Notes: generated by a model not told the origin, from the sequence alone. A DNA stretch of 64,000 nucleotides from an uncultured Gammaproteobacteria bacterium (GCA_964459725.1 CAYWNT010000004.1:57045-121044); one strand, 5' to 3'. Shown: positions 1 through 64,000, counted from the first letter of the stretch. A program made the numbers and translations.

Positions 1-328
1 TAGATAAGATAAGTCCTAGGAAAATTCCGCCATGAATAGCTAGCCCTCCTTGCCAGATTTTAAATATGTTTAAAGGATTATCTAGATAATATGGGAGTTC
101 CAGGAAGACATGATAAATCCTGCCGCCGATAATGCCACCAAAGATTATCCAAAAGGAGATGTCAATAATTTCATTTTTATCCAGATTATATTTTTCAGCC
201 AATTTGGTTATTATGTAGAGAGCTGCTAGTATGCCTAAAACAATAAAAAGACCATACCAGTGGATTTTAAATGGTCCTAGTTCTAATAATGTTGGATTTG
301 GCGTAAATGAATGTAGAAAGTTTATCAT
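1..328 (-). CDS. lgt: prolipoprotein diacylglyceryl transferase, N-terminal part (gene runs off the window start)
   Basis: Not in the ORF track because it is truncated. Reverse translation from ATG 328..326 gives MINFLHSF..FKIHWYGL..GGRIYHV..IWQGGLAIHGG, the typical Lgt N-terminal motifs. Confidence 0.8.
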   Translation of the reverse strand, partial: MINFLHSFTPNPTLLELGPFKIHWYGLFIVLGILAALYIITKLAEKYNLDKNEIIDISFWIIFGGIIGGRIYHVFLELPYYLDNPLNIFKIWQGGLAIHGGIFLGLILS

Positions 329-394
329 ACTTTTATTTTGCAGTGTGATAGTAAAAAAGTCAAATATTTTATAAAATAAAAAGCCAAGAACTCT

Positions 395-619
395 TTATGA
401 GCTCTTGGCGAATTTTGGGAATAATTGTTTCAATATTCGCAAAAATTTTATTAATCGTCTTATCAGCATCTCTAGAAAAGAGATTTTATTTTTTGCTTTC
501 ATCCAAAGCAAATTTTTGCAACTACAACAATAATCGTTCTTGCCCATCTGTTCTTTTTCCCATTTATTCAATGAGAAGATTATGCCTACCCCGCAGAAGG
601 GGCATGTCGTCTCGAACAT
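395..619 (-). CDS. small Cys-rich (zinc-ribbon-like) hypothetical protein
   Basis: 74-aa ORF with CPFC and CCSC cysteine pairs. It overlaps the upstream ORF by tens of nt, so the true start is uncertain. No family recognised. Confidence 0.3.
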   Translation of the reverse strand: MFETTCPFCGVGIIFSLNKWEKEQMGKNDYCCSCKNLLWMKAKNKISFLEMLIRRLIKFLRILKQLFPKFAKSS

Positions 620-806
620 GACTCCTCCTTTCTCGACTGATTGCCGAGATTGCTAGTGAAAACATGGTGGTTGCAAATGGCAACCCGATCAGTAGCCAAC
701 TGCCATGGTTGCCAACGTAACCCACGCTTATATGGTAGTAAATACCAAATAATGTTACCAAAAGGGCCGTGATGGCAATGATTGAAAAAACTCGTGAAAT
801 GTTCAT
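564..806 (-). CDS. small membrane protein (hypothetical)
   Basis: Track ORF 564..875 trimmed to the ATG at 806..804, which follows an AAGGAGG Shine-Dalgarno. The product MNISRVFSIIAITALLVTLFGIYY... is hydrophobic. Confidence 0.4.
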   Translation of the reverse strand: MNISRVFSIIAITALLVTLFGIYYHISVGYVGNHGSWLLIGLPFATTMFSLAISAISRERRSHVRDDMPLLRGRHNLLIE

Positions 807-928
807 CTCCACCTCCTTTTTTTTGATGGGAAAATGGGTATTAATTATATTATCACAAAAGATAGGATACGTCAAGTTTGTTTATAAATTTCTCATGTTT
901 TTATAATTTTTTTAGAAAAATTTTATTT

Positions 929-957
929 TTGACAAAACTCCCCCTTTTTATTAATAT
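929..957 (+). promoter_or_regulatory. sigma70-like promoter upstream of tsaE
   Basis: TTGACA (929-934), 17-nt spacer, TAATAT (952-957), about 20 nt before the ATG at 980. Confidence 0.4.
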
Positions 958-979
958 ATAACAATATTATGAAAATATT

Positions 980-1405
980 ATGAAAAATAAAATTATTACT
1001 AATTCTGAGCAGGAAACCTATGATTTTGCCCTTAAATTTGCCGAAAAATTGGCCGGAGGAGAGGTTTTGGCTCTATCTGGGGATCTTGGGGCGGGAAAGA
1101 CTGTATTTGCGCGAGGATTAGCTCATGGGCTTGGATATGACAAAAACGTGAATAGTCCTACTTTTGTAATAATGAAAAATTATAATGTAGGAAAATCACA
1201 TATTAAGGAGTTTGTACATATTGATGCTTACCGCTTAGAAAGGGGAGAGGAATTAGAGGCAATTGGTGCCCAGGATTATTTAGGCAAGAGTGATGTGGTG
1301 GTTGTTATAGAGTGGCCGGAAAATATAAAATCCATATTACCAAATAAAACAATATTCATAAATATTTCTAATTTGGATGAGCAGAGAAGGGAGATTACTT
1401 ATTAA
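980..1405 (+). CDS. tsaE: tRNA t6A37 biosynthesis ATPase TsaE (YjeE)
   Basis: 141 aa; Walker A GDLGAGKT followed by SPTF and HIDAYRL motifs typical of TsaE. Confidence 0.85.
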   Translation: MKNKIITNSEQETYDFALKFAEKLAGGEVLALSGDLGAGKTVFARGLAHGLGYDKNVNSPTFVIMKNYNVGKSHIKEFVHIDAYRLERGEELEAIGAQDYLGKSDVVVVIEWPENIKSILPNKTIFINISNLDEQRREITY

Positions 1406-1881
1406 TTATTGTTATTTACTTTTTTTGATTGTTTGTGTTCCATCCAGATGAGTATAGCTATAGAGCACACTATCATAGCATCAGCCATGTTGAAAATAGT
1501 AAAATATGTGAGGTCTAAATAGTCTATTACATAGCCGTATTTTATTCTATCAAAGAGATTACTAGATGCTCCAAGGATAGTAAAAAACAAAAGAGTTTGA
1601 TAAATAAAATTTTTACTTTTCGCTAATATTACAGAATATACAGCTAGTGCTAAAATTATAACAAAAATAGCGATATTTAAGAAAATTCCAGTCACAGGAA
1701 GAGAGAAAGCTATGAAATAATTCTTGGCAAAAGTGAAGCTTAGAACGTTTTTGATGATTGAAAAGCTGTTTTCTTGATCAAAATGTTCTATGGCAACAAG
1801 CTTAAACAATCTATCAAGTGACAAAAAAAAGATGGCTAAAATGTAATATTTGACCATCTTTTTTTGCATATATTTAAACAC
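1402..1881 (-). CDS. lspA: lipoprotein signal peptidase II
   Basis: 159 aa, 4 TM; SSNLFDRIKYGYVIDY and FNMADAMI motifs (catalytic Asp regions of LspA). Confidence 0.85.
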   Translation of the reverse strand: MFKYMQKKMVKYYILAIFFLSLDRLFKLVAIEHFDQENSFSIIKNVLSFTFAKNYFIAFSLPVTGIFLNIAIFVIILALAVYSVILAKSKNFIYQTLLFFTILGASSNLFDRIKYGYVIDYLDLTYFTIFNMADAMIVCSIAILIWMEHKQSKKVNNNN

Positions 1882-1924
1882 AAAAGTTTTAAATTTATAG
1901 AGTTTCTGCTAATATTAGCAGTAT

Positions 1925-2311
1925 TTATTGATTTTGAAGTTTTGTTTTGCAAGGCACGCAAGCACTAGCCACAGCTCTTGCTTCTAAACGCTTTTTTGCA
2001 ATAGGTTCATCACAATATTTGCAAATACCGTATGTTCCATCTTCAATTCTTTTAAGGGCACCATCAATATCTCTTAGAGTTGATTCTAAGACTTTATCAG
2101 TGGCTAAATTCTTTGTATATTCGTCAATTTCTTGAGCATTTTCATCTGATTTACTACCATATTCAGGAAATTTTACTTTATGAGACTTTCCTTCTTCTCC
2201 TTCTGTTATTTCTTTTAGCTCTTTAACAATTTGTTCTTTTCTGGCCAGTAATCCTTCTTTGATTTTTTCTAGCTCTTCTTTTGTTAGTTCTGGGTGCTTT
2301 ATATCTGTCAT
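1925..2311 (-). CDS. DksA/TraR-family C4 zinc-finger protein
   Basis: 128 aa; coiled-coil N-terminus and C-terminal CKYC..x17..CVPC zinc finger. Confidence 0.75.
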   Translation of the reverse strand: MTDIKHPELTKEELEKIKEGLLARKEQIVKELKEITEGEEGKSHKVKFPEYGSKSDENAQEIDEYTKNLATDKVLESTLRDIDGALKRIEDGTYGICKYCDEPIAKKRLEARAVASACVPCKTKLQNQ

Positions 2312-3156
2312 ATATTTTACGATAATATAGATAAAATATTAGTAAAATTTACTAATATTATATAAATAATAGATATTAACGTCTATTTTATAAAAAAATT
2401 CCTCTTTTGAGAAATTTATTACTTATATTATATGCCTTTTTATAGAATTATGCAAGAGCGTATGTTGGGATTTGAATTTTGGGTTTGGCATGGGAATTTA
2501 ACAATAGATTGTGATTTTAATTTTTAGGCAAGGTGAGGGTAAAAAAATATAAAACATTATCTTTACAATCTAGACAGAGTTTTATGAAAGTGATGGAAAA
2601 ACAGCAACTGAATAAAAATTAGAATAAAATTTGAAGGAGGGTATGAATAAAAGTATATGAAAATATGTAAGTTTTTTGGAATAAAAAAAGGGGCCCAGAC
2701 GGGCCCCTTCTATGAGAATATGTAGGCCAAAACATTCTGAGCCCCATCCCTCAGAATTTTTATACTTAAATAAGTATAAAATATTTCTGCAGGGGTGAAG
2801 CTTTATTAACGACTTTATAAAGCAATTTTCTACCGATCAATCGGTAAGTTCCAATATGTATGAAAACTTATTAGAGCCAACCTTTTTGTTTTTATTTTTC
2901 TTTGATGACTATGTCGTCACTAGTCAGGAGTTGCGGAAGTATTGATTAGTAAAAAATTTATATATTTTTTTAAATAACATTTAAATTTTTCCCTTCTTTT
3001 ATCTTTATATTAATATAATACCATATAAAAATATTTAAGTCAATCGTCATGAGTTAAAAAAAATATAACTAACTTTAGCATAAAAACTGAACACAAAAAT
3101 TGTTCAAAAATTCAATTTTTGACTTTTGTCTACAATACAGTGGACTTAAAACGAAA

Positions 3157-3198
3157 TTATCCACATATTGAGCGTTTTATCCACATTTTTGTGCATAA
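3157..3198. promoter_or_regulatory. DnaA-box cluster (candidate oriC element or DnaA-regulated site)
   Basis: Perfect TTATCCACA at 3157-3165 and 3177-3185. Inverted TGTGCATAA (1 mismatch to TGTGGATAA) at 3190-3198. A further TTATCCACT at 3494-3502. Confidence 0.45.
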
Positions 3199-3208
3199 GT
3201 GGCATTTT

Positions 3209-3230
3209 AAGTCTAAGCTAGCTTGGACTT
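3209..3230. repeat. 22-nt near-perfect palindrome AAGTCTAAGCTAGCTTGGACTT
   Basis: Self-complementary except for one T/G position; arms end in the AAGTC/GACTT word. Confidence 0.7.
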
Positions 3231-3268
3231 TGAGATTATTTAATATTATGTTTATTGATAAGATAATT

Positions 3269-3294
3269 TAAAGTCCACGATATCGTGGACTTTA
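3269..3294. repeat. 26-nt perfect palindrome TAAAGTCCACGATATCGTGGACTTTA
   Basis: Exact reverse-complement symmetry read directly. Same AAAGTC/GACTTT arms. A further GTGGACTT copy at 3140-3147. Confidence 0.8.
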
Positions 3295-3385
3295 GTTTGG
3301 GTATAATAAAAAATGGCATTTCACCATTTTTGTATTCTCAGTATATTGTTTTTGGTTTTTGTGTGTTTGTTGAAAAGAATCTTTG

Positions 3386-3457
3386 AGGCCTGAGAGGGAG
3401 TCGAACCCACGATCAGAGTTTTGCAAACTCGTGCCTTAACCACTTGGCTATCAGGCC
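3386..3457 (-). tRNA. tRNA-Cys (GCA)
   Basis: 72-nt cloverleaf on the minus strand. Acceptor GGCCTGA/TCAGGCC, anticodon loop TTGCAAA, T-loop TTCGACT, discriminator U. A13-A22 mismatch as in other tRNA-Cys; one U-U mismatch in the T stem. Confidence 0.8.
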
Positions 3458-3701
3458 TGTATATTTATTTTCAGTTTAAGTAAAAAATCAGCTTTATCCA
3501 CTAAAATCTAATATACCAAAGTTCTTTTGAAATAGCAAGAATTATTATATTATTCTTTTTTGTTAAAAAATATTGCGATTTTCCCTGTTTATGTTGTGTT
3601 TTTGTTGTATTTCCTGTAAAATATAAGTATTAAGTTCGATTATTAGAATATTTTCTAATAATTTATTTAAAATTGAAATTATATGAAAAAATTATCTCAA
3701 A

Positions 3702-4070
3702 ATGAAAGGGGGTGGATTTATGATTAAAAAAATTGATACTTTTGGAAAAGTTTGGAGAATTGTCCTAGCATTAGCAATCTTTGGATTAGGTTACTATTAC
3801 GAGAGCTGGTGGGGTCTTTTGGGGCTGATACCTTTGGCATTTGGTGCTTCTGGATATTGCTACATCCCTCCTTTTATGGAAAAAAAGGATTGCAAAGATG
3901 ACGTTCCTGAAGAATTTAAAGAAGCAATGGAGCAAAAGCAAAGCGAGGACACTTCTGAAGCCTCAGAGACCTCTGATACTACTTCTCAAGAGGAAAGCTC
4001 TGAGGAAGAATCAAAAGAGAGCTCAGAAGAGCAAGAACCTGGCACGGAAGAAGAGAAAAAGAGCGAATAG
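3702..4070 (+). CDS. DUF2892/YgaP-like two-TM protein with acidic Ser/Glu-rich tail
   Basis: GGGGG-type SD before the ATG. Two TM segments ending in GASGYCYIPPF, resembling the YgaP-like membrane domain. Low-complexity SE-rich C-terminus. Confidence 0.5.
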   Translation: MKGGGFMIKKIDTFGKVWRIVLALAIFGLGYYYESWWGLLGLIPLAFGASGYCYIPPFMEKKDCKDDVPEEFKEAMEQKQSEDTSEASETSDTTSQEESSEEESKESSEEQEPGTEEEKKSE

Positions 4071-4456
4071 CTCATCTGAGTGTGTGAAACACTTTATTTT
4101 AATAAAAATCATTGACTTTACTGGTTGATGATTTTTATTTTTAGTGACTATTTTAAAATAATAGATATTTTCTGTTAAAAAGATAATTATATTGACATTT
4201 AGCTTTTTATATAATATTATAAGGAAATAATTAAAATTTCTTTAATTTTTTAATCGTTCATTTTATTGAAGTTTCGCAATTTAAAGCAAGAGCCTAATTA
4301 TGAAAATTTATAAAGGAACAAATATTATTTGTTCCTGTTTTTTGTAATTTATAATATAGTTAACAAACAAGAAAAAGGAGAAAAAGGTATGAGAGAATAA
4401 TTGAAAAAGGGTAGGAAACCACAAAAACTAAAAACTTTTACTAAGAGGGAAAAAGA

Positions 4457-5209
4457 ATGAGAAAGGTTAAATTATTTTCTGCTGTATGTTGTTTTGTTTT
4501 GATGAGCGCTTTCGCTACTTCTGTATATGCTGAGACTATCGATTTTGAAAGCGGTGACTTATCCCAGTGGACAATGGGTGAACATTTTCCTGGCACTGGC
4601 ACTATGGACATTGTTTCTGGTAACCTGGATGGGACTGGAAACAATATGCTGAGGACTACGGTCAGCAATGATGGCACAGGAGTGAATGACTATTCTGTTG
4701 CCTATTACGCGCCAAGCATGGCATATTCTGACTACTCTCTAAGTTTTGATTTTATGTTTGACGGGTCGACTGCGAGGTATAATAAGCTTTCGATGAGATT
4801 TTATGGCCAGGATATGAGTAATATTTTTAGCCAAACTTATCTTATTAGCGCTGGGCCATACCAGAACTACTTATCTTTGTATCGATATGATGATGGTGGT
4901 TATTTGGGCGGTATTCAGCTTGGAAGTGTTACTTATGATTTTGCCAGCAACGTCACATATCATGGTGATATACAGGTAAATGACGGCAACATCGGTATCT
5001 ACATAAATGGCGAGCTGCTTATTGACGTTTTTGATGATACCTACACCTCGGGTGCCTTTGGTTTTGGTTCCGGTAATGCCGGTACGGAAAATAACAGAAC
5101 TACATACTGGGACAACATCGTTGTTTCCAATGAGGTTCCTGAGCCAGCGAGTATGCTTCTTATCGCTTCGGGACTCGCCGGTCTTATCGGGTTACGTCGA
5201 AAAAAATAA
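4457..5209 (+). CDS. secreted lectin/LamG-like protein with PEP-CTERM sorting signal
   Basis: N-terminal signal peptide (..ATSVYA|ET). C-terminus VPEPASMLLIASGLAGLIGLRRKK is the canonical PEP motif plus TM helix plus basic tail. Confidence 0.75.
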   Translation: MRKVKLFSAVCCFVLMSAFATSVYAETIDFESGDLSQWTMGEHFPGTGTMDIVSGNLDGTGNNMLRTTVSNDGTGVNDYSVAYYAPSMAYSDYSLSFDFMFDGSTARYNKLSMRFYGQDMSNIFSQTYLISAGPYQNYLSLYRYDDGGYLGGIQLGSVTYDFASNVTYHGDIQVNDGNIGIYINGELLIDVFDDTYTSGAFGFGSGNAGTENNRTTYWDNIVVSNEVPEPASMLLIASGLAGLIGLRRKK

Positions 5210-5231
5210 GGGTAAGTAAATAAAAAAATAC

Positions 5232-5271
5232 TCCCACATTCTTTGCTAAAAAAGAATGTGGGATTTATTTT
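5232..5271. terminator. bidirectional intrinsic terminator between convergent genes
   Basis: 12-bp stem TCCCACATTCTT / AAGAATGTGGGA followed by TTTATTTT; A-run on the other side. Confidence 0.7.
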
Positions 5272-5298
5272 ACTCGGATTTTTAGTTCTTTGGGAGTT

Positions 5299-5826
5299 TT
5301 AAATTCCTGGATAATTGTAGCCAATGCATTCCTTGATTAAATCACGGTGTTCTGAAGCGTTATTTGGAAATTCATCGGCAACTTTTACCAGCAAATGAAA
5401 AGCGGTTCTATTGACCAAGAAATTTTCATGTAAGAGTCCTTTTTTAATGCAATAAAGTATAGTTTGAAAATTAGCACGAGCATTATCAGGTGAAATTTCA
5501 ATTATTTTTTCCAGTGAATTGAGCACCTTCGAATTTGGATTTTCATTCGGATGTAATTCGTCAAAAAAGGAAACCGAGAAACCTCTCTCCACGCTTATTC
5601 CGTCATAGATTGACTCCACAATTTCGGGATAATGAGAGATAACCAGGTCTGGTCTCTTTTCAATTAATTTACATAAAAGATCAGAAGCATCCTGAAAAAC
5701 ATCTTTGCTTTCATCTCTCATGGCGCCTTGAAGCACCTCTGCTATTTCCTCCCATGAAAGGTGGTCGTTTTCAATGTGTCTAACAGTCCAATTAGTTTTT
5801 TTACTTAAACTTATTTCTTCTTTCAT
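5299..5826 (-). CDS. hypothetical protein (alpha-helical)
   Basis: 175-aa ORF with coding-like composition; no family recognised. Confidence 0.45.
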   Translation of the reverse strand: MKEEISLSKKTNWTVRHIENDHLSWEEIAEVLQGAMRDESKDVFQDASDLLCKLIEKRPDLVISHYPEIVESIYDGISVERGFSVSFFDELHPNENPNSKVLNSLEKIIEISPDNARANFQTILYCIKKGLLHENFLVNRTAFHLLVKVADEFPNNASEHRDLIKECIGYNYPGI

Positions 5827-5889
5827 GATCCTTCTCCCTTATTATGAAGTTTTATTTTTTAAAACTTATTTATCAATGAACAAGTATGT

Positions 5890-7047
5890 TTATTTTTTCT
5901 GAATTGATCTATGAATTAGTCTAGACATGGCACCAAGACTAATTAACATAAATGCACAACCCACTAGCCATCCGATAATTGGAATAATAGCAATTATATT
6001 TAGGGTGATTACACCCACTACTACTTCCTGCCAACGTACAGAATAAGTATTTCGTTTTTTGATTGTTTTAATAAGCCAACTTCCAAAAGTAATACTAGCA
6101 ATAACAGAGGATAGCATAAGTAATAGGACATAGGCCACAGCAAGTAATCCGGCGAGATAAAGGCCAACCATGGTAATGGCTAAAATAATTCCTGCGATAG
6201 GAGTTAGGAAAAGAACTGCGAAACCAACACCTAGACTGCTCCAGGTGTTACTCATACCATCTCTTACTACGGTTTTTATTAGGGTTCTAAAGAAGTAAAT
6301 TAGGACAAGACCGGTTAGTATAAAGATCAGTGTTTTCAGAAGGAATAAGCCAGTCAGGACACCAAAAACTGTTTTAAACGAAGGCGCGCCTTTTCCTTTG
6401 ACCGCTCTTTGATCAAAATCAACTGCACCCATGATTTTGGCATTATCATGAATATTGGCCTCTTTTGGCGAGGTGTATTTTAGATTGCTCTCAATTTCAG
6501 CTGATTCTCCTATTGTTATTTTTTCTGCCTTGATATTAGTTAGTCCGCTTATCTTGCTGTTTAGAGTTACTTCACCGCCACCTATGAGAACTTTTCCGGT
6601 AACCGGACCTTGAATATCAACAGTGCCTCCTCCAACAACCAGATCGCCGCCTATTGAGGCCGATTTTGATATTAGGATATTTCCACCGCCTATAAATAGG
6701 TCTTCTGCTATGTTTCCTTCGATAACAACACTACCTCCTGCAGCATGAACATTTCCCCCAACAGCCCTTTTTATTATTACAGTTCCGCCTGCAGCCAAAA
6801 CGTTATCTTCCACGTTCCCGCCAACTGTTACTATATTTCCCGCAGCGTAGAGGTCTTTTTGTACTTCACCATCGATCGATATAATATTCCCCGCAGTATA
6901 CAGATTTTTTATTGTTTCTTCTGAGCCAATGGTGACGTTTCCTCTCTCTCCGCTAACTTTAAATTCAGCTGCTGTTGCTATGGAGATATTAAGTCCGACA
7001 AATAACACCAGGACCAGTGTTATAAAAAGATTTCTTTTGATTTTCAT
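5890..7047 (-). CDS. membrane protein with N-terminal beta-helical (bactofilin-like) repeats
   Basis: Signal peptide. About ten degenerate repeats of AAGN(I/V).(I/V).G.V / GGG.V type. C-terminal half has 4-5 TM helices. Confidence 0.55.
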   Translation of the reverse strand: MKIKRNLFITLVLVLFVGLNISIATAAEFKVSGERGNVTIGSEETIKNLYTAGNIISIDGEVQKDLYAAGNIVTVGGNVEDNVLAAGGTVIIKRAVGGNVHAAGGSVVIEGNIAEDLFIGGGNILISKSASIGGDLVVGGGTVDIQGPVTGKVLIGGGEVTLNSKISGLTNIKAEKITIGESAEIESNLKYTSPKEANIHDNAKIMGAVDFDQRAVKGKGAPSFKTVFGVLTGLFLLKTLIFILTGLVLIYFFRTLIKTVVRDGMSNTWSSLGVGFAVLFLTPIAGIILAITMVGLYLAGLLAVAYVLLLMLSSVIASITFGSWLIKTIKKRNTYSVRWQEVVVGVITLNIIAIIPIIGWLVGCAFMLISLGAMSRLIHRSIQKK

Positions 7048-7245
7048 ATTATTAAAATTACAAATTAGATGAATAAAGATTAGTATCTTATCTTAAAATT
7101 ATCACATTTATTGATTAAAAATATATTAAGAAATAATAAGCTTTGGTGGAAAAATTAACCATTGACTTTAGTGAAACACTATGTCAAAATCTCTAATTAT
7201 AGGACCTTAAAATCAACATAAAATAATTTTAAAGAGAGGTTCGTC

Positions 7246-7467
7246 ATGAAAAATAAAAAAACTCCTAAAGTTGTAAGTTTTCGAGAGGCAAAGAATGAAA
7301 TAAAAAGATTAAAAACAAAACTTGTCGGCCGGTGTCTTGTATCCAAAGAAATTGAACGATTAATAGAAATGCAGAAAGTAACTAGAAGGTTTTATTTTTT
7401 TTGTTTTGTTGGTGTGTCAATAGTGCTAGTTTTATTTTTGGTTTCATATTTTTTAATCTATAAATAA
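7246..7467 (+). CDS. small tail-anchored membrane protein (hypothetical)
   Basis: 73 aa; GAGAGG SD-like sequence upstream; C-terminal TM helix. Hairpin terminator AATAACCAT..ATGGTTATT at 7520-7556. Confidence 0.4.
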   Translation: MKNKKTPKVVSFREAKNEIKRLKTKLVGRCLVSKEIERLIEMQKVTRRFYFFCFVGVSIVLVLFLVSYFLIYK

Positions 7468-7700
7468 AATATGAAAGAAGGATGATGTTGGAAAATTAAT
7501 CGTGACACCTCGAAAAATCAATAACCATTTTGGCAACAAGATGGTTATTTTATTTTAGATTTTTAATAATTTTGTTGTTATTTTTTATTTAAAACATTTC
7601 TTATTTTTAGATAGGAATATGTTATAATGAAAATATGAATAGTAACTAAAAAGCAAAATATACTTTATTGTTTATTTAAGATAATTATAAAGAAAAAAAT

Positions 7701-8573
7701 ATGGCTAAAATTAAAAAAGCGATTTTACCGGTTGCTGGTTTCGGGACAAGGCTAATACCTGCAACCAAGGCTCAGCCAAAAGAGATGCTGCCTGTTGTAG
7801 ATAAGCCGGCAATTCAATATTTAGTTGAGGAGGCTGTGGAGGCCGGCATAGAAGAAATAATATTTGTGACCGGTCGTGGCAAGAGATCAATCGAGGATCA
7901 CTTTGATCATTCTTTTGAGCTGGAACATACGTTAGTAGAAAAGAACAAGCATGAGTTATTAGAAAAAGTGAGAAAAATTAGCGACATGGCCAAGTTTTCC
8001 TACGTCAGGCAGCCTTTGCCACTTGGCAATGGACACGCTATCAAGTGTGCCTCTCATCTGGTTGGAGATGACGAACCGGTTTTAGTTATGTTTGGAGATA
8101 CTTTGTATGACTACAAAGATAAATCTCCATCGCAACAGATCATGGAGGTTTATGAAAAATATGGAGAACCGGTAATCGGGCTTTCTGAAATCGATAAGAA
8201 AGACACTGATAAATTTGGAATTATTGATGGTAAAAAGATTAGCGATGATGTATATGAAATCAAAGAGGTGGTAGAAAAACCAAAACCGGAAGATGCGCCA
8301 ACTAATCTGGCAGCCGTGGGTGCTTACGTTATTACACCAGACATAATGGAGATATTGAAAAATATAAAAGAAGGACGCACCGGAGAAATTGGACTAGATG
8401 ACGCCTTTTATGCTCTCTTGGAAAATAATAAAGCATTGTATGGAAAAAAACTGGAAGGAGAGTGGCTTGATACAGGGGACAAGCTCAGCTTTATAAAAGC
8501 GACTATAAAACTTGGGATAAAGGATGAGGAGATCGGGGAGGACTTGAAAAAATTTATTCAAGATTTGAAATAA
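7701..8573 (+). CDS. galU: UTP--glucose-1-phosphate uridylyltransferase
   Basis: 290 aa; KAILPVAGFGTRLIPATKAQPKEMLPVVDKP signature; VEKP motif near residue 190. Confidence 0.9.
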   Translation: MAKIKKAILPVAGFGTRLIPATKAQPKEMLPVVDKPAIQYLVEEAVEAGIEEIIFVTGRGKRSIEDHFDHSFELEHTLVEKNKHELLEKVRKISDMAKFSYVRQPLPLGNGHAIKCASHLVGDDEPVLVMFGDTLYDYKDKSPSQQIMEVYEKYGEPVIGLSEIDKKDTDKFGIIDGKKISDDVYEIKEVVEKPKPEDAPTNLAAVGAYVITPDIMEILKNIKEGRTGEIGLDDAFYALLENNKALYGKKLEGEWLDTGDKLSFIKATIKLGIKDEEIGEDLKKFIQDLK

Positions 8574-8584
8574 AACAAGATAAA

Positions 8585-9028
8585 ATGAAAAATTATTTTT
8601 TATCCAAAACCAAAATACCAAATAGCTTACCAGGTGACATAGAAGAGGTTGTTGAAGAGCTAAGGAGTCTTTCGAGTCAGGATGAGTGCCTGAAGAGGGC
8701 GTATGAGATTATGACAAGTAGATATCGTGGGTATAGGCTGAGGACATTTAACAGATTTTTCCAGATATTTACTTTTGATCTTCAAAAGCTTTGGAAGAAG
8801 AAAGGTTTTATTCATTGTCATAATGCTAATTATTTAATGAGGGTATTGTTGGTTGGAAGTGGATTTTTTAAAAATGAAGACATTGAAAATAAGTGGACGC
8901 TTATTTGGCATATTTCTCTTCATCAATATTTGAGGATAAGACAAGAAAACGGAAAATATATCAATGTTGATATTTGGGGAGCACATTACGGTTATGATTT
9001 TGGGAATTATGTTCATGGATTTCATTGA
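8585..9028 (+). CDS. hypothetical protein, possibly transglutaminase-like cysteine-peptidase fold
   Basis: 147 aa. The Cys (GFIHCHNANYLMRVLL), His (SLHQY) and Asp (NVDIW) spacing resembles the transglutaminase-core C-H-D order. Weak. Confidence 0.35.
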   Translation: MKNYFLSKTKIPNSLPGDIEEVVEELRSLSSQDECLKRAYEIMTSRYRGYRLRTFNRFFQIFTFDLQKLWKKKGFIHCHNANYLMRVLLVGSGFFKNEDIENKWTLIWHISLHQYLRIRQENGKYINVDIWGAHYGYDFGNYVHGFH

Positions 9029-9120
9029 TTTTAGGCCTTGTAATTATTGAAAAATAGTGATAATATAAATTAATTATAATTTTGTTCTTAAAAATTTTAC
9101 CCAAATATAAGGAGGTTGTT

Positions 9121-9294
9121 ATGATTGACAAAACATTAATAATGGATACGGCGAATTGTTGGCTTTGGTTAATTCTCTCTCCTTTTTTGATAGTAGTAGG
9201 GCTTCATCTTTTTCAATGTTTGTTGGGTTGGAGGATGAGCAAAAAAATTAAGAAAAATCCATATATTGTATATGGAGAAAGATATCCTTTTTAG
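9121..9294 (+). CDS. small membrane protein (hypothetical)
   Basis: Track ORF 9082..9294 trimmed to the ATG at 9121, 5 nt after GGAGG (9111-9115); one TM helix. Confidence 0.45.
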   Translation: MIDKTLIMDTANCWLWLILSPFLIVVGLHLFQCLLGWRMSKKIKKNPYIVYGERYPF

Positions 9295-9331
9295 TGTTTC
9301 AATACAAAATTAATAAAATGGAGGTGAGGCT

Positions 9332-9619
9332 ATGAAAAGGAGTAAAAGTGTCGCAAAATCATTTTTGATGTTAACCAGAATAAGTATTATTTTGGCAGCT
9401 TTGTCTCTCGTTTTTGATCTTTATGTTGGAAAAGGGTATTTGTTTTTGATTTCTGCTTTGTTGCTTATTGCGCTTTCAGTTTTTCAGGAGCTCAGCAGAA
9501 CGGTGGAGAGTAATTACAAAAGAAATTCACTGACCAGAGTTCCTGCTTGGTATAATTATTGGAGAACCAAGGTCCAGAGATTAAATCCGATAAATGTTGT
9601 TAATGAGGTCAGGTCATGA
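9332..9619 (+). CDS. small two-TM protein, paralogue 1 of 3 (short form)
   Basis: GGAGGTGAGG SD. C-terminal VPAWYNYWRTKVQRLNPINVVNEV matches the tails of the next two ORFs. Confidence 0.55.
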   Translation: MKRSKSVAKSFLMLTRISIILAALSLVFDLYVGKGYLFLISALLLIALSVFQELSRTVESNYKRNSLTRVPAWYNYWRTKVQRLNPINVVNEVRS

Positions 9620-10128
9620 ATAGTTCGCGAGATGAAGGAGTAGTTTATCGTTCAATTAATCGGATGTTTTTCATTTTTTTAGTTGTATCAATGGTAATAA
9701 CAATGTCGACCGTAATTAAAATCATCCCATTGGCTTTTTTTTCTTCTTGTCTTATTACTTTAGTTTTTGGACTTCTTGGTCATTCTGCGTTTAGCTTTGT
9801 TAAAAAAGTAACAGATTTGAAAAAGAAAATTAATAAGAATCAAAAAAAGCTAGAAGAGATAGATGGTTTGTTGGAGCTGGAAGATGATTTGCTAGAAGTG
9901 CATTCTAGTATTGAAATTCAAGTTGGTAGTTTTAAATTTTACAGGACGGATGAGATACCTTTGGAATTTGTCAGGTACATGTTGTTAAACAAGAGAGAAG
10001 CGCTGGTTGGCATTAATGAAGCAAAACAATTAACTTATCTTAAGGAGCCTTGGTTTTTTAACTTTTGGAGAACTAGGATTTTAAAACTTGAGCCGATAAA
10101 ATGTATTAGTAATGAGGTTATGTCATGA
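9616..10128 (+). CDS. small two-TM protein, paralogue 2 of 3
   Basis: ATGA overlap with the upstream stop. Tail KEPWFFNFWRTRILKLEPIKCISNEV. Central LLELEDDLLE segment shared with paralogue 3. Confidence 0.55.
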   Translation: MNSSRDEGVVYRSINRMFFIFLVVSMVITMSTVIKIIPLAFFSSCLITLVFGLLGHSAFSFVKKVTDLKKKINKNQKKLEEIDGLLELEDDLLEVHSSIEIQVGSFKFYRTDEIPLEFVRYMLLNKREALVGINEAKQLTYLKEPWFFNFWRTRILKLEPIKCISNEVMS

Positions 10129-10622
10129 TAGTTGGCTATAGCAAAAACGAGGTGGCATTATCATTTCTTAGATTGATTATGATTTTATTTGTGCTTACAG
10201 TTTTTTCTTGTTTTGTCTTTTTGACTACAGTGCCCATTGCAATAATTCCAAGTTATTTTCTTTTTTGGATGATTTTATTCACCATGTTCGGAAGTTATAG
10301 TACTAAAAAGGATGAACTTATTTTTAGTAGAGATAATAAAGTTAGAAAAAAACAAAAAGCAATTAGCAAAATGGATGAGCTATTAGTTCTGGATGACGAT
10401 CAACTCGAGCAAGAAATCCAAGTCAAAATTTTTATTGGAGAATTTTCTTGTAAAAAGAATAATAAAAAAGAGCTTGTGAATTTTGCAAGGATGCAATTAT
10501 CTAAAATGAGAAACCAGGAAAAAGACGAAATTGAAGTGCTCGAAAATAAGCCCATTGAAAAAGAGCCATGGCTTAATTGCTTTTGGCGAAGATGGGTGTT
10601 AGCATCTCCTAAGGTTTTTTAA
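10125..10622 (+). CDS. small two-TM protein, paralogue 3 of 3
   Basis: ATGA overlap with the upstream stop; tail KEPWLNCFWRRWVL; central LLVLDDDQLE. Confidence 0.55.
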   Translation: MIVGYSKNEVALSFLRLIMILFVLTVFSCFVFLTTVPIAIIPSYFLFWMILFTMFGSYSTKKDELIFSRDNKVRKKQKAISKMDELLVLDDDQLEQEIQVKIFIGEFSCKKNNKKELVNFARMQLSKMRNQEKDEIEVLENKPIEKEPWLNCFWRRWVLASPKVF

Positions 10623-10631
10623 AGAAACTTG

Positions 10632-10669
10632 CAAGGGTGTCCGAAACGGATGCCCTTGTTTTATTTTTT
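10632..10669 (+). terminator. intrinsic terminator after the paralogue triplet
   Basis: 12-bp stem CAAGGGTGTCCG AAA CGGATGCCCTTG (two G-U pairs) followed by TTTTATTTTTT. Confidence 0.75.
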
Positions 10670-10696
10670 GACAAAATCCTTAATAATTATTAAGAT
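10668..10696 (+). promoter_or_regulatory. sigma70-like promoter of the 10782 operon
   Basis: TTGACA (10668-10673), 17-nt spacer, TAAGAT (10691-10696). Confidence 0.4.
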
Positions 10697-10703
10697 TTGA
10701 ACA

Positions 10704-10758
10704 CTAATTCTGTTGATCAGAGTTAGTCGGTCTTTTTAATAGCTCTGTTGATCAGGGC
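10704..10758 (+). promoter_or_regulatory. twin leader stem-loops with identical apex CTGTTGATCAG
   Basis: Hairpin 1 at 10704-10726 (9 bp, loop TTGAT). Hairpin 2 at 10742-10758 (6 bp, same loop). They share the 12-mer TCTGTTGATCAG. Located between the promoter and the SD of the 10782 gene. Confidence 0.5.
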
Positions 10759-10781
10759 GAAAAACAAAAGGAGAATTTGTC

Positions 10782-11951
10782 ATGAGATCAGATGAAGAGA
10801 GAAAAGAGGACATGTTGACGTTGAGAGAATTGATCGGGCCATATGGCTGGGTACTGGATCACCCTATACTACGTGAGATCGTTATAGCTGCACCATCACC
10901 AAAATCTGCTGATGCTTATATTGTTAAGCAATTTGATGGTTATGAGCATAAAAATGAGCTAGCCAAAGCGGTCAGATGTGCTGTAAGGATTCGAGACAAA
11001 GCCAGGAGCAAAGGGGAGAACACCTGGAGAGAAATGCTTAAGACACCGGTGGGACATAGTTTTTCTGATATGTTTTTATTTCGAGCTCCGACAAAATTTG
11101 AATCCATAGCTGGTGATAAAATTCTTCTTGCTACTGGCATCAAATTTTTCCCTGAAGAGGAAAAGGCTATCGATTGCTCTGATTGGCCATTCTTGTTGCG
11201 AGAATTTAGATTTGGCGACAAGGGATCAAGTGTTGACAGTGGGCGGGGCAAAAATAGTTTTACAGAAAAGCACGAATTAAATGAGCGTTTTCTTCAGTGC
11301 AACAGAGTGTCAAAGTCAGAAAGTCTTAATGGGGAGTATTCTTTTAAAATTCGTGTTGATGATCATGGAAGTTTAAAGAAAATGACAAAATACAACATTT
11401 TCGTCAAAGGTCTGGGAATCTCAGGATGTATTGTAAAATTACTTCCTCAAGCAAGAGAAGAGTACCCCCGGTTTTATAAGGTTATTTCTATTTGTGACAA
11501 AGAGTATATCCCAAAAAGACATACGATTGATATTATTTTCCCAATAGATGCTTACAATGATAAGGAAGGCGGCACCTTGGTTTTTCGAAAAGATATTGGG
11601 CTTTCCGACGATCAAATTTGTGGTAGCGTACATAGTTTGTTGGGCACCTTGGAATTAGAATTTGAATTTGGTAATAATTTTAAACTGATGCCAAAGGGTT
11701 CTCAGGGGCCAACGTCACCTGTTAGTTATATTCAAATTCGTAATATTGCCGGACAACCAGAACTATTGTTTCAGAAAAATCTCAAATCTGCTGAAGATGA
11801 GCATGTTCGTGATTCAATATCAGAGCTTCATACGAATTTTATGTCAGCTTGGGAGCATTGTATTAAAAATCGAATTGATTTATTTCAGGTTGCCGGAGAT
11901 GAGGTCATCAATAACCCTCCCGAAACTTTGCTGGATCTTTTTACGGGTTAA
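10782..11951 (+). CDS. hypothetical protein (389 aa, no recognised domain)
   Basis: AAGGAG SD 8 nt upstream of the ATG; long ORF with coding-like composition. Confidence 0.6.
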   Translation: MRSDEERKEDMLTLRELIGPYGWVLDHPILREIVIAAPSPKSADAYIVKQFDGYEHKNELAKAVRCAVRIRDKARSKGENTWREMLKTPVGHSFSDMFLFRAPTKFESIAGDKILLATGIKFFPEEEKAIDCSDWPFLLREFRFGDKGSSVDSGRGKNSFTEKHELNERFLQCNRVSKSESLNGEYSFKIRVDDHGSLKKMTKYNIFVKGLGISGCIVKLLPQAREEYPRFYKVISICDKEYIPKRHTIDIIFPIDAYNDKEGGTLVFRKDIGLSDDQICGSVHSLLGTLELEFEFGNNFKLMPKGSQGPTSPVSYIQIRNIAGQPELLFQKNLKSAEDEHVRDSISELHTNFMSAWEHCIKNRIDLFQVAGDEVINNPPETLLDLFTG

Positions 11952-11972
11952 TTAATTATAGAGAGGTGTAAG

Positions 11973-12323
11973 ATGAGCTCTGCAGAAGAGTTTTTTCAAA
12001 GTTTCAATGGTGGCCAGTTAGAAATACAGAATTTGACCGAGGGATATATTTATCGTGGAGAGATTTCAAAAATTGCCATCGACAAGCACCAATTAAACAC
12101 AATGTTTAATTGGTGCGCAAAAGGCATTGGATTTCCACCAACTAAGTGGGTTAAAGACGAAAAAAATAGTCATAAGGTATCCTTGGCAGAAGCCGTAGCA
12201 AGCAACAAGAAGGGGTCGCTTGTGATAGACACAGGCCCCACCTTAAAAGAATTACTTATTTTTTACCCGCCAGGAGAAAGCGATTTCGATCCTGAAAAAG
12301 TAAAAGGATTGGACACAAAATAA
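11973..12323 (+). CDS. hypothetical protein (116 aa)
   Basis: GAGAGG SD; immediately downstream of the 10782 gene and followed by a strong terminator. Confidence 0.5.
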   Translation: MSSAEEFFQSFNGGQLEIQNLTEGYIYRGEISKIAIDKHQLNTMFNWCAKGIGFPPTKWVKDEKNSHKVSLAEAVASNKKGSLVIDTGPTLKELLIFYPPGESDFDPEKVKGLDTK

Positions 12324-12337
12324 ATAGATAAAAAAGC

Positions 12338-12380
12338 AAAAGTGTTCTCTCAGAAAAAATTCTGAGAGAACACTTTTTTA
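12338..12380. terminator. bidirectional intrinsic terminator
   Basis: Perfect 14-bp stem AGTGTTCTCTCAGA / TCTGAGAGAACACT, with an A-run 5' and TTTTTT 3'. Sits between convergent genes. Confidence 0.85.
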
Positions 12381-12458
12381 TTTTCAGAAAATACTAAATC
12401 CATTTTATCGGGCAAGCATAGCACATTCCATAGAATGTGCTATGTTATCTTTAGTTTT

Positions 12459-12896
12459 TTATTTCACAATGTTTTTTCTTTTTGTTGGTTTAATATAAAT
12501 CACTTTCTTTATTATTGAGATTAAGTTTTGGAATTTTCTTTTAATTTCTTCTTTTTTTATTTTTTCTATTAAAATCCCAATCCCATAAAAAATCATAAAA
12601 TAAAAAAATATACTTAAAACATAATATATTACTGAAAGAAATAAATCATACGAATCAAGCCCTTTTAAATTTTTAGGAACTGGAAACATGTCTGCAAAAA
12701 TATTAAACATAGGCTGAATAATTGGTTCCAGAATATCAGAAACAAATAGAAATAATGGCCAAAATGGAATCATTAAATAATAAATACTTTCTTCTGATAA
12801 AGTGCTTATAACAAGTGCAAAAGATATTGCGCTTAAAATTACACCTAGCAATAATCCAATATATCCAATTTTTAATGCAAATGAATTTTTTTTCAT
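12459..12896 (-). CDS. multi-TM membrane protein (candidate orphan immunity protein)
   Basis: 145 aa, about 4 TM. Extremely AT-rich. Last gene of the minus-strand RHS cluster. Confidence 0.45.
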   Translation of the reverse strand: MKKNSFALKIGYIGLLLGVILSAISFALVISTLSEESIYYLMIPFWPLFLFVSDILEPIIQPMFNIFADMFPVPKNLKGLDSYDLFLSVIYYVLSIFFYFMIFYGIGILIEKIKKEEIKRKFQNLISIIKKVIYIKPTKRKNIVK

Positions 12897-12914
12897 ATTA
12901 CTTTAATTGTTATT

Positions 12915-13700
12915 TTATTTGTTAATTTTATTCCATTTTTTCAATACACGAATTAAGAAGACAATAGAAATTATTGCACCTATAACAAATAAACATATAC
13001 CCAATATAAAAGTAAATGCTGTATTAAATCCAGTTGTATAATATATGGCATACGATACATAGCACAATAAAAAAGACGCTATAAAGTTAACCGAAGAACA
13101 GACACTAGCTTTTTTTAAATTTTTTCTAAAATTTTCTTTACAAATAATTTCTTTCCTAATTTTAATATCTTTTTTGCCATTTACTATATCAAAAAATAAT
13201 TTCACACTCATGCTTTGAGCTATAAAATATAAAATAAGCCCAATAGGAGACAAAATAACAGAAAAAATTAAAATAATACCAGTTACAAAAAACAAAGAAT
13301 TTTTACAGATCCTTTTGCCTAGTACGTCTTCTAAATAAAGCAATCTGTTGGCTCTGATAAGTTCAAATGATAACAAACCAATTAAAGCTAAAGGGATAAT
13401 AAGACCTATATCATCATAGATGTATTTAGTTCCAATTCTGATTAACAATAAAAATAAAACAAATATTAATACATATAATTGAGACATCCTTGTAAACTGT
13501 GTATTTTTTATTGCCTTTCCAATAAGAACAAATCCATATAAGTAAATTGCTGAAAATACAATACAAGCAAAAACAATAATATCAATTAATCCAATTTTAT
13601 TTAAAGGGTATATAAAGAAAATGGTTATTCCAAATATCAATAACAATATTATTGATACAATCCCAGACCATGCTGAAATTTTCAAATTGTTAATTTTCAT
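12915..13700 (-). CDS. multi-TM membrane protein (candidate orphan immunity protein)
   Basis: 261 aa, about 7-8 TM helices; extremely AT-rich. Confidence 0.5.
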   Translation of the reverse strand: MKINNLKISAWSGIVSIILLLIFGITIFFIYPLNKIGLIDIIVFACIVFSAIYLYGFVLIGKAIKNTQFTRMSQLYVLIFVLFLLLIRIGTKYIYDDIGLIIPLALIGLLSFELIRANRLLYLEDVLGKRICKNSLFFVTGIILIFSVILSPIGLILYFIAQSMSVKLFFDIVNGKKDIKIRKEIICKENFRKNLKKASVCSSVNFIASFLLCYVSYAIYYTTGFNTAFTFILGICLFVIGAIISIVFLIRVLKKWNKINK

Positions 13701-13725
13701 AATTATTTGTTTTTGTGTTGTATTT

Positions 13726-14199
13726 TTATTTATTTTCTAGTGTTGAGGGTGTTTCTTTGCTACCATCCTTCTTTTTTTGTATAAAACAATATATTGCCAT
13801 TAATATTAAGAATAGTATAAAAATACAAATATACATATGTATAATGTCACTATTTTGGTTAAATATTTTGTCAGATAAGTATATTCCCAATAAGAACGAA
13901 ATTAAAATATTTAATAAAATTAATTTATGATTCCATAATTTTAAATATTTTCTTTCCGCACCCTTTAAAAAGAATGCAGCAATTATTAGTTCAATAATAG
14001 AAAGTAGCCAAAACATGGCAAGTCCTAAAATAAAACCTGTTATAAAACTTTCAAAACCACTCGAGCTACACCATTCACACGTGTCACCACAATTATAACA
14101 GACACTTATCCACGTTATTCCCATTCCCGATGCGTTAATAAGTAAGATCACTAAATAACTTCCAATAAAATTTAAAGTTAATTTAATTTTTTTAGTCAT
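13726..14199 (-). CDS. multi-TM membrane protein with CYNCGDTCEWC loop (candidate immunity protein for the orphan toxin)
   Basis: 157 aa, 4 TM. Directly downstream (28 nt) of the orphan toxin tip. Confidence 0.5.
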   Translation of the reverse strand: MTKKIKLTLNFIGSYLVILLINASGMGITWISVCYNCGDTCEWCSSSGFESFITGFILGLAMFWLLSIIELIIAAFFLKGAERKYLKLWNHKLILLNILISFLLGIYLSDKIFNQNSDIIHMYICIFILFLILMAIYCFIQKKKDGSKETPSTLENK

Positions 14200-14226
14200 A
14201 TTGTTTTATTACAGTTAGTTAATTAG

Positions 14227-15190
14227 TTACTCAGAATTTTCTGTGTAAGGATTGGTGTAAGTATACGGATTAGAATTATTTCGACTTTGCCCTGTTGTAT
14301 AAATATCATTTGGAGGACCACTAAAACCAGCACCGGGAGGCGAATTTGTAATTGATGGAATTTTACTGGTCCTTCCTGGCATAGCTGCAGTATATGGATC
14401 AACTTCATTTGGGAGTTCATCAGCACCAGCTGCTTCTAAAAGGGAGTTAGTAAATGCGTTGCAATTTTCTCCCCAATTTTCTCCTATAGATAAAGAATTG
14501 TATTCACCACTTTCAAAATTTTCGTATGCATCTAGAATTGAATAAATAAATAATGTATCATTGCCATCTGGCGCACTTATCTCTATTGATTTAAACTCTT
14601 GCCCTTCTTTCATATTGATGTCAGAATTGTCATTAATAGCTCCCCCGAGAGTGTCGTTACGATCATATCCGCCTAATGTAAATGTAAAATTTGAATCAGC
14701 ATCCATTCCAAAATGTTCAGGATTATCAGGGGTAATTCTCAAAAATGTGTGAACCCCTAATTTGCCAAGAACTGGAATGTTTAATGCTCTTGAAACAACT
14801 TCTACCCTTCCCCTGTAGGGTCAATATGCTTTAATGGATTATTTGCTACATAACTATATGAATTTTGCTCCTGAGGTTTTGTTAGTAAGTCCTTATTAGG
14901 TACTAACGTTATAGGATCTATACTTAAAAATTTTCCAACAGCAGCATTCTGATATCTCGCCTTCATATAATTCAACCCAGTATCCCCATCATGCTCATGC
15001 CCAGTAAACTTCCTCTGCTCATCAAATCCACCTTCCTTCTCATCCAGTCTAACATCCCCAAAAGGATAATAATCAAGTAGCTGCACCAAACTACCACTCT
15101 CATCAGTAATCACACTAGAACCACCTAAATGATCAGTGTGGGTGTAGTATGTAGAAGTACCATTATCACTTATCTCTATTGTAGCAATAA
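14227..15190 (-). pseudogene. orphan RHS C-terminal cassette (core-end homology arm plus diverged toxin domain), frameshifted
   Basis: It starts right after the immunity-gene stop with no start codon of its own. 15040-15190 is near-identical in nucleotides to 16340-16490 of the main gene (ATIEISDNGTSTYYTHTDHLGGSSVITDE.GSLVQLLDYYPFGDVRLDEK). The frame breaks after DPTGEG* at 14802. The toxin domain continues in another frame (track ORFs 14802..15113 and 14227..14742). Confidence 0.75.
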
Positions 15191-15194
15191 ATTG

Positions 15195-15521
15195 TTATCC
15201 TTCTCTACCAAATAGTATTTCTGTTATTGTGTTTTTCTTAAATTCTATAAAACAGAAAATTCCGTTTTTATCACTAAACTGCATAATGCGTTTTGAGCCA
15301 GACTGATACATTGAATCACTACTCGAAAAATTAGGGTTATTAAAATATGGAGACATTATATTTTTTGCCTCATCATAATTCATGCCTTTATGTAATTGCT
15401 TGTTACATGGGTTGTAAAGAGGGCTAAAATAATGATAGGTATTAAACCAAGCTATTGCAACAATAATTAACAATCCTATCACAATTAAAAAGCTTAGTAA
15501 TATTTTTTTAGATTTAGTCAT
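15195..15521 (-). CDS. putative cognate immunity protein (N-terminal TM anchor)
   Basis: 108 aa. Its start overlaps the RHS stop by 8 nt (translational coupling). This is the position expected for rhsI. Confidence 0.6.
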   Translation of the reverse strand: MTKSKKILLSFLIVIGLLIIVAIAWFNTYHYFSPLYNPCNKQLHKGMNYDEAKNIMSPYFNNPNFSSSDSMYQSGSKRIMQFSDKNGIFCFIEFKKNTITEILFGREG

Positions 15522-18500
15522 GCTTTTTTGATTTAAAGAAATTAATAATTTTATTCCAAAGTCCTTGAGCCTTTTCTTTGTTTGTATCTATTGGGTTGTT
15601 AGACTTAGATGTTGATTTTGAACTTTGATTTGAGTTGTTATTGACCATTCCCGGGATTGATTCTCCTAATCCAGGGCTTGCACCAGTAGGTTTAAAATCA
15701 CCTGGTATCTTGCCACCAGCCCCCTCAACTAAAGAGGTGGTGTAATTATGACAGTTTCGACCATTGGCATTGAAAGAAACTGTATTATAATCTTGTTCAG
15801 GTGCGTTTTTGTGAACTTCTAGTATCTTGTTAATAAACTTAGTATCTGCCTTGGGGTCATTATTATCACCATATGGGTTATCAACAATATCATGATCCTG
15901 AACTCTTGCAGAATTTAAATCTTTTATATCAGTGCCATAGTTTACTTTGCCTTGAAGCATATCATTAATATCCTGTCCGCTAATAGTGAAAGATGTTTCT
16001 CCTTTTTCTAAATAATCCTGAAATTTTCCTGGTTCAAGTGGTGTTATAAGTAAATAACTATGCGAGCCCACCTTGTCAGTTACTTCTAAATCTTTTGCCG
16101 CTACCTCTACTTTAGTCCCGGTGGGGTCATAATAGTATATTGGATTATTACGAGAATAGTTATACTTATTTAATGTCTGAGGATCAAATCTGTTTCCACC
16201 CCATGGATCTTTTGAAATAAATAATCCTGTTTTAGGATTTTGATAACGAGCCTTCATATAGTTCAAACTGGTATCATCATCATGCTCATGCCCAGTATAT
16301 TTATGTTTTTCATCAAAATTCCCTTGTTTTTCATCCAACCTCACATCCCCAAAAGGATAATAATCAAGTAGCTGCACTAAACTCCCATTCTCATCAGTAA
16401 TCACACTAGACCCACCCAAATGATCAGTGTGGGTGTAGTATGTAGAAGTCCCATTATCACTTATTTCTATTGTAGCAATTAAATTACTTCCAGCATAGAC
16501 ATGTTTAGTGCTTGTACCAGTACTGGATATATTGTATAACTTGTTAGGATAGTAAGTAGTAATACCACCATCAGAATAGCTAACCCTGTTCACATCATGG
16601 TCATAGCCATAGTCTACAGTCAGACCTCCGTTATTTGAACTAACAAGTCTATTCCTATAATCCCAATCATGCGTCCAAACACTATCACTCACCATATTCC
16701 CGTTATTGTCATAACCATACCCAACTCCGTTAACACTAGTCACTGCATGAGGATTATTGTATCCGTTGTCAGTGTAGACATAATTACCCTGATCAGATTT
16801 GTTTAGTATATTACCAATAGCATTGTAAGCATAGGTCCTTAAATAATCCTGATTGTTAATCGCATTACTACTAGATGCTCGTGTTAAACGATACAAATCA
16901 TCATAGTCAAACAAAACAGTCTTAGCGCTATTCATCTCTGAAGTATCTTCAATACGAATAATGTTTCCAACTTCATCATAGAAATAGCTAAAGTTCTGTA
17001 ATATCGGTGTCATGGTAAAGCTGGATGTACTAGCACTCCAGATACCTTCTTCCATTTTGTCATCCCAGAACTTAATACGCCAGTAATACGTAGTATTAGT
17101 ATCCAGCTCATTTCCCGCATAAGTAATATCTCCTATCCTTTCACCAGACATGGTAGTGCTAGCCAAAGCAGTCTGACCACTATCCCATATCAGAGATTCC
17201 CAAACATCACTAGAAGTAGATACCTGAATCTGATAGTGCATAGCCAGGTCACCCCCATCCTGATCATTGTAGACGGCAGAGAGTTCCGGGGTGAAGTCTT
17301 TGACGTTTCCCGGATTGGTTTCACCCTCAACCAAGAGATCAGTAGGGCCTTCCGGAGCAGCTCCGGCATCTGATGACATTGTAAAGAAAGCCGTACTAGT
17401 ACTCCAGTCTCCCTCGGCATCTTTGTCATCCCAGAACTTAACACGCCAGTAGTAAGTAGAACCGTCTAGCTCAAGCGGAGTTGAGCTGCCGTATAAAATA
17501 TTTGAGCTTCTTTCTCCTTCGTTAATGGCTGAAATGGAAGTCTTGCCGCTGTCCCAAATCAAAGTATCCCAAGTCGGGTTTGTTTGACTCACCTGAATTT
17601 GGTAGTGCAACGCTTGATCTTCTGAGTTCGGATCGTTGTAAATTGCAGAGAATTCTGGAGTTATATTTCTGACTGAGCCAGGATTTTCCTGACTCTCTGT
17701 TTGTAGTTCAGTAGGTGGGGTTGGTTCGGCAGTGAGAGTATAGTTTATTTCCAGATAAGGATCCTTGTCAGTTCCGACTTGTTCTGAATGATAGAAATAC
17801 ATGAAATTTCTTTGAGTATTAGAAAGGTTGGGGGTGTCATCCTCTGCGTCATGCCCCTCTCTTAGTCCCAGATTGGTCCAGCCGGTTTTGGAGATCCAGT
17901 TGAGTCCTGTGCTATTTAGATTAAAAGGCACGTATTGATTAATGTCCATGCTTGATATATCCTTCCTCTCGCCAGGGTTTATTCCCTCGACCGGATTATG
18001 TACTGATCCGCACTGGTCATAGTCGTCTACTGATAGACTTGTTGAGCTGGCCTGGAAAGACTGGACTACAGTAGCGTAATCCTTGCCGTCATTATCGTGG
18101 ATAGTTCTGTTGTAGACATAGATGTTCATTGTAGCTGAATCTATGGTAGCCTGCTCGGTAAGAAAAGAGGTGTCAAAGGTAAAATACCCTCTGTTGATCT
18201 GGATTTTACCGGTTCTGCCTTTGTATATTCCTATTCTATTTTTGTAGAGCATGTAGCCAGTGTTATAGTGGTGAGCTGTATTCCAGTTTGTGTTTTGGTG
18301 AAGTATGGTGCCATCCCCGCCCTCGTCTGAATAAGGGCTGATTATAGCGTCAGTTCTTACCGGATAGGTGGCAGTCCTTAGCCATTCGACAGGAAGTTTT
18401 TTAGTCAGATATATTCCATCATTTTCTTTTCTATATTCTATTTCAATGCTTGTTACATCATCTGTATCATCGATTGCTATCGGCGCCCAAATATAGGAAA

Positions 18501-21500
18501 CAACTCCCTGATCATCAATGACCTGAACTGTTTTGTTAGTTGTAATGATTTTTTCTTTACTTAATAATTGATCACCTAATTTTATATCAATATTATTATT
18601 TGAAGTCAGTCTAAATGGAATTTCATAGTAATCTTTATTATTTAGATCGCCCAGAGATTCAATAGAGTTGATAGCGACTTCCTTGATCAGTGCTTCGTTG
18701 TTTAGATTGACATTGATATCTATATTTCTGCCCAGGGCATTGGCAAATTTCGCTTGTTTTTCTTTCCATTCGTTTTTGTTCTTTACCTTTTTAGCTGAAA
18801 CTGGTGTTAAAGCGGTGTTTGTCAATGAAAAGTAAACCTCCTGTGAGTCATTGATAAAAGTAATAAAGTTATCATCTGCTCTCTTCTTGATTCGGGCGTT
18901 ATATCCGGCCTTTTTCATTTCCCATTTATCACCCTTGTCAATCAAAGTGGTATCGATATTTTCTAATTGCCTGGTTTGCGAATCAAAATAATGAGCCTTG
19001 CCATTATAAAGTCTGGTTTTATATTTCTTTTTATTATCCTTATCCCATCCGATCAGATATGTTTTGCTTTCTTCTGTTCTCTTATGCGCTTCCTCTTCTG
19101 GAGTGAAAAGTTCGACTGAACCATCTGCCTTCTCTAGGGCGAGTTTTTTGGACAGATACATTCTTTTTGCACCAATATTCTTTGTGTTTTTCTTTACATC
19201 GTCCTTAACAGGGTCAATGGTGTATTTATTCTTCAGTCTGTATAGTTCTTGCGAGTCATAGGTGTAGTCAGTATCAACATTGTTATTTAGTCTCTCGGAC
19301 TTTAATTGTCCTAATGGATTGTAGTCATAGTTATTCACAAGGTAAGAATACTCCTGTTCTCCTGATTCTTTTTTGGACACTTTTTCAAGTTGACCAGCTG
19401 CATTATATTCATACTTAACTTCTGATGCGTCAGGGTAGGTGATAAGAGAAGTATTGCCTGCTCGGTTATAATCATATCCGGTTGTATAGTCTGTGGAGTT
19501 GATAGTTCTAGTCTCAGCATCAATTAAACCTAGAACGTTGTAGGTGTAATTGGTAATAGCATCTTGAGAAGTGGCTGTGCATAGTCTGCCAACACCCTCA
19601 GTACATGAGTCATAGTTATAGTTTACCTCAACTCCGGCATCTCCGGTGTGGTCTTCGGTTAATACTCTGTTTAAGTCGTCATAAGTATAAACTATAACCT
19701 GAGATTTTGGGTCTACTTTTAATGTCAGGTTTCCAGAGTTGTCATAGGTGTAGTAGGTGGTGCCAAAGGTCGCGTCAGCCGGGGCGTGTAAATCCTCACT
19801 CGATTTTAGTCTGCCCAGAGCGTCATAGGTGAATCCTCTTTCATTATCGAGCGCATCTTCTATCCTTGTTAGATTTCCAAGTAAGTCATAAGAGTATAGA
19901 GTGGAATATGTCTCGCTATCATTGTGTTCATCAACCTGAATTAGATTACCATAAGCGTCATTGTATAGATTCTTTGTGTTGCCCTTGGCGTCAGTAACGG
20001 TCAACACCCAATTATCATAAGAATTAGTGGTTGTGCCAACTGCATTGACAGTATTGATAACTCTTTGGAGAGCGTCGTATGTATAGTTAATGTATAGAGC
20101 ATCAGTTGTGGTCGCGGCAGTTCTTACCGGTCCGGATGAGAAATATGGGAGCGACTCTTTCTCAGCTAGTCCTTGGTTATTGTAGAAAAAGTCCTTGGTG
20201 ATATAACTATCCTCTCCTTCTTGTCTTGTTTGAACAGGTCTATCCAGTCCGTCCAAGTAAGTATAGCTGTCAACCTGTGTTTCATTATCAAGATAGCTGC
20301 TCTTTTTAATGCTTCTTGGGAAGCTGGTGTCATCATAGGTGTAGGTAGTCTTTGTAACCAAGTTAGTTGGATTGTCTAAGTCAGGCTGCTTCTCCTCTAT
20401 GGGTCGGTCCAGTCCGTCATAGATCACCTCGAAAATATTTCCGTTCGGGTCTTCTGTTTTTTTTATCTTTCCTGATGAGTAGTCGTAGTAAGCATGAGTA
20501 GAGTGGTTCAAATGGTTGGTGGAGGTTGCCACGTATAGGTTAAATGAATCGTAAGTGTAGTCATTTGTCTTGTCTCTCGGGTCTTTCTCCTCTGTGATTA
20601 AACCGTAGGCATTATACGTTCTCTCAATATCAATGTAGTTACTATTCTCGATCCATTTTTCCTCCTTGGTTAGATTTCCCTTGTCTATATCGCCTGAAGA
20701 TAAATTGTCATAATAGTATTTTGTCTCAGCAATTTTATCTCCATTTTGATCTGTGGTTATTTTTCTCGAAGGAAATCCGATGACACCAAAAGAAGAGTCA
20801 GTTGCATACTCTATAGTTGTTGAGGCCATGTCTGTGCCAATGTCCGTAAATGTGCCATCATCGTTTCCTGTTACTTCTCCGTAGTTTATCTCTCGAACTA
20901 CATTGCCAAAGCCGTTGTAGGCATAGGCTGCAGCTTTGTCTCTGTGGTCAGCGTCTCCGTCATAGCTAGATTCGATACTCTCTGTTTTATATACAAAGTC
21001 TCTGTCATCTCCCAGGTTTAGATTTTCCCATTTGCTGATTGATTTTGTGTATAGGTTATCACTATCATTATAGGTTTCCACTCTATATACTTTTCCTATC
21101 TTTGACTGATCATCTAAGTATTCTCCCTTAGCAGAATTTGAATCATTTCCTTGGTGATAGTAAGTCTTGGTTTTGTTGCCAGCTCCGTCTGTTGTTGTGA
21201 TAATACCGAATCCTGCATATCTCTTATCATATTCATGGTTGTAGTAGTAGTCACCGTCCTGATATTCATAAGTTGTGGTTGAGATATTTCCAAGCCCATC
21301 ATCAACCGCAATATTCTCAACAGTCTGCAAAACCATCGGCAGATCAGGGTTTAGAAGATTATCAGATGAGTCTAGATATTCTGAGGAGGCTTTGTAGTTT
21401 ATTTTTGTTATCGAACCTTTGTTGTGATTAATCTGAAACAATAGGTCAGCTTTTGATTTGTCAGCAATGTAAACTTTCTTTATGTTATCTTCTTGTCCTG

Positions 21501-23439
21501 TCATGTACCTTATAGACAAAAGTATATCAGGCAGGTTATCCCCGTTGATGTCTGATAGGCGCACTCCTTCGTGGTTTGCTCTTTCTGATATTTCTAATGG
21601 CAAGGACCAATTATCATTCGATGACCAGCCATTGCCATTATTAATCCAAATAGGTGACATTTCAGATTTTAGATAAACAAAATCCATAAGACCATCAGCG
21701 TTAACATCGGCAAATCGGATGTTATTTTTATAGCTATCTTTTTGAACGGGAAATTCAAAACCATACATCCATGTACCCTTTCCTTTATTTATAAAAACCT
21801 TACTTGGTTCATAATCGCTGGGGTCAATGTAAACAATATCAACTAATCCATCTCCATTTACATCAATTAGAAATTCTGTTGATGCTCTAACTCCTTGGCC
21901 ACCGGCTGGATAGGAGAAATATACAGGAATAGCATAAAAATCTGTATTTTCTTCCCACCCGGTTCCATCTCCATTATTAATAAAAACTTTTTTTACATTA
22001 TCTTCACTGTTATCGTATTTTATAGATAAAAGTATGTCAGATAAGCCGTCACCGTTGATATCTGATAGGCGTACACCATCGTGGTTTGTTCTTTCTAGTA
22101 ATTCCGGGGGTATGGTAATGTTATCATTAGATTCCCAGCCATTGCCATTATTAATCCAGACAGGCGATATTTCAGGTCCTAAATAAATAAAGTCTATGAG
22201 GCCATCAGCGTTGATGTCGGTAAATCTAATATATTTTCTATAGCTGTCTTTTTTGACAGGAAAATCAAATCCGTATGACCATGTTCCTTGTCCTGTATTT
22301 AAATAAACAATGCCTGGTTCAGAGTCATTGGTGTTGGTATAAATAATATCAGTAAGTCCATCTCCGTTCGCGTCAACTAGAAACTCTGTTGATTTCATGC
22401 TGCTGGTATCAATTGGTTGAGTAAAATACACCGGGAGACCATAATAATCATCATTTTCTGTCCAGCTTTTTGTTTTGATCTGATATTCAAAATTATCTTC
22501 TGGCAAGGTAGTTGTGTTGCTGTTTTCATCTCGACCTGATTCAGTAATTGAGTTTAATGCCGATCTAACATAATTATCTCCAGTTGAATAGTTCAGTTCG
22601 TATTTCTTTGCCCATTGTCCGTTTATTTTAGTTTGAATTTCACTTATTCTATAATTATTTATTATTTCAAACCCAGTATTCCATGAAGCTGCTTTATCAC
22701 TTCTTGATTCACGTAAAAATTCAACTTCAAAAACACCATCAGTATTATTATGTCCGGTATACTTGATTTTACTAGGATAGATTTGTCCTGCATCTTTGTG
22801 GTATTCGTATTTAATATAGTTTCCATTCGTATCTCGAATTTCTTCCAGCATCCATTTGTAAATCACTGTTTCGTCACCAGGATTGTCTTGTCTGGAGTTT
22901 GTGGAGCTACCGAATTTATATATTGTTCCGCTTTTATCTGCAACTTCCCAATGTTCATTATTTATAAAAGAGTATTTCAAGTATTCTCCATTTTCTATTT
23001 TGGATTTATATAATCCCTCACTAGAACTTGCTGAAGTATCCACCTTGATCTCTCCAGTGAGCGTGGAATAAAAATCATTTTCAGTATATAGCTTATCAAC
23101 TCCTTTCTTATTCATTCTTTCAATATAAGGAATATTATCAGACCATCCGTAGCCGTAGATGTTCTGATTATCACTTGAATGACTGTTGTAAGTTAGCTTT
23201 AGGTTTGGTTCGAGGCCTTTTCTTCCTGGGGGAGAGGAAATAGGGTATTCATGGATAAATGCTCTTGACTTTAAGTCAGTATTTAGCCTTAAAGAGCTAT
23301 TTACCGGTAGAAGCTCTTCTCTATAATATGGATCATCTTCATCAACGGCCAATAACGCCTCTGTTGAAAAATTTAAGAAAAATAAAAAAACCAACATTAG
23401 AAAAGTTAGTTTTTTGAGGTAATTAAATGATTGTTTCAT
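15514..23439 (-). CDS. RHS/YD-repeat polymorphic toxin with SpvB/TcB-like N-terminus and FG-GAP/VCBS propeller
   Basis: 2641 aa with a signal peptide. GYGWSDNIPYIE SpvB-like region. Repeated D.NGDGL.D(I/F)(I/L)(Y/L) blades. Dozens of YD repeats (Y.YD..G(N/R)(L/V)). Core end LNYMKARYQNPKTGLFISKDPWG..NNPIYYYDPTG, then a 200-aa C-terminal domain. Confidence 0.9.
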   Translation of the reverse strand: MKQSFNYLKKLTFLMLVFLFFLNFSTEALLAVDEDDPYYREELLPVNSSLRLNTDLKSRAFIHEYPISSPPGRKGLEPNLKLTYNSHSSDNQNIYGYGWSDNIPYIERMNKKGVDKLYTENDFYSTLTGEIKVDTSASSSEGLYKSKIENGEYLKYSFINNEHWEVADKSGTIYKFGSSTNSRQDNPGDETVIYKWMLEEIRDTNGNYIKYEYHKDAGQIYPSKIKYTGHNNTDGVFEVEFLRESRSDKAASWNTGFEIINNYRISEIQTKINGQWAKKYELNYSTGDNYVRSALNSITESGRDENSNTTTLPEDNFEYQIKTKSWTENDDYYGLPVYFTQPIDTSSMKSTEFLVDANGDGLTDIIYTNTNDSEPGIVYLNTGQGTWSYGFDFPVKKDSYRKYIRFTDINADGLIDFIYLGPEISPVWINNGNGWESNDNITIPPELLERTNHDGVRLSDINGDGLSDILLSIKYDNSEDNVKKVFINNGDGTGWEENTDFYAIPVYFSYPAGGQGVRASTEFLIDVNGDGLVDIVYIDPSDYEPSKVFINKGKGTWMYGFEFPVQKDSYKNNIRFADVNADGLMDFVYLKSEMSPIWINNGNGWSSNDNWSLPLEISERANHEGVRLSDINGDNLPDILLSIRYMTGQEDNIKKVYIADKSKADLLFQINHNKGSITKINYKASSEYLDSSDNLLNPDLPMVLQTVENIAVDDGLGNISTTTYEYQDGDYYYNHEYDKRYAGFGIITTTDGAGNKTKTYYHQGNDSNSAKGEYLDDQSKIGKVYRVETYNDSDNLYTKSISKWENLNLGDDRDFVYKTESIESSYDGDADHRDKAAAYAYNGFGNVVREINYGEVTGNDDGTFTDIGTDMASTTIEYATDSSFGVIGFPSRKITTDQNGDKIAETKYYYDNLSSGDIDKGNLTKEEKWIENSNYIDIERTYNAYGLITEEKDPRDKTNDYTYDSFNLYVATSTNHLNHSTHAYYDYSSGKIKKTEDPNGNIFEVIYDGLDRPIEEKQPDLDNPTNLVTKTTYTYDDTSFPRSIKKSSYLDNETQVDSYTYLDGLDRPVQTRQEGEDSYITKDFFYNNQGLAEKESLPYFSSGPVRTAATTTDALYINYTYDALQRVINTVNAVGTTTNSYDNWVLTVTDAKGNTKNLYNDAYGNLIQVDEHNDSETYSTLYSYDLLGNLTRIEDALDNERGFTYDALGRLKSSEDLHAPADATFGTTYYTYDNSGNLTLKVDPKSQVIVYTYDDLNRVLTEDHTGDAGVEVNYNYDSCTEGVGRLCTATSQDAITNYTYNVLGLIDAETRTINSTDYTTGYDYNRAGNTSLITYPDASEVKYEYNAAGQLEKVSKKESGEQEYSYLVNNYDYNPLGQLKSERLNNNVDTDYTYDSQELYRLKNKYTIDPVKDDVKKNTKNIGAKRMYLSKKLALEKADGSVELFTPEEEAHKRTEESKTYLIGWDKDNKKKYKTRLYNGKAHYFDSQTRQLENIDTTLIDKGDKWEMKKAGYNARIKKRADDNFITFINDSQEVYFSLTNTALTPVSAKKVKNKNEWKEKQAKFANALGRNIDINVNLNNEALIKEVAINSIESLGDLNNKDYYEIPFRLTSNNNIDIKLGDQLLSKEKIITTNKTVQVIDDQGVVSYIWAPIAIDDTDDVTSIEIEYRKENDGIYLTKKLPVEWLRTATYPVRTDAIISPYSDEGGDGTILHQNTNWNTAHHYNTGYMLYKNRIGIYKGRTGKIQINRGYFTFDTSFLTEQATIDSATMNIYVYNRTIHDNDGKDYATVVQSFQASSTSLSVDDYDQCGSVHNPVEGINPGERKDISSMDINQYVPFNLNSTGLNWISKTGWTNLGLREGHDAEDDTPNLSNTQRNFMYFYHSEQVGTDKDPYLEINYTLTAEPTPPTELQTESQENPGSVRNITPEFSAIYNDPNSEDQALHYQIQVSQTNPTWDTLIWDSGKTSISAINEGERSSNILYGSSTPLELDGSTYYWRVKFWDDKDAEGDWSTSTAFFTMSSDAGAAPEGPTDLLVEGETNPGNVKDFTPELSAVYNDQDGGDLAMHYQIQVSTSSDVWESLIWDSGQTALASTTMSGERIGDITYAGNELDTNTTYYWRIKFWDDKMEEGIWSASTSSFTMTPILQNFSYFYDEVGNIIRIEDTSEMNSAKTVLFDYDDLYRLTRASSSNAINNQDYLRTYAYNAIGNILNKSDQGNYVYTDNGYNNPHAVTSVNGVGYGYDNNGNMVSDSVWTHDWDYRNRLVSSNNGGLTVDYGYDHDVNRVSYSDGGITTYYPNKLYNISSTGTSTKHVYAGSNLIATIEISDNGTSTYYTHTDHLGGSSVITDENGSLVQLLDYYPFGDVRLDEKQGNFDEKHKYTGHEHDDDTSLNYMKARYQNPKTGLFISKDPWGGNRFDPQTLNKYNYSRNNPIYYYDPTGTKVEVAAKDLEVTDKVGSHSYLLITPLEPGKFQDYLEKGETSFTISGQDINDMLQGKVNYGTDIKDLNSARVQDHDIVDNPYGDNNDPKADTKFINKILEVHKNAPEQDYNTVSFNANGRNCHNYTTSLVEGAGGKIPGDFKPTGASPGLGESIPGMVNNNSNQSSKSTSKSNNPIDTNKEKAQGLWNKIINFFKSKKHD
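17011..17715 (-). repeat. tandem 123-aa FN3-like repeat inside the RHS gene
   Basis: Unit 1 at 17715-17377 and unit 2 at 17346-17011. PT(E/D)L..E...NPG.V...TPE(F/L)SA(I/V)YND....LHYQIQVS....W..LIWDSG.T......GER...I.Y......L....TYYWR(V/I)KFWDD...EG.WS.ST..FTM. Confidence 0.85.
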
Positions 23440-23595
23440 ATATTTTTTATAATTATTTTATTATTTTAAAAGATTGTCATAGTTTTTTATCTAAAAATAG
23501 CCATTTTTTCTCATATTTATAAGTTGTTTAACATCTTAGCACTATATACATGAAATTATTTTAAAGAAAAAATGAAGAAAATATGAATTTAAGTG

Positions 23596-23623
23596 TTGAC
23601 ACCTCTTGGGGGTGTGTTATAAT
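23596..23623 (+). promoter_or_regulatory. promoter with embedded CsoR-type operator
   Basis: TTGACA (23596-23601), 16-nt spacer, TATAAT (23618-23623). The spacer carries the GC-rich inverted repeat ACACCTCTTGGGGGTGT (23599-23615). Confidence 0.6.
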
Positions 23624-23645
23624 ATCAGGACATAGATTAAAACAT

Positions 23646-23891
23646 ATGAAAACTCAACAACAATTAATAAACAACATTCAAGGACAATTGAACGGAATCA
23701 GTAAGATGATTGAAGATGAAAAGGATTGTTTGGAGGTTATTGTGCAGATGAAGGCTGTGCGATCTGCAATGGGAAGCCTCATGAATAGGTTTATGGAGGA
23801 GAATTTTATGAAATGCGTTGATAGTTGCGGCGAAAAGAAGGGTGATGATATGATGAGAAAGCTATTGCTAGAGCTTACCAAAAATAATTAA
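23646..23891 (+). CDS. CsoR/RcnR-family metal-sensing transcriptional repressor
   Basis: Track ORF 23583..23891 trimmed, because the promoter lies inside the extension. The 81-aa product has the L..I.GQL.GI..MIE....C..V..Q..AV..A pattern of the DUF156/CsoR family. Confidence 0.75.
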   Translation: MKTQQQLINNIQGQLNGISKMIEDEKDCLEVIVQMKAVRSAMGSLMNRFMEENFMKCVDSCGEKKGDDMMRKLLLELTKNN

Positions 23892-23978
23892 TAATAAATT
23901 TTAAAATAAATTAATGAAGTTAATATATTGATTTTTTGCTTTTTTAAGCCAAAAATTATGTATTAATAGATAAATAAA

Positions 23979-24302
23979 ATGGCTAAACAATTTGATGATG
24001 GAAATTTTGAATCTGATGTTATCGAAGTTTCAAAAACTAAACCTGTTTTAGTTGATTTTTTCGCTAGTTGGTGCGGACCGTGCAAGATGCAAGCTCCGAT
24101 TATTGACGAAGTTGCAGAAGAAATGGGAGATAAAGCTTCAGTTGGAAAACTAGACACAGAACAGGCTCAAGCAACTGCTGTGAAATATGGCGTTATGAGC
24201 ATTCCTACTTTGATTTTATTTAAGGATGGAGAAGTAAAAGAAACTATGGTTGGTATGCAATCAAAAGAAGGGCTTGTTGAAGTAATTAATAAGCATATTT
24301 AA
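23979..24302 (+). CDS. trxA: thioredoxin
   Basis: 107 aa; FFASWCGPCKM active site. Confidence 0.9.
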   Translation: MAKQFDDGNFESDVIEVSKTKPVLVDFFASWCGPCKMQAPIIDEVAEEMGDKASVGKLDTEQAQATAVKYGVMSIPTLILFKDGEVKETMVGMQSKEGLVEVINKHI

Positions 24303-24451
24303 TTGCTAATATTGGTTTTTTATTTCAGTATTGACTAAATTCCGTTTTTCTGATATTATAATTACAAGCTAGTTAATCTATTATTAACTAGCTGTTTTTA
24401 TTAAAAAATTTTAACATATATATTGCGCAAAAAAATTTAATGCGTAAATAA

Positions 24452-25984
24452 ATGTTTTTCAAAAATATGAGTGAAATAGCAAAGGCAATAAAACAAATTT
24501 GCGAAGAAAAAAAATTAAGCTACGATGCTGTTATTGAAACAATTGAATCTGCTATGTCAGCAGCTTATAGAAAGGATTTTGGACAAAAAAACCAGAATAT
24601 CCATGTTGTTTTTAATGAAGAGGATATTACAAAATCAAAAGTTTATGACATAAAAACAGTGGTTGAGGATTTGCCAGAAGAAGAAATGGAAGAAGAGGAA
24701 GAGGATGGTTCAGAAGCTAATGAAGAAGAAGTAAAAAAAGAAGAAAAGAAAGACAAGAAAGGAAAAGAAGAACCAAAAAAAGAGGATCCTTCGGCAGGCT
24801 CAGGACAAGAGAAAAAAGATAAGTCCGAAAAAGAAAAAGATGAGGAAGATTCTTCAGACGGCGAAGAGGAAGAAGAAGCAAAGAGGTTTAATCCAAAAAC
24901 TGAAATTCAACTTTCTGATGCAAAAGAGCTTAAAAAAACTGCAAAAGTAGGAGATGAAATCAAGACTAAGTTAGACGTACCGGAAGCTTATGGACGTATG
25001 GCTGCTCAAACTGCTAAGCAAGTTATTATTCAGCGTTTGCGAGAAGCTGAGAGAGAAATGGTATTTAATGATTTCAAGGACAAGGAAGGAGAAGTTGTTA
25101 GCGGAGTGGTACAGAGAAGAGAAAATAAATTTGTTTTAGTGGATCTTGGAAAATCTGTTGGAATTCTCGCTAATGATGAACAAATTCCAGGAGAGAAATA
25201 TGCTCCAGGTGACAGGGTGAAGGTTTACGTAAAAGAAGTAAATCTAAAAACCAAAGGACCTGAGATCGTTCTCTCCAGAACCTCAGAAGAGATTCTTAAA
25301 AAAGTTTTTCTAGTTGAAATTCCAGAAATTGCCAATGGAATTATTGAACTAAAAAATGTTTCGCGTGAAGCAGGTTCGAGATCAAAGGTAGCAGTCTGGA
25401 CTGATTCTGATAGCGTGGATCCTATTGGTTCATGTGTGGGACAGAAAGGAGCTAGAATCCAAACAATAATAAACGAACTAGGCGGTGAAAAAGTTGATAT
25501 AGTAGAATATGATGATGCACCTGAAAAATATATCACTAACGCCTTGTCTCCTGCCAAGATTATAGATATTGAAATTAACGAGGAAGAAAAAAAGGTTTTG
25601 GTAAAAGTAGCTACAGATCAGCTATCTTTAGCCATAGGAAAAGGTGGCCAGAATGTTCGTCTGGCAGCCAGACTTACAGGTTGGAAGATTGATATTGCAG
25701 AAATTGATGGAGAAGTAGCTCAAGAAAAAAAAGAAGAAGAAAAGGATGAGGATAATTCATCAGCTGATGAAGACACTTCGACAAGCTCAGTAGAAGCAAA
25801 AGAAGATGAAAAAGATGAGTCTGATAACAAAGAAGACCTTTCGGCCACTTCGACTGGCTCAGGACAGGCAAGCTCCCTCCAGGACGGCGGGCAGGCAGGA
25901 CAAGGGGATGAAGGGGTTGAAGAGTCAGAAGAAGAAGCTCCGACTGACAAAGAAGAAGCAAAAAAGAAAGAAGAGAAAAAATAA
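24452..25984 (+). CDS. nusA: transcription termination/antitermination factor NusA with E/K-rich insertions
   Basis: NTD, S1 (GEVVSGVVQR..) and KH1/KH2 (GSCVGQKGARIQ; AIGKGGQNVRLAARLTGWKIDI). A roughly 100-aa acidic/lysine-rich insert in the NTD and an acidic C-terminal tail. Confidence 0.9.
   Translation: MFFKNMSEIAKAIKQICEEKKLSYDAVIETIESAMSAAYRKDFGQKNQNIHVVFNEEDITKSKVYDIKTVVEDLPEEEMEEEEEDGSEANEEEVKKEEKKDKKGKEEPKKEDPSAGSGQEKKDKSEKEKDEEDSSDGEEEEEAKRFNPKTEIQLSDAKELKKTAKVGDEIKTKLDVPEAYGRMAAQTAKQVIIQRLREAEREMVFNDFKDKEGEVVSGVVQRRENKFVLVDLGKSVGILANDEQIPGEKYAPGDRVKVYVKEVNLKTKGPEIVLSRTSEEILKKVFLVEIPEIANGIIELKNVSREAGSRSKVAVWTDSDSVDPIGSCVGQKGARIQTIINELGGEKVDIVEYDDAPEKYITNALSPAKIIDIEINEEEKKVLVKVATDQLSLAIGKGGQNVRLAARLTGWKIDIAEIDGEVAQEKKEEEKDEDNSSADEDTSTSSVEAKEDEKDESDNKEDLSATSTGSGQASSLQDGGQAGQGDEGVEESEEEAPTDKEEAKKKEEKK
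24788..24809 (+). repeat. in-frame GC-rich element copy (NusA insert), CCTTCGGCAGGCTCAGGACAAG
   Basis: Translated PSAGSGQ; matches the copies at 25837, 35546(-), 42986 and 48482. Confidence 0.7.
25837..25905 (+). repeat. in-frame GC-rich element, long form (NusA C-terminal tail)
   Basis: CCTTTCGGCCACTTCGACTGGCTCAGGACAGGCAAGCTCCCTCCAGGACGGCGGGCAGGCAGGACAAGG, translated LSATSTGSGQASSLQDGGQAGQG. About 90 percent identical over 36 nt to the SMC copy. Confidence 0.75.
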
Positions 25985-25998
25985 TATTAGTTAAAAAT

Positions 25999-26928
25999 AT
26001 GGATAAAATATATATCATCGGACATAAATCACCAGATTTAGATTCAGTTGCAGCTGCAATCAGCTATGCAGATTTAAAAAATAAGTCTGAAGATACAAGT
26101 AGATATACCCCTGCCGTGTTAGGCGAAATTAATAAAGAAACTAAATATGTTTTGGAGAAATTTGGCTTTGAAGTACCGGAAATTTTGGAAAATGCTACTG
26201 GAAAAAATGTGGTTTTAGTAGATCATAATGAATTTTCTCAATCAGCGGATGGTATAGAAGAGGCAAAAATAGAAGAAGTATTGGATCATCATAAGGTTAA
26301 CTTTACTTTTTCTGACCCAATTGTTTTCAGAGCGTTTCCTGTAGGAGCAAGCTGCTCTATTGTTGCTGAAGAGTTTTCCAGGTTGTCTGTTCTATTAGAG
26401 GCTAATATGGCCGGACTAATGCTCTCTGCTATTTTGGTAGACACAGTTATTACCAAGTCTCCAACATGTACTGAAAGAGATATAAAAATAATTGAGGAAC
26501 TTTCTGAGAAGGCCGGTGTTTCAGACTGGAAAGAGTTCGGCATGGAGGTTTTTAAGATTAGAGCAAGTGTGAGCGAGCTAAGCGCAGAGGAAATACTAAT
26601 GAGCGATTTCAAAGATTTTGAATTTAGCCAAGGAAAGTTTGGCATAGGCCAGGTAGAAACTGTTGATTTGTCTGATTTTGATTCTGGAAAAGAAGAAATA
26701 CTTAAAATCATGGACCAGAAAAGACAAGATGAAGACTACCACAGTATACTTCTTTATCTTACTGATATTATAAACGTTGGTTCAGAAGTTTTGGTGGTAA
26801 CCAGTGATCAGGGGAAAATGGAGGAGGCCTTGGGGGTAAAACTAGATGGATCAAGGATATACCAGGATGGAATAATTTCTAGAAAAAAACAAGTAACTCC
26901 AACTATTGATAAATATTTTAATAAATAA
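25999..26928 (+). CDS. ppaC: family II (Mn-dependent) inorganic pyrophosphatase, DHH/DHHA2
   Basis: 309 aa; HKSPDLDS, VLVDHNE, LDHHK and C-terminal SRKKQVTP motifs. Confidence 0.8.
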   Translation: MDKIYIIGHKSPDLDSVAAAISYADLKNKSEDTSRYTPAVLGEINKETKYVLEKFGFEVPEILENATGKNVVLVDHNEFSQSADGIEEAKIEEVLDHHKVNFTFSDPIVFRAFPVGASCSIVAEEFSRLSVLLEANMAGLMLSAILVDTVITKSPTCTERDIKIIEELSEKAGVSDWKEFGMEVFKIRASVSELSAEEILMSDFKDFEFSQGKFGIGQVETVDLSDFDSGKEEILKIMDQKRQDEDYHSILLYLTDIINVGSEVLVVTSDQGKMEEALGVKLDGSRIYQDGIISRKKQVTPTIDKYFNK

Positions 26929-26953
26929 TTAATAAATAAATTTTAGAATAAAT

Positions 26954-28237
26954 ATGAAAGTAGAAAAAAAAGATTTAAAAAAATCAGAGATAGAGTTAAC
27001 AGTTGAAATTAGCTTGGAAGAATTCAAGCCATTTATTGAAAAAGGAGCTGAAAAAATTTCAAAAGAAGTAAAAATTGATGGTTTCCGACCAGGCAATGTT
27101 CCTCTTGATGTACTCAAGCAGAAAGTTGGAGAAATGGGAATACTGGAAGAGTCAGCTCGTTTGGCAATTAACGCTAAACTTGGTGAGATTTTGAAGGAGC
27201 ATATTGAAGGTGAGGCAATAGGGCAACCAAGAGTTGATATTACCAAACTGGCCCCGAATAATCCTCTAGAGTTCAAGGCAATTATTGCAATATTACCTAA
27301 ACTGGAATTATGTGATTATAAGAATGTAAAAACAGAAAAACAGAAAGTGAGCATAGATCCAAAAGAGCTAGAAAAAACCTTGAATGATATTAGGGAAATG
27401 AGAGTAAAAGAAGCCTTGGCAGATCGTGCGATCAAAGAAGGCGACAAAGTAATGGTAAGTATAAAAATGTTCCAGGACAATGTACCACTTGAAGGTGGAC
27501 AGGCCAAGGAAACACCAGTTATAATCGGAAAGGATTACATCATCCCAGGATTTGATAAAGAGTTGATTGGAAAGAAAAAAGGAGAAGAAAAAGAATTTAG
27601 TCTTCCATATCCAAAAGATCATCATATGAAAAATCTAGCCGGTAAAATGGTAGATTTTAAGGTTTCAATCGGGGATGTATTTGAGAGAGAGTTGCCAGAA
27701 CTAGATGATGAATTTGCCAAGAGTCTTGGTTTGAAAAAGTTTGAGGAACTAAAAGATAGCATGGAAAAGAATATTCTAGCTCAAAAGGAAAAAGAAGCTG
27801 ATAATCAAGTGGAGAAGAAAATGTTTGATACCATGATAGAGAAAACAAAGTTTGATGAAATTCCGCAAAGTATTATTGATCATGAAAATAACACCATGAT
27901 GAGAGAGTTAGAGCATAATGTTGTTTCACAAGGAATGCAATTTGAGGATTATTTAAAAAGTATAAATAAAACCAGAGATCAGCTAGTGATGGACCTACTA
28001 CCGCAGGCTATCAGCCGAGTTAAGGTTTCTCTTTTAATCAGAGAGGTTTCTATAAAGGAAAAAATTGAAGCTACAGAAGAAGACATTGCAAAGCACTTGA
28101 AGGATATGGAAAAGCAGTACGAAGGGCAAGCTGAAATGATCGAAAGACTAAAAGCGCCAGAGTACAAGACTTACGCAGCCAATGTGCTTACTAGTCAAAA
28201 AGTTGTTGATGCGCTTAAGAAGTGGAACATTAAATAA
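26954..28237 (+). CDS. tig: trigger factor
   Basis: 427 aa. N-terminal ribosome-binding region FRPGNVP. Central FKBP-type PPIase (IIPGFDKELIGKKKGEEKEF). Confidence 0.9.
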   Translation: MKVEKKDLKKSEIELTVEISLEEFKPFIEKGAEKISKEVKIDGFRPGNVPLDVLKQKVGEMGILEESARLAINAKLGEILKEHIEGEAIGQPRVDITKLAPNNPLEFKAIIAILPKLELCDYKNVKTEKQKVSIDPKELEKTLNDIREMRVKEALADRAIKEGDKVMVSIKMFQDNVPLEGGQAKETPVIIGKDYIIPGFDKELIGKKKGEEKEFSLPYPKDHHMKNLAGKMVDFKVSIGDVFERELPELDDEFAKSLGLKKFEELKDSMEKNILAQKEKEADNQVEKKMFDTMIEKTKFDEIPQSIIDHENNTMMRELEHNVVSQGMQFEDYLKSINKTRDQLVMDLLPQAISRVKVSLLIREVSIKEKIEATEEDIAKHLKDMEKQYEGQAEMIERLKAPEYKTYAANVLTSQKVVDALKKWNIK

Positions 28238-28330
28238 TAAATTAAAATAAAAAAACAAGAATAAATAAAAATGACAAATGTAATATAAAAAGTTTTTGTT
28301 ATTAAGTATTTTGTTAGGGAGGAGCGATTT

Positions 28331-28645
28331 ATGACGGGATTAGGATTAAGTGATGATAAGTCTGGCGGATTTAAGCACTTGCCTTGTTCAGAAGTGGGCC
28401 CAGGAAAAGAACTAAGAGAAGCAAGAAAAGCCTTGAAAGAGTCGAAGAGTCATCGAGTGGGTCACGGAGTCGAGCTTAGAGTGTCTCACAATTTTCTTGA
28501 GAAGTTAATGGAACAAGGCGGTGAGCAGATATCAACCCAGAAAGAACTTAAAGGCGAAGAAAAAACATATTGCTATAAAATAAAAAAAATTCTTCGTCAA
28601 AAGAAACAAACAATAATTCAGTATTTCATTACTACAATTGTTTAA
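28331..28645 (+). CDS. hypothetical protein
   Basis: Strong SD GGGAGGAG 7 nt upstream of the ATG; followed by a terminator. No family recognised. Confidence 0.4.
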   Translation: MTGLGLSDDKSGGFKHLPCSEVGPGKELREARKALKESKSHRVGHGVELRVSHNFLEKLMEQGGEQISTQKELKGEEKTYCYKIKKILRQKKQTIIQYFITTIV

Positions 28646-28671
28646 CAAACTTTTTCATTTTGTTTGTCGTC

Positions 28672-28704
28672 CCCCAGGCTTATTTTTAGCCTGGGGATTT
28701 TTTT
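28672..28704 (+). terminator. intrinsic terminator
   Basis: CCCCAGGCT TATTTTT AGCCTGGGG followed by ATTTTTTT. Confidence 0.8.
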
Positions 28705-28740
28705 ATTGTTTTTTGAGATTAAAAAAGCTAGAATATAAAC

Positions 28741-29244
28741 ATGCATTATATAATTGACGCTAACAATTTAGCTGGGCAGCTAGGACTTCTCGATGAAAAG
28801 GATTTTGATGAAAAATTGATCAGGATTGTTAAAGAGTATTTTGGAGATAAAAACCATGATATTAATTTGATTTTTGATGGGCTGGATAGATTTGGTGATA
28901 AATATAGAGATGGAAATATTACCGTTATTAGAGCTCCGCGATACGACAAGGATAATTCAGCTGATGATAAAATTGTTGAGATATTAGCGAAAACAAACAC
29001 CAAAGGAATTATTTTAGTAACTGATGATTTGGAGCTAATTGGGCGGGTAGAAAAACTAGAAGATGAGCGAAGAATACAAATACAGAAAATAAAAGCAAAT
29101 GATTTTGCTCAGAAAATAGAATTGAGATTGAAACATGCTTCGATAAACTCAGCACATGGAAAAAATTTCGATAATAATTTAAGCAAAAAAGAAATTGATA
29201 ATATAAATGAAGAATTGTTGGAAATTTGGAAAGAGAGGCAATAA
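28741..29244 (+). CDS. NYN/PIN-like (YacP-type) predicted RNA-binding nuclease
   Basis: 167 aa; IIDANNLAG N-terminus, LIFDG and VTDDLEL acidic motifs as in YacP/NYN domains. Confidence 0.55.
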   Translation: MHYIIDANNLAGQLGLLDEKDFDEKLIRIVKEYFGDKNHDINLIFDGLDRFGDKYRDGNITVIRAPRYDKDNSADDKIVEILAKTNTKGIILVTDDLELIGRVEKLEDERRIQIQKIKANDFAQKIELRLKHASINSAHGKNFDNNLSKKEIDNINEELLEIWKERQ

Positions 29245-29310
29245 AATGCTATAATATAGTTATATAATCCACTGCCAATTTTGCGAGCTAAAAAATTAGA
29301 AAAACAAGAC

Positions 29311-29460
29311 AAGTCCCCTCTAGGGAGGGGTAGGCAGGCAAAGTCTGGCGGGGTGGGTAAACGAACGCGGAGTAATGAAAATAATGGTTAAAACCCACCC
29401 CAAAATTATTTGTTTCATGCCCTGTGGGCGCAAAATAAGTATTCCCCTTCGAAGAGGGGG
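29311..29460 (+). other. GC-rich structured leader upstream of the hydrogenase genes
   Basis: AAGTC-CCCCTC-TAGG-GAGGGG-TAGGCAGGCAAAGTC element (29311-29345). 9-bp stem GGGGTGGGT/ACCCACCCC (29350-29401). 7-bp hairpin CCCCTTC GAA GAGGGGG (29444-29460) followed by CTTTATT. Confidence 0.5.
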
Positions 29461-29480
29461 CTTTATTCATAAGAAAAAAT

Positions 29481-29939
29481 ATGAGCAAGAAAAAAGTTGG
29501 AATATTTACATTTACTTGTGATGAAGGATGTTCTATTTATTTAATAGAAATATTTAACAAGAAGCTCCTGGGCTGGCTTGAGAAAATGGACTTGGAGTAT
29601 TTTTTATCAATGAAGGACAAGAGGGATTCAGATAGGTTTGATATCGCCCTTGTAGAGGGAGCGATTACAACGGAGAGGGACCTAGAAGAGATAAAAAAGG
29701 TAAGAGAGAGGTCAAAGATTCTGATCGGAATGGGGAATTGCGCTATTACAGGAAGTCCGACTTGTCAGAGAAATTTTTTTAACCAAGACCAGCTCGATGA
29801 AATAAAAAAAGACCTGGAGAAATTTAAATTTTTACCGAAATGCATAAGCATCAAAGAGGCAGTTGGCCTCGATGATGAAATAGTAGGCTGCCCGATAGAC
29901 GAAAAGAAATTCATCGAAGTATTTGAAAAATATCTTTAA
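29481..29939 (+). CDS. [NiFe]-hydrogenase small subunit, short group-3 type (proximal cluster only)
   Basis: 152 aa. VGIFTFTCDEGCS, DIALVEGAI, GMGNCAITGS and VGCP Cys motifs, as in HoxY/sulfhydrogenase-delta-like subunits. Confidence 0.75.
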   Translation: MSKKKVGIFTFTCDEGCSIYLIEIFNKKLLGWLEKMDLEYFLSMKDKRDSDRFDIALVEGAITTERDLEEIKKVRERSKILIGMGNCAITGSPTCQRNFFNQDQLDEIKKDLEKFKFLPKCISIKEAVGLDDEIVGCPIDEKKFIEVFEKYL

Positions 29940-30007
29940 AGAGTCAAAGTATATAAATAAATGTCACTTTAGACTTTATGGACTTTATAGACATTTGACT
30001 AAATTTT

Positions 30008-31351
30008 ATGCACACTTGTGATTTAGACATTTCAATAAATAGATTATCAAAGATTGAGGGACATGCTGACCTGGATGTGAAGATTCGAGATGGCAAAGTA
30101 GAGGATGTTCAGCTGAGAGTTATGGAGAATCAGCGTTTTTATACTCAGGCCGTAAAAGGCAAGCCAGCCCTGTCTGTGCCGCAGTTGGTTTCTAGAATTT
30201 GTGGAACTTGCTCTGTAGCGCATATGACAGGATGCATTGAGGCAGTAGAGAAGACTCTTGATATTACGCCAAGTGAACAAACCATGATAATGCGCAAGCT
30301 CATGATGTACTCTCTGATGATCAGGGATCATGCCCTGCATCTCTATTTCTTTGTGATGCCGGACATATTTGGAGTTGATTCAGCCCTGGAAATCGCTGAT
30401 TTATCTGAGGAGGAATTACGCGAGAAGGGAGCACCAGCTGGGCTAACTGGTAAAGACATAGTTCATGAAGCTTTGCACGTCAAAGAGGCAGGTAATAATC
30501 TATCAAATCTGATAGCCGGCCGATCAGTGCACGCTCCTTTTGAGGCTGTGGGCGGATTCACCAGGGAAGTAGATAATTCTAAGATTCCGGAAACAGTAGA
30601 AGAACTGAAAAAGATAAAACAATCAATCATAAACTTAGCAGAAGTTTTTTATAATTGTCATTGGGAACTAAAGAGAAAAACTAATTTTGTGGCACTTACC
30701 ACTCCAGACTTTTCATTTCTGGAAGGAGTGATCTGCTCTAGCACCGGAGCCTGCATCAAGGAGGAGAACTATTGGGATCATCTCCATAGTATAGTGCTTC
30801 CATATTCTCAGGCCAAGGGTTTTGAATTTGAGGGCCAGGAGTATATGGTTGGCTCTCTAGCTAGGTTAAATCTAAACAAAGATCATTTGCATAAAGATAC
30901 TAAGGAGTCAATGGCCAAATATTTGGAGATATTTCCTTCAGATAATATTTATCATAATAATTTAGCTCAAGCCATAGAGATAATGCACTCTATTGATCAT
31001 TCGGTTGAACTTTTGGAGAATTCAAAATTTAAAAAAGAAGAAATCGTAAAACCGCATAAACAATCAGGGGAGGGAGTCGGAGTTATTGAGGCGCCGCGAG
31101 GGACACTCTACTATTGGCTTGGTATAGAGGATGGAAAGGTGAGGTATGCTAACCTGGTTATCCCAACTGCTCAAAATTTGGTAAATATGAGAGAGGATGT
31201 TAGAGAGGCGGTAAAACTGGTATGTAATGATGGGGTAAAAGCGGAAGAGAAATGGGAGAAGAAAATTAAAAATGAGGTAGAGAAAATTATTAGAGCATAT
31301 GACCCATGTATGTCATGTGCTTCACATTTTTTAAAAGTTAATTGGACATAA
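30008..31351 (+). CDS. [NiFe]-hydrogenase large subunit (group 3-like)
   Basis: 447 aa. N-terminal RICGTCSVAH and C-terminal DPCMSCASH Ni-Fe ligand motifs, with a 7-residue tail after the His for protease cleavage. Confidence 0.9.
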   Translation: MHTCDLDISINRLSKIEGHADLDVKIRDGKVEDVQLRVMENQRFYTQAVKGKPALSVPQLVSRICGTCSVAHMTGCIEAVEKTLDITPSEQTMIMRKLMMYSLMIRDHALHLYFFVMPDIFGVDSALEIADLSEEELREKGAPAGLTGKDIVHEALHVKEAGNNLSNLIAGRSVHAPFEAVGGFTREVDNSKIPETVEELKKIKQSIINLAEVFYNCHWELKRKTNFVALTTPDFSFLEGVICSSTGACIKEENYWDHLHSIVLPYSQAKGFEFEGQEYMVGSLARLNLNKDHLHKDTKESMAKYLEIFPSDNIYHNNLAQAIEIMHSIDHSVELLENSKFKKEEIVKPHKQSGEGVGVIEAPRGTLYYWLGIEDGKVRYANLVIPTAQNLVNMREDVREAVKLVCNDGVKAEEKWEKKIKNEVEKIIRAYDPCMSCASHFLKVNWT

Positions 31352-31379
31352 ACAAAAAAGTAAAAAAAGGAGGTGAATC

Positions 31380-31574
31380 ATGGGATCCGAAAAGAAAAAA
31401 AGATTGTCGCCGCAGCTCGTATTTTTTGTTTCATTAATTATTTTTGTTGTTGGGCTTTGTTTTTCTGACACAGAAGTAGTTAAAGAAAGTATGATTTTGT
31501 CAGTTACCCCTTTTATTTTTGCATTAATCGCTGCACGGAGTTTGCCCAATGTCATTAACAAAGACAGATTTTAA
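31380..31574 (+). CDS. small two-TM protein downstream of the hydrogenase
   Basis: AAGGAGGTGAA SD 5 nt before the ATG; 64 aa with two hydrophobic helices. Confidence 0.5.
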   Translation: MGSEKKKRLSPQLVFFVSLIIFVVGLCFSDTEVVKESMILSVTPFIFALIAARSLPNVINKDRF

Positions 31575-31611
31575 AAAACAAGCATGGGGAAAAACAGGTT
31601 AGTTAATAAAA

Positions 31612-31998
31612 TTAGCCTGTTTTTTCTTTTTTGATTAAGGTAACTAGATCGTTTAAGGCCTGTTTTTTTTCTATTTTCATGGGAACACAAAAAATGACCA
31701 CCTCCTTGAGCTGCCCGATTTTTTCCAAGAGACGTAAGTTGAATCCCAGATCAAAATCATGCATAGAGTATTTTGGGTCTACTTGGATTTTGCTGATGTC
31801 AGTAAGAACTCGCACTTCTTCAATTCCTTCAGCTGTATCGATTATGATTAGCTTACCATTCTTGGGATGGAGGTTCTCATTCGGGTCCCTAACGCAGAAT
31901 TCAGTTTCCGGGAATTCTTTTTTCAGCTCGCTCTTTAGAAGAATAGGAGTATTATCAAAATCCAGCAATGGATTTCCAAATATGTATATTTTATTCAT
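31612..31998 (-). CDS. hydrogenase maturation endopeptidase (HycI/HoxW family)
   Basis: 128 aa; IFGNPLLDFDNTP, IIIDTAEG and SMHDF motifs in the order of the Asp/Asp/His metal site. Confidence 0.65.
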   Translation of the reverse strand: MNKIYIFGNPLLDFDNTPILLKSELKKEFPETEFCVRDPNENLHPKNGKLIIIDTAEGIEEVRVLTDISKIQVDPKYSMHDFDLGFNLRLLEKIGQLKEVVIFCVPMKIEKKQALNDLVTLIKKEKTG

Positions 31999-32036
31999 GA
32001 TAGTAAAAGGGGTGCTGCTTATTTAGCAGCACCCGG

Positions 32037-32294
32037 TTAGGCGGCGATTGGCTGAAATTTAACTCCAGGTAGATTCGCTTCTTTGTTTAAGGCAAGGATT
32101 ATTTTTTTTAATTCATCCTTGTCAGCAATTAGCTCGTTTACAATTTGAGCTCCTGCTTTTTCAAGATTTTTTTTCATTTGTACAAAACCTTCAGGGGTAT
32201 CGGAAAAGTCGATGTAGCACATATGGCCATATTCTTCTTTTACGATTATGGTTTTGTAATTTTTTCCAGGCTCAAGCTTCATTAACCCACACAC
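32037..32294 (-). CDS. hypothetical small protein
   Basis: AAGGAGG SD 6 nt before a GTG start; 85 aa; no family recognised. Confidence 0.45.
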   Translation of the reverse strand: MCGLMKLEPGKNYKTIIVKEEYGHMCYIDFSDTPEGFVQMKKNLEKAGAQIVNELIADKDELKKIILALNKEANLPGVKFQPIAA

Positions 32295-32421
32295 GATACA
32301 CCTCCTTTGTAAAATTATTGTTCGTTAATTATATTTTACTATACCTTCATTTTTTAGGCAAACTTATTCTTTCTTTTTTTTAAAAAATAATATAAAATCA
32401 TATTATATATTATTTGAAACT

Positions 32422-33960
32422 ATGATAAAAAACAATGGAGCTGTTGCAGCTGGCCATGAGCTAACTGCGGCGGCTGCAAAAAATATTTTAGATCTGGGAG
32501 GTAATGCTTTTGATGCTGTCATAGCTGCCGGGCTAGCTTCGGCAGTTACTGAGTTCAATCTGACTTCTCTTGGAGGAGGAGGATTTCTGTTGGCTCACAC
32601 CAGGGATAACAAAAATACTCTTTTTGATTTTTTTTCACAAACCCCGAAGAGTAAAAAAATAGATAAAGAAAACCCTGATTTTTACCCAATCATGGTGGAT
32701 TTTGGAGATACTACCCAGGAGTTTCATGTTGGTATGGCCTCCATGGCTGTTCCGGGGTGCACAGCCGGGTATTTTCGTATTCATAAGAAACTAGGCAAGC
32801 TCCCAATGTCTGTAGTGGCTGAGCCGGCCATAGAATATGCCCGTCAGGGAGTGGAGCTAAACAGATTTCAGCATTATTGTCTTACCCTTCTTGATCCAAT
32901 CATGAATAAGACAGAAGAAGGAAGAAAAATGTTCATGAATGATGAGAGTATTATTCAGCCTGGGAGCACTGTGTATATGAGAAATTTTGCAGACTCCCTA
33001 GAGTACTTGGTCAAGGAAGGAGATAGGGCGTTTTACGAGGGAGACTTTGCTGAAAGACTTGTGAGAGATTCAGAGGAGAAAGGCGGCTATCTTACTATGG
33101 AGGATATGCGTGATTTTGAGGTGATAGAGAGGGTGCCACTCGATATTGATTATCACGGAAATGAATTTATAACCAATCCACTACCTAGCTCCGGAGGTAT
33201 ATTGATCACTTTTGCTCTCGAGCTTTTGGAAAAAATTAATCTAGGCCAGTACAAGCATGGCAGTTTGGAGCATCTAAACATATTATCAGATGTTATGGCG
33301 CTTACCAACGAAGGAAGAAGTGAGAGTAATGGAGCGGTTGAGCATTTTCTGGATGAGGCAAATATAAATAAATATAGAGAGAAGCTGAATACGAGAATTA
33401 ATAAATGGGGAAGTACTACTCATGTAAGCGTCGTAGACAAGGAGGGAAACGCGGCCAGTATGACGACGTCCAATGGGGAGGGTTCTGGTTATTTTATTCC
33501 TGACACAGGCATTATGATAAATAATATGCTAGGCGAGGAGGATTTAAACCCAGAGGGCTTCCACCTTTGGCAGGAAGATGTGCGTATTTCATCCATGATG
33601 TCTCCGACTATAGTTTTGAAAGATAAAAAACCGGAAATCGTGTTAGGTTCGGGTGGATCGAACAGGATCAGAACTGCGATCCTCCAGGTAATTTCTAATG
33701 TTATAGATTTTAAAAAGCATATTTCAGAAGCAGTAGATGTTCCGAGGATACATTGGGAGAGAAATAAGTTTAATATTGAGCCCGGATTTAATGCTGGGGT
33801 GGTAGAGAAGGTGAAAAATATTAAAACTCAAGATGAGTTTGTGGAATTTTCTGAGAAAAATATGTTTTTTGGTGGAGTGCATGCTGTCACTCGTGATGAG
33901 AATGGCAATTTCGAAGGGGCAGGAGATAAGCGGAGAAGTGGTGTGTCTTTGGTTTGGTAG
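32422..33960 (+). CDS. ggt: gamma-glutamyltransferase family protein
   Basis: 512 aa; GGGGF, catalytic-Thr region GSTTHVSVVDKEGNAASMTTSNG, and SSMSPT and GSGGS motifs. Confidence 0.85.
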   Translation: MIKNNGAVAAGHELTAAAAKNILDLGGNAFDAVIAAGLASAVTEFNLTSLGGGGFLLAHTRDNKNTLFDFFSQTPKSKKIDKENPDFYPIMVDFGDTTQEFHVGMASMAVPGCTAGYFRIHKKLGKLPMSVVAEPAIEYARQGVELNRFQHYCLTLLDPIMNKTEEGRKMFMNDESIIQPGSTVYMRNFADSLEYLVKEGDRAFYEGDFAERLVRDSEEKGGYLTMEDMRDFEVIERVPLDIDYHGNEFITNPLPSSGGILITFALELLEKINLGQYKHGSLEHLNILSDVMALTNEGRSESNGAVEHFLDEANINKYREKLNTRINKWGSTTHVSVVDKEGNAASMTTSNGEGSGYFIPDTGIMINNMLGEEDLNPEGFHLWQEDVRISSMMSPTIVLKDKKPEIVLGSGGSNRIRTAILQVISNVIDFKKHISEAVDVPRIHWERNKFNIEPGFNAGVVEKVKNIKTQDEFVEFSEKNMFFGGVHAVTRDENGNFEGAGDKRRSGVSLVW

Positions 33961-34187
33961 GTTTATTATAAACAGGATTATGGGTGGTTTAAAGAGGGAT
34001 GTAAATTTTTCCTGTTAAATATTTAGTTGAATATTGAAATAATCAATTATCAATAATTAATAGTACAAACAATAATCAATTTTAAATAACTAAACATCAA
34101 ACTGATATTAAAATTATATTGAAAATTTGTTATTGATTATTGTTTGGTAATTGTAATTTGAGTTTTGGTTATTTTTTTATAGATAAA

Positions 34188-34220
34188 AATAGTACTATTA
34201 ATAGTACTTTTAATAGTACT
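34188..34220. repeat. three direct 12-nt repeats AATAGTACT(ATT/TTT)
   Basis: Copies start at 34188, 34200 and 34212. Each contains the AGTACT palindrome. They lie just downstream of the trmD stop in a 263-nt convergent intergenic region. Confidence 0.7.
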
Positions 34221-34223
34221 ATT

Positions 34224-34955
34224 TTACTGGATGGTTTTTTTGTTTTTCTCTCTCCACTCTTCTATTTTTTTATGATTACCGGTGAGGAGTACTTCAGGGA
34301 CCTCTAGTTTTTTTCCATCTGCTTCAAACACTTTCGGTTTGGTGTATTGAGGGTATTCCAGGACTCCTGGTTCGCTGTGTGACTCATCTTTGGCGCTTTC
34401 AGTGTTACCAAGAACCCCTGGTAGGAGACGAGTGACAGAATCGACAATGGTCATAGCTCCAATTTCGCCTCCGGTCAGTACGAAGTCACCGATAGAGATT
34501 TCCTCATCAATGAACTCTGTTATTCTCTCGTCTACACCTTCGTATCGGCCACAGATCAAAACTACATTTTTTAGCTTGGAATATTCCAGTGCTTTTTGTT
34601 GGTTCCATCTTTTGCCCTTGGCAGACAGAAGGACAATCCTTGTGTTTTTATTTAGCCTAAATATTTTATTAACAAGACTAGAGAGGGGGGCAAAGATTTT
34701 CTTGATTGGGGCGCTATCTGACAATTGAGATTTTATGCTTTTTATCGCTAGATAGAGGGGCTCTATCTTCATCACCATTCCAGCGCCACCTCCATAGGGA
34801 GTGTCATCTATGGTTTTGTGCTTATCCTCTGTCCAGTCGCGAAGATTGTGAACCCCAATGTCTACTAATTTTTTGTCCCGGGCTCTCCTGATAATTGATT
34901 CACTAAAATATGAATCAAAAATTTTTGGAAAAATTGTAATAATATCAAATTTCAT
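34224..34955 (-). CDS. trmD: tRNA (guanine37-N1)-methyltransferase
   Basis: 243 aa; DDTPYGGGAGMVM, LICGRYEGVDERI and SIGDFVLTGGE motifs. Confidence 0.9.
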   Translation of the reverse strand: MKFDIITIFPKIFDSYFSESIIRRARDKKLVDIGVHNLRDWTEDKHKTIDDTPYGGGAGMVMKIEPLYLAIKSIKSQLSDSAPIKKIFAPLSSLVNKIFRLNKNTRIVLLSAKGKRWNQQKALEYSKLKNVVLICGRYEGVDERITEFIDEEISIGDFVLTGGEIGAMTIVDSVTRLLPGVLGNTESAKDESHSEPGVLEYPQYTKPKVFEADGKKLEVPEVLLTGNHKKIEEWREKNKKTIQ

Positions 34956-35022
34956 ATTTTTTTAAACAAAAAACCACGAACTGGAAAGTTGTGGTTTTTT
35001 GTATTTGTATTTGAAAGTTTGT

Positions 35023-35418
35023 TTAGATTTTTAAGTCATCAACACTAGAAGTATCGATCTCCTCATCTCTTGGAGCTCTTTCTCCTCTATCACTTCTTTC
35101 TCTTCGCTCTGATCCTTCTGGTTCGTTAATTTTCAAATTAACACGAGCATTATTTTTTGCACCAACAATCTTCAATAATGTTCTGATTGCTTGAGCAGTT
35201 TGACCTCTTCGGCCAATAACATAACCCATATCAGATGGATCAATGTCCAGTATCAAAAGAACACCTCTTTCGTCTACTGTTCTCTCAACTGAAACCTTAT
35301 CAGGGTTTCCAACAATAGCCTTAACTATTGTTTCCAAGAAATCTTTGTCTTGAGTAGCTTCCATTTTCTTTCTCTCTTTTGAAGTGATTGACGAATAATA
35401 TTCGTAAATCATATTCAA
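35023..35418 (-). CDS. KH-domain RNA-binding protein (YlqC/UPF0109-like) with basic/acidic tail
   Basis: VIGRRGQTAQAIRTLL KH motif. The true start may be the internal Met at 35364 (MEATQDK..). Confidence 0.7.
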   Translation of the reverse strand: MNMIYEYYSSITSKERKKMEATQDKDFLETIVKAIVGNPDKVSVERTVDERGVLLILDIDPSDMGYVIGRRGQTAQAIRTLLKIVGAKNNARVNLKINEPEGSERRERSDRGERAPRDEEIDTSSVDDLKI

Positions 35419-35532
35419 AAGAATCTTTATTTTCTAAAAATCTCTATCCTAACGGATTTTGATTATGATATAATTATAACACAAAATAAATATTTGTCAA
35501 GGGCAATCACCCTTTACTCTTAAAAAGTGCTA

Positions 35533-35982
35533 TTATTCAGCCTTTCCTTGTCCTGAGCTCGCCGAAGGGTCTTCTGATTCTCCTCCTTCTTCTTTCTTTT
35601 CTTCACTAGCTGGTGCACTTTCTTCTTTGGTCTCGTCAGCTGCTGGAGCTTCTTCTCCTTCAGCAGCTGGACTTTCCTCTTTTTTCTCTTCCTCTTTCTT
35701 TTCTTCTTCTTTTGGCTTTCCTTTCTTTGAAGCTGTTACTTTTTCACCTTTTATAATATTTTTTTCTATTAATAGGTTGTTTACACTTGGTGACATTTTT
35801 GATCCATTTGCAATCCAATGTTCAATCCTGTCTTTTTCCACTGTTAATTCTTTGGTAAATGGGTTATATGACCCCAAAATTTCTAAAGCTCTACCTTGCG
35901 TGTCTTTAGCATTTTCAGAAATAACAAGTCGATACATCGGTTTTTTCTTTTTTCCGATTCTAGATAATCTAATGGTTAACAT
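35533..35982 (-). CDS. rpsP: 30S ribosomal protein S16 with about 65-aa E/K/A-rich C-terminal extension
   Basis: MLTIRLSRIGKKKKPMYRLVI..GSYNP..; a long low-complexity tail ending DPSASSGQGKAE. Confidence 0.9.
   Translation of the reverse strand: MLTIRLSRIGKKKKPMYRLVISENAKDTQGRALEILGSYNPFTKELTVEKDRIEHWIANGSKMSPSVNNLLIEKNIIKGEKVTASKKGKPKEEEKKEEEKKEESPAAEGEEAPAADETKEESAPASEEKKEEGGESEDPSASSGQGKAE
35546..35568 (-). repeat. in-frame GC-rich element copy (end of rpsP)
   Basis: Minus-strand reading CCTTCGGCGAGCTCAGGACAAGG, translated PSASSGQG. Confidence 0.7.
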
Positions 35983-36254
35983 AATTTAATTTTATGAACG
36001 AACAGTTTTGAGCATATTTGACGGTTATTAGACTTCTAAACACGAGTCTAACACCTCTGTTCCATTCTGAATTTTAATAATAAAATAATAGCCCTTTTTT
36101 AAAGAGATGTCAATAGGTGTGGGTAAAAAGTTTAATGATAATAAATTTTCATTAAATTCAACACCCTGACACGAAGATAGCCTGTCCAGATATAGCACCT
36201 TTAAAGTGTGTGCCTATAACAAGTCCCTTATATATAATAAGCTAGACCCACAAC

Positions 36255-36291
36255 TAAAAAACCCCACCAAAGCATATGCTTCGGCGGGGTT
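36255..36291 (-). terminator. intrinsic terminator of the WG-repeat gene
   Basis: AACCCCGCCGAAGCA TA TGCTTTGGTGGGGTT on the minus strand (G-U pairs only in this orientation), followed by TTTTTT. Confidence 0.75.
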
Positions 36292-36419
36292 GAGATTTGG
36301 AACTATTTATTAGCCAAAATATTTGTAGAGAGTTTAAAGAAAATAAAATTTAATTTATGCGTTCACCTTTAAGACTGATATAAAAGACTTCGCCATCTTT
36401 TTTTACCTTAGCAATTAAT

Positions 36420-37100
36420 TCATTTGTATCTTTTTTTGGAGCCCAACCAAGAGTCTACCCAATTATAATATTTCTTGTGGGCAACTTGACCATTATGATC
36501 AATATAAAACCACCTTCCCTTTTTTATAACTAAGGCCAACCCATGAGTAAAGTCATATGCCCTACTATAACGTTCACTATAAACAGGTTTTCCATTACGA
36601 TTAATATGAAACCATTTTCCGTCTTTTTTTACATAAACCAATCCTTCATGAAAATGTCCTACCTCATCATAACGTTCTTCGTAGGCTGGTTTTCCATCTG
36701 CGGTAATATGAAATTGTCCATTTCTATCAGCGGTGGCGGCTAATCCTTCGTGAAAATTACAAGTAAAATTTGAAAAACAATTTTCATATATCCGCTTACC
36801 ATTATGATCAATATGAAAACAATCACCATGAGAATTTTCAACACTAGCCAGTCCTTCATGAAAATCTCCCACATCATCATAACGCTCTTCGTAGGCAGGT
36901 TCCCCGTTAAGGGTAATATGAAAACTCATGTGTTTTTTTCTAGCTACAGCCAATTCTTCATGAAAATCTCTTAAATCATCAAACATATCTCCATAAAGAT
37001 GATTTCCACTGCAATCAATATGAAAAAATTTTCCATCAATCTCAGCTATTGCTATACCATTATGAAAATTGCTGACTGTATCAAAAGTATGATTTTGCAT
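36420..37100 (-). CDS. WG-repeat (KWG-like) protein
   Basis: 226 aa with about 7 repeats of the type F(H/S)EGLA.V...G(K/R)(W/C)F(H/Y)I(D/N)..G(K/N).(V/I)Y...(Y/F)..; no signal peptide. Confidence 0.65.
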   Translation of the reverse strand: MQNHTFDTVSNFHNGIAIAEIDGKFFHIDCSGNHLYGDMFDDLRDFHEELAVARKKHMSFHITLNGEPAYEERYDDVGDFHEGLASVENSHGDCFHIDHNGKRIYENCFSNFTCNFHEGLAATADRNGQFHITADGKPAYEERYDEVGHFHEGLVYVKKDGKWFHINRNGKPVYSERYSRAYDFTHGLALVIKKGRWFYIDHNGQVAHKKYYNWVDSWLGSKKRYK

Positions 37101-37299
37101 AATCTTTCTCCTTAGTTTTGTTGATCTTGAAAACTCTTAAAAGTACTCAAGACAACAACCAAGGAAATGTCAAAGATCGATAATTTAATTTAGCATAAGT
37201 TGACAATTTTGTCAATAATATGATTATTAGTAATTTTATAGTTGTAATATTTGCTAAAATATCTTACACTTTAAATATAATTAATTTGATATTAAAATC

Positions 37300-38289
37300 A
37301 TGTCCGATAAAAAACAAATTTTCTCAGGAGTTCAGCCGAGTGGTGATTTGCACCTTGGTAATTATTTAGGGGCAATTTCGAAATGGGTAGAATTACAAGA
37401 TAAATATAATTGCATTTTTTGCGTGGTTGATTATCATGCTATAACAGTAAAGCAAGATCCGGAAATTCTTCGAAAGAAAATTATAGAAATAGCCAAAATT
37501 TATATTGCCTCAGGGATTGACCCTAAAAGATCTGTTATTTTTCAGCAGTCAGATGTGAAAGAACATACTGAGCTGGCTTGGATATTGAATTGTGTTGGTG
37601 CGCGTATTAGTGATTTGAACAAGATGACACAGTTCAAGGACAAGACAGGTAAGAATCAGGAAAATGTTGGTGTTGGACTTTATGATTATCCTGTTCTGAT
37701 GGCGGCTGATATATTGCTCTATAATACTGACGCTGTTCCAGTAGGAGATGATCAGTCGCAGCATGTTGAGCTCGCCAGAACTATAGCGCGCAGATTTAAT
37801 GACAAGCATGATAAAACTTTTGTCGTGCCTGAATTGATAATTAGAAAAGAAGGAGCTCGTATTATGGGGCTGGATAATCCGGAGAAGAAGATGAGCAAAA
37901 GCGCAACTAGCGAGAATAATTATATTGCTCTTACTGATGATCCAGCTAAAGCGGCAAAGAAAATAATGAGAGCAACTACTGACTCTGGCGGCGAGGTGAA
38001 ATTTGACGTAAAAGAAAAACCGGGTATTTCAAATTTGCTTACTATTTATTCGTTATTATCGAATAAGGATATTAAGACCCTAGAAAAAGATTATCAAGGC
38101 AAGGGCTATGGAGATTTCAAAAAAGATCTAGCAGAAGTGGTTAAAGAATTTCTAAATAATTTCCAAGAGAAGCTCAATGCCATCAGTGATGAAGAGGTGC
38201 GAAAGATTTTACAAGCAGGAGCTCAGAAAATTCAACCAACTGCCACCGACACAATCAACAAAGCCAGAAAGGCAATAGGAGTTAATTAA
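37300..38289 (+). CDS. trpS: tryptophan--tRNA ligase
   Basis: 329 aa; GVQPSGDLHLGNYLG (HIGH-type) and KMSKS motifs. Confidence 0.92.
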   Translation: MSDKKQIFSGVQPSGDLHLGNYLGAISKWVELQDKYNCIFCVVDYHAITVKQDPEILRKKIIEIAKIYIASGIDPKRSVIFQQSDVKEHTELAWILNCVGARISDLNKMTQFKDKTGKNQENVGVGLYDYPVLMAADILLYNTDAVPVGDDQSQHVELARTIARRFNDKHDKTFVVPELIIRKEGARIMGLDNPEKKMSKSATSENNYIALTDDPAKAAKKIMRATTDSGGEVKFDVKEKPGISNLLTIYSLLSNKDIKTLEKDYQGKGYGDFKKDLAEVVKEFLNNFQEKLNAISDEEVRKILQAGAQKIQPTATDTINKARKAIGVN

Positions 38290-38345
38290 GCCATGCCTGC
38301 ATACCATCCGGCACATAAACTGGTAGGCAGGATTCAATTTTATAT

Positions 38346-38642
38346 ATGAACATAAAAGATCTCTTAAAAGACGCAGTCCACCTTACTGATTATGAATTTG
38401 AAAGAAAATTAAATAAACTTGTGCGAGATAATTATCGTTTTCGAAACCTGGGACCTAAGAATAGGAAGCTGGTCATGGAGTTATTTAAGAAGCACAAGTC
38501 TAAATTCAGAAAAGGGATTGGCATGTCTTATACGCAGAGATATAACGAACTCAATAAATTAAAAAAAGACCGTATTAAGCTCGGTCTTACCCTGGATGAT
38601 ATTAGCGACATAAAGAAGATTTTGGAGGGTTTTAAAAAGTAA
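38346..38642 (+). CDS. hypothetical basic protein
   Basis: 98-aa ORF followed by two hairpins (38684-38716 and 38726-38754). Confidence 0.4.
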   Translation: MNIKDLLKDAVHLTDYEFERKLNKLVRDNYRFRNLGPKNRKLVMELFKKHKSKFRKGIGMSYTQRYNELNKLKKDRIKLGLTLDDISDIKKILEGFKK

Positions 38643-38725
38643 TTAGGTATAAGTTTTGTAAAATTTTTTTGATAAAAAAAGAAAGCCGCTCCTCGGAATA
38701 ATTCCAAGGGGCGGCTGTTGGTGCC

Positions 38726-38754
38726 GGAGCAAGGGTTTTTCTTGCTCCTTTTTT
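38726..38754 (+). terminator. intrinsic terminator
   Basis: GGAGCAAG GGTTTTT CTTGCTCC followed by TTTTTT. Confidence 0.75.
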
Positions 38755-38907
38755 CGCACGCTCAGAGCCGGGGGGAGAAGAGTGACTCTTTTAACTTGTT
38801 ATATGGCCCCAAGCCACAACAAGAGCCGAGCAAGCGAAAACTTATTTTTTGTTTCTGGTTAACATATTACACCAAATTTTAGAAAAGTCAACTACAAAAA
38901 ATACAAT

Positions 38908-40275
38908 TTAGCTATTATTAGTAATAATTTTCAGTATTTCATCACGTTTTCTCTTCATTTTTTCTTCATCTTTTGCTTCTAGGTTGAGTCTGATTTTAGG
39001 TTCTGTGTTAGATCCTCTAACATTGAACCAGAAGTCAGGATACTCTATGGTGACGCCGTCTAGCTCATTTATATCGCCATCTTTATATATTTCCTTCAAT
39101 TTTTTAAATACTTCTTCCTTATCATCAACAATAGAATTAATCTCTCCAGAATGATAATAGATTTTATAAGGCTCTATTATTTCAGATATTGTTTTGTCTC
39201 GCAGAGAGAAATATTCTAGTAGTTTAAGAGTTACAATAACTGGCACCTCAAAACATCCAATATTTGTATTGAGGAAAAAATGTCCGGATGACTCACCCGC
39301 GAAATACGCACCTTTTTTTATAGTCTGTTCTTTGATCAGGGAATGTCCTACTCTGGTTACAATGGCCGTACCTCCGTTTTTTTCTATCAAGTCGCGAGTG
39401 ATACGACCCGGGCGTATGTCGTAGCAAATCTTTGATCCTGGTTTTTCTTGTAGAAAAAGCATAGAGAGGAGACCGCGAATTATTGACTGGTCTATGGTTT
39501 TACCTTGGTCGTCAACAAAGAAAATTCTATCTCCGTCGCCATCAATAGCTATTCCTAAATCAGCTTTTTCTTCTAAGACTTTCTTTTGAAGGTCACGCAT
39601 GTTTTCTTCTTTTAAGGGATCAGCTTCGTGGGCCGGGAAGGTGCCATCCAGATCCCAGTTCATCTTGATGAGTTCGCATGGCAAGTTCTTGAATAGCGCA
39701 TCTAGAAACTGAGCACCCATACCATTGGCAGTGTCTGCTACAATACGAAATGGTTTTATCTTTGAGATGTCAGCGTGTTTCAAGTCGTTATTTATTTGAT
39801 CGATAAGAACATCGTCTTTTTTTATAATCTTTCCTGTGCTTGAGCTGGGAGTGAAATTGCCTTCCATTACCTTGTCTCTGAGAGTCATGATCCCAGTTTC
39901 ACCGCTAACCGGTATAGCACTTTCTCTGGTGATCTTGAAGCCATTGTATTCCTTTGGGTTGTGAGAAGCAGAAACTATAATGCCGCCGTCATAATTATAA
40001 TTGGCAACAGCAAAATAAAAGGTAGGCGTAGAAGCAAGTCCGATATCGATCACATTGGCACCAGATTCAGTAAGGCCCTTTGTCAACGCTTCTGACAAGG
40101 CTGGAGAAGAGGTTCTCATGTCTCTAGCTACCACAATTGATAATTCACCCTCCACTCCGTCTTCTCGTCTGAGTTCCACAAAGGCTTGGCCCAGCTTGTA
40201 GGCTGTATCCTCATTCAAATCCTCACCATAAATACCGCGAACATCATAAGCTTTGAAAATATTAGGATTGGTCAT
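38908..40275 (-). CDS. phosphomannomutase/phosphoglucomutase (alpha-D-phosphohexomutase)
   Basis: 455 aa; GIIVSASHNPKEYNGFK active-site serine loop, AIDGDGDR metal loop and GESSGH sugar loop. Confidence 0.88.
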   Translation of the reverse strand: MTNPNIFKAYDVRGIYGEDLNEDTAYKLGQAFVELRREDGVEGELSIVVARDMRTSSPALSEALTKGLTESGANVIDIGLASTPTFYFAVANYNYDGGIIVSASHNPKEYNGFKITRESAIPVSGETGIMTLRDKVMEGNFTPSSSTGKIIKKDDVLIDQINNDLKHADISKIKPFRIVADTANGMGAQFLDALFKNLPCELIKMNWDLDGTFPAHEADPLKEENMRDLQKKVLEEKADLGIAIDGDGDRIFFVDDQGKTIDQSIIRGLLSMLFLQEKPGSKICYDIRPGRITRDLIEKNGGTAIVTRVGHSLIKEQTIKKGAYFAGESSGHFFLNTNIGCFEVPVIVTLKLLEYFSLRDKTISEIIEPYKIYYHSGEINSIVDDKEEVFKKLKEIYKDGDINELDGVTIEYPDFWFNVRGSNTEPKIRLNLEAKDEEKMKRKRDEILKIITNNS

Positions 40276-40458
40276 AATGTTTTATTTGAAACACGTAACG
40301 TATAACACGCAACGTAAGTTATCTTATTTATTTTTAGATTATCTTTATTATATTCTATTTGTCGTTTATTGTATAGACACGATTTAAAGCTACAAAAACA
40401 AAAAACCAACTGTTGTAGATCTGTGCGGTCGTCTAAATCTCCAACAGTTGGTTTTTTT

Positions 40459-40500
40459 AGAAAAAGAAAAGCCACCTATCTCGATTGTGAGATAAGTGGC
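40459..40500 (-). terminator. intrinsic terminator of the 40508 membrane-protein gene
   Basis: GCCACTTATCTC ACAATC GAGATAGGTGGC on the minus strand, then a T-rich run. A second 12-bp hairpin (AACCAACTGTTG..CAACAGTTGGTT) at 40404-40453. Confidence 0.65.
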
Positions 40501-40507
40501 TGTTTTG

Positions 40508-41365
40508 CTAGCAAGTGGCTAGTTGATTTTTTTGACTTTTTTTTGAAACTAAATAAGTCATTGTTGATTCAAGAATCAAGGTTCCAAAATAAAAAATTAA
40601 CATTTGAGAAAAAGCAATTCCTGAAATTGAGATAATTCTTAATGGCGCTACGGATAAAAAGAAAGAAGTTACGAGTGAATATCCGACAACCAATGACGCT
40701 GTAAATACCGTTAATCCTATTTTTTCAAGTATGAATTTAGTTATAAATATAAAAAAATAAATAAATAAACTTGAAATTAAACAAAAAATGACCCCCAGTA
40801 TTTTATCGGCAAATAGCATTCCGTATAAAATTGACGATATAAATAAAACTAGAAAAATAAAAAATGATTTTTTATTTTTAAAATTTATATCACTGATATA
40901 ATTACTCGCCAAAAAAGAATAAAGAAGCGCAATCACAAAGAAGATGATTGTTAATTTTATTTCATTTTCTTTTTTTGAGATAATATTGCTATCAGTAAGT
41001 GGCAAGGGCTGAAAAACAAGAGCTTGGTCATCTTTGTCATAAGTGATTTTGTAATTCTGTGTCGGTGTAATTTTAATAGATGGAAAAACGCTTGTTAGAT
41101 TGTCAGTTTTGTTGGTTGCAAAAATATCCTCATTTACAACAAATAACGAATTTATTATTTCTTTTTCTTCATATGGGCTCAATGAAAGACCGGCTGGCAA
41201 GGAAAAATCAACTTCATATTCCTTTTCTTCTATTTCTGGCTTTACGTGAAGATTTACAATTTTTTCATTTTCGATTGAAAACCTCATTGTTTTAGCCACG
41301 GATAATCCTGGCGCAAAAACAGACATCAAAATTAACGTAGTGATAAAAAGAGCTAACCTGTTCAT
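40508..41365 (-). CDS. membrane protein (signal peptide, extracellular domain, 4-5 C-terminal TM helices)
   Basis: 285 aa; GGAGGAA SD; no family recognised. Confidence 0.5.
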   Translation of the reverse strand: MNRLALFITTLILMSVFAPGLSVAKTMRFSIENEKIVNLHVKPEIEEKEYEVDFSLPAGLSLSPYEEKEIINSLFVVNEDIFATNKTDNLTSVFPSIKITPTQNYKITYDKDDQALVFQPLPLTDSNIISKKENEIKLTIIFFVIALLYSFLASNYISDINFKNKKSFFIFLVLFISSILYGMLFADKILGVIFCLISSLFIYFFIFITKFILEKIGLTVFTASLVVGYSLVTSFFLSVAPLRIISISGIAFSQMLIFYFGTLILESTMTYLVSKKSQKNQLATC

Positions 41366-41506
41366 TATATTCCTCCTTTTTGGTTTTTCGGTTTATGTTT
41401 CTTTTTAACATATAATTTAAAAAAAGTCAAGTTGCAAGAACTTATAGTACTTTTAACATGTTAAAGAAAATTTGCTTTTGTTGGGCATTTTCTGTAAATT
41501 AAAGAC

Positions 41507-43195
41507 ATGAACAAGCAAGAAACAAAAAAAGCTATTTTGGAAATTTTGAAAAGTAGGATAAGGAATCGGAAAGATTTGATGATGGCCAAGAGGAGAATGG
41601 CGGTTAAATATTCTATTCCTATTTTTTCCAATGCTGAAATATTTAAGGAGTATCGAGAGCTCGTGAAAACGGGAAAAGTTAAAAGATCTCCGGTATTAGA
41701 TCAGGTGTTAAGGAAGCGAGCTGTTCGCACCTTGTCAGGCATTGCTCCTGTGGCAGTTCTTACTAGGCATTTTCCATGTCCTGGGAAATGTGCTTTTTGT
41801 CCTACGGAAAAAGATGTGCCTCAGAGCTACCTGTCTAATGAGCCGGCAGTGATGAGAGCTATTCGGTGTAACTATGATCCCTTCATTCAAGTTCAGGATA
41901 GACTTCGAGCCTTGGTAGCAAACGGGCATGAACCTACCAAGATGGAGGTAATCGTTATCGGAGGTACTTGGTCGGCCCATCCTCGAAAATATAAATATTG
42001 GTATATATTAAATTGCTTTGCGGCTGCAAATCAGTTTAGTCGAAAGTCTATAAAGTCACCCGCCTATCGGACGGGCAGGAAAGTCACCCGCCTATCGGAC
42101 GGGCAGGAAAGTCGAGGGTATAGCATAAATTTAAAGATTGATGAGTTGAAGAAGTTATTATTAGAGGAGCAGAAGAAAAATGAAAAAGCAAAGTACAATA
42201 TCATTGGACTTACTCTGGAAACTCGACCGGATTATATTAATGAAAAAGAATTGATTCAAATGAGAGAGTTGGGCTGCACTAGAGTTGAGATTGGGGTGCA
42301 GGCGATTGATGATAAAATTTTGAAGCTGAATAAGCGCGGACATGGAGTAGAAAAAATCGCAGATAGCACAGAGATGCTAAGAAGTTTTGGATTTAAGATT
42401 ACTTATCATATTATGCCTGGCCTGCCTGGGGCTACTCCAGCGTTAGACGCAAAGATGTTTAAGCAATTATTTTGCGATCCTAGATTTCAGCCAGATCAGA
42501 TAAAATTTTATCCCACAGTAGTTACTAAGGGCAGCTTGATGTACAGGTGGTGGAAGCAGGGAAAGTATAAACCGTATACAGACAAGCAATTGCAAAAGCT
42601 AATTATAGATTGTAAGACAGTTGTACCTTCATACGTGAGAATAATTCGTCTAATCAGAGATATCCCAGGTGAGTCCATTGAGGCTGGCAACAAGATTACA
42701 AATCTCCGACAGGTTATGCAGGATAGGGGGGTGAAATGTAATTGTATTAGATGCAGAGAGTCACGTGAGTCACAGGTTGCAAATCATAAATTGCAGATTA
42801 TTAATTATAAGGTGACTGGCGGAGAAGAGTTTTTTATAAGTTTTGAAAATAAGAAAAAGAATATTTTGTACGCTTTTTGTAGATTATTCGTTCCAGATAG
42901 CAAAACTCAAGCACTTCACCAGCTAACAAGTGGAGGTTCTATTGTTCGTGAACTTCATGTTTATGGTGAGTTAGTATCGATTGGTACTTCGACAGGCTCA
43001 GCACAAGCGAAAAAAGAAAAAAAAGTTCAACATATTGGATTAGGTAAACTTTTAATAAAAAAAGCTGAAGAAATATCACTTGATCATGGATTAGGGAAAA
43101 TAAGTATAATTTCCGGAGTTGGAGTGAGGGGGTATTATAGAAAATTAGGATATAGACTAAATAATACCTATATGGTTAAAAATATAAAGGAATAG
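41507..43195 (+). CDS. Elp3-like radical-SAM / GNAT acetyltransferase fusion (tRNA U34 modification family)
   Basis: 562 aa. Radical-SAM cluster CPGKCAFCP. ELP3-type TLETRPDYI, GCTRVEIGVQ and IMPGLPG motifs. C-terminal GNAT (QHIGLGKLLIKKAEEIS). Confidence 0.85.
   Translation: MNKQETKKAILEILKSRIRNRKDLMMAKRRMAVKYSIPIFSNAEIFKEYRELVKTGKVKRSPVLDQVLRKRAVRTLSGIAPVAVLTRHFPCPGKCAFCPTEKDVPQSYLSNEPAVMRAIRCNYDPFIQVQDRLRALVANGHEPTKMEVIVIGGTWSAHPRKYKYWYILNCFAAANQFSRKSIKSPAYRTGRKVTRLSDGQESRGYSINLKIDELKKLLLEEQKKNEKAKYNIIGLTLETRPDYINEKELIQMRELGCTRVEIGVQAIDDKILKLNKRGHGVEKIADSTEMLRSFGFKITYHIMPGLPGATPALDAKMFKQLFCDPRFQPDQIKFYPTVVTKGSLMYRWWKQGKYKPYTDKQLQKLIIDCKTVVPSYVRIIRLIRDIPGESIEAGNKITNLRQVMQDRGVKCNCIRCRESRESQVANHKLQIINYKVTGGEEFFISFENKKKNILYAFCRLFVPDSKTQALHQLTSGGSIVRELHVYGELVSIGTSTGSAQAKKEKKVQHIGLGKLLIKKAEEISLDHGLGKISIISGVGVRGYYRKLGYRLNNTYMVKNIKE
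42038..42115 (+). repeat. AAAGTC-word / hairpin element with 28-nt tandem duplication, inside the Elp3-like CDS
   Basis: GTCGAAAGTC-TATAAAGTC, then two exact 28-nt units AAGTCACCCGCCTATCGGACGGGCAGGA (42053-42080 and 42081-42108), then AAGTC. Translated KSPAYRTGR / KVTRLSDGQE in different frames. Confidence 0.85.
42986..43008 (+). repeat. in-frame GC-rich element copy (Elp3-like, between the SAM and GNAT parts)
   Basis: ACTTCGACAGGCTCAGCACAAGC, translated TSTGSAQA. Confidence 0.6.
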
Positions 43196-43386
43196 GCTAA
43201 TGTTAGTAAATTTTTAGGATAAAAATTAAGAAATTATAAACATTTAATTAATTATCCACATTGACTTAAATTGGAAATTTTGCTATACTAAATACATAAG
43301 GTTGAGATAGCATTTATTTTTAAACAAAAAGTTTAAAATTCTTCAGAAAAACCTTCAAAAATAAAACAAAAACAAAAATAAAAAAA

Positions 43387-43683
43387 ATGCACAATATTCA
43401 TGTTATTAAAACAGGCAATTTTGGTTTTGACCACGTTGGCTGGAAATATAACAATTTAATAAAAAAGAAAGCAATGGAGCAGGAGTTCAGTTTTACTGGA
43501 CTCATTATTAGCTTGTCCATTGCTTTTTTTATTGTTTTATCTACTGCGTTTTTTTTAAGCTTACTGACTAAATCAGTGACTCAAGCGCAAGCTGAGAGTG
43601 TTATTTATGAAAGCAATATTTACAAGCTAGAAAGTAATGAATTTTTACATACAAAATTAACTGTTTTTAGTAAACAGGCCTAA
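43387..43683 (+). CDS. small membrane protein (hypothetical)
   Basis: 98-aa ORF. The likely true start is the internal Met (MEQEFSFTG..) before the single TM helix. A perfect DnaA box TTATCCACA lies upstream at 43252-43260. Confidence 0.35.
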   Translation: MHNIHVIKTGNFGFDHVGWKYNNLIKKKAMEQEFSFTGLIISLSIAFFIVLSTAFFLSLLTKSVTQAQAESVIYESNIYKLESNEFLHTKLTVFSKQA

Positions 43684-44042
43684 GGGACTGTTGTTGGTTT
43701 CTATTTTAGTGATTTTTTATTCTTAAAATGGCACTCAACAACAGTCCCGAAAATGTTCTTTATAAAAAATGCAGCTATGCTTAATATAGGTATAACAAAA
43801 AAGAAAAAATTATCAATATAAGCATAGCTCTCTTTCTTACTTTGTTCCTTCTGGAGCAGAGTGAGCATGGGGATAAAAATCAGAAACACCGCCGGTCTCT
43901 ATTTTAGGCGGTGTTTTTGTTTATCAAAAAATAAAACTTTTAAATAATTGACAAAATTTAATTTTTATGTTAGTATTTTTGCAGAATGAACTTTGAAAAT
44001 TTATTGCAACTTAATCTAATATATAAGCTGGAGGGTTAATAA

Positions 44043-45062
44043 ATGGACAGTGCTCTTGTGGTTAAAGATTATTCTTTGTCTCAATGTGATAGCGATGATA
44101 CAAAAATACTGTTTCGAAAATTTAGAGAAGTTTTTAGTGCAGAAAAACAAGTATATCGAGCTGTTTTTTGGATTGAGGAAAAGTTTGGTAAATTTATTCT
44201 TCGTAGTGTGCCAGACATAAAAAGAAAGAAAAAGTCAGAAGATATAATAGTGGGAAAAGTGTTAGATGTTTTTTCGGCTAAGATACTAATTGGTAATTTT
44301 TTTGCAGGACGAAATATGACTCAAATAAAATGGGAATTGTATTCCGATTTTAATTTAAGTGATAAAATTGAAGAAGGTAGATTTGATTACAAAGATTTAT
44401 TGTCTGGTTTAGAGTTGGTAGATCAGGATTATTATGCTCAAAGCTCGATTTACCCAAAAGGTGACTGGGATTTTGATGGTATTATTTTAACTCACCAATG
44501 TCCTAAATGCTATAGGGTTTTCGATAAAGAATTTATAATTTTAAATCCATTCAAATTTTGTGATTCTTGTGGAGAAAAGATTCCTGTTGGCAAGGGAAAG
44601 GAAATTATTAGCAGAATGTTGAAAAAAATTAATTATTTTCCGTCAAAAATAATTCTTACAAACTTTGAGGAAATAAAAAAAAGAAGTGATAATAGGATTC
44701 AGCTCTATATTGATCCAATGTGCAATTCGGTTATCTTGTGGATTTTAACATCTCCTGTTAGTAGTCGAAATCCGCAAATATTTGAAAAATTTGTGATACG
44801 TGAAAGCGGGTATAATTATCTAGATAAGGCATTTAAATCAAGTATTTTTTGTCTTATGTCAAGTAATTGTTTAAGTAGGGATATGAATCAATATTTAGAA
44901 GAAATTGATGTGGATGGTTCGATTATGTTTATCAGGTTGGCAAAAAAATATGGCAATATGTTGAAGAACAAAGATTCGGATGAGTTATTATCTAATGCGG
45001 AAGCTGAAAAATTATTAAAATTTTTTCCTCATTTTATAAACGAATTAATAATTAAAGCATAA
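44043..45062 (+). CDS. uncharacterised zinc-ribbon protein, paralogue A
   Basis: GGAGGG SD. Shares a core with the next ORF: LIGN...G..MT.I(K/R)WELY.D......I..GR.D..DLLS......P(K/R)GDWDFD, then CPKC..x17..CDSC. Confidence 0.6.
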   Translation: MDSALVVKDYSLSQCDSDDTKILFRKFREVFSAEKQVYRAVFWIEEKFGKFILRSVPDIKRKKKSEDIIVGKVLDVFSAKILIGNFFAGRNMTQIKWELYSDFNLSDKIEEGRFDYKDLLSGLELVDQDYYAQSSIYPKGDWDFDGIILTHQCPKCYRVFDKEFIILNPFKFCDSCGEKIPVGKGKEIISRMLKKINYFPSKIILTNFEEIKKRSDNRIQLYIDPMCNSVILWILTSPVSSRNPQIFEKFVIRESGYNYLDKAFKSSIFCLMSSNCLSRDMNQYLEEIDVDGSIMFIRLAKKYGNMLKNKDSDELLSNAEAEKLLKFFPHFINELIIKA

Positions 45063-45076
45063 AGAGGGGGCAAAGA

Positions 45077-46069
45077 ATGAGTAATTTAATTTTAGGTAAA
45101 GGCAATCTACCAGCAATTCCTGTTCAAATGTTTCCTGTTGTGGGAAATGGTATATCTGAGAAAGATTTAATTTCGCTTTCCAATTTACCCTTTGAACAAA
45201 CTTTAAACCAATTTAGAGACGAACTTTGCGCTGAAAGAAGTCCATTTCGTCGATGTTATTATATCGATGAAAAAAAAGATCGGGTTTCAGTGTATTACGT
45301 TTTGAATTTAAAATCAGGCAAGAAGGTGGCTCTTGGAAGCACGATAAAAGACCTGGATGCAATTAAAGTTTTGATTGGTAATTCAATGTCTGGTGCTTAT
45401 ATGACCTCAATTCGTTGGGAGTTATATGAAGATCCTGATTGTGAAGACTTGATAGATATGGGCAGAATTGATCAATGGGATTTATTGTCAGACATTTCAG
45501 CCGATAAATTATCAAGGCTGTCCGCTGATAGAATTATTGCTCCTAGGGGAGATTGGGATTTTGATCGAATGATGTTTCGTAGGCGATGTCAGGTTTGCGG
45601 AAATGAAACATCAGTTAATAGTTGGGTTTTTAATATTGACAGTGTAGTTTGCTCCGAGTGTAGAAATCGTCCATTTTTAGCCCCACATATTTCGGATCAA
45701 CTTGAGTTTATTCAAGAAAATATGCAAGGAGGCGAAGTTTCTGACAAAAACCTTTTTTATTTATTTGATTGGATTTCTAGTGTTAAAGGAAACTTTAATG
45801 AGATTGGCGACAAAGAAAATGTCTATCTCATTGAAAATATTTTATCAAAAACTATGATTGGTGAAGCGATTGGACATAAACCAGGCCGGGTTCGAAGGTT
45901 GGTTGAAGCAAATTCCAATTTTGGCTTCGGCATGTATCAAAATTGTTGCGCAAAAGCAATTGCTGCTCTGCGTGGGGATGAGCCTTTTAGCGAGGAGCAT
46001 CAGATAGCTCTTGATTTTGTACTTAAAACAACCAAAATGATAAAATCAAAAGCTTTATCAACGAATTAG
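45077..46069 (+). CDS. uncharacterised zinc-ribbon protein, paralogue B
   Basis: GAGGGGG SD. Same core as paralogue A, with CQVC..x17..CSEC; the C-terminal third is divergent. Confidence 0.6.
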   Translation: MSNLILGKGNLPAIPVQMFPVVGNGISEKDLISLSNLPFEQTLNQFRDELCAERSPFRRCYYIDEKKDRVSVYYVLNLKSGKKVALGSTIKDLDAIKVLIGNSMSGAYMTSIRWELYEDPDCEDLIDMGRIDQWDLLSDISADKLSRLSADRIIAPRGDWDFDRMMFRRRCQVCGNETSVNSWVFNIDSVVCSECRNRPFLAPHISDQLEFIQENMQGGEVSDKNLFYLFDWISSVKGNFNEIGDKENVYLIENILSKTMIGEAIGHKPGRVRRLVEANSNFGFGMYQNCCAKAIAALRGDEPFSEEHQIALDFVLKTTKMIKSKALSTN

Positions 46070-46102
46070 AAAATGTGTAAAGCAAGATAGAACAAAAAAT
46101 AA

Positions 46103-46131
46103 AGCCGTGAACTTTCGTTTACGGCTTTTTA
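46103..46131 (+). terminator. intrinsic terminator
   Basis: AGCCGTGAAC TTTC GTTTACGGCT followed by TTTTT. Confidence 0.75.
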
Positions 46132-46312
46132 AATTATAAAAATTTTATTATTTTATATAAATATAGTATAATATAGATAATAACATCGGTTAAATTTTAG
46201 CCGATTTATTTAAGAGAAATTACGAACTGTTATTAAATACAGAAGTAAAGAATTACAAGAATAAAATAATAGAAATGTTCTTGTAATTTTGTGTTTTTAT
46301 ATTTTTTATTGA

Positions 46313-49018
46313 ATGTATATAGAAAAATTAGAAATTCAAGGATTCAAGTCTTTTGCAGATAAGAATGTTCTATCTTTCCCGGGATCATTAAGTGATGCTG
46401 AGCAGGGGCTGACAGCTATAGTTGGACCGAATGGATCAGGTAAATCAAATGTAGCCGATGCGATTAGATGGGTGTTGGGAGAACAGAGTCTCAAGACTAT
46501 TAGGGGGAAAAAGGCGGATGATGTAATATTTTCTGGAACAGAAAAGAGAAAGAAACTGGGCATGGCTGAGGTGGCTTTGTATTTGAATAATGCTGATAAG
46601 CAAGCACCGATTGATTACACCGAACTGGTGATCAAGAGAAGGGTTTATCGAGATGGTAATAGTGAATATTTAATAAATAATAGTAGAGTCAGACTCATAG
46701 ATGTTCAAATGCTTTTGGCCAAGGCTAATGTAGGACAAAAAACATACAGTGTGGTCGGGCAAGGTACAGTAGATAATTTCTTGAACAGCTCATTGGCTGA
46801 CAGGAAAGAGTTTTTTGATGAAGCAACTGGAGTAAAGCAGTATCAGATCAAGAGAGACTCGTCTCTTAACAAGCTTCGTTTGAGCTATGAGAATCTATCT
46901 CAGGCGCAAATGCTTCTCTCGGAAATTGAACCTAGACTAAATAGTCTTACTAGGCAGGTAAAGAAGCTTAGAAAGAGAGGAGAGCTGGAAAAAGAACTAA
47001 AGGAACATCAATTAAAATATTATTATTCTATTTGGCATGAGAATAATAATAAATTTAGAGATTATAATAATAAATTTTTGGTACTTGAAAAGGAAAAACA
47101 TGAAAAGGATAAGAAACTTAGTTTTTTCAATAAAGAGTTGGAGAAGTATGAGGTAAGCAAGGACCAAGAAAGTGAATACGATGTTTTGGAAAGAGATCTT
47201 AGAAAATATCAAGATGAAAAAGAAAACCAAGAAAGACAATTAGCCAGGATCGATGCTCATATCGAGGTGCAGTTGGAGTCAGTAGGTAAATTTGACTTGT
47301 CATTTTTTATTTTAAAAAAGGAAGAACTAACCAAAGACATTAAAAAAATCGATGATGAGCTAGCCAGACTAAAGGAAAGCATCAAGGATGATAAAGAAGA
47401 GGAGATAGATCTGAAAAATAAGAACGAAAAATTAGTTAACGACTTAGAGAAACTAAATAATAAATTATTTGAAACTAAGAAGGAGACAAGTGATAGTGTA
47501 GAACCTGAAATGGAAAAAAAGATAAGAGAGGTAATTGAGAAAATAAAATTGGCTGAAGGAGAAGAGGAGATGCAAAAAATAAAAGAGATAATATCAGCAA
47601 TAAAAACTGAATTAGAAAAATTATTTTTAGAAGAAAAAGAAGAAATACAAGAGAGTGAGAATTGGCAGGGAGTTCACGAGGAAATTAAAAAGCTATCAAA
47701 AGAAAAAGAAGAAATTTCAGGTAGGATAAATGATAATATTTTGCGAATCTCTGCTCGCTCAGAGAGAATAAATCTTTTAGATGAAAAAAATGTTTCTTTA
47801 AGAAAGGAACTGGAAGATATTGAATCAAAAATAAAACAAAATTCAGATGTGATAGACGTAGAAGAGATAACTTCTAAACGAGATAACATGAAAGGAAAAA
47901 TTGCTGAGACTGATGAGATTGTGGCTGACCTGAAGAACAAAATGAGTAGACTAAACAAAGAGGAGGAAAAAAAGAGATCTCATCTTCTAGGACTACAAAA
48001 AAATATTCAGGAACTTCAGATGGAGATTAATAATTTAGTAAATGAGCTAAATGATCTGAAGGTACATGCAGCCAGACATGAAACAAGGCTAGAGGATATT
48101 GAGGTGGAAATTAGAGATGAGCTGGGAGGAATGAGTGATATTAAGGGAGGAGAGCTGGATGTTTCAGGAGTTGATCTGGGAGAAGTCAAAGAAAGCATAG
48201 TAAAAATAAAAAGACAATTAGAGCTCATTGGTGGAATTGATCCAGAGGTTGAGAAAGAATATGGCGAAACTAAAGAGCGTTTTGATTATCTTTCTGGGCA
48301 GGTTACTGATCTGACATCAGCCATTGATTCTTTGGAGAACATTATAAAAGAACTAGATATTACTATTAGAAAAAAGTTTGACAAAGAGTTCAAGGTGATT
48401 GCAGGCAAATTTCAAGAATATTTTAAAATATTATTTGGTGGCGGAACAGCTAAAATTGAAAAGGTTGTAGAGGAGGAAGATCCTTCGACAGGCTCCCTCC
48501 AAGAAGGCGGGCAGGCAGGACAAGGAGAGGAAGAAATGAAGGAAAGTCAGTCAGGGGAAGGTGAAGAAAATTTAAAAGACCCTAAAAAGAAAAACGAAAC
48601 TCATAACATAGTAGATGTAAAAAAGATCAAATTTTTACAAAAGCACAACGCTACCGGTTTAGCAGGAGTTGAGATTTATGCCTGCCCCCCTGGTAAAAAG
48701 ATCACCTCAATAAATGTTTTGTCTGGAGGAGAAAAGGCTCTAACTGCTATAGCCTTGATTTGCGCAATTATCAGAGCTAATCCTGCTCCTTTTGTTGTTT
48801 TGGATGAGGTTGATGCAGCCCTTGATGAAGCAAACTCAGAAAGGTTGGCAAAAATCCTAGAGGATTTATCTCACAGAACTCAATTTATTGTTATAACTCA
48901 TAATAGAGCCTCAATGAAAAAGGCAAGCGTATTATACGGCGTAACCATGGGAGATGATGGAGTCTCAAAACTTTTAAGCGTCAAAATGGGAGAAGCTGTA
49001 GATAAGGCAAGATACTAA
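46313..49018 (+). CDS. smc: SMC-family chromosome segregation ATPase, short form without recognisable hinge
   Basis: 901 aa. N-head FKSF..GPNGSGKSNVADAIRWVLGEQS, QGTVDNF, EATGVKQYQIKR. C-head LSGGEKALTAIAL and VLDEVDAALDEAN. The roughly 520 residues between the heads are continuous E/K-rich coiled coil. Confidence 0.85.
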   Translation: MYIEKLEIQGFKSFADKNVLSFPGSLSDAEQGLTAIVGPNGSGKSNVADAIRWVLGEQSLKTIRGKKADDVIFSGTEKRKKLGMAEVALYLNNADKQAPIDYTELVIKRRVYRDGNSEYLINNSRVRLIDVQMLLAKANVGQKTYSVVGQGTVDNFLNSSLADRKEFFDEATGVKQYQIKRDSSLNKLRLSYENLSQAQMLLSEIEPRLNSLTRQVKKLRKRGELEKELKEHQLKYYYSIWHENNNKFRDYNNKFLVLEKEKHEKDKKLSFFNKELEKYEVSKDQESEYDVLERDLRKYQDEKENQERQLARIDAHIEVQLESVGKFDLSFFILKKEELTKDIKKIDDELARLKESIKDDKEEEIDLKNKNEKLVNDLEKLNNKLFETKKETSDSVEPEMEKKIREVIEKIKLAEGEEEMQKIKEIISAIKTELEKLFLEEKEEIQESENWQGVHEEIKKLSKEKEEISGRINDNILRISARSERINLLDEKNVSLRKELEDIESKIKQNSDVIDVEEITSKRDNMKGKIAETDEIVADLKNKMSRLNKEEEKKRSHLLGLQKNIQELQMEINNLVNELNDLKVHAARHETRLEDIEVEIRDELGGMSDIKGGELDVSGVDLGEVKESIVKIKRQLELIGGIDPEVEKEYGETKERFDYLSGQVTDLTSAIDSLENIIKELDITIRKKFDKEFKVIAGKFQEYFKILFGGGTAKIEKVVEEEDPSTGSLQEGGQAGQGEEEMKESQSGEGEENLKDPKKKNETHNIVDVKKIKFLQKHNATGLAGVEIYACPPGKKITSINVLSGGEKALTAIALICAIIRANPAPFVVLDEVDAALDEANSERLAKILEDLSHRTQFIVITHNRASMKKASVLYGVTMGDDGVSKLLSVKMGEAVDKARY
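48482..48525 (+). repeat. in-frame GC-rich element, long form (SMC C-terminal head insert)
   Basis: CCTTCGACAGGCTCCCTCCAAGAAGGCGGGCAGGCAGGACAAGG, translated PSTGSLQEGGQAGQG. Confidence 0.75.
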
Positions 49019-49021
49019 AGT

Positions 49022-49072
49022 AAGTCGAAAGTCGTCTGCCTACCCGGCAGACAGAAGGTCTATAAAGTCAAA
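49022..49072 (+). repeat. intergenic AAAGTC-word / hairpin element
   Basis: AAGTCGAAAGTC, then hairpin GTCTGCC TACCC GGCAGAC (49034-49052), then AGAAGGTC-TATAAAGTC. Confidence 0.8.
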
Positions 49073-49125
49073 GGTGGGTTAAGTTTTGTTAAAAAAATCA
49101 TCTAATTTTAATTTTTTAAATATTT

Positions 49126-52100
49126 ATGCAATCAATAGAGGATTTAATAAGTGAATCGGCTGGTGGTGATGTAGACGAGGAAAGTAGCCAGGGAAAATTG
49201 GTTAAGAGACAAGCATCCATCAAGGCTAATGAAATAGAAAGGCATACTGAGAGCCAGGCCCAGGCGGCTGGTGTTTCGTATATTAATCTGCATGGATTTC
49301 CTATTAGCCAAGAAGCTCTAGCTTTAATAAAAGAGGAAGAAGCACGCAAACTTAGCTATGTTTGTTTTTTTTACGATGGAGAACATTTAAAGATTGCAAC
49401 TACCGAACTTAGAAATTCTGCGATGCTAGATAGTGTTAATAAGCTGAATGAAAAATTACACACCAAGATATCTATTTATTTGGTTTCCGAGCAGAGCTTG
49501 GGTTATGCATTAAAGCTCTATGCATCCCTGCCTAAATTTAAAAAGATAATTAGAGGAGTGGAAATTGCTGAAGAAGACATAGCAAAGTTTAAAAATAGCA
49601 TAAAAGATTATAAGAGCTTAAATGAAAAGATAAATGAAGTTAATACTACGGATGTGGTTACTTTGATTCTGGCTACTGCCATGAAAACAAATGCTAGTGA
49701 TGTTCACATCGAGGCAGAGGAAGGCGGTATAGTTATTCGACTTCGAATTGACGGAGTTTTGCAGGAAGCTGCTGTGGTTGAAAAAGAAAAATGGAAAAAG
49801 ATTATTTCCAGAATGAAACTTCTCGCCAAGGTAAAAATAAATATTCAAGACAAGCCTCAAGATGGTCGATTTACTATATTTCTAGATAACAACAAGATTG
49901 ATGTCAGAACTTCTTTTTTGCCAACATCTTTTGGCGAGAGTGTGGTGATGAGGTTATTGAGGTCAGACTCGGTAGCACTTGGATTTGATAAGTTGGGAAT
50001 TGCTCAAGGATCGTTTGAAATCCTAGAAAAGGAAATCAAGAAACCAAACGGATTGATACTAACTACAGGACCGACTGGAAGTGGAAAAACAACCACCCTT
50101 TATTCTGTTATAAATAAACTAAATACTGAGGATACCAAGATTATTACCTTGGAAGATCCTATTGAGTATCAGCTCGAGGGTGTAAATCAGAGCCAAATCG
50201 ATGAGAGAAAAGGATATACATTTGCTAAGGGCCTCAGGTCCATTCTAAGGCAAGATCCTGACATAGTCATGGTTGGAGAAATTCGCGATCTGGAAACTGC
50301 TGAAATATCAGTACAAGCTAGTCTCACTGGACATTTGGTGCTTTCTACTCTGCATACAAATGATGCAGCTGGGGTTGTTCCTCGCTTGGTGGACATGGGA
50401 GTAAAGCCTTATTTTCTCACTCCTTCTATAAATGCCATTATTGGTCAGAGATTGGTTAGAAAATTATGCGAGAAGTGTCGTCTGCCTCATGAAGTCACCA
50501 GTGAGGAGGAAGAAACTGTCAGAAAAATATTGGCAGTAATTTCACCAAAGGCAGAAATCGAGATTCCGAGTGATTTAGGAGGATTATATAAAAAAGGTGA
50601 AGGATGTGAGCATTGTAGTGGCATTGGTTATAAAGGGCGAATTGGTATATACGAGATTTTTACCATGAGTGATAATATAAAGGCCTTAACATCAGAAGGA
50701 GCGCCAGCTTTTAAAATACTTGAGCTAGCAATCCAAAACGGAATGATAACCATGCTTCAAGATGGTGTCTTGAAATGCTTGAAGGGTATTACAACGCTAG
50801 AAGAGATATATAGAGTAATTGGAAAGTTTGACTATGTAGACACTCTCTATGATATTGTAATGTCCAAGACAATTGGAAGAGGAATTAAAGTGGGACAGGA
50901 AGAAATAGATAAAGCAAAACAATTAATTAGCGATCTAACAAAAGCAGAGGAAGCTATAAGTAGTACGTCTTCGAAAAAAATGACGGAAATTATTATGGCC
51001 TTGGCTGTTGAGACAAGCACGGGCGATATCCATATCGAGCCAACAGAGGGCGGCGTGAAAGTGAGATTTAGAATTGATGGGATACTGCACGATATAGCTG
51101 ATCTTTCCAAGGATAGTTATATTCAAATTTTATCAAAAATTAAAACAGTAGCAGGTTTTGCCACGAATGTAAAAAAAGCAGTTATGGATGGTAGATTCAG
51201 CATTTTTATTGGAGAGAGAAAAGTGGATTGTCGGTTATCTGTAATTTCTGGTGGGTATGGAGAGACAATTGTGATTAGGATATTATCCAGTGAGGCTTCT
51301 GATTTGAAAATGGAGGAACTGGGAATTAAGTCACAAGCACTAAGCAAGATCCAGAAGGCCCTTTCAAAAACTAAGGGAATTATTATAACCACAGGACCGA
51401 CCGGAAGTGGAAAAACCACCACTCTCTATAGTGCCTTGAATCAGCTCAACAATGAAGACACCAAAATTATCACCATAGAAGATCCGATCGAATATCACTT
51501 GGATGGTATTATGCAAACTCAGATTGATAAAGAAGCAGGGTATACATTTGCTTCAGCAATCAGATCGTTGATGCGTCAGAATCCAAACATAATTATGGTT
51601 GGAGAAATTCGAGATAATGAGACAGCCAAGGTAGCAATTGAAGCAGCTATGACAGGACACCTGGTTCTGTCTACGGTTCATTCCAATAGCGCTGCCGGAG
51701 CAATTTCCAGGCTAGCTGGACTAGGAGTTGAGAGACAGGCCTTAGCAAGCTCGATAGAGTGTGCTATTGGTCAGCGCTTGGTAAGGAAGATTTGTCCGCA
51801 TTGCATAAAAGAAAAAAATATTGAAGATAATCTCTTATCTGAAATTAAAGAAATATTATCGCAGATTAATCCTGCAGCCGCGATTTCTGTTCCTGATGAT
51901 TTGAAATTTTATGAAGGAGCAGGATGTGATAAGTGTAATGGTCTTGGATTTAAGGGTAGATTAGGAATATATGAGGCTATTACCATGACTTCTGATATGC
52001 AGAAGTTAATTCAGAAGCAAGATATAACCAATTTTGACATAGAGCAAAGCGCAATGGAAGCAGGAACAATATTAATGATCCAAGATGGAATCTTGAAAGC

Positions 52101-52149
52101 TCTAGAGGGGCTCACAACCGTAGAGGAGGTATTGAGAGTAGCGAGATAG
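49126..52149 (+). CDS. tandem-fused double GspE/PilB-type secretion ATPase
   Basis: 1007 aa. T2SSE_N-like N-terminus followed by two complete ATPase modules. Each module has Walker A GPTGSGKTTTLYS, Walker B (D/N)P(D/N)I(V/I)MVGEIRD, His box TGHLVLST(L/V)H(T/S)N and a tetracysteine CxxC..CxxC cluster. Confidence 0.88.
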   Translation: MQSIEDLISESAGGDVDEESSQGKLVKRQASIKANEIERHTESQAQAAGVSYINLHGFPISQEALALIKEEEARKLSYVCFFYDGEHLKIATTELRNSAMLDSVNKLNEKLHTKISIYLVSEQSLGYALKLYASLPKFKKIIRGVEIAEEDIAKFKNSIKDYKSLNEKINEVNTTDVVTLILATAMKTNASDVHIEAEEGGIVIRLRIDGVLQEAAVVEKEKWKKIISRMKLLAKVKINIQDKPQDGRFTIFLDNNKIDVRTSFLPTSFGESVVMRLLRSDSVALGFDKLGIAQGSFEILEKEIKKPNGLILTTGPTGSGKTTTLYSVINKLNTEDTKIITLEDPIEYQLEGVNQSQIDERKGYTFAKGLRSILRQDPDIVMVGEIRDLETAEISVQASLTGHLVLSTLHTNDAAGVVPRLVDMGVKPYFLTPSINAIIGQRLVRKLCEKCRLPHEVTSEEEETVRKILAVISPKAEIEIPSDLGGLYKKGEGCEHCSGIGYKGRIGIYEIFTMSDNIKALTSEGAPAFKILELAIQNGMITMLQDGVLKCLKGITTLEEIYRVIGKFDYVDTLYDIVMSKTIGRGIKVGQEEIDKAKQLISDLTKAEEAISSTSSKKMTEIIMALAVETSTGDIHIEPTEGGVKVRFRIDGILHDIADLSKDSYIQILSKIKTVAGFATNVKKAVMDGRFSIFIGERKVDCRLSVISGGYGETIVIRILSSEASDLKMEELGIKSQALSKIQKALSKTKGIIITTGPTGSGKTTTLYSALNQLNNEDTKIITIEDPIEYHLDGIMQTQIDKEAGYTFASAIRSLMRQNPNIIMVGEIRDNETAKVAIEAAMTGHLVLSTVHSNSAAGAISRLAGLGVERQALASSIECAIGQRLVRKICPHCIKEKNIEDNLLSEIKEILSQINPAAAISVPDDLKFYEGAGCDKCNGLGFKGRLGIYEAITMTSDMQKLIQKQDITNFDIEQSAMEAGTILMIQDGILKALEGLTTVEEVLRVAR

Positions 52150-52155
52150 TTGTAG

Positions 52156-52205
52156 GGTCGAAAGTCATAAAGCCTATAAAGTCTCAGCCTATGGCTGGAA
52201 AAGTT
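52156..52205 (+). repeat. intergenic AAAGTC-word / hairpin element
   Basis: GGTCGAAAGTC-ATAAAGCC-TATAAAGTC, then hairpin (T)CAGCC TAT GGCTG(G) (52184-52198), then AAAAGT. Confidence 0.8.
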
Positions 52206-52278
52206 ATATAAAATGTAAAGTTATATTTAATTATTAATTCTTGTCGGTTTGATAGACAGGTTATAATTTATTTTTTCT

Positions 52279-52848
52279 ATGATAAATAAAAAATTTTTAC
52301 AGAAACTAAAAAAAGACCACGTTAATAAAAATAGTGAGAGAAGACAAATTATTTCCCTGGCTAATATTGTGCTTCATGATTCTAAAAGAGCGATTTTTGC
52401 GATTCACAGAGGGGATATCAAAAAAGCAGAAACTAGCCTTTCTGAAATTGAGAAAATTTTGATGAAATTAGAAAAGAAATTTGGATTCAAGAGATTGTTG
52501 GAAGAAGGTTCATATAAGGCGGGAGTGGAAGAATATGTAGAAGCAAAAATGTATTATTTTGTAATTAAGGGGAAGAAAATAGAAAAAATAAAAAAAATCA
52601 GCATAAACTATGATAGCTATTTAGGTGGAATTTGCGACACTACCGGAGAGCTTGTTCGTCGGGCAGTAAATGAAGCAGCCAAAGGAAATATTGCTGAAGT
52701 AGAAAAAATGAAAGGTATTATCAATGATATTATGGCTGAGCTGGTAGAGTTCGATATGGCTGGTTATTTGAGAACAAAGTATGATCAAGCCAGAGGTAAC
52801 TTGAGAAAGATTGAACAAATCAACTACGAAGTTAAGCTAAAAAAATAA
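52279..52848 (+). CDS. translin-family (COG2178-like) predicted nucleic-acid-binding protein
   Basis: 189 aa, all-helical. The Y..G.....EL.RR.....A.G pattern (YLGGICDTTGELVRRAVNEAAKGN) resembles archaeal/bacterial translin-like proteins. Confidence 0.5.
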   Translation: MINKKFLQKLKKDHVNKNSERRQIISLANIVLHDSKRAIFAIHRGDIKKAETSLSEIEKILMKLEKKFGFKRLLEEGSYKAGVEEYVEAKMYYFVIKGKKIEKIKKISINYDSYLGGICDTTGELVRRAVNEAAKGNIAEVEKMKGIINDIMAELVEFDMAGYLRTKYDQARGNLRKIEQINYEVKLKK

Positions 52849-52850
52849 TT

Positions 52851-53849
52851 ATGATAATAATCAAATTATTGATAATTTTGATTGTTTCTCGGTTGTTTAG
52901 TAATTTAACGAAAAGGATGCATTTGTCCAGAGTAATAGGTCTACTTATTGCTGGTATAGTTTTGACTACCGGATTGGTGGGTATTTTTACCATAGAAGGC
53001 AATGAGGCCATTATATCACAATTAGCTCATTTGGGACTGTATTCACTGATGTTTATTTCCGGGTTAGAAATTTCCGGAAATATTTTGTTTAAAGAGGAGA
53101 AACATGCTTTGTTGGTAACTTTTTCCACCATGCTTTCTTCATTTGTGTTCGGGGTGGCAGTAGTGATCATGCTCGGGTTTAGCTTGAAGTCGGCAATTGT
53201 GATGGGCATTTGTTTTGGTGTTACAGCAGAAGCCACCAAGGCTCGGGTGTTGATTCAGTTAAAAAAAATGAATACAAAGTTGGGTGCGTTATTAATGGGA
53301 ACTGGTATCACCAATGATCTTTTGGGCATACTCGCATTTCTAGTTTTAATTTATTTTTTTACTGACAATGTATCTCTGTCCGAGGTGAAGATTCTAAGTC
53401 TTTCAGTTGTCTCATTTTTCTTAGGAATGTTTGCTCATCATCTTTTTGGTAGATTTGAAAAAAGTGTAAAATATGTAGAGAGGGGCTTACTTTTTTTCTT
53501 TGTTCCTTTCTTCTTTGTTGAAATGGGAGTTTACTTTAACGGCGGCTTATCAAAGATAAATTTTTTAGTGCTTTTGGCTGTAATAATTACATCAATAGTC
53601 GGACAAATGCTTGGTGTATTTTTGGTTGGGTCAATTATAAAGCTAAGACCAAGGCAGCAATATTTATTAGGATGGGGAATGAACTCTAAGGGAGCTGTAG
53701 AGCTAGCAATAGCGTCAATTGCTCTAAACATTGGACTTATAAATTATGTTTTATATTCCTCTTTGGTTGTCACTGTTTTGGTTAGCACCTTTTTATTTCA
53801 GATCATAATAATGAGAACAGTAAAGGCAAATCCAGATATAATGAATTAA
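52851..53849 (+). CDS. cation:proton antiporter (Na+/H+ exchanger family), short
   Basis: 332 aa, about 10 TM helices, with GLE(I/F)SG and TNDLLGIL-type motifs. Confidence 0.6.
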   Translation: MIIIKLLIILIVSRLFSNLTKRMHLSRVIGLLIAGIVLTTGLVGIFTIEGNEAIISQLAHLGLYSLMFISGLEISGNILFKEEKHALLVTFSTMLSSFVFGVAVVIMLGFSLKSAIVMGICFGVTAEATKARVLIQLKKMNTKLGALLMGTGITNDLLGILAFLVLIYFFTDNVSLSEVKILSLSVVSFFLGMFAHHLFGRFEKSVKYVERGLLFFFVPFFFVEMGVYFNGGLSKINFLVLLAVIITSIVGQMLGVFLVGSIIKLRPRQQYLLGWGMNSKGAVELAIASIALNIGLINYVLYSSLVVTVLVSTFLFQIIIMRTVKANPDIMN

Positions 53850-53857
53850 TCAATAAA

Positions 53858-54343
53858 ATGAAAATAGTTATAATTTCAGATATACATGACAATTTGGCAA
53901 ATTTGGAAAAGGCTGTAAATTGGTTAAATAAAAATAAAATTGATCGATTGATTTGTTGTGGGGATGTGGTTAATACAGACACATTAAAAGAATTGGATAA
54001 TATTGGAAAACCTATTTATCTTATAAGGGGCAATATGGAGATTTACTATGAGGAAGAATTAAGCCAGTTCAAAAATATTAATTACCTAGGTCGTTTCGGG
54101 ATGGTAGAGTTGGATGGTATCAGGGTGGGAGTTTGTCATGAGCCTTTATTTTTCCCAGAACTTGAAAAAGAAAAATGTAATATTATTTTCTATGGCCATA
54201 CCCATAAACCATGGATAGAAACAAAGGGAAAAGTACAGTATGTAAATCCTGGAACACTTGGTGGGGTTTTTCAGAGAGGAACATTTTCTGTTTGGGATAC
54301 TCTAGAAAAAACACTTGAATTAAAAATTTTAGACAATATTTAG
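53858..54343 (+). CDS. YfcE/MJ0936-family metallophosphoesterase
   Basis: 161 aa; ISDIHDN, CCGD, GNME, CHE and GHTH motifs in the canonical order. Confidence 0.8.
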   Translation: MKIVIISDIHDNLANLEKAVNWLNKNKIDRLICCGDVVNTDTLKELDNIGKPIYLIRGNMEIYYEEELSQFKNINYLGRFGMVELDGIRVGVCHEPLFFPELEKEKCNIIFYGHTHKPWIETKGKVQYVNPGTLGGVFQRGTFSVWDTLEKTLELKILDNI

Positions 54344-54361
54344 AAATTAATTAAATATTAT

Positions 54362-55159
54362 ATGACTCCAAAAATGAGAAAAGTTGCCATCATGGCGGCA
54401 AAAAAAAGTGGCAGAATGCTTCTTAGAGAATTCGAAGGTTTTAATAGGCAAACCATCAAGTTGAAGTCTCATCATGAGATTTTGACAAATTGTGATCTGA
54501 TGAGTGAAAAAATAATAATAAATGAAATAAAAAAGGAATTTTCAGGTCATGCCATTCTTTCTGAGGAGGCCGGAGATAATAAGAAAAAATCAGATTACCT
54601 ATGGATCATAGATCCAATTGACGGGACTACGAATTTTTCTATGCATAATCCTTTGTTTTCAGTTTCTATTGGATTAGCCCATAAGGGCAAGATTGTTTTT
54701 GGCGTAATTTATGCACCATTTTTAAAGGAAATGTATATTGCTGAAGCAGGTAAGGGGGCATTTTTAAGAAAAGAGAAGGGAAGTAAGGCTATAAAAAAGA
54801 AAATAAAAGTATCCACTATAAAATCAGGTAAAGTCTTGAATGCTTTTTGTCATGGTAATCGCGTTAAGGATGTAAAAAAAGCAATAAAGTATTATGGTAA
54901 GCAAAAACTGGGTGGTTTTGATTGTCGACAGATGGGAAGCGCTGCTATCGAGTTGGCTTTTGTGGCTTGTGGCCGTATCGAGTCGATAGTTATTCCCGGA
55001 GCTCATGCTTGGGACGTAGCAGCAGGAATTTTGCTAGTAAGAGAGGCTGGTGGAAAAGTGACAGACTTTAAAGGAAAAAAATGGAGTCTAAAAAGTGCTG
55101 ATATGGCAGCAAGTAATGGAAAGGTGCATAAAGACTTGATAAAAACATTAAAAGCTTAG
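54362..55159 (+). CDS. inositol monophosphatase family protein
   Basis: 265 aa; SEE, WIIDPIDGTTNF and AWDVAAG motifs. Confidence 0.85.
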   Translation: MTPKMRKVAIMAAKKSGRMLLREFEGFNRQTIKLKSHHEILTNCDLMSEKIIINEIKKEFSGHAILSEEAGDNKKKSDYLWIIDPIDGTTNFSMHNPLFSVSIGLAHKGKIVFGVIYAPFLKEMYIAEAGKGAFLRKEKGSKAIKKKIKVSTIKSGKVLNAFCHGNRVKDVKKAIKYYGKQKLGGFDCRQMGSAAIELAFVACGRIESIVIPGAHAWDVAAGILLVREAGGKVTDFKGKKWSLKSADMAASNGKVHKDLIKTLKA

Positions 55160-55165
55160 CTGTTT

Positions 55166-55723
55166 ATGAATGAATTAAACACAGAACAGAAAAATATTTT
55201 ACTTAATATCGCCAGAACTACTGTTGAAAGTTTTATTCGGACAGGAAAAGTTGAGGAATATGTTATAAATGATGAGGAGCTGAAAGAGAGAAGAGGGGTG
55301 TTTGTTACAATTCACAAAAATGGAAAACTTCGTGGCTGCATAGGCCAAATTATTCCCTCTGAAAAACCTCTATGGCAGGCGGTGAGTGATATGGCCATTT
55401 CTGCCTGCTGTGAAGATTCGCGTTTTGATCCGGTTTTCAAGGAAGAGTTATCAGAGCTAGGTTACGAGGTGAGTGTATTATCAGTTCCTGAAAGAATCGA
55501 TAATTGGCAACATATTGAGCTTGGTAAACATGGAGTAATAGTTCGAAAGGGAACAAAGATGGGAGTATTTTTGCCTCAAGTAGCCACGGAAACAGGATGG
55601 ACCAAGGAAGAGTTGCTAGATAATTTATGTGAGAGCAAGGCCGGTCTTGGATCAAGTTGTTATAAAGATAGTGACGTAGATATAGAAGTTTTTACTGCTC
55701 AAGTATTTAGTGAAAAAAAATAA
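55166..55723 (+). CDS. AMMECR1-domain protein
   Basis: 185 aa; GVFVTIHKNGKLRGCIGQI and DSRF motifs. Confidence 0.8.
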   Translation: MNELNTEQKNILLNIARTTVESFIRTGKVEEYVINDEELKERRGVFVTIHKNGKLRGCIGQIIPSEKPLWQAVSDMAISACCEDSRFDPVFKEELSELGYEVSVLSVPERIDNWQHIELGKHGVIVRKGTKMGVFLPQVATETGWTKEELLDNLCESKAGLGSSCYKDSDVDIEVFTAQVFSEKK

Positions 55724-55913
55724 CGTCTTTTTGATAATAAATACCGAAAATAAACTTTGGTGTTTTTTTATTTGGCAAAGATGCAATGAAAATGTTATAA
55801 TAGCATTAGAAAAATAAAAATGTTGATAACTTTTTTTGTTTAATATTAGGTTATCTTAAAATAAAAACAAAAAACAGGAACTAGTTTATTTATTAGTAAT
55901 ATAGAGTATTGAT

Positions 55914-56462
55914 ATGAAAGATTTTTTGTTTAAAAAAAATATAATTTTTGTAATTCTGTTCCTCGCGATAGTTGGGGGACTTTTTTATTTTTTTACTAAA
56001 GATAGTGACCCGAAACAGAATTATGAAGTTGCTGTGGTAATTCGAGAAAAAAACAAAAAAGATCCAGGAGAGGCTGCCAGGGCATTAAAGTATGGCGATG
56101 TTTTATTGGTTCAAAAAGAAGGGCATAATTGGTCAAGTACGGAGCGGATTAGTTATTTAATACTAAAAATGAGCTTGAGCGAGAGCGAAAAGCAAAAATT
56201 GACTGAAGCAGTAGAAAAAAATTTAACAAAAGAAGAAATTCAGAATGAATTAAATAAGCTAAAAGAGAGAAATGAAGATATGGACAAAGAAGAATTAGGG
56301 CAATACAAAGAAGAGCTAGAGAATAGAGCAGAAATAATCAGGGCTAGAAAATATGGAATAAATATGGAAAAATATTTTGGCGATTTTAGGCCAACAGATT
56401 TGATTAAAGGACAACATTATCAAAAGGAGATTTATGATTGGGAGATAATACTTAAAAAATAG
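55914..56462 (+). CDS. N-terminally anchored hypothetical protein
   Basis: 182 aa; one N-terminal TM helix, coiled-coil middle. Immediately upstream of the giant ORF. Confidence 0.45.
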   Translation: MKDFLFKKNIIFVILFLAIVGGLFYFFTKDSDPKQNYEVAVVIREKNKKDPGEAARALKYGDVLLVQKEGHNWSSTERISYLILKMSLSESEKQKLTEAVEKNLTKEEIQNELNKLKERNEDMDKEELGQYKEELENRAEIIRARKYGINMEKYFGDFRPTDLIKGQHYQKEIYDWEIILKK

Positions 56463-56487
56463 AATGAATTAAAAATTTAAACAACTA

Positions 56488-59400
56488 ATGTTTTATTTTA
56501 AAAAAACAATCTATATAACGATATTTGTGTTAGCTGCATTTTTCGCAGTTAATAAAGTTAGTGCTGCTACCGAATTTGTCTCCATAATCGATCCTGACAA
56601 CGGAGCAGGGACAGATTATACAAGTCTAAACGCTTGGGAGGCGGCTATTGAAACAGACTTAGCGACCACCACGACTCTTGTTTTCTCGATCACTGGTCAT
56701 ATTGGCACTACTGCTGATGCGGTGGTTGTTACTGGTCAGACAAGTGGAGCTACTGGAACCGTTCTTCATCTAGCTAGTTCAACTGGTCAAGTTCTTATTG
56801 AGGATATTGCTGGCATATTTCAAAACGGAGAAGTAATTTCTGACGGTTTTGGTACGTCTACTTTAACTAGCACCGGCACTCAGGCTATTGCAGTAGCACA
56901 GTGCAGAAGTACTGGAGGAACAGCTGATACAACAATTATCACTCTGAGCGGATGGACCACTTCTAGTTCAACTTATATTAAGATTTGGACTGACCCAACG
57001 GATAATTATGGACGACATCGTGGCAAGTGGGATGATAATAAATATAGATTGGAGTATAGTGGAAATCTTATGTTGATTTCCGAGTCTTATGTTTGGATTG
57101 ATGGTCTGCAGATAAAATATGTAAATCCAAACACATCTGATGATTTGGTTACTTTTGAGCCGAATCAGATTGGTTGGGTAAAATTTAGTAATTCTATTAT
57201 TACATCAGAAGACATGACCAGTGGGGATAATTATAATACCGGATTACGAGTTGGGTCATGGCAGACGGATTATCATGTTTGGAATAATATTATTTCTGGA
57301 TTTAAGAACGGAGATGGTACTTATTGCCTAGAGCGTCTTGATGGTACTTCATATTTTTATAATAATACTTTTTATGATTGCAGAGTTGGCGCATGGTCAG
57401 GGTCTAACAGGACTAGAGATTTTTTTAATAATATAGCCCAAAACTGTGAGAATGGTTTTAGTGGAAATTTTGGAAGCAACTCTGATTATAATATTTCTGA
57501 CATAGAGGGAGATGCCCCAAATCTAACATTCAGCACATCGTCAATAAATGTAAAATTTGCAGATGAGGCAAATGGTGATTTTCACTTAGACCCGACAGAC
57601 ACTTCAGCTGTAAACGTTGGAACCAGTTCAATATTTACAGATTCGAATCTATCCTTTTATGCCGACATTGACGGAACACCAAGAGGTGGAGCAGTAGATA
57701 TCGGAGCTGACGAAGTACCAGTTGAATACATAAGTACAATTTGCGAAAATACTAGCGCAGGAGGAACATGTGCTAATTCGGATTATTCCTTGTTGTCATC
57801 TTGGGAAAACGCAGTAGAGACAGACTTGACTGCTACTAGTACGCGTGTATTTAGTGGTAGTGTGACAGGAACTCTGAATGAAAACGATACAGTAATACTA
57901 TATGAAAATGGAACCACAACCAATATTACTGCTACTGTAGTAGCCACCACCTCTGACCAGATACTTCTAGATAATATTACAGTACCTGATAACGCTTCCA
58001 GCACTCTATATTTTACGATCGATTCTGTCAAACTTCTTCTCTCTACAGCTTCTGGCACTGAGTGGGTTAAAACAGAAAGTACTGACTATTGGACTGTCAC
58101 CGGCACAAATGACCAGCTTGGTGCTAGCCCTATAGCTATAGCGAAAATTGATGGGGCTTGGGCGAGTGCTGAAAGTACAATTTTAGTTGATGATGTTGTT
58201 GATATTATCGGTTGGACGACTGATAATGATAATTATATAAAAATTTATACCACTGGTGATGCGAGGCATCATGGAAAATGGGATGATACAGCGTATCGAA
58301 TAAGTGTTTCAAATACTGGAAGTGATCAAGCTTCAGCTATAAATAATAGAGAATATTATGTAAAAATAGATGGATTACAGGTTGATTATACTCATAATTC
58401 CACAAGTGATTATGGTTTCGGATTGAACTTAGTTGATTATTGGGCCAATATTATAGATTCTGAGATAGAAGCTTCAAATAACATAATCAAAGGAGGCATT
58501 TTAAATGGAACAGGTGTCGGAATTTCAGTGCAATTTCATAATCCAATTACTAAAATTTATAATAATATTGTGTATGGATTTACAAGAGATGGTGGCCAAG
58601 ATGGAGCATGTATTGTGGTCGATGGGGATAGATCCTATGCTTACAACAATACAGTCCACAATTGTATTCGGGGAATTTATAGAAAGGGTAATACTCCTAT
58701 TATTAAAAATAATTTAGTATCAAGTTCAACCGATCCTTTTTATAGCACTTTTCATGCTGATTCAACCAATAATGCTACAGACGGCACAGATACTCCATCT
58801 GGTGGAAGCAATACAGTTACCAATGCTACTATAAATTTTGTTTCAGTTGCTTCTGGAACCGAAGATTTTCACCTTGCAGAAATTAATCCGGATATAATGA
58901 ATGCTGGAGCGGATTTATCCAGTGATTCATACATAAACTCTTCTCTGGATGTTGATGGAGCAGCTCATAATCCAGATGGATCTGGTTGGGATATTGGTGC
59001 TGATGAAGTTGCAACTAAGCAGTATCGCTCAGTGGGAAATACTTCGACTGCGCTCAGTATAAGTGGGACAGTAACAATTAGCTCTACCACCAAAACAGCT
59101 ACATTTAGCACGGCTCAACCAAACAATGTTGGTGTGGGCGATGTTGTTCAGTATGGAACTCCGTACAGAATCGCATTTATAACAAGCAGGGCTAGCAGTA
59201 CGGAGTACGGAGTACAGGCATATGACACTTCGGCTCCGCTTGCTACTACTACAGCAGCTTTTGCAATTTATAGGGCGTATTTAGAGTTGGATGATTGGAA
59301 TGATCAGGGAATTGGAAATGTGAACTCCTCAATTGATAGTTCAGTTGATGATTTAGTGCTAGTGGGTAATGATATTTTGGCTTCCAATACTCAGATGATG

Positions 59401-62400
59401 GTAGCGTGTTATGCTTCAACTAACGGAGACAATGATCAAGTGTCTGGGATAGACACTTGGACTACAGGGCTATATAACTATATAAAAATATTTACCCCGG
59501 TAGACACAAACGAAGTGGGTGATAGTCAGCGTCATAACGGCAAATGGGAAGACGGTAGATATAATATTACTACTTGTGTAAATTATGGGAGTGTTTTAAA
59601 CATTAATGCCAATATTGTTATTGATGGTTTGCAATTAAAAAATAATTGCACCCAGGATCAACCCGTAGGTTTGGGAATTTATGGTGATGAGTTGGTTACA
59701 ATAAAAAATAACATTATAGCTTTTGATGAAGATTTTACTGTTAATTCTCAGAGAGGCATAACAATGCTTAATCCGGGAGAATCAAACAATATACATATTT
59801 ATAATAATATTATTTATAATGCTTATTATGGTATTATATTGGATCCATGGAGCACTTATAGCGTGGCTAGTTATTATATAAACAATAATACAATAGTAAA
59901 TTCAAAAGAAACTGGAATTTATGTTGCCATTGACAAGAGCTCGACTGACGAAGAATTAATCTTAAAAAACAATTTAGTACAAAATAGTTCTAATGTTGAT
60001 TATTATATTTATGGAACAGGAAATTTGGGGACTTATGAAACGGGAAATAATATAGCTTCTGACAATTCGTCTCCTAATGATAGTTTTGATAATAAGAATG
60101 TTGGTTTTGTAGATAGTATTAATAATGATTATCATCTTTCTCCGGCGGATACAGCGGCTATAGACATGGGAACATCTAGTATTGTTTCAGATCCGGGTAT
60201 TTGGGCGGGCAATATAAATAATTATGATGTCGATGGTCATTATCGTCGAACTTGGGATATTGGCGCAGATGAAGCATCTATTGAATTTGTATCCACAGTA
60301 GAACAATCAAACGGAGATTTTTCCAAGTTGTCACTTTGGGAAGACGGCATAGAAACTGACTTAGTTGCAACTACCACCGCAGTATTCTCTTCCACTGGAA
60401 AAACAGGTACATTCCAAGCGGGAAATACATTTACAGGCCAAACATCTAACGCTACCGGAACCCTAGTTCATATGGGATCAAGTTCAGATCAGGTACTTCT
60501 AGAAAGTATACAAGGAGATCTTATATCAGGAGAACAAATTTCAGACGGAAATGGAACCACTACTTTGTCTGATGCTGGTAATCCCGCTATAGCCGTAGCG
60601 AAAATTGATGGGGCATGGACAATCGCAGATGATACAGCAGTAACAATTAATGGTTGGAATACGGGAGAATATAATTATGTGATGATATACACAACAGATA
60701 CAGCTCGTCATAATGGGAAGTGGAATGATAATAAATATCGTCTTGAGGTGACCATTGGAGGTGGCACTGCAAACTTATTAAACGTAATAGAGGAATATAC
60801 AAAAATAGAAGGTCTTCAAATTAAATTTATCAATACTGGAAGTTCTGGAGATAAAAATGCTTTTAGTTCATCTATTGATAATATTTCAATATCTTCTTCA
60901 ATTTTCACTTTTGATAACTCTGGTGGAGGTGGGACTGAAACACTTCATGGTATAAATGTATCTGGCGACAATATTTTTATTTATAACAATATTATTTATA
61001 ATTTTTCTTCATCTGACGGGAGTTCAGATGGGATCAGACTAGATGGTCCTAGTGGTCCCGATTTTTATGTTTTTAATAATACTATTAATGGAATAGATAG
61101 AGGAATGTATACTGATTGGGGAAATCATTATTTAAGAAATAATATTTCTAGTAATAATTCGGTTGATTATTATGATTCCGGCAATGGAACTAGATACACG
61201 GGTAATAATGTTTCAAGCGATGGAACTACACCTAATGCAGTTTTTTCATCAACAACAGTAAAATTCCTAGACTCCACAAGCAACGATTTCCACCTGGACC
61301 CAACAGACACCGCAGCCATAAACTCCGGAACAAGCACAATATTCACAGATTCTAACCTATCCTTCTACAAAGATATAGACGGAACACCAAGAGGCGGAGC
61401 AGTAGATATTGGTGCTGACGAAGTCCCTGTTGAATATGTAAGCACAATCTGTGAAAACACTGGCGCGGGAGGCGATTGTGCTAACTTGGATTATAGTGCA
61501 TTATCAACCTGGGAAGATAAAGTTGAAACAGATTTAACCGCAACTAGCACTAGAGTATTCAGCGGTACTCAAACAGGAACTTTGAGCGAAAATGACACAG
61601 TTACTCTCTATGAAAACGGAACCACAACCAATATTACAGCTACGGTGGTAGCCACCACTTCTGACCAAATATTGCTAGATAATATAACTGTTCCTGCAAA
61701 CGCTTCAAGTACGCAGTATGTCACAATCGACTCAATCAAACTTCTTCTTTCTGTTTCGTCAAGTTCTCTATGGGTAGAAACGGAAAGCGCGAATTATTGG
61801 ACTGTCACGGGAACGAATGATGAGCTGGGAGCTAGTCCTATTGCTATCGCGAAGATTGATGGGGTTTGGGGAACTTCTGATACAGTTGCTGTTGATATTG
61901 ATGGTTGGGAGAGTGATAATGATAATTATATTAAGGTTTATACTACTAATATAGCTAGGCATAATGGAAAGTGGAATAATAATAAATATCGTTTAGTAAA
62001 TGATTATGCCCAATATACTATAAAAGCATCTGAAAGCAACATAAAAATAGATGGGGTGCAAATTTCTATTGCCAGTTCAACAATTCCTCAAAGATGTATT
62101 GATCAGGAAGAGTATTCCGGAATGTTTGGTGAGTATGAAATATCAAATAACATCTTAAAAGGCTCTAATGGTACAGAGTATAATTTTGGTATATATTCCA
62201 ATGCAGACGGAGGTAGTATTACTAAGGTTTGGAATAATATAATTTATGATATTGGAAATGATTCAGGTGCGGCTGGTATTAGATTGTATTATTCTAATGC
62301 TCCAGTTTCTTCTCTTTATGTATATAACAATACAATGCATAACGTAACTAAAGGACTTTTTAGATCAGGGAACTCATTTGTGGCAATAAATAACTTAATA

Positions 62401-64000
62401 TCTTCGACAACTGATCCTTTTGATGGCACCTTCCATGCTGATTCAACTAATAACGCTACAGACGGCACAGATACTCCATCTGGTGGAAGCAATACGGTTA
62501 CTAACGCTACTATAAATTTTGTTTCCACTGCTTCCGGAACGGAAGATTTTCATCTTGCTGAAAATAATTCAGACTTATTAAACGCTGGAGTTGATTTATC
62601 CAATGATTCATATATCGACTCTTTAGTTGACATTGATGGAGCAGCTCATAATCCAGATGATCTTGGTTGGGATATTGGGGCTGATGAAGTTACAACCAAG
62701 CAATATCGTTCAGTAGGTAATACTTCGGCTTCGCTCAGCACAGGTGGGACAGTGACTATTTCGAGCACAACTCGGACAGCTACATTCTCGACAGTGCAAG
62801 CGGATAATGTGGGTGTGGGCGATGTTATTCAGTATGGAAGTCCATATCAACTTGCGTTTATAATAAATAGAGCTAGTTCAACAGAGTATGGGGTGCAAGC
62901 CTACAATACAAAGGCGCCAACAGCTACAACATCAGCTAGTTTTGAAATCTACAGAGCTCATTTAGAGCTAGATGATTGGGAAGATCAAGTCGTGGGAGAT
63001 GTTAATTCGGGGATTGATGATACTGTGGATGATTTGGTTTTGGTTAATACAGACTTGGTTGCCTCTAATACCAAGATGATGGTGGCTGCTTATGCTAGCA
63101 CGGCAGGAGATGATGCGGCAACAGTTATTGATGGCTGGGAAACAAATGCACAAAATAAAATTAAAGTATTTACTCCAGTAAGTTCTAATGAGGTGGGAAC
63201 AAGTCAGAGACATGAAGGGAAGTGGGATGATGATAAATATAATATTTCAATATCTCAGGCAGGTTACGCTATTTCTTTACCAAGTAATGGAATTATGTTT
63301 GTAGATTTTGATGGCCTTCAACTTTGGAATAATTATGCAGGAAATGATTACATCGGTGCTATATATTTGGACGGTGTAAACGATTGTGAAATAAATATTT
63401 CAAATAATATTTTAAGAGGTCCAGATCAGAATTCTAATAGTACGGGTATGAATGGAATTGGATCGGTATCTACTATAGAAAGAACAGCCAAGGCTTGGAA
63501 TAATATTTCTTATAATTGGTTGGGAGTAGGAGTGGGCAGATGTTTTAGTCTTGTTGATGATTATATTTATATTTATAATAACACCGCATATAATTGTTAT
63601 ATTGGAATAAATACTCAGGGAAGTAATGATTTTCATGCTCGAAATAATATTGTATATAACACAACCAGACCATTTAACTCAAATAATCCTTTAGATGATT
63701 CTTATTACAATTTAACAGATAGCTCTTTCATGTATTATCATTGGTCCTCAGAGCAAGGCTCAAATACAAATGACAAAGTAAGCCAAGTTGTTAAATTTGT
63801 AAATGAAGCTAACAATGACTATCATTTAGCTCCAGACGACACTTCTGCTATCGATGCAGGTACCAGTAGTGTCGATATTTCATTTAGCGACGATATCGAC
63901 GGTCACTACCGCAGAACCTGGGACATTGGCGCTGATGAGGCTAGTGTAGAATTCGTTGCTACAGTAGAAGAATCAAACGGTGACTTTTCTAAGTTGTCAC
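56488..64000 (+). CDS. giant secreted modular parallel-beta-helix repeat protein (3' end beyond the window)
   Basis: Frame 1 is open from ATG 56488 to the last base (at least 2504 codons, read codon by codon). Signal peptide MFYFKKTIYITIFVLAAFFAVNKVSA|A. Six complete modules of about 385-430 aa end in DIGADE at 57714, 59007, 60273, 61422, 62688 and 63939. It is missing from the ORF track because it has no in-window stop. Confidence 0.9.
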   Translation, partial: MFYFKKTIYITIFVLAAFFAVNKVSAATEFVSIIDPDNGAGTDYTSLNAWEAAIETDLATTTTLVFSITGHIGTTADAVVVTGQTSGATGTVLHLASSTGQVLIEDIAGIFQNGEVISDGFGTSTLTSTGTQAIAVAQCRSTGGTADTTIITLSGWTTSSSTYIKIWTDPTDNYGRHRGKWDDNKYRLEYSGNLMLISESYVWIDGLQIKYVNPNTSDDLVTFEPNQIGWVKFSNSIITSEDMTSGDNYNTGLRVGSWQTDYHVWNNIISGFKNGDGTYCLERLDGTSYFYNNTFYDCRVGAWSGSNRTRDFFNNIAQNCENGFSGNFGSNSDYNISDIEGDAPNLTFSTSSINVKFADEANGDFHLDPTDTSAVNVGTSSIFTDSNLSFYADIDGTPRGGAVDIGADEVPVEYISTICENTSAGGTCANSDYSLLSSWENAVETDLTATSTRVFSGSVTGTLNENDTVILYENGTTTNITATVVATTSDQILLDNITVPDNASSTLYFTIDSVKLLLSTASGTEWVKTESTDYWTVTGTNDQLGASPIAIAKIDGAWASAESTILVDDVVDIIGWTTDNDNYIKIYTTGDARHHGKWDDTAYRISVSNTGSDQASAINNREYYVKIDGLQVDYTHNSTSDYGFGLNLVDYWANIIDSEIEASNNIIKGGILNGTGVGISVQFHNPITKIYNNIVYGFTRDGGQDGACIVVDGDRSYAYNNTVHNCIRGIYRKGNTPIIKNNLVSSSTDPFYSTFHADSTNNATDGTDTPSGGSNTVTNATINFVSVASGTEDFHLAEINPDIMNAGADLSSDSYINSSLDVDGAAHNPDGSGWDIGADEVATKQYRSVGNTSTALSISGTVTISSTTKTATFSTAQPNNVGVGDVVQYGTPYRIAFITSRASSTEYGVQAYDTSAPLATTTAAFAIYRAYLELDDWNDQGIGNVNSSIDSSVDDLVLVGNDILASNTQMMVACYASTNGDNDQVSGIDTWTTGLYNYIKIFTPVDTNEVGDSQRHNGKWEDGRYNITTCVNYGSVLNINANIVIDGLQLKNNCTQDQPVGLGIYGDELVTIKNNIIAFDEDFTVNSQRGITMLNPGESNNIHIYNNIIYNAYYGIILDPWSTYSVASYYINNNTIVNSKETGIYVAIDKSSTDEELILKNNLVQNSSNVDYYIYGTGNLGTYETGNNIASDNSSPNDSFDNKNVGFVDSINNDYHLSPADTAAIDMGTSSIVSDPGIWAGNINNYDVDGHYRRTWDIGADEASIEFVSTVEQSNGDFSKLSLWEDGIETDLVATTTAVFSSTGKTGTFQAGNTFTGQTSNATGTLVHMGSSSDQVLLESIQGDLISGEQISDGNGTTTLSDAGNPAIAVAKIDGAWTIADDTAVTINGWNTGEYNYVMIYTTDTARHNGKWNDNKYRLEVTIGGGTANLLNVIEEYTKIEGLQIKFINTGSSGDKNAFSSSIDNISISSSIFTFDNSGGGGTETLHGINVSGDNIFIYNNIIYNFSSSDGSSDGIRLDGPSGPDFYVFNNTINGIDRGMYTDWGNHYLRNNISSNNSVDYYDSGNGTRYTGNNVSSDGTTPNAVFSSTTVKFLDSTSNDFHLDPTDTAAINSGTSTIFTDSNLSFYKDIDGTPRGGAVDIGADEVPVEYVSTICENTGAGGDCANLDYSALSTWEDKVETDLTATSTRVFSGTQTGTLSENDTVTLYENGTTTNITATVVATTSDQILLDNITVPANASSTQYVTIDSIKLLLSVSSSSLWVETESANYWTVTGTNDELGASPIAIAKIDGVWGTSDTVAVDIDGWESDNDNYIKVYTTNIARHNGKWNNNKYRLVNDYAQYTIKASESNIKIDGVQISIASSTIPQRCIDQEEYSGMFGEYEISNNILKGSNGTEYNFGIYSNADGGSITKVWNNIIYDIGNDSGAAGIRLYYSNAPVSSLYVYNNTMHNVTKGLFRSGNSFVAINNLISSTTDPFDGTFHADSTNNATDGTDTPSGGSNTVTNATINFVSTASGTEDFHLAENNSDLLNAGVDLSNDSYIDSLVDIDGAAHNPDDLGWDIGADEVTTKQYRSVGNTSASLSTGGTVTISSTTRTATFSTVQADNVGVGDVIQYGSPYQLAFIINRASSTEYGVQAYNTKAPTATTSASFEIYRAHLELDDWEDQVVGDVNSGIDDTVDDLVLVNTDLVASNTKMMVAAYASTAGDDAATVIDGWETNAQNKIKVFTPVSSNEVGTSQRHEGKWDDDKYNISISQAGYAISLPSNGIMFVDFDGLQLWNNYAGNDYIGAIYLDGVNDCEINISNNILRGPDQNSNSTGMNGIGSVSTIERTAKAWNNISYNWLGVGVGRCFSLVDDYIYIYNNTAYNCYIGINTQGSNDFHARNNIVYNTTRPFNSNNPLDDSYYNLTDSSFMYYHWSSEQGSNTNDKVSQVVKFVNEANNDYHLAPDDTSAIDAGTSSVDISFSDDIDGHYRRTWDIGADEASVEFVATVEESNGDFSKLS

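Follow-up and report, generated by a model that had tools for sequence, protein, structure and literature searches.

Within the window (the whole 64-kb stretch of DNA analysed here), six copies of a 24-nt module, hereafter M1 (CCTTCGRCNRGCTCAGGRCARGNN), lie in four genes, which Pfam and translated ORFs assign to NusA, ribosomal protein S16, an Elp3-type radical-SAM/acetyltransferase enzyme and SMC. The organism is a Parcubacteria-like member of Patescibacteria. Its SMC is complete (901 aa; best non-self match 60% identical), and the ORF that follows, which lies outside SMC, encodes a double PilB-like ATPase. A previous sequence-only reading of this DNA had listed five of the copies in these four genes and described them as sharing one orientation, one reading phase and a set of similar peptides; the positions and host genes held, orientation, phase and peptides were confirmed by translation, and a sixth, decayed copy was added at 25775-25798. 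A profile search (nhmmer), for which the profile was made from 245 M1 copies from elsewhere, recovered exactly these six copies and no intergenic copy in the window, and a looser scan gave the same sixth copy. Matches to the 22-nt core at ≤3 mismatches numbered four, compared to 0.00 expected from 100 dinucleotide shuffles, and the long form described below matched twice, compared to 0 expected from dinucleotide shuffles. All window copies are sense-oriented, are read in the phase xCT TCG RCN RGC TCN GGA CAA and encode peptides of the pattern P/T-S-T/A-G/S-S-G-Q. As TCG, which is the rarest Ser codon of the window (7.5%), is used in six of six copies, their likeness is at the nucleotide level, and the earlier view of the patches as one nucleotide-level element, not linkers shared by descent, was upheld.

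In NusA, copy 1 (CCTTCGGCAGGCTCAGGACAAGAG; 24788-24811, plus strand; peptide PSAGSGQE; nhmmer E = 7.6e-7) is located in an E/K-rich insertion that splits the NusA_N domain. The C-terminal tail of the same protein contains the decayed copy 6 (ACTTCGACAAGCTCAGTAGAAGCA; 25775-25798, plus strand; peptide TSTSSVEA; E = 0.0023), which was absent from the earlier list, and a 69-nt nested composite (25838-25906, plus strand). On the minus strand, the copy at 35545-35568 (CCTTCGGCGAGCTCAGGACAAGGA; peptide PSASSGQG; E = 7.3e-6) is found in the S16 C-terminal tail, four codons before the stop of rpsP. The copy at 42986-43009 (ACTTCGACAGGCTCAGCACAAGCG; plus strand; peptide TSTGSAQA) lies in the acetyltransferase domain of the Elp3-like protein, where it replaces two variable codons of a G-xx-KK-VQH loop, and a 45-nt composite (48482-48526, plus strand; peptide PSTGSLQEGGQAGQG) occupies a hypervariable acidic loop of the SMC head. 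The earlier description of the copies as GC islands within E/K-rich linkers does not hold for the Elp3 copy, which sits in a short domain loop. When Elp3 was modeled with AlphaFold2, the segments bearing M1 (residues 491-505) and a further module, M3 (residues 181-201), had pLDDTs below 50 and were flanked by confidently modeled elements.

Both composites include a second module, M2 (21 nt; CCTCCAARAAGGCGGGCAGGC), which nests in M1 at a fixed position, after GCTC. In the SMC head, M2 (CCTCCAAGAAGGCGGGCAGGC; 48496-48516, plus strand) separates two M1 pieces at 48482-48495 and 48517-48526. In the NusA tail, the outer M1 is present in three pieces (25838-25846, 25871-25875 and 25897-25906), interrupted after CTTTCGGCC by an inner M1 (ACTTCGACTGGCTCAGGACAGGCA; 25847-25870, plus strand; E = 3.7e-6) and after GCTC by M2 (CCTCCAGGACGGCGGGCAGGC; 25876-25896, plus strand), so that the 69 nt equal exactly 24 + 24 + 21. 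These are the two "long forms" of the sequence-only reading, reported there to share about 36 nt at roughly 90% identity. The sharing is real (34 nt with 2 mismatches, 94%), but both long forms are composites with M2 nested in M1, and not a longer variant. A CCCTCC/GGCGGG hairpin that had also been proposed for them found no support, as the folding of neither long form surpasses that of shuffled sequences (z = -0.49 and +0.06); for single 24-mers it is even poorer than in the shuffles, and M1 is not palindromic. The arrangement of M1 within M1 also fills the Elp3 loop of an orthologue (P0322) as a 48-mer, and the M1::M2 composite of the window was also found in the unrelated contigs L387, L412 and L369. 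When metagenomes were scanned with the long-form pattern, M2 was recovered, solitary copies forming GC islands in low-GC contigs; high-GC matches, which resemble ordinary GC-rich, probably coding, DNA, were ignored, and viral contigs gave 0 matches to this pattern. M3 (CCCGCCTATCGGACGGGCAGG), a third GC-rich module of 21 nt, is related to M1 and M2 but separate. It occurs twice in a hypervariable region of the Elp3-like gene (42059-42079 and 42087-42107, spanning 42059-42107 on the plus strand), where the two copies are read in two different phases and have the heptamer AAAGTCN as their spacer.

A logo of 122 distinct M1 copies is conserved only from -2 to +21 (YCCTTCGRCARGCTCAGGRCARGC), with random flanks. 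M1 is thus a discrete block with sharp edges, and its 24-nt limits are the same across hundreds of unrelated settings. Empty and filled sites could be compared in three ways, all giving a unit of exactly 24 nt, with a positional ambiguity of at most 1 nt and no target duplication. In a phage ParB-like gene, the empty site GGC GAC/TTT corresponds to the filled site GGC GAC/CCTTCGACCGGCTCAGGGCAAGGC/TTC, and in a GTA g15-like gene GAC GCC/CTG corresponds to GAC GCC/CCTTCGACAGGCTCAGGACAGGGC/CTG. Two versions of the latter gene (L290 and L292) are 95.2% identical over 1183 nt and are distinguished at the element by a single clean 24-nt gap, a separate 12-nt indel lying elsewhere in the gene; the same site holds a decayed M1 in another lineage (L359, L362 and L367). 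In L129, an array of GAGTGAC heptamers is broken by exactly 24 nt. Junction microhomology of more than 1 nt was found at none of the insertions in the ParB-like gene, the GTA gene and the heptamer array, and in the empty/filled pairs the ends of M1 are not inverted repeats. Such arrays are an occasional setting, seen for M1 in L129 and L076, for M2 in L436, L396 and L389 and for M3 between AAAGTCN units; by a strict definition, only 2 of 245 M1 sites lie in one. A pyrimidine immediately precedes M1 at 97-100% of sites in well-populated context classes and in 82% of the 11-site FDK-phase class. Positions -2 and +16 co-vary (C-G 128, T-A 41, T-G 5, C-A 66); the 4-bp stem is unstable, and -2 may belong to the target. 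M1 copies depart from the consensus by point substitutions, which would be consistent with decay after insertion, and decay in place was observed for window copies 4 and 6, the L359 group and P0260. Overall, these comparisons show that M1 insertion is precise, recurrent and without target duplication, and that some events are recent; we infer the mobility of M1 from its presence and absence.

Alignment of orthologues, which the earlier reading had recommended as a check, revealed a patchy distribution in SMC, NusA, S16 and Elp3. The SMC head loop is a hypervariable acidic linker in 120/120 CPR homologues, of which approximately six carry M1-like peptides, at varying positions, while their nearest relatives are without. 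M1 was present in ~10/120 NusA orthologues, at different places in the linker or tail, and in the S16 C-terminal tail of 1-2 of 150 cluster representatives. For Elp3, the ancestral loop is G-xx-KK-VQH, and exactly that loop contains M1 in ~10/120 orthologues. These carriers are dispersed over a neighbour-joining tree and have sister sequences that are empty, and at the nucleotide level the 24-mer (48-mer in P0322) takes the place of two or three codons. The M1 codons in other CPR genomes are those of the window, including the rare TCG. Distant orthologues with the same peptide at the same position and divergent nucleotides, which the earlier reading had named as the sign of an ancient conserved linker, were not found, and this favours insertion.

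A degenerate M1 pattern matched at least 120 stretches in a viral collection and at least 120 in a collection of species-representative genomes, both in coding and non-coding DNA and in bacterial and phage contigs. Among the genome matches listed, M1 occurs in at least 15 phyla (~17 phylum-level groups), which include Patescibacteria, Bacteroidota, Acidobacteriota, Chloroflexota, Pseudomonadota, Myxococcota, Planctomycetota, Verrucomicrobiota, Cyanobacteriota, Nitrospirota, Nitrospinota, Actinomycetota and others. Among the carriers in these listed matches are the isolates Gelidibacter mesophilus and Occallatibacter savannae as well as long-read chromosomes, and contig GC ranges from 0.32 to 0.73. 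M1 is thus not restricted to this kind of genome. Complete plasmids and chromids of Sphingobium and relatives contain up to 12 M1-matching places per megabase. M1 was absent from 5,426 complete E. coli genomes, and cultured phages yielded no more than a 20-nt match, confined to one group of Pseudomonas phages. Searches of the available literature by peptide, nucleotide or keyword found no description of M1, which seems to have been undescribed so far.

Because 24 and 21 are multiples of three, insertion of M1 or M2 never shifts the reading frame; the preservation of frame that had been highlighted previously is real, but a trivial consequence of module length. Of 109 confident coding sites outside the window, 59 carry M1 in sense orientation and in the P-S-T phase, 30 carry it in sense orientation and in one of the other two phases, and the remaining 20 are antisense (one in-frame example lies in an 800-aa Gelidibacter ORF), meaning coding copies are sense-oriented in 82%. 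The phase bias is stronger in CPR linkers, where every copy seen is in the P-S-T phase (~20/20). In coding copies of this phase, position -4 is G in 75% and position -3 is A in 49%, which allows a GAY (Asp) codon before up to about half of them; of the non-coding copies, only 21% have G at -4. Targeting of insertions to GAY, which is in frame in 61% of its sense-strand occurrences, was considered as the cause of the phase and rejected because non-coding copies show no enrichment of G at -4, which leaves the pyrimidine at -2 as the only general feature. The enrichment of upstream GA (Asp) only at P-S-T-phase coding copies suggests that selection favours a flexible, uncharged peptide that does no harm when it follows a loop-friendly residue, and the phase bias probably reflects selection and not a phase-specific mechanism. 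Considering the bias in CPR linkers and the Asp at coding copies only, some peptide-level selection or function may also be involved.

Genes that might mobilize M1 were sought in its surroundings. All-against-all BLAST of ORFs from 240 loci identified shared families only among related phage contigs, so that an associated transposase or other gene was rejected. No gene family recurred beside M1 at 120 genome loci, no RAYT was seen near M1 loci, and Pfam detected no transposase, reverse transcriptase or recombinase among 20 window proteins. As no neighbouring gene recurs, M1 is regarded as non-autonomous. No Rfam family matched the window sites at gathering thresholds, with only noise at E up to 10. 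Ribosomal RNA was dismissed as a universal template or pairing partner, as M1, aligned locally to the E. coli rrn operon in both senses, reached best scores no higher than those of shuffled motifs. Tn3-type inverted repeats, the tRNA T-arm, the tmRNA 5' end and KOPS were considered and dropped, their resemblance being partial and unsupported.

In our best reading, the closest functional match to M1 is the small dispersed repeats (SDRs) of Nostocaceae, and M1 resembles Rickettsia palindromic elements (RPEs) in effect, but it belongs to neither. SDRs were reportedly found inside tandem heptamer repeats and as nested insertions by Elhai et al. 2008, Genome Res 18:1484. SDR modules measure 21-27 nt and insert precisely, with SDR5 going between nucleotides 3 and 4 of HIP1 (PMC4390886), and are described as elements that "might be mobile" (PMC2884548); the SDR1-8 work (Elhai et al. 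2008) is cited in these two papers and in PMC3116915 and PMC5861425. SDRs are reported only from Nostocaceae (PMC5861425), and M1 is placed outside the SDR1-8 families on the basis of its range. The likeness includes size (M1, 24 nt; M2 and M3, 21 nt), the lack of coding capacity, precise edges, settings in heptamer arrays (L129, L436, L396 and M3 in Elp3), which are occasional for M1, and nesting, both of M1 in M1 (window NusA tail and P0322) and of M2 in M1 (window SMC and NusA, L387, L412 and L369). In contrast to SDRs, M1 is found in ~17 phylum-level groups and phage contigs, often inside protein-coding genes. SDRs have a common secondary structure backed by compensatory changes; folding revealed none shared by M1 copies, although positions -2 and +16 of M1 co-vary. 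RPEs are selfish repeats that lie in frame in housekeeping genes, where protein surfaces accommodate them; they have a patchy distribution among orthologues and decay at their sites, and are reported (Ogata et al. 2000) to be ~100-150 bp long, palindromic and confined to Rickettsia. The comparison with RPEs drawn in the sequence-only reading holds for the tolerated in-frame insertion into protein-coding genes, the patchiness and the decay, but fails for size and structure, as M1 has only 24 nt, is non-palindromic (folding no better than shuffles) and occurs in many bacterial phyla.

Two further groups of short repeats share fewer features with M1. REP/REPIN elements, which are moved by RAYT transposases (PMC3116915; PMC3733652), are likewise short, GC-rich and dispersed, and M1-like inverted pairs that fold strongly exist in Sphingobium and Novosphingobium. 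However, REP elements are imperfect palindromes with a GTAG or CGTC head that lie outside genes, mostly as inverted doublets, whereas solitary M1 is no palindrome, starts with YCCTTCG and is often intragenic (6/6 in the window). An inverted partner accompanies only 12/250 sites, and doublets were seen only in Sphingomonadaceae examples. REP families are also lineage-specific, and RAYT was not seen near M1 loci. MITEs such as Correia/NEMIS possess terminal inverted repeats and target-site duplications and are ~100 bp or longer (reviewed in PMC10969869). Similar to M1, they are non-autonomous and at times in frame within genes, whereas M1 has neither terminal inverted repeats nor a target-site duplication and falls well short of ~100 bp.

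Overall, the window sites are probably copies of very small non-autonomous insertion modules (M1, 24 nt, and M2, 21 nt, with M3, 21 nt, elsewhere in Elp3). Copies would be kept in genes only where seven or eight extra residues are harmless, i.e., in disordered acidic linkers, tails and surface loops, and the survivors would be mostly sense, in the phase that reads flexible, uncharged P-S-T-G-S-G-Q-G/A, and typically preceded by an Asp, Gly or Ala codon. Such survival only at tolerant sites would explain the GC islands in NusA, S16, Elp3 and SMC of an AT-rich Patescibacteria genome, and most likely the modules confer no specific function on their host proteins. Copying may be performed by something acting in trans, a candidate being an RNA- or ssDNA-templated copy-and-paste process of the kind reportedly proposed for the Nostocaceae SDRs, and phages are plausible horizontal suppliers of the modules. 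That the consensus is identical across phyla while single copies decay implies a constrained source or a recognising enzyme. More tentatively, and as a possibility we take seriously without favouring it, M1-M3 could form a class of 21-24-nt copy-and-paste modules spread across phyla and partly carried by phages, with dedicated, possibly RNA- or ssDNA-templated machinery that continually seeds frame-neutral codons for flexible linkers into proteins, including core housekeeping proteins of Patescibacteria.

Not all events are clean insertions: in several from CPR and in one from a phage, a patch of the host gene was replaced at the cost of a few codons. The 6-18 host nt exchanged in this way are exemplified by P0034 versus P0102, by L256 versus L258 and by the Elp3 loop, as seen in P0260, in P0322 and in the window. 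For this reason, templated repair stays a live rival, in which the 24-mer is not a transposable unit. Ectopic copies or imported DNA would instead act as donors in templated patch repair or in short-patch illegitimate recombination (gene conversion), and the repeat, being abundant, would simply be the donor used most often. The absence of a nearby transposase would also fit, but we consider this explanation unlikely given the identical 24-nt limits in hundreds of unrelated contexts, the clean insertions in the phage ParB-like gene, the GTA gene and the heptamer array, junction microhomology that never exceeds 1 nt, and fixed nesting positions.

It is also improbable that M1 is a functional DNA or RNA signal (a binding site, processing site or terminator half-site) repeatedly recruited and kept by selection. 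Such a signal would be in keeping with the predominance of sense copies in coding DNA (82%) and with the two cases examined, in Sphingobium and Novosphingobium, in which M1-related arms occur as inverted pairs that fold strongly; the pair in the annotated Sphingobium sequence is located between convergent genes (z = -5.6). Moreover, the consensus of RF02901 (AaHKsRNA41, Aggregatibacter sRNA 41) includes the M1 core in inverted-repeat form (CUGAGCUUGCCGAAG ... UUCGGCAAGCUCAG), although the family matches only the Sphingobium inverted pair and far below its threshold (24 bits versus a gathering score of 97). Conversely, solitary 24-mers are unstructured, an inverted partner lies within 200 nt of only 5% of sites (12/250), copies decay in place (window copies 4 and 6, the L359 group and P0260), the sites are protein linkers of unrelated genes, and the 5,426 E. 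coli genomes are without M1. Convergent selection in linkers for a short linear peptide motif, D-P-S-T-G-S-G-Q, could account for the single phase of CPR linker copies and for the excess of G at -4 (75% versus 21%) and A at -3 (49%) in same-phase coding copies, but is very improbable, as codon choice is fixed down to the rarest Ser codon, the same nucleotides appear in genomes of 32-73% GC, intergenic and other-phase copies are common, and the host proteins are cytoplasmic and unrelated. Finally, no supporting points were identified for a linker of ancient origin kept by descent, nor for an artefact of assembly or contamination, and we give either almost no credence: the nearest orthologues are empty, isolate genomes, complete plasmids and long-read chromosomes all contain M1, some copies have decayed, and reading frames are preserved.

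If the insertion-module reading is correct, mobile DNA as small as 21-24 nt would exist in many phyla, beyond one cyanobacterial family, and such modules would repeatedly supply essential proteins and phage proteins with loops and linkers. The taxonomic range of M1 is unexpectedly broad, and its footprint in essential genes is visible. Should the more tentative reading of M1-M3 as a class with dedicated machinery also hold, no smaller mobile elements would be known outside Nostocaceae, and loops and linkers would have a general way of evolving that has so far gone unrecognised. M1-type modules would also explain a familiar nuisance of metagenome annotation, namely that unrelated "hypothetical" proteins share peptides such as PSTSSGQA, LRQAQDK and FDKLRTG. 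Cultivable Sphingobium strains, with several copies per replicon, offer a testable system for the insertion machinery. For CPR biology, part of the unusual insertions in housekeeping proteins would then be imported repeat DNA and not lineage-specific adaptation.

The 24-nt GC-rich module M1 was found at an identical codon boundary in the ParB-like phage genes of two loci (L247 and L255) that share only 65% nucleotide identity, and it was absent from the ParB-like gene of a third locus (L250), although the latter is closer to L255 (85% identical). This distribution across the three genes implies that M1 either re-inserts site-specifically or was transferred via recombination. M1-like arms ending in ...GGGCGAACGG were also observed as long inverted pairs in Sphingobium and Novosphingobium replicons (L246, 1440-1535; L245, 1495-1610), with a folding score against shuffled sequences of z = -5.6. 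The Sphingobium pair sits between convergent genes, a placement like that of a REPIN (an inverted pair of REP repeats) or a bidirectional terminator.

In two low-GC metagenome contigs (L405, 4684-4810; L417, 685-796), the 21-nt module M2 CCCTCCAAAAAGGCGGGCAGGC directly adjoins Flavo-1, an Rfam RNA motif (RF01705), on its 3' side. Three other low-GC metagenome contigs (L393, L385 and L430) carry a similar upstream sequence, but none of them was reported to match Flavo-1.

Elsewhere in the window, an intergenic GC island (29315-29370) contains a perfect palindrome, CCCCTCTAGGGAGGGG, followed by GGCAGGCA...; none of the Rfam families reached its gathering threshold there. A giant minus-strand ORF of 2641 aa (15514-23439) encodes a toxin-like or surface protein in which SpvB, FG-GAP, RHS-repeat and Ig-like domains are combined; the genes around it are otherwise housekeeping. 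The plus-strand ORF downstream of SMC (49126-52149) does not represent a second half of SMC; its 1007-aa product carries the T2SSE (PilB-like) ATPase twice in tandem.

The hypervariable linkers of SMC and NusA that hold M1-like peptides also showed a second recurrent, patchily distributed peptide family (SSFAEASEDK, SSSAKATEDK, PSFAEATEG), which probably marks one more GC-rich module. Carriers of this peptide family among the SMC and NusA orthologues were P0016, P0021, P0079, P0080, P0107, P0176 and P0209.

A third GC-rich module, the 21-nt M3 CCCGCCTATCGGACGGGCAGG, occurs in two copies in the Elp3-like gene, within its hypervariable region (42059-42114), where the copies alternate with the heptamer AAAGTCN and are read in two phases, giving SPAYRTGR and TRLSDGQE. 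The same 21-mer also stands alone as a GC island in L440 and L441, two unrelated viral contigs of low GC content. In the orthologue alignment, the region at query residues about 170-215 is a dumping ground in Elp3 of CPR bacteria: the peptides it carries differ between orthologues (e.g., ITNYELRI..., VILRPKAEES..., ILHPEASGFRMT) and seem to stem from other short repeats or from heptamer arrays. The pattern suggests several more module families.

What the first reader, a model, noticed from the sequence alone, without database searches (positions are those of the whole stretch)
29311..52205. Dispersed AAAGTC-word / GC-hairpin repeat family with compensatory stem changes
At least four loci combine the words GTCGAAAGTC and TATAAAGTC with a short GC hairpin whose loop starts with TA:
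- 42038-42115: CCCGCC TATC GGaCGGG, twice;
- 49022-49072: GTCTGCC TACCC GGCAGAC;
- 52156-52205: CAGCC TAT GGCTG;
- 29311-29345: CCCCTC TAGG GAGGGG.

The stems have different sequences but remain complementary, while the flanks are conserved. This is the signature of a structure-selected REP/MITE-like element. The 3' flank (C/T)AGGCAGG(A)CAA(A)G links this family to the in-frame SGQ element. Related GACTTTA words occur between the two hydrogenase genes (29963-29999) and form the arms of the palindromes at 3209 and 3269. Three copies sit exactly at gene ends (after smc, after the pilB-like gene, before the hydrogenase), so they may act as terminators, RNA-stability elements or protein-binding sites.
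Basis: seen in the sequence. Interest (0 to 1): 0.6.

Follow-up and report, generated by a model that had tools for sequence, protein, structure and literature searches.

The report
Word-array hairpin repeats shared across phyla
The four short stretches of repeated AAAGTC "words" plus a small GC hairpin are real, and they are small copies of an apparently undescribed repeat family found in many ultra-small (CPR) and Bacteroidota bacteria, where it sits at gene ends, inside ribosomal RNA genes and in-frame inside proteins, and in its full form flanks a small four-helix-bundle gene.

Summary
All four loci read as described. GTCGAAAGTC occurs 3 times (0.06 expected) and TATAAAGTC 6 times (0.9 expected), while the bare 6-mer AAAGTC is not enriched.

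The window is a Patescibacteria (CPR) genome. It adds about 24-26 residues to a disordered loop, and only two copies of its 28-nt unit keep the frame open.

The words are not private to this genome. A capped scan of 185,579 species genomes for GTCGAAAGTC..TATAAAGTC gave more than 118 loci, 88 of them labelled CPR or Bacteroidota. There the words form tandem arrays, usually paired with an inverted GACTTT array to make foldback hairpins. These foldbacks enclose short loops, GC hairpins or a four-helix-bundle gene (PF05635, "23S rRNA IVS protein"). They also occur as insertions at 16S rRNA helix tips and in-frame in housekeeping genes.

The GC hairpin is a separable module, YCNGCC-loop-GGCNGR, with real pair covariation.

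The best reading is miniature, ORF-less relatives of an IVS-like foldback repeat family, mostly passenger DNA. Neither mobility nor any RNA function is shown. The hairpins are not classical terminators because they lack a U-tract. I found no published description.

The parts
42038..42115 (+). Locus A. Words AGTCGAAAGTC and TATAAAGTC, followed by two perfect copies of the 28-nt unit ACCCGCC-TATC-GGaCGGG-CAGG-AAAGTC. It lies in-frame inside Elp3 (ORF 41507-43195) at residues 178-203, SRKSIKSPAYRTGRKVTRLSDGQESR.
   Evidence: Solved Elp3 structures lack this segment. CPR orthologues vary at this linker. The AlphaFold2 model has pLDDT below 50 and coil over residues 181-202. Only 2 copies of the unit keep the ORF open; 0, 1, 3 or 4 copies give early stops.
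49022..49069 (+). Locus B. GTCGAAAGTC, then hairpin GTCTGCC-TACCC-GGCAGAC, then AGAAGGTC and TATAAAGTC. It starts 5 nt after the smc stop codon (49018) and ends 57 nt before the PilB-like start (49126).
   Evidence: No T-run follows and it is not called terminator-like. Fold z-score is -1.7. The covariance model scores it 18.2 bits, but it is a seed sequence.
52156..52231 (+). Locus C. GTCGAAAGTC, ATAAAGCC, TATAAAGTC, then hairpin TCAGCC-TAT-GGCTGG (the outer pair is T-G), then AAAAGTT and a further degenerate word ..GTAAAGTT. It starts 7 nt after the stop of the PilB-like gene (52149), upstream of the translin-family gene (52279).
29311..29345 (+). Locus D. AAGTC, CCCCTC-TAGG-GAGGGG, TAGGCAGGC, AAAGTC. 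It is the 5' part of a 155-nt multi-stem region, 29311-29465, in the leader of the hydrogenase small-subunit gene.
   Evidence: The fold of 29300-29485 is -72.6 kcal/mol with z = -7.7, and its outer stem is AAGUCCCCUCU / AGAGGGGGCUU. No Rfam match. No copy in any locus held.
29937..29999 (-). Locus E. A degenerate complete foldback between the hydrogenase small- and large-subunit genes: AGTCAAAGT..AAATGTC, then ACTTTAGACTTTATGGACTTTATAGACATTTGACT. Read on the minus strand it is GTCAAATGTC TATAAAGTC CATAAAGTC TAAAGTGAC.
3209..3231 (.). Minimal foldback with one word per arm: AAGTC-TAAGCTAGCTTG-GACTT.
3269..3293 (.). Minimal perfect foldback AAAGTCCACGAT|ATCGTGGACTTT, near tRNA-Cys (3385-3457).
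48480..48530 (+). Linked "SGQ" GC element, in-frame in smc: ..CTCCCTCC-AAGAA-GGCGGG-CAGGCAGGACAAGG. Its 3' flank resembles those of loci D and A.
25860..25905 (+). Second SGQ copy, in-frame near the C-terminus of NusA (ORF 24452-25984): CTCCCTCC-AGGAC-GGCGGG-CAGGCAGGACAAGG.

Best explanation
The loci are miniature, ORF-less members or remnants of a cross-phylum family of foldback repeats.

**What the family looks like (shown).**
- The arms are tandem arrays of short AAAGTC words: NNTAAAGTC 9-mers and GAAAGTC or AAAAGTC 7-mers.
- In its full form, an AAAGTC array and an inverted GACTTT array flank a gene of about 115 residues. [quoted passage not shown]
- ORF-less versions form hairpins in intergenic DNA, at the tips of rRNA helices, and in-frame in protein loops.
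- A second, separable module is a small REP-like GC hairpin, YCNGCC-loop-GGCNGR. It is often nested between words.

**What the window holds.**
- A is translated as a disordered loop insertion in Elp3. It is tolerated rather than functional.
- B and C sit in 3' untranslated regions just after stop codons.
- D and E flank the hydrogenase small-subunit gene.
- The sites at 3209 and 3269 are minimal foldbacks.

**What is inferred, not shown.**
- The elements spread or persist as selfish or neutral DNA. They grow by duplication between flanking AAAGTC direct repeats, as in the 28-nt unit of A.
- Copies survive only where they do no harm: gene boundaries, permissive loops and helix tips.
- As RNA, long foldbacks would be RNase III substrates like classical IVSs. 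Short GC hairpins may at most protect 3' ends.
For: **Non-random words.** 3 against 0.06 and 6 against 0.9 expected.

**Cross-genome distribution.**
There are 127 matches, 62 of them the exact 19-mer GTCGAAAGTCTATAAAGTC.
- My own estimate for that 19-mer in 596 Gb at uniform composition is about 4.
- 90 of 118 loci carry further words next to the match.
- By record title, 51 loci are CPR and 37 Bacteroidota.

**Foldback anatomy.**
- 37 of 56 adjacent pairs in the order AAAGTC array then GACTTT array lie 3-90 nt apart.
- Pairs in the opposite order are never closer than 97 nt.

**Link to the IVP gene.**
- Pairs 293-538 nt apart enclose PF05635 / TIGR02436 genes.
- 4 of 4 IVP loci chosen only by protein homology have an AAAGTC array upstream and a GACTTT array downstream.
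- More distant IVP genes are flanked by inverted arrays of other words.

**rRNA insertions.** In L006, two foldbacks are 134-nt and 107-nt insertions at 16S rRNA helix tips.

**In-frame copies elsewhere.** Same-strand, in-frame copies occur in PheT-like, Mur ligase, PrmC, TrmD and methyltransferase genes of other CPR genomes.

**Elp3.** Other CPR orthologues carry AAAGTC-flanked GC hairpins at the same linker. The frame constraint and the disordered loop are shown.

**GC hairpin nested in words.**
- Double GC hairpins between same-orientation words recur in L006, L012, L067 and L088, as in locus A.
- In L067 this arrangement lies directly upstream of an IVP gene.
- Near words, 40% of GCC..GGC cores extend by all three outer pairs, against 5% elsewhere.
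Against: - No direct sign of mobility. I found no empty-site or presence/absence polymorphism, no clear target-site duplication, and no transposase.
- Assemblies of the same populations are identical at the arrays.
- The window has no IVP gene. No transposase or reverse transcriptase turned up among the ORFs scanned (precomputed Pfam).
- A, B and C are same-orientation arrays, not foldbacks.
- The GC hairpins also occur without words beside tRNA and rRNA genes in other CPR genomes, so they may be functional RNA hairpins in their own right.
- Word arrays at the Elp3 linker in many lineages could be old and evolving in place, rather than repeated insertions.
- The covariance model finds no extra copies in the window.
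- The rest of the source genome could not be scanned.
Confidence: 0.6

Rival explanations
1. The copies are functional RNA elements at gene ends. The GC hairpin, with its flanking words, would act as a U-tract-independent terminator, a 3'-end stabiliser or a processing signal, and the stems would be kept by selection on RNA structure.
For: - B and C start 5 and 7 nt after stop codons, on the same strand as the genes.
- In other genomes, arrays start within -1 to +30 nt of the upstream stop in most same-strand cases.
- Stem pairs covary and include U-G pairs.
- The same GC double hairpins lie beside tRNA genes and in rRNA operon spacers of other CPR genomes.
- REPs sit in similar positions (PMC3733652).
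Against: - No U-tract follows, and the terminator scan does not call them. Canonical hairpin-plus-T-run sites do exist in this window at 28672 and 38726.
- Fold energies are not better than shuffles (z -0.4 to -1.7).
- The same modules sit in-frame inside Elp3 here and inside TrmD, Mur ligase and PrmC elsewhere. A terminator there would be harmful.
- In compact genomes almost any intergenic element lies near a stop codon.
Confidence: 0.2
2. The word arrays are DNA or RNA binding sites, iteron-like, for a sequence-specific protein. Candidates are the four-helix-bundle IVP protein itself or a nucleoid or regulatory protein. The window copies would be such binding sites near operon boundaries.
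For: - The words are 7-9 nt and tandem, with a conserved AAAGTC core and variable prefixes.
- Different IVP lineages are flanked by different word "dialects", as if protein and site co-vary.
- PF05635 is related to Avd, a nucleic-acid-binding accessory protein of diversity-generating retroelements (PMC10053308).
Against: - No IVP gene lies in the window.
- Arrays occur inside coding regions and inside rRNA.
- No binding data exist.
- Window arrays have only 2-3 words each.
Confidence: 0.12
3. The pattern is a chance clustering of common k-mers of an AT-rich genome beside unrelated hairpins.
For: - The hexamer AAAGTC is not enriched.
- Lysine-rich linkers of AT-rich genomes are full of AAA-containing words.
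- Fold energies are ordinary.
Against: - The 10-mer and 9-mer words far exceed expectation.
- The identical 19-mer recurs in dozens of genomes, embedded in arrays.
- Array orientation shows strong structure.
- Hairpins are enriched next to words.
Confidence: 0.02

Closest known systems
REP / tagged palindromic repeats (GTAG- and CGTC-tagged REP superfamilies; Di Nocera et al. 2013, PMC3733652)
   Same: - Small GC-rich imperfect palindromes with a conserved unpaired motif at one end.
- Stems that differ between subsets.
- Location mostly within 20 bp downstream of ORFs.
- Dimers and clusters.
- Some copies lie in-frame inside genes and encode 20-30 extra residues.
- The CGTC tag has variants such as TGTC, close to the ..AGTC that ends the words here.
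   Different: - The tag is AAAGTC and is itself repeated as a tandem word array.
- Stems are 5-7 bp rather than 8-9 bp with A/T first pairs, and there is no CCA tail.
- Copy number in the window is low (3-4 hairpin modules in 64 kb).
- No RAYT gene was seen.
- The family partner is a four-helix-bundle gene, not a tyrosine transposase.
rRNA intervening sequences (IVS) with an S23p / IVP ORF: the Coxiella burnetii 23S helix-45 IVS (PMC4990558), and uncharacterised short ORF-less insertions and IVP ORFs in CPR rRNA genes (PMC11270868)
   Same: - Relatives of the window copies are hairpin insertions at 16S helix tips (L006).
- The full-length form carries the same protein family, PF05635.
- Inverted arms can form a long stem of the kind RNase III excises from IVS-bearing rRNA.
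   Different: - The window copies are in intergenic DNA and in a protein-coding gene, not in rRNA.
- Most lack a second arm.
- I found no published IVS description of arms built from tandem words, or of dispersal into mRNA regions and ORFs.
- Excision was not tested.
Rickettsia palindromic elements (RPE), selfish palindromic DNA inserted in-frame in protein-coding genes (Ogata et al. 2000, from my own knowledge; RPE-4 and RPE-6 are classed as CGTC REPs in PMC3733652)
   Same: - Palindromic repeats tolerated in-frame in housekeeping genes of a reduced, AT-rich genome.
- The same family also lies in intergenic DNA.
- Inserted peptides sit in permissive surface regions.
   Different: - RPE-1 elements are about 100-150 bp and restricted to one genus.
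- Here the units are 7-28 nt words and hairpins, and they are shared across phyla.
MITEs and foldback transposons whose long terminal inverted repeats are made of short tandem subrepeats (eukaryotic Foldback elements; from my own knowledge)
   Same: - Inverted arms composed of tandem short units.
- ORF-less miniature forms outnumber ORF-bearing forms.
   Different: - No transposase.
- No demonstrable target-site duplication.
- The cargo is a 115-residue four-helix-bundle protein of unknown activity.
GC clusters of yeast mitochondrial DNA (from my own knowledge)
   Same: Short GC-rich palindromes scattered in an AT-rich genome, including in-frame copies in a protein gene (var1).
   Different: Unrelated sequence, an organellar setting, and no word arrays.

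Membership tests
REP (GTAG/CGTC-tagged repetitive extragenic palindromes) | Short (20-40 bp) imperfect GC-rich palindrome | tested here: met
   Hairpins have 5-7 bp stems and 3-5 nt loops. That makes them 13-19 nt, at the short end of the range. The consensus is YCNGCC-loop-GGCNGR.
REP (GTAG/CGTC-tagged repetitive extragenic palindromes) | Conserved unpaired GTAG or CGTC motif at one end | tested here: not met
   The flanking motif is AAAGTC (..AGTC), which is neither GTAG nor CGTC. The published variants TGTC and CCTC (PMC3733652) are only similar.
REP (GTAG/CGTC-tagged repetitive extragenic palindromes) | Tens to hundreds of copies per genome | not testable with these tools
   Only 64 kb of the source genome is held. 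It was not among the loci returned by the genome or metagenome scans. The window has 3-4 hairpin modules.
REP (GTAG/CGTC-tagged repetitive extragenic palindromes) | Mostly just downstream of ORFs | tested here: met
   B and C start 5 and 7 nt after stop codons. A is intragenic, which is also known for REPs.
REP (GTAG/CGTC-tagged repetitive extragenic palindromes) | Associated RAYT (Y1 / HUH transposase) gene | tested here: inconclusive
   No transposase family appeared among the window ORFs scanned or in the precomputed Pfam lists. Not every ORF was scanned, and the rest of the genome is unseen.
MITE | Terminal inverted repeats | tested here: inconclusive
   Met for E (29937-29999), 3209-3231 and 3269-3293. 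Not met for A, B and C, whose words all point the same way.
MITE | Target-site duplication | tested here: inconclusive
   Each hairpin unit is bracketed by AAAGTC-like direct repeats. These are also the array word, so a duplication cannot be told apart. No empty site was found.
MITE | Related autonomous element encoding a transposase | tested here: not met
   ORF-bearing relatives encode PF05635 / TIGR02436 four-helix-bundle proteins, not a known transposase.
IVS-like IVP cassette (rRNA intervening-sequence type) | Inverted arms able to form a long stem | tested here: inconclusive
   Met in relatives. In the window it is met for E and for the 155-nt D region. Not met for A-C.
IVS-like IVP cassette (rRNA intervening-sequence type) | Carries a PF05635 (S23p / IVP) ORF | tested here: not met
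   No IVP homologue in any frame of the window. It is present in 18 of 118 related loci and flanked by the same words.
IVS-like IVP cassette (rRNA intervening-sequence type) | Inserted at rRNA helix tips and excised by RNase III | not testable with these tools
   Insertion at 16S helix tips is seen for relatives in L006. The window has no rRNA gene. Excision needs RNA data.
Intrinsic (Rho-independent) terminator | GC-rich hairpin followed directly by a U-tract | tested here: not met
   Hairpins are present, but no T-run follows A-D, and the terminator scan does not list them. True hairpin-plus-T-run sites exist at 28672 and 38726.
DNA uptake sequences (DUS/USS) | One 9-12 nt word strongly over-represented genome-wide, about 1 per kb | tested here: not met
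   There are only 3-6 copies of the 9- and 10-mers in 64 kb, and AAAGTC is not enriched.
CRISPR array | Identical repeats of 25-40 nt separated by unique spacers of similar length | tested here: not met
   Units are directly adjacent, with no spacers. The words are 7-9 nt.

The most novel reading that the evidence does not exclude
The AAAGTC arrays are one "dialect" of a general, undescribed architecture. Four-helix-bundle (Avd-like, PF05635) genes across bacteria would sit in small cassettes whose inverted arms are tandem arrays of lineage-specific short words. These cassettes and their ORF-less miniatures would be the source of rRNA intervening sequences. They would also colonise intergenic DNA and permissive protein loops, and pass between phyla as distant as Patescibacteria and Bacteroidota. 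The four-helix-bundle protein would be the factor that recognises the word arrays, for mobility or for RNA processing.
Probability: 0.4. Interest if true: 0.8.

Novelty: new variant of a known kind. Interest (0 to 1): 0.65.

Why it matters
How bacterial rRNA intervening sequences arise and spread, and what their conserved S23p/IVP protein does, has been open since the 1990s. CPR genomes are also known for unexplained insertions in rRNA and proteins.

This finding ties three things into one sequence family with a recognisable signature:
- short dispersed repeats in a CPR genome;
- ORF-less hairpin insertions in 16S rRNA;
- the flanks of IVP genes.

That signature can be searched, counted and tested. 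Some carriers are cultivable Bacteroidota, such as Flavobacterium and Butyricimonas isolates.

It also has practical uses:
- It explains odd low-complexity peptides (SRKSIKS, KSKVYKV, SAKGGSASGG) in CPR proteins.
- One independent assembly of this population ends inside the tandem repeat, so such repeats may also break assemblies.
- It warns annotators that such segments are repeat-derived.

Tried and rejected
- **Archaeal promoter or intron.** I first considered an archaeal BRE/TATA promoter or a bulge-helix-bulge intron, because Elp3 and translin suggested an archaeon. The organism is a CPR bacterium, and no sigma-70-like promoter is called at the loci.
- **Ribozyme or riboswitch.** Rfam gave only tRNA-Cys in the window. 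It gave nothing at 29200-30050 even at E up to 1, and nothing on the arrays themselves in six array-rich loci.
- **Exact look-up of the window's Elp3 gene.** It failed twice.
- **Metagenome scan with the SGQ 20-mer.** The returned loci do not include the source contig. 11 of 14 hits look like chance matches, mostly in GC-rich genomes. L127 and L131, and possibly L124, look related.
- **Viral scan for the 19-mer.** No hits.
- **Strain polymorphism.** Three other assemblies of the same population are 100% identical to the window. Related IVP loci from up to eight samples are identical at the arrays. Mobility therefore could not be tested.
- **Plain MAFFT alignment of the original copies.** It did not respect the stems. 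A trimmed set aligned well, but 10 of its 12 rows had been picked by a pattern that required pairing. The unbiased test is.
- **Covariance model R1.** In the window it found only its seeds B and C, and A weakly at E = 1.6. Elsewhere it found further GC double hairpins that lack words.
- **Literature.** Searches for CPR palindromic or MITE elements, for IVP flanks and for the word strings found no description.

Full report
**1. Observation**

- Locus A is AGTCGAAAGTC-TATAAAGTC followed by two perfect copies of a 28-nt unit, ACCCGCC-TATC-GGaCGGG-CAGG-AAAGTC. Tandem Repeats Finder reports period 28, 2.2 copies, 100% match.
- B is GTCGAAAGTC, then the hairpin GTCTGCC-TACCC-GGCAGAC, then AGAAGGTC-TATAAAGTC.
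- C is GTCGAAAGTC-ATAAAGCC-TATAAAGTC, then the hairpin TCAGCC-TAT-GGCTGG, then AAAAGTT.
- D is AAGTC, then CCCCTC-TAGG-GAGGGG, then TAGGCAGGC-AAAGTC.

The longer words are far from chance.
- GTCGAAAGTC occurs exactly three times, all on the + strand, against 0.06 expected.
- TATAAAGTC occurs six times against 0.9 expected.
- The hexamer AAAGTC alone is not enriched, 48 against 48. The signal lies in the longer words and their clustering.

**2. Organism and setting**

The best protein hits are to Patescibacteria / Parcubacteria. The window's Elp3 has no relative above 66% identity among 5.8 billion proteins, apart from itself.

GC content is about 26-40%.

Flanking genes:
- SMC, a double-domain PilB-like ATPase, a translin-family protein, and the small and large subunits of a [NiFe]-hydrogenase.
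- NusA, trigger factor, TrmD, S16 and TyrRS/TrpRS.

No transposase, reverse transcriptase or PF05635 gene was found in the window (precomputed Pfam).

**3. Locus A is inside a gene**

ORF 41507-43195 is Elp3, with E = 1e-115 to solved Elp3 structures.

The element occupies codons 178-203 (SRKSIKSPAYRTGRKVTRLSDGQESR). This is a linker that the solved structures lack and that varies in length among CPR orthologues.

In an AlphaFold2 model, residues 181-202 are low-confidence coil between two helices.

Removing or adding copies of the 28-nt unit shows that only two copies keep the reading frame. With 0, 1, 3 or 4 copies a stop appears within a few dozen codons. I infer that the insertion is translated and merely tolerated.

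**4. The words are a cross-phylum vocabulary**

I scanned one genome for each of 185,579 species with GTCGAAAGTC-N(0-30)-TATAAAGTC.
- Of 127 matches, 62 are the exact 19-mer GTCGAAAGTCTATAAAGTC. My own estimate for 596 Gb at uniform composition is about 4 chance matches.
- 90 of 118 loci carry further AAAGTC or GACTTT words beside the match.
- By record title, 51 loci are CPR lineages of many candidate phyla. 37 are Bacteroidota, including cultured Flavobacterium, Butyricimonas, Mucilaginibacter and Perlabentimonas. 13 are MAGs labelled uncultured Gammaproteobacteria or Bdellovibrionales, and 5 are labelled only "bacterium". The remaining 12 are mostly obvious chance hits in coding DNA.
- The 19-mer is absent from 2.9 million viral contigs.

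**5. Anatomy of the family**

- *Words.* They are mostly 9-mers (TAT-, CAT-, TGT-, CGT- or CTT-AAAGTC) and 7-mers (GAAAGTC, AAAAGTC).
- *Foldbacks.* An AAAGTC array is typically followed closely by an inverted GACTTT array. 37 of 56 adjacent pairs in this order lie 3-90 nt apart. Pairs in the opposite order are never closer than 97 nt. These are foldback hairpins. Their centre is a short loop or a GC-rich hairpin.
- *IVP gene.* For pairs 293-538 nt apart, the centre is an ORF of about 110-116 residues. It matches TIGR02436 "four helix bundle protein" and PF05635 "23S rRNA-intervening sequence protein".
- *Independent check on the IVP link.* I picked four IVP genes purely by protein homology on long contigs. 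All four have an AAAGTC array just upstream and a GACTTT array just downstream.
- *Other dialects.* More distant IVP genes in the loci are flanked by inverted arrays of other words: AGGTA / TACCT, TTAGCT / AGCTAA, AAGGGT / ACCCTT, AAGAGTC / GACTCTT and CGTGAAA / TTTCACG.
- *Not in rRNA.* None of 14 IVP loci lies in an rRNA gene.
- *rRNA insertions.* In L006 (Magasanikiibacteriota), two ORF-less AAAGTC foldbacks are 134-nt and 107-nt insertions at the tips of two 16S rRNA helices. One is the tip of the long penultimate helix, which I take to be helix 44. Two more foldbacks lie in the leader and in the 16S-tRNA spacer. Short uncharacterised ORF-less insertions and IVP ORFs in CPR rRNA genes have been reported without this description (PMC11270868).
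- *In-frame copies.* Same-strand, in-frame arrays occur in PheT-like, Mur ligase, PrmC, TrmD and methyltransferase genes of other CPR genomes. They give peptides such as SRKSIKSIKSIKSKVYKV.
- *Gene ends.* When the upstream gene is on the same strand, the match usually starts within -1 to +30 nt of its stop codon.

**6. The GC hairpin module**

With copies from other genomes added, the window hairpins align to YCNGCC-loop(3-5)-GGCNGR. On that alignment, two of the six pairs vary:
- UA 6, CG 3, UG 2;
- CG 6, UA 4, AU 1.

However, 10 of the 12 rows had been chosen by a pattern that required those pairs.

The unbiased test starts from every GCC-loop-GGC core.
- Near a word, 65% extend the pairing at each of the next two positions, and 40% extend at all three.
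- Elsewhere the figures are about 30% and 5% (20 cores against 708).

Hairpins are also enriched beside words, 10 of 32 against 3.7 expected.

Double GC hairpins between same-orientation words recur in L006, L012, L067 and L088, as in locus A. In L067 the arrangement lies directly upstream of an IVP gene.

CPR Elp3 orthologues carry AAAGTC-flanked GC hairpins at the same linker. In L002/L003 the sequence is AGTCAAAAGTC..CCCGCC..GGCGGG..AAGTCAAAAGTC. In L001 it is ATAAAGTC-CCCCCTTTGTAAAGGGGG.

A covariance model built from these copies finds no additional copy in the window: only seeds B and C, and A at E = 1.6. In other CPR genomes it finds the same GC double hairpins without words, beside tRNA genes and in rRNA operon spacers. 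The hairpin is therefore a separable module.

**7. What the window copies are not**

- *Not intrinsic terminators.* No T-run follows them and the scan does not list them. Classical hairpin-plus-T-run sites exist at 28672 and 38726.
- *No exceptional structure.* Their fold energies are ordinary, z -0.4 to -1.7.
- *D is the exception.* The region 29311-29465 folds to -72.6 kcal/mol, z = -7.7. Its outer stem is AAGUCCCCUCU / AGAGGGGGCUU, and it encloses three inner hairpins. It has no Rfam match and no copy in any held locus. D's small local hairpin is probably not its real structure.
- *E is a degenerate complete foldback*.
- *The sites at 3209 and 3269 are one-word foldbacks*.

**8. Explanation**

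The best-supported reading (confidence about 0.6) is as follows. The window loci are miniature, ORF-less relatives of an IVS-like foldback repeat family whose arms are AAAGTC word arrays. A REP-like GC hairpin module is nested in them.

They persist where they do no harm: right after stop codons (B, C), around the hydrogenase small-subunit gene (D, E), near a tRNA gene (3209, 3269), and in a disordered Elp3 loop (A).

Shown:
- the family, its anatomy, its link to the IVP gene and its rRNA insertions;
- the in-frame status and frame constraint of A.

Inferred:
- selfish spread, growth by duplication between AAAGTC direct repeats, and RNase III processing of long foldbacks. Processing is inferred by analogy with the Coxiella IVS, a selfish element with an S23p ORF that RNase III excises (PMC4990558).

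Against this reading:
- I found no presence/absence polymorphism. Assemblies of the same populations are identical.
- There is no clear target-site duplication and no transposase.

Rivals:
- a functional 3'-end RNA hairpin (0.2);
- protein-binding iterons (0.12);
- chance (0.02).

**9. Comparison and novelty**

The closest known kinds are:
- tagged REPs. These share location within 20 bp of ORF ends, intragenic in-frame copies and a CGTC/TGTC tag (PMC3733652);
- Rickettsia RPEs;
- rRNA intervening sequences;
- foldback-type MITEs.

The family fails the defining REP tag test and lacks a RAYT gene or any transposase, so I do not file it as a member of those families.

Searches of 8 million papers found no description. 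I searched for CPR palindromic or MITE elements, for IVP flanks and for the word strings themselves. The library misses most subscription journals, so prior description cannot be excluded.

I rate it a new variant of a known kind, with interest 0.65.

**10. Limits**

- Only 64 kb of the source genome could be read.
- Gene contexts in external loci rest on simple ORF calls.
- No expression data exist.

Noticed in passing
window 29311-29465: A 155-nt GC-rich multi-stem region in the leader of the [NiFe]-hydrogenase small-subunit gene. It folds to -72.6 kcal/mol (z = -7.7 against shuffles) and has no Rfam match. It could be a hydrogenase leader RNA or a nest of repeat hairpins.
   Followed up: partly
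window 25860-25905 and 48480-48530: Two in-frame copies of a GC-rich "SGQ" element, CTCCCTCC..GGCGGGCAGGCAGGACAAGG. One is in NusA and one in SMC. Related strings (..ttcgacaagctcaggacaag..) occur in metagenome loci L127 and L131.
   Followed up: partly
window 34188-34223: Three tandem copies of a self-complementary 12-mer (AATAGTACTATT; the middle copy differs at one base) directly after the stop codon of trmD (34224-34955, minus strand). This may be another word-array dialect or an operator.
   Followed up: no
Elp3 linker in 120 CPR orthologues (P0001-P0120; window residues 178-218): The same linker varies from 19 to 58 residues. In different lineages it carries translated word arrays of several kinds (KSKVESRK, NYELRIKNYELRI, FQFSNNFQLSNFQF, KIPNLKSQIPN), GC-hairpin peptides (TPATGQA, SPADAG..) and VILE..SRSRMT-type strings. 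It is a hot spot for repeat-derived sequence.
   Followed up: partly
L002 8186-8213 and 8267-8294 (same in L003): Another CPR Elp3 gene carries two in-frame copies of the perfect 22-bp palindrome GAGACGCGATTAATCGCGTCTC (peptide ETRLIAS). This is a different palindromic insertion family.
   Followed up: no
L006 1864-3705: The 16S rRNA gene of a Magasanikiibacteriota MAG carries two AAAGTC/GACTTT foldbacks as 134-nt and 107-nt insertions at helix tips. Further foldbacks lie in the leader and in the 16S-tRNA spacer.
   Followed up: yes
L103, L108, L049, L010, L072, L063 (138-491): More distant four-helix-bundle (PF05635) genes are flanked by inverted tandem arrays of other short words (AGGTA, TTAGCT, AAGGGT, CAGTG, AAGAGTC, CGTGAAA). 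This suggests a general cassette architecture with lineage-specific word dialects.
   Followed up: partly
L017, L047, L056, L082, L097, L107, L119 (Bacteroidota loci): AAAGTC arrays abut or enclose arrays of unrelated words (cagtcagcagtgag, ccgattaccgatcac, cttcaatccttcaatc, caatcgacaatcg, gatttgcgatttgc). The result is nested, onion-like palindromes.
   Followed up: no
window 49126-52149: The PilB-like ORF has 1007 residues and two T2SSE ATPase matches (177-563 and about 728 onward). It is a tandem-duplicated or fused secretion ATPase.
   Followed up: no
window 15514-23439 and 56500-64000: A 2641-residue ORF on the minus strand carries internal repeats. At the 3' end of the window, a long repetitive coding region runs off the end. 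It has repeats of about 1.25 kb and 3.7 kb at 60-84% identity.
   Followed up: no
L153 (Logan assembly SRR8062320), ending at window 42084: An independent assembly of the same population ends exactly inside the second copy of the 28-nt tandem unit in Elp3. This is most likely a de Bruijn graph break caused by the repeat. Many IVP homologues also sit on contigs shorter than 2 kb.
   Followed up: partly
L136, L137, L140, L143: All four IVP genes sampled without reference to the words lie inside sugar-nucleotide epimerase / ABC-2 transporter / glycosyltransferase clusters. In L143, on the listed gene coordinates, the neighbouring gene calls run into the arrays at their end and start.
   Followed up: no
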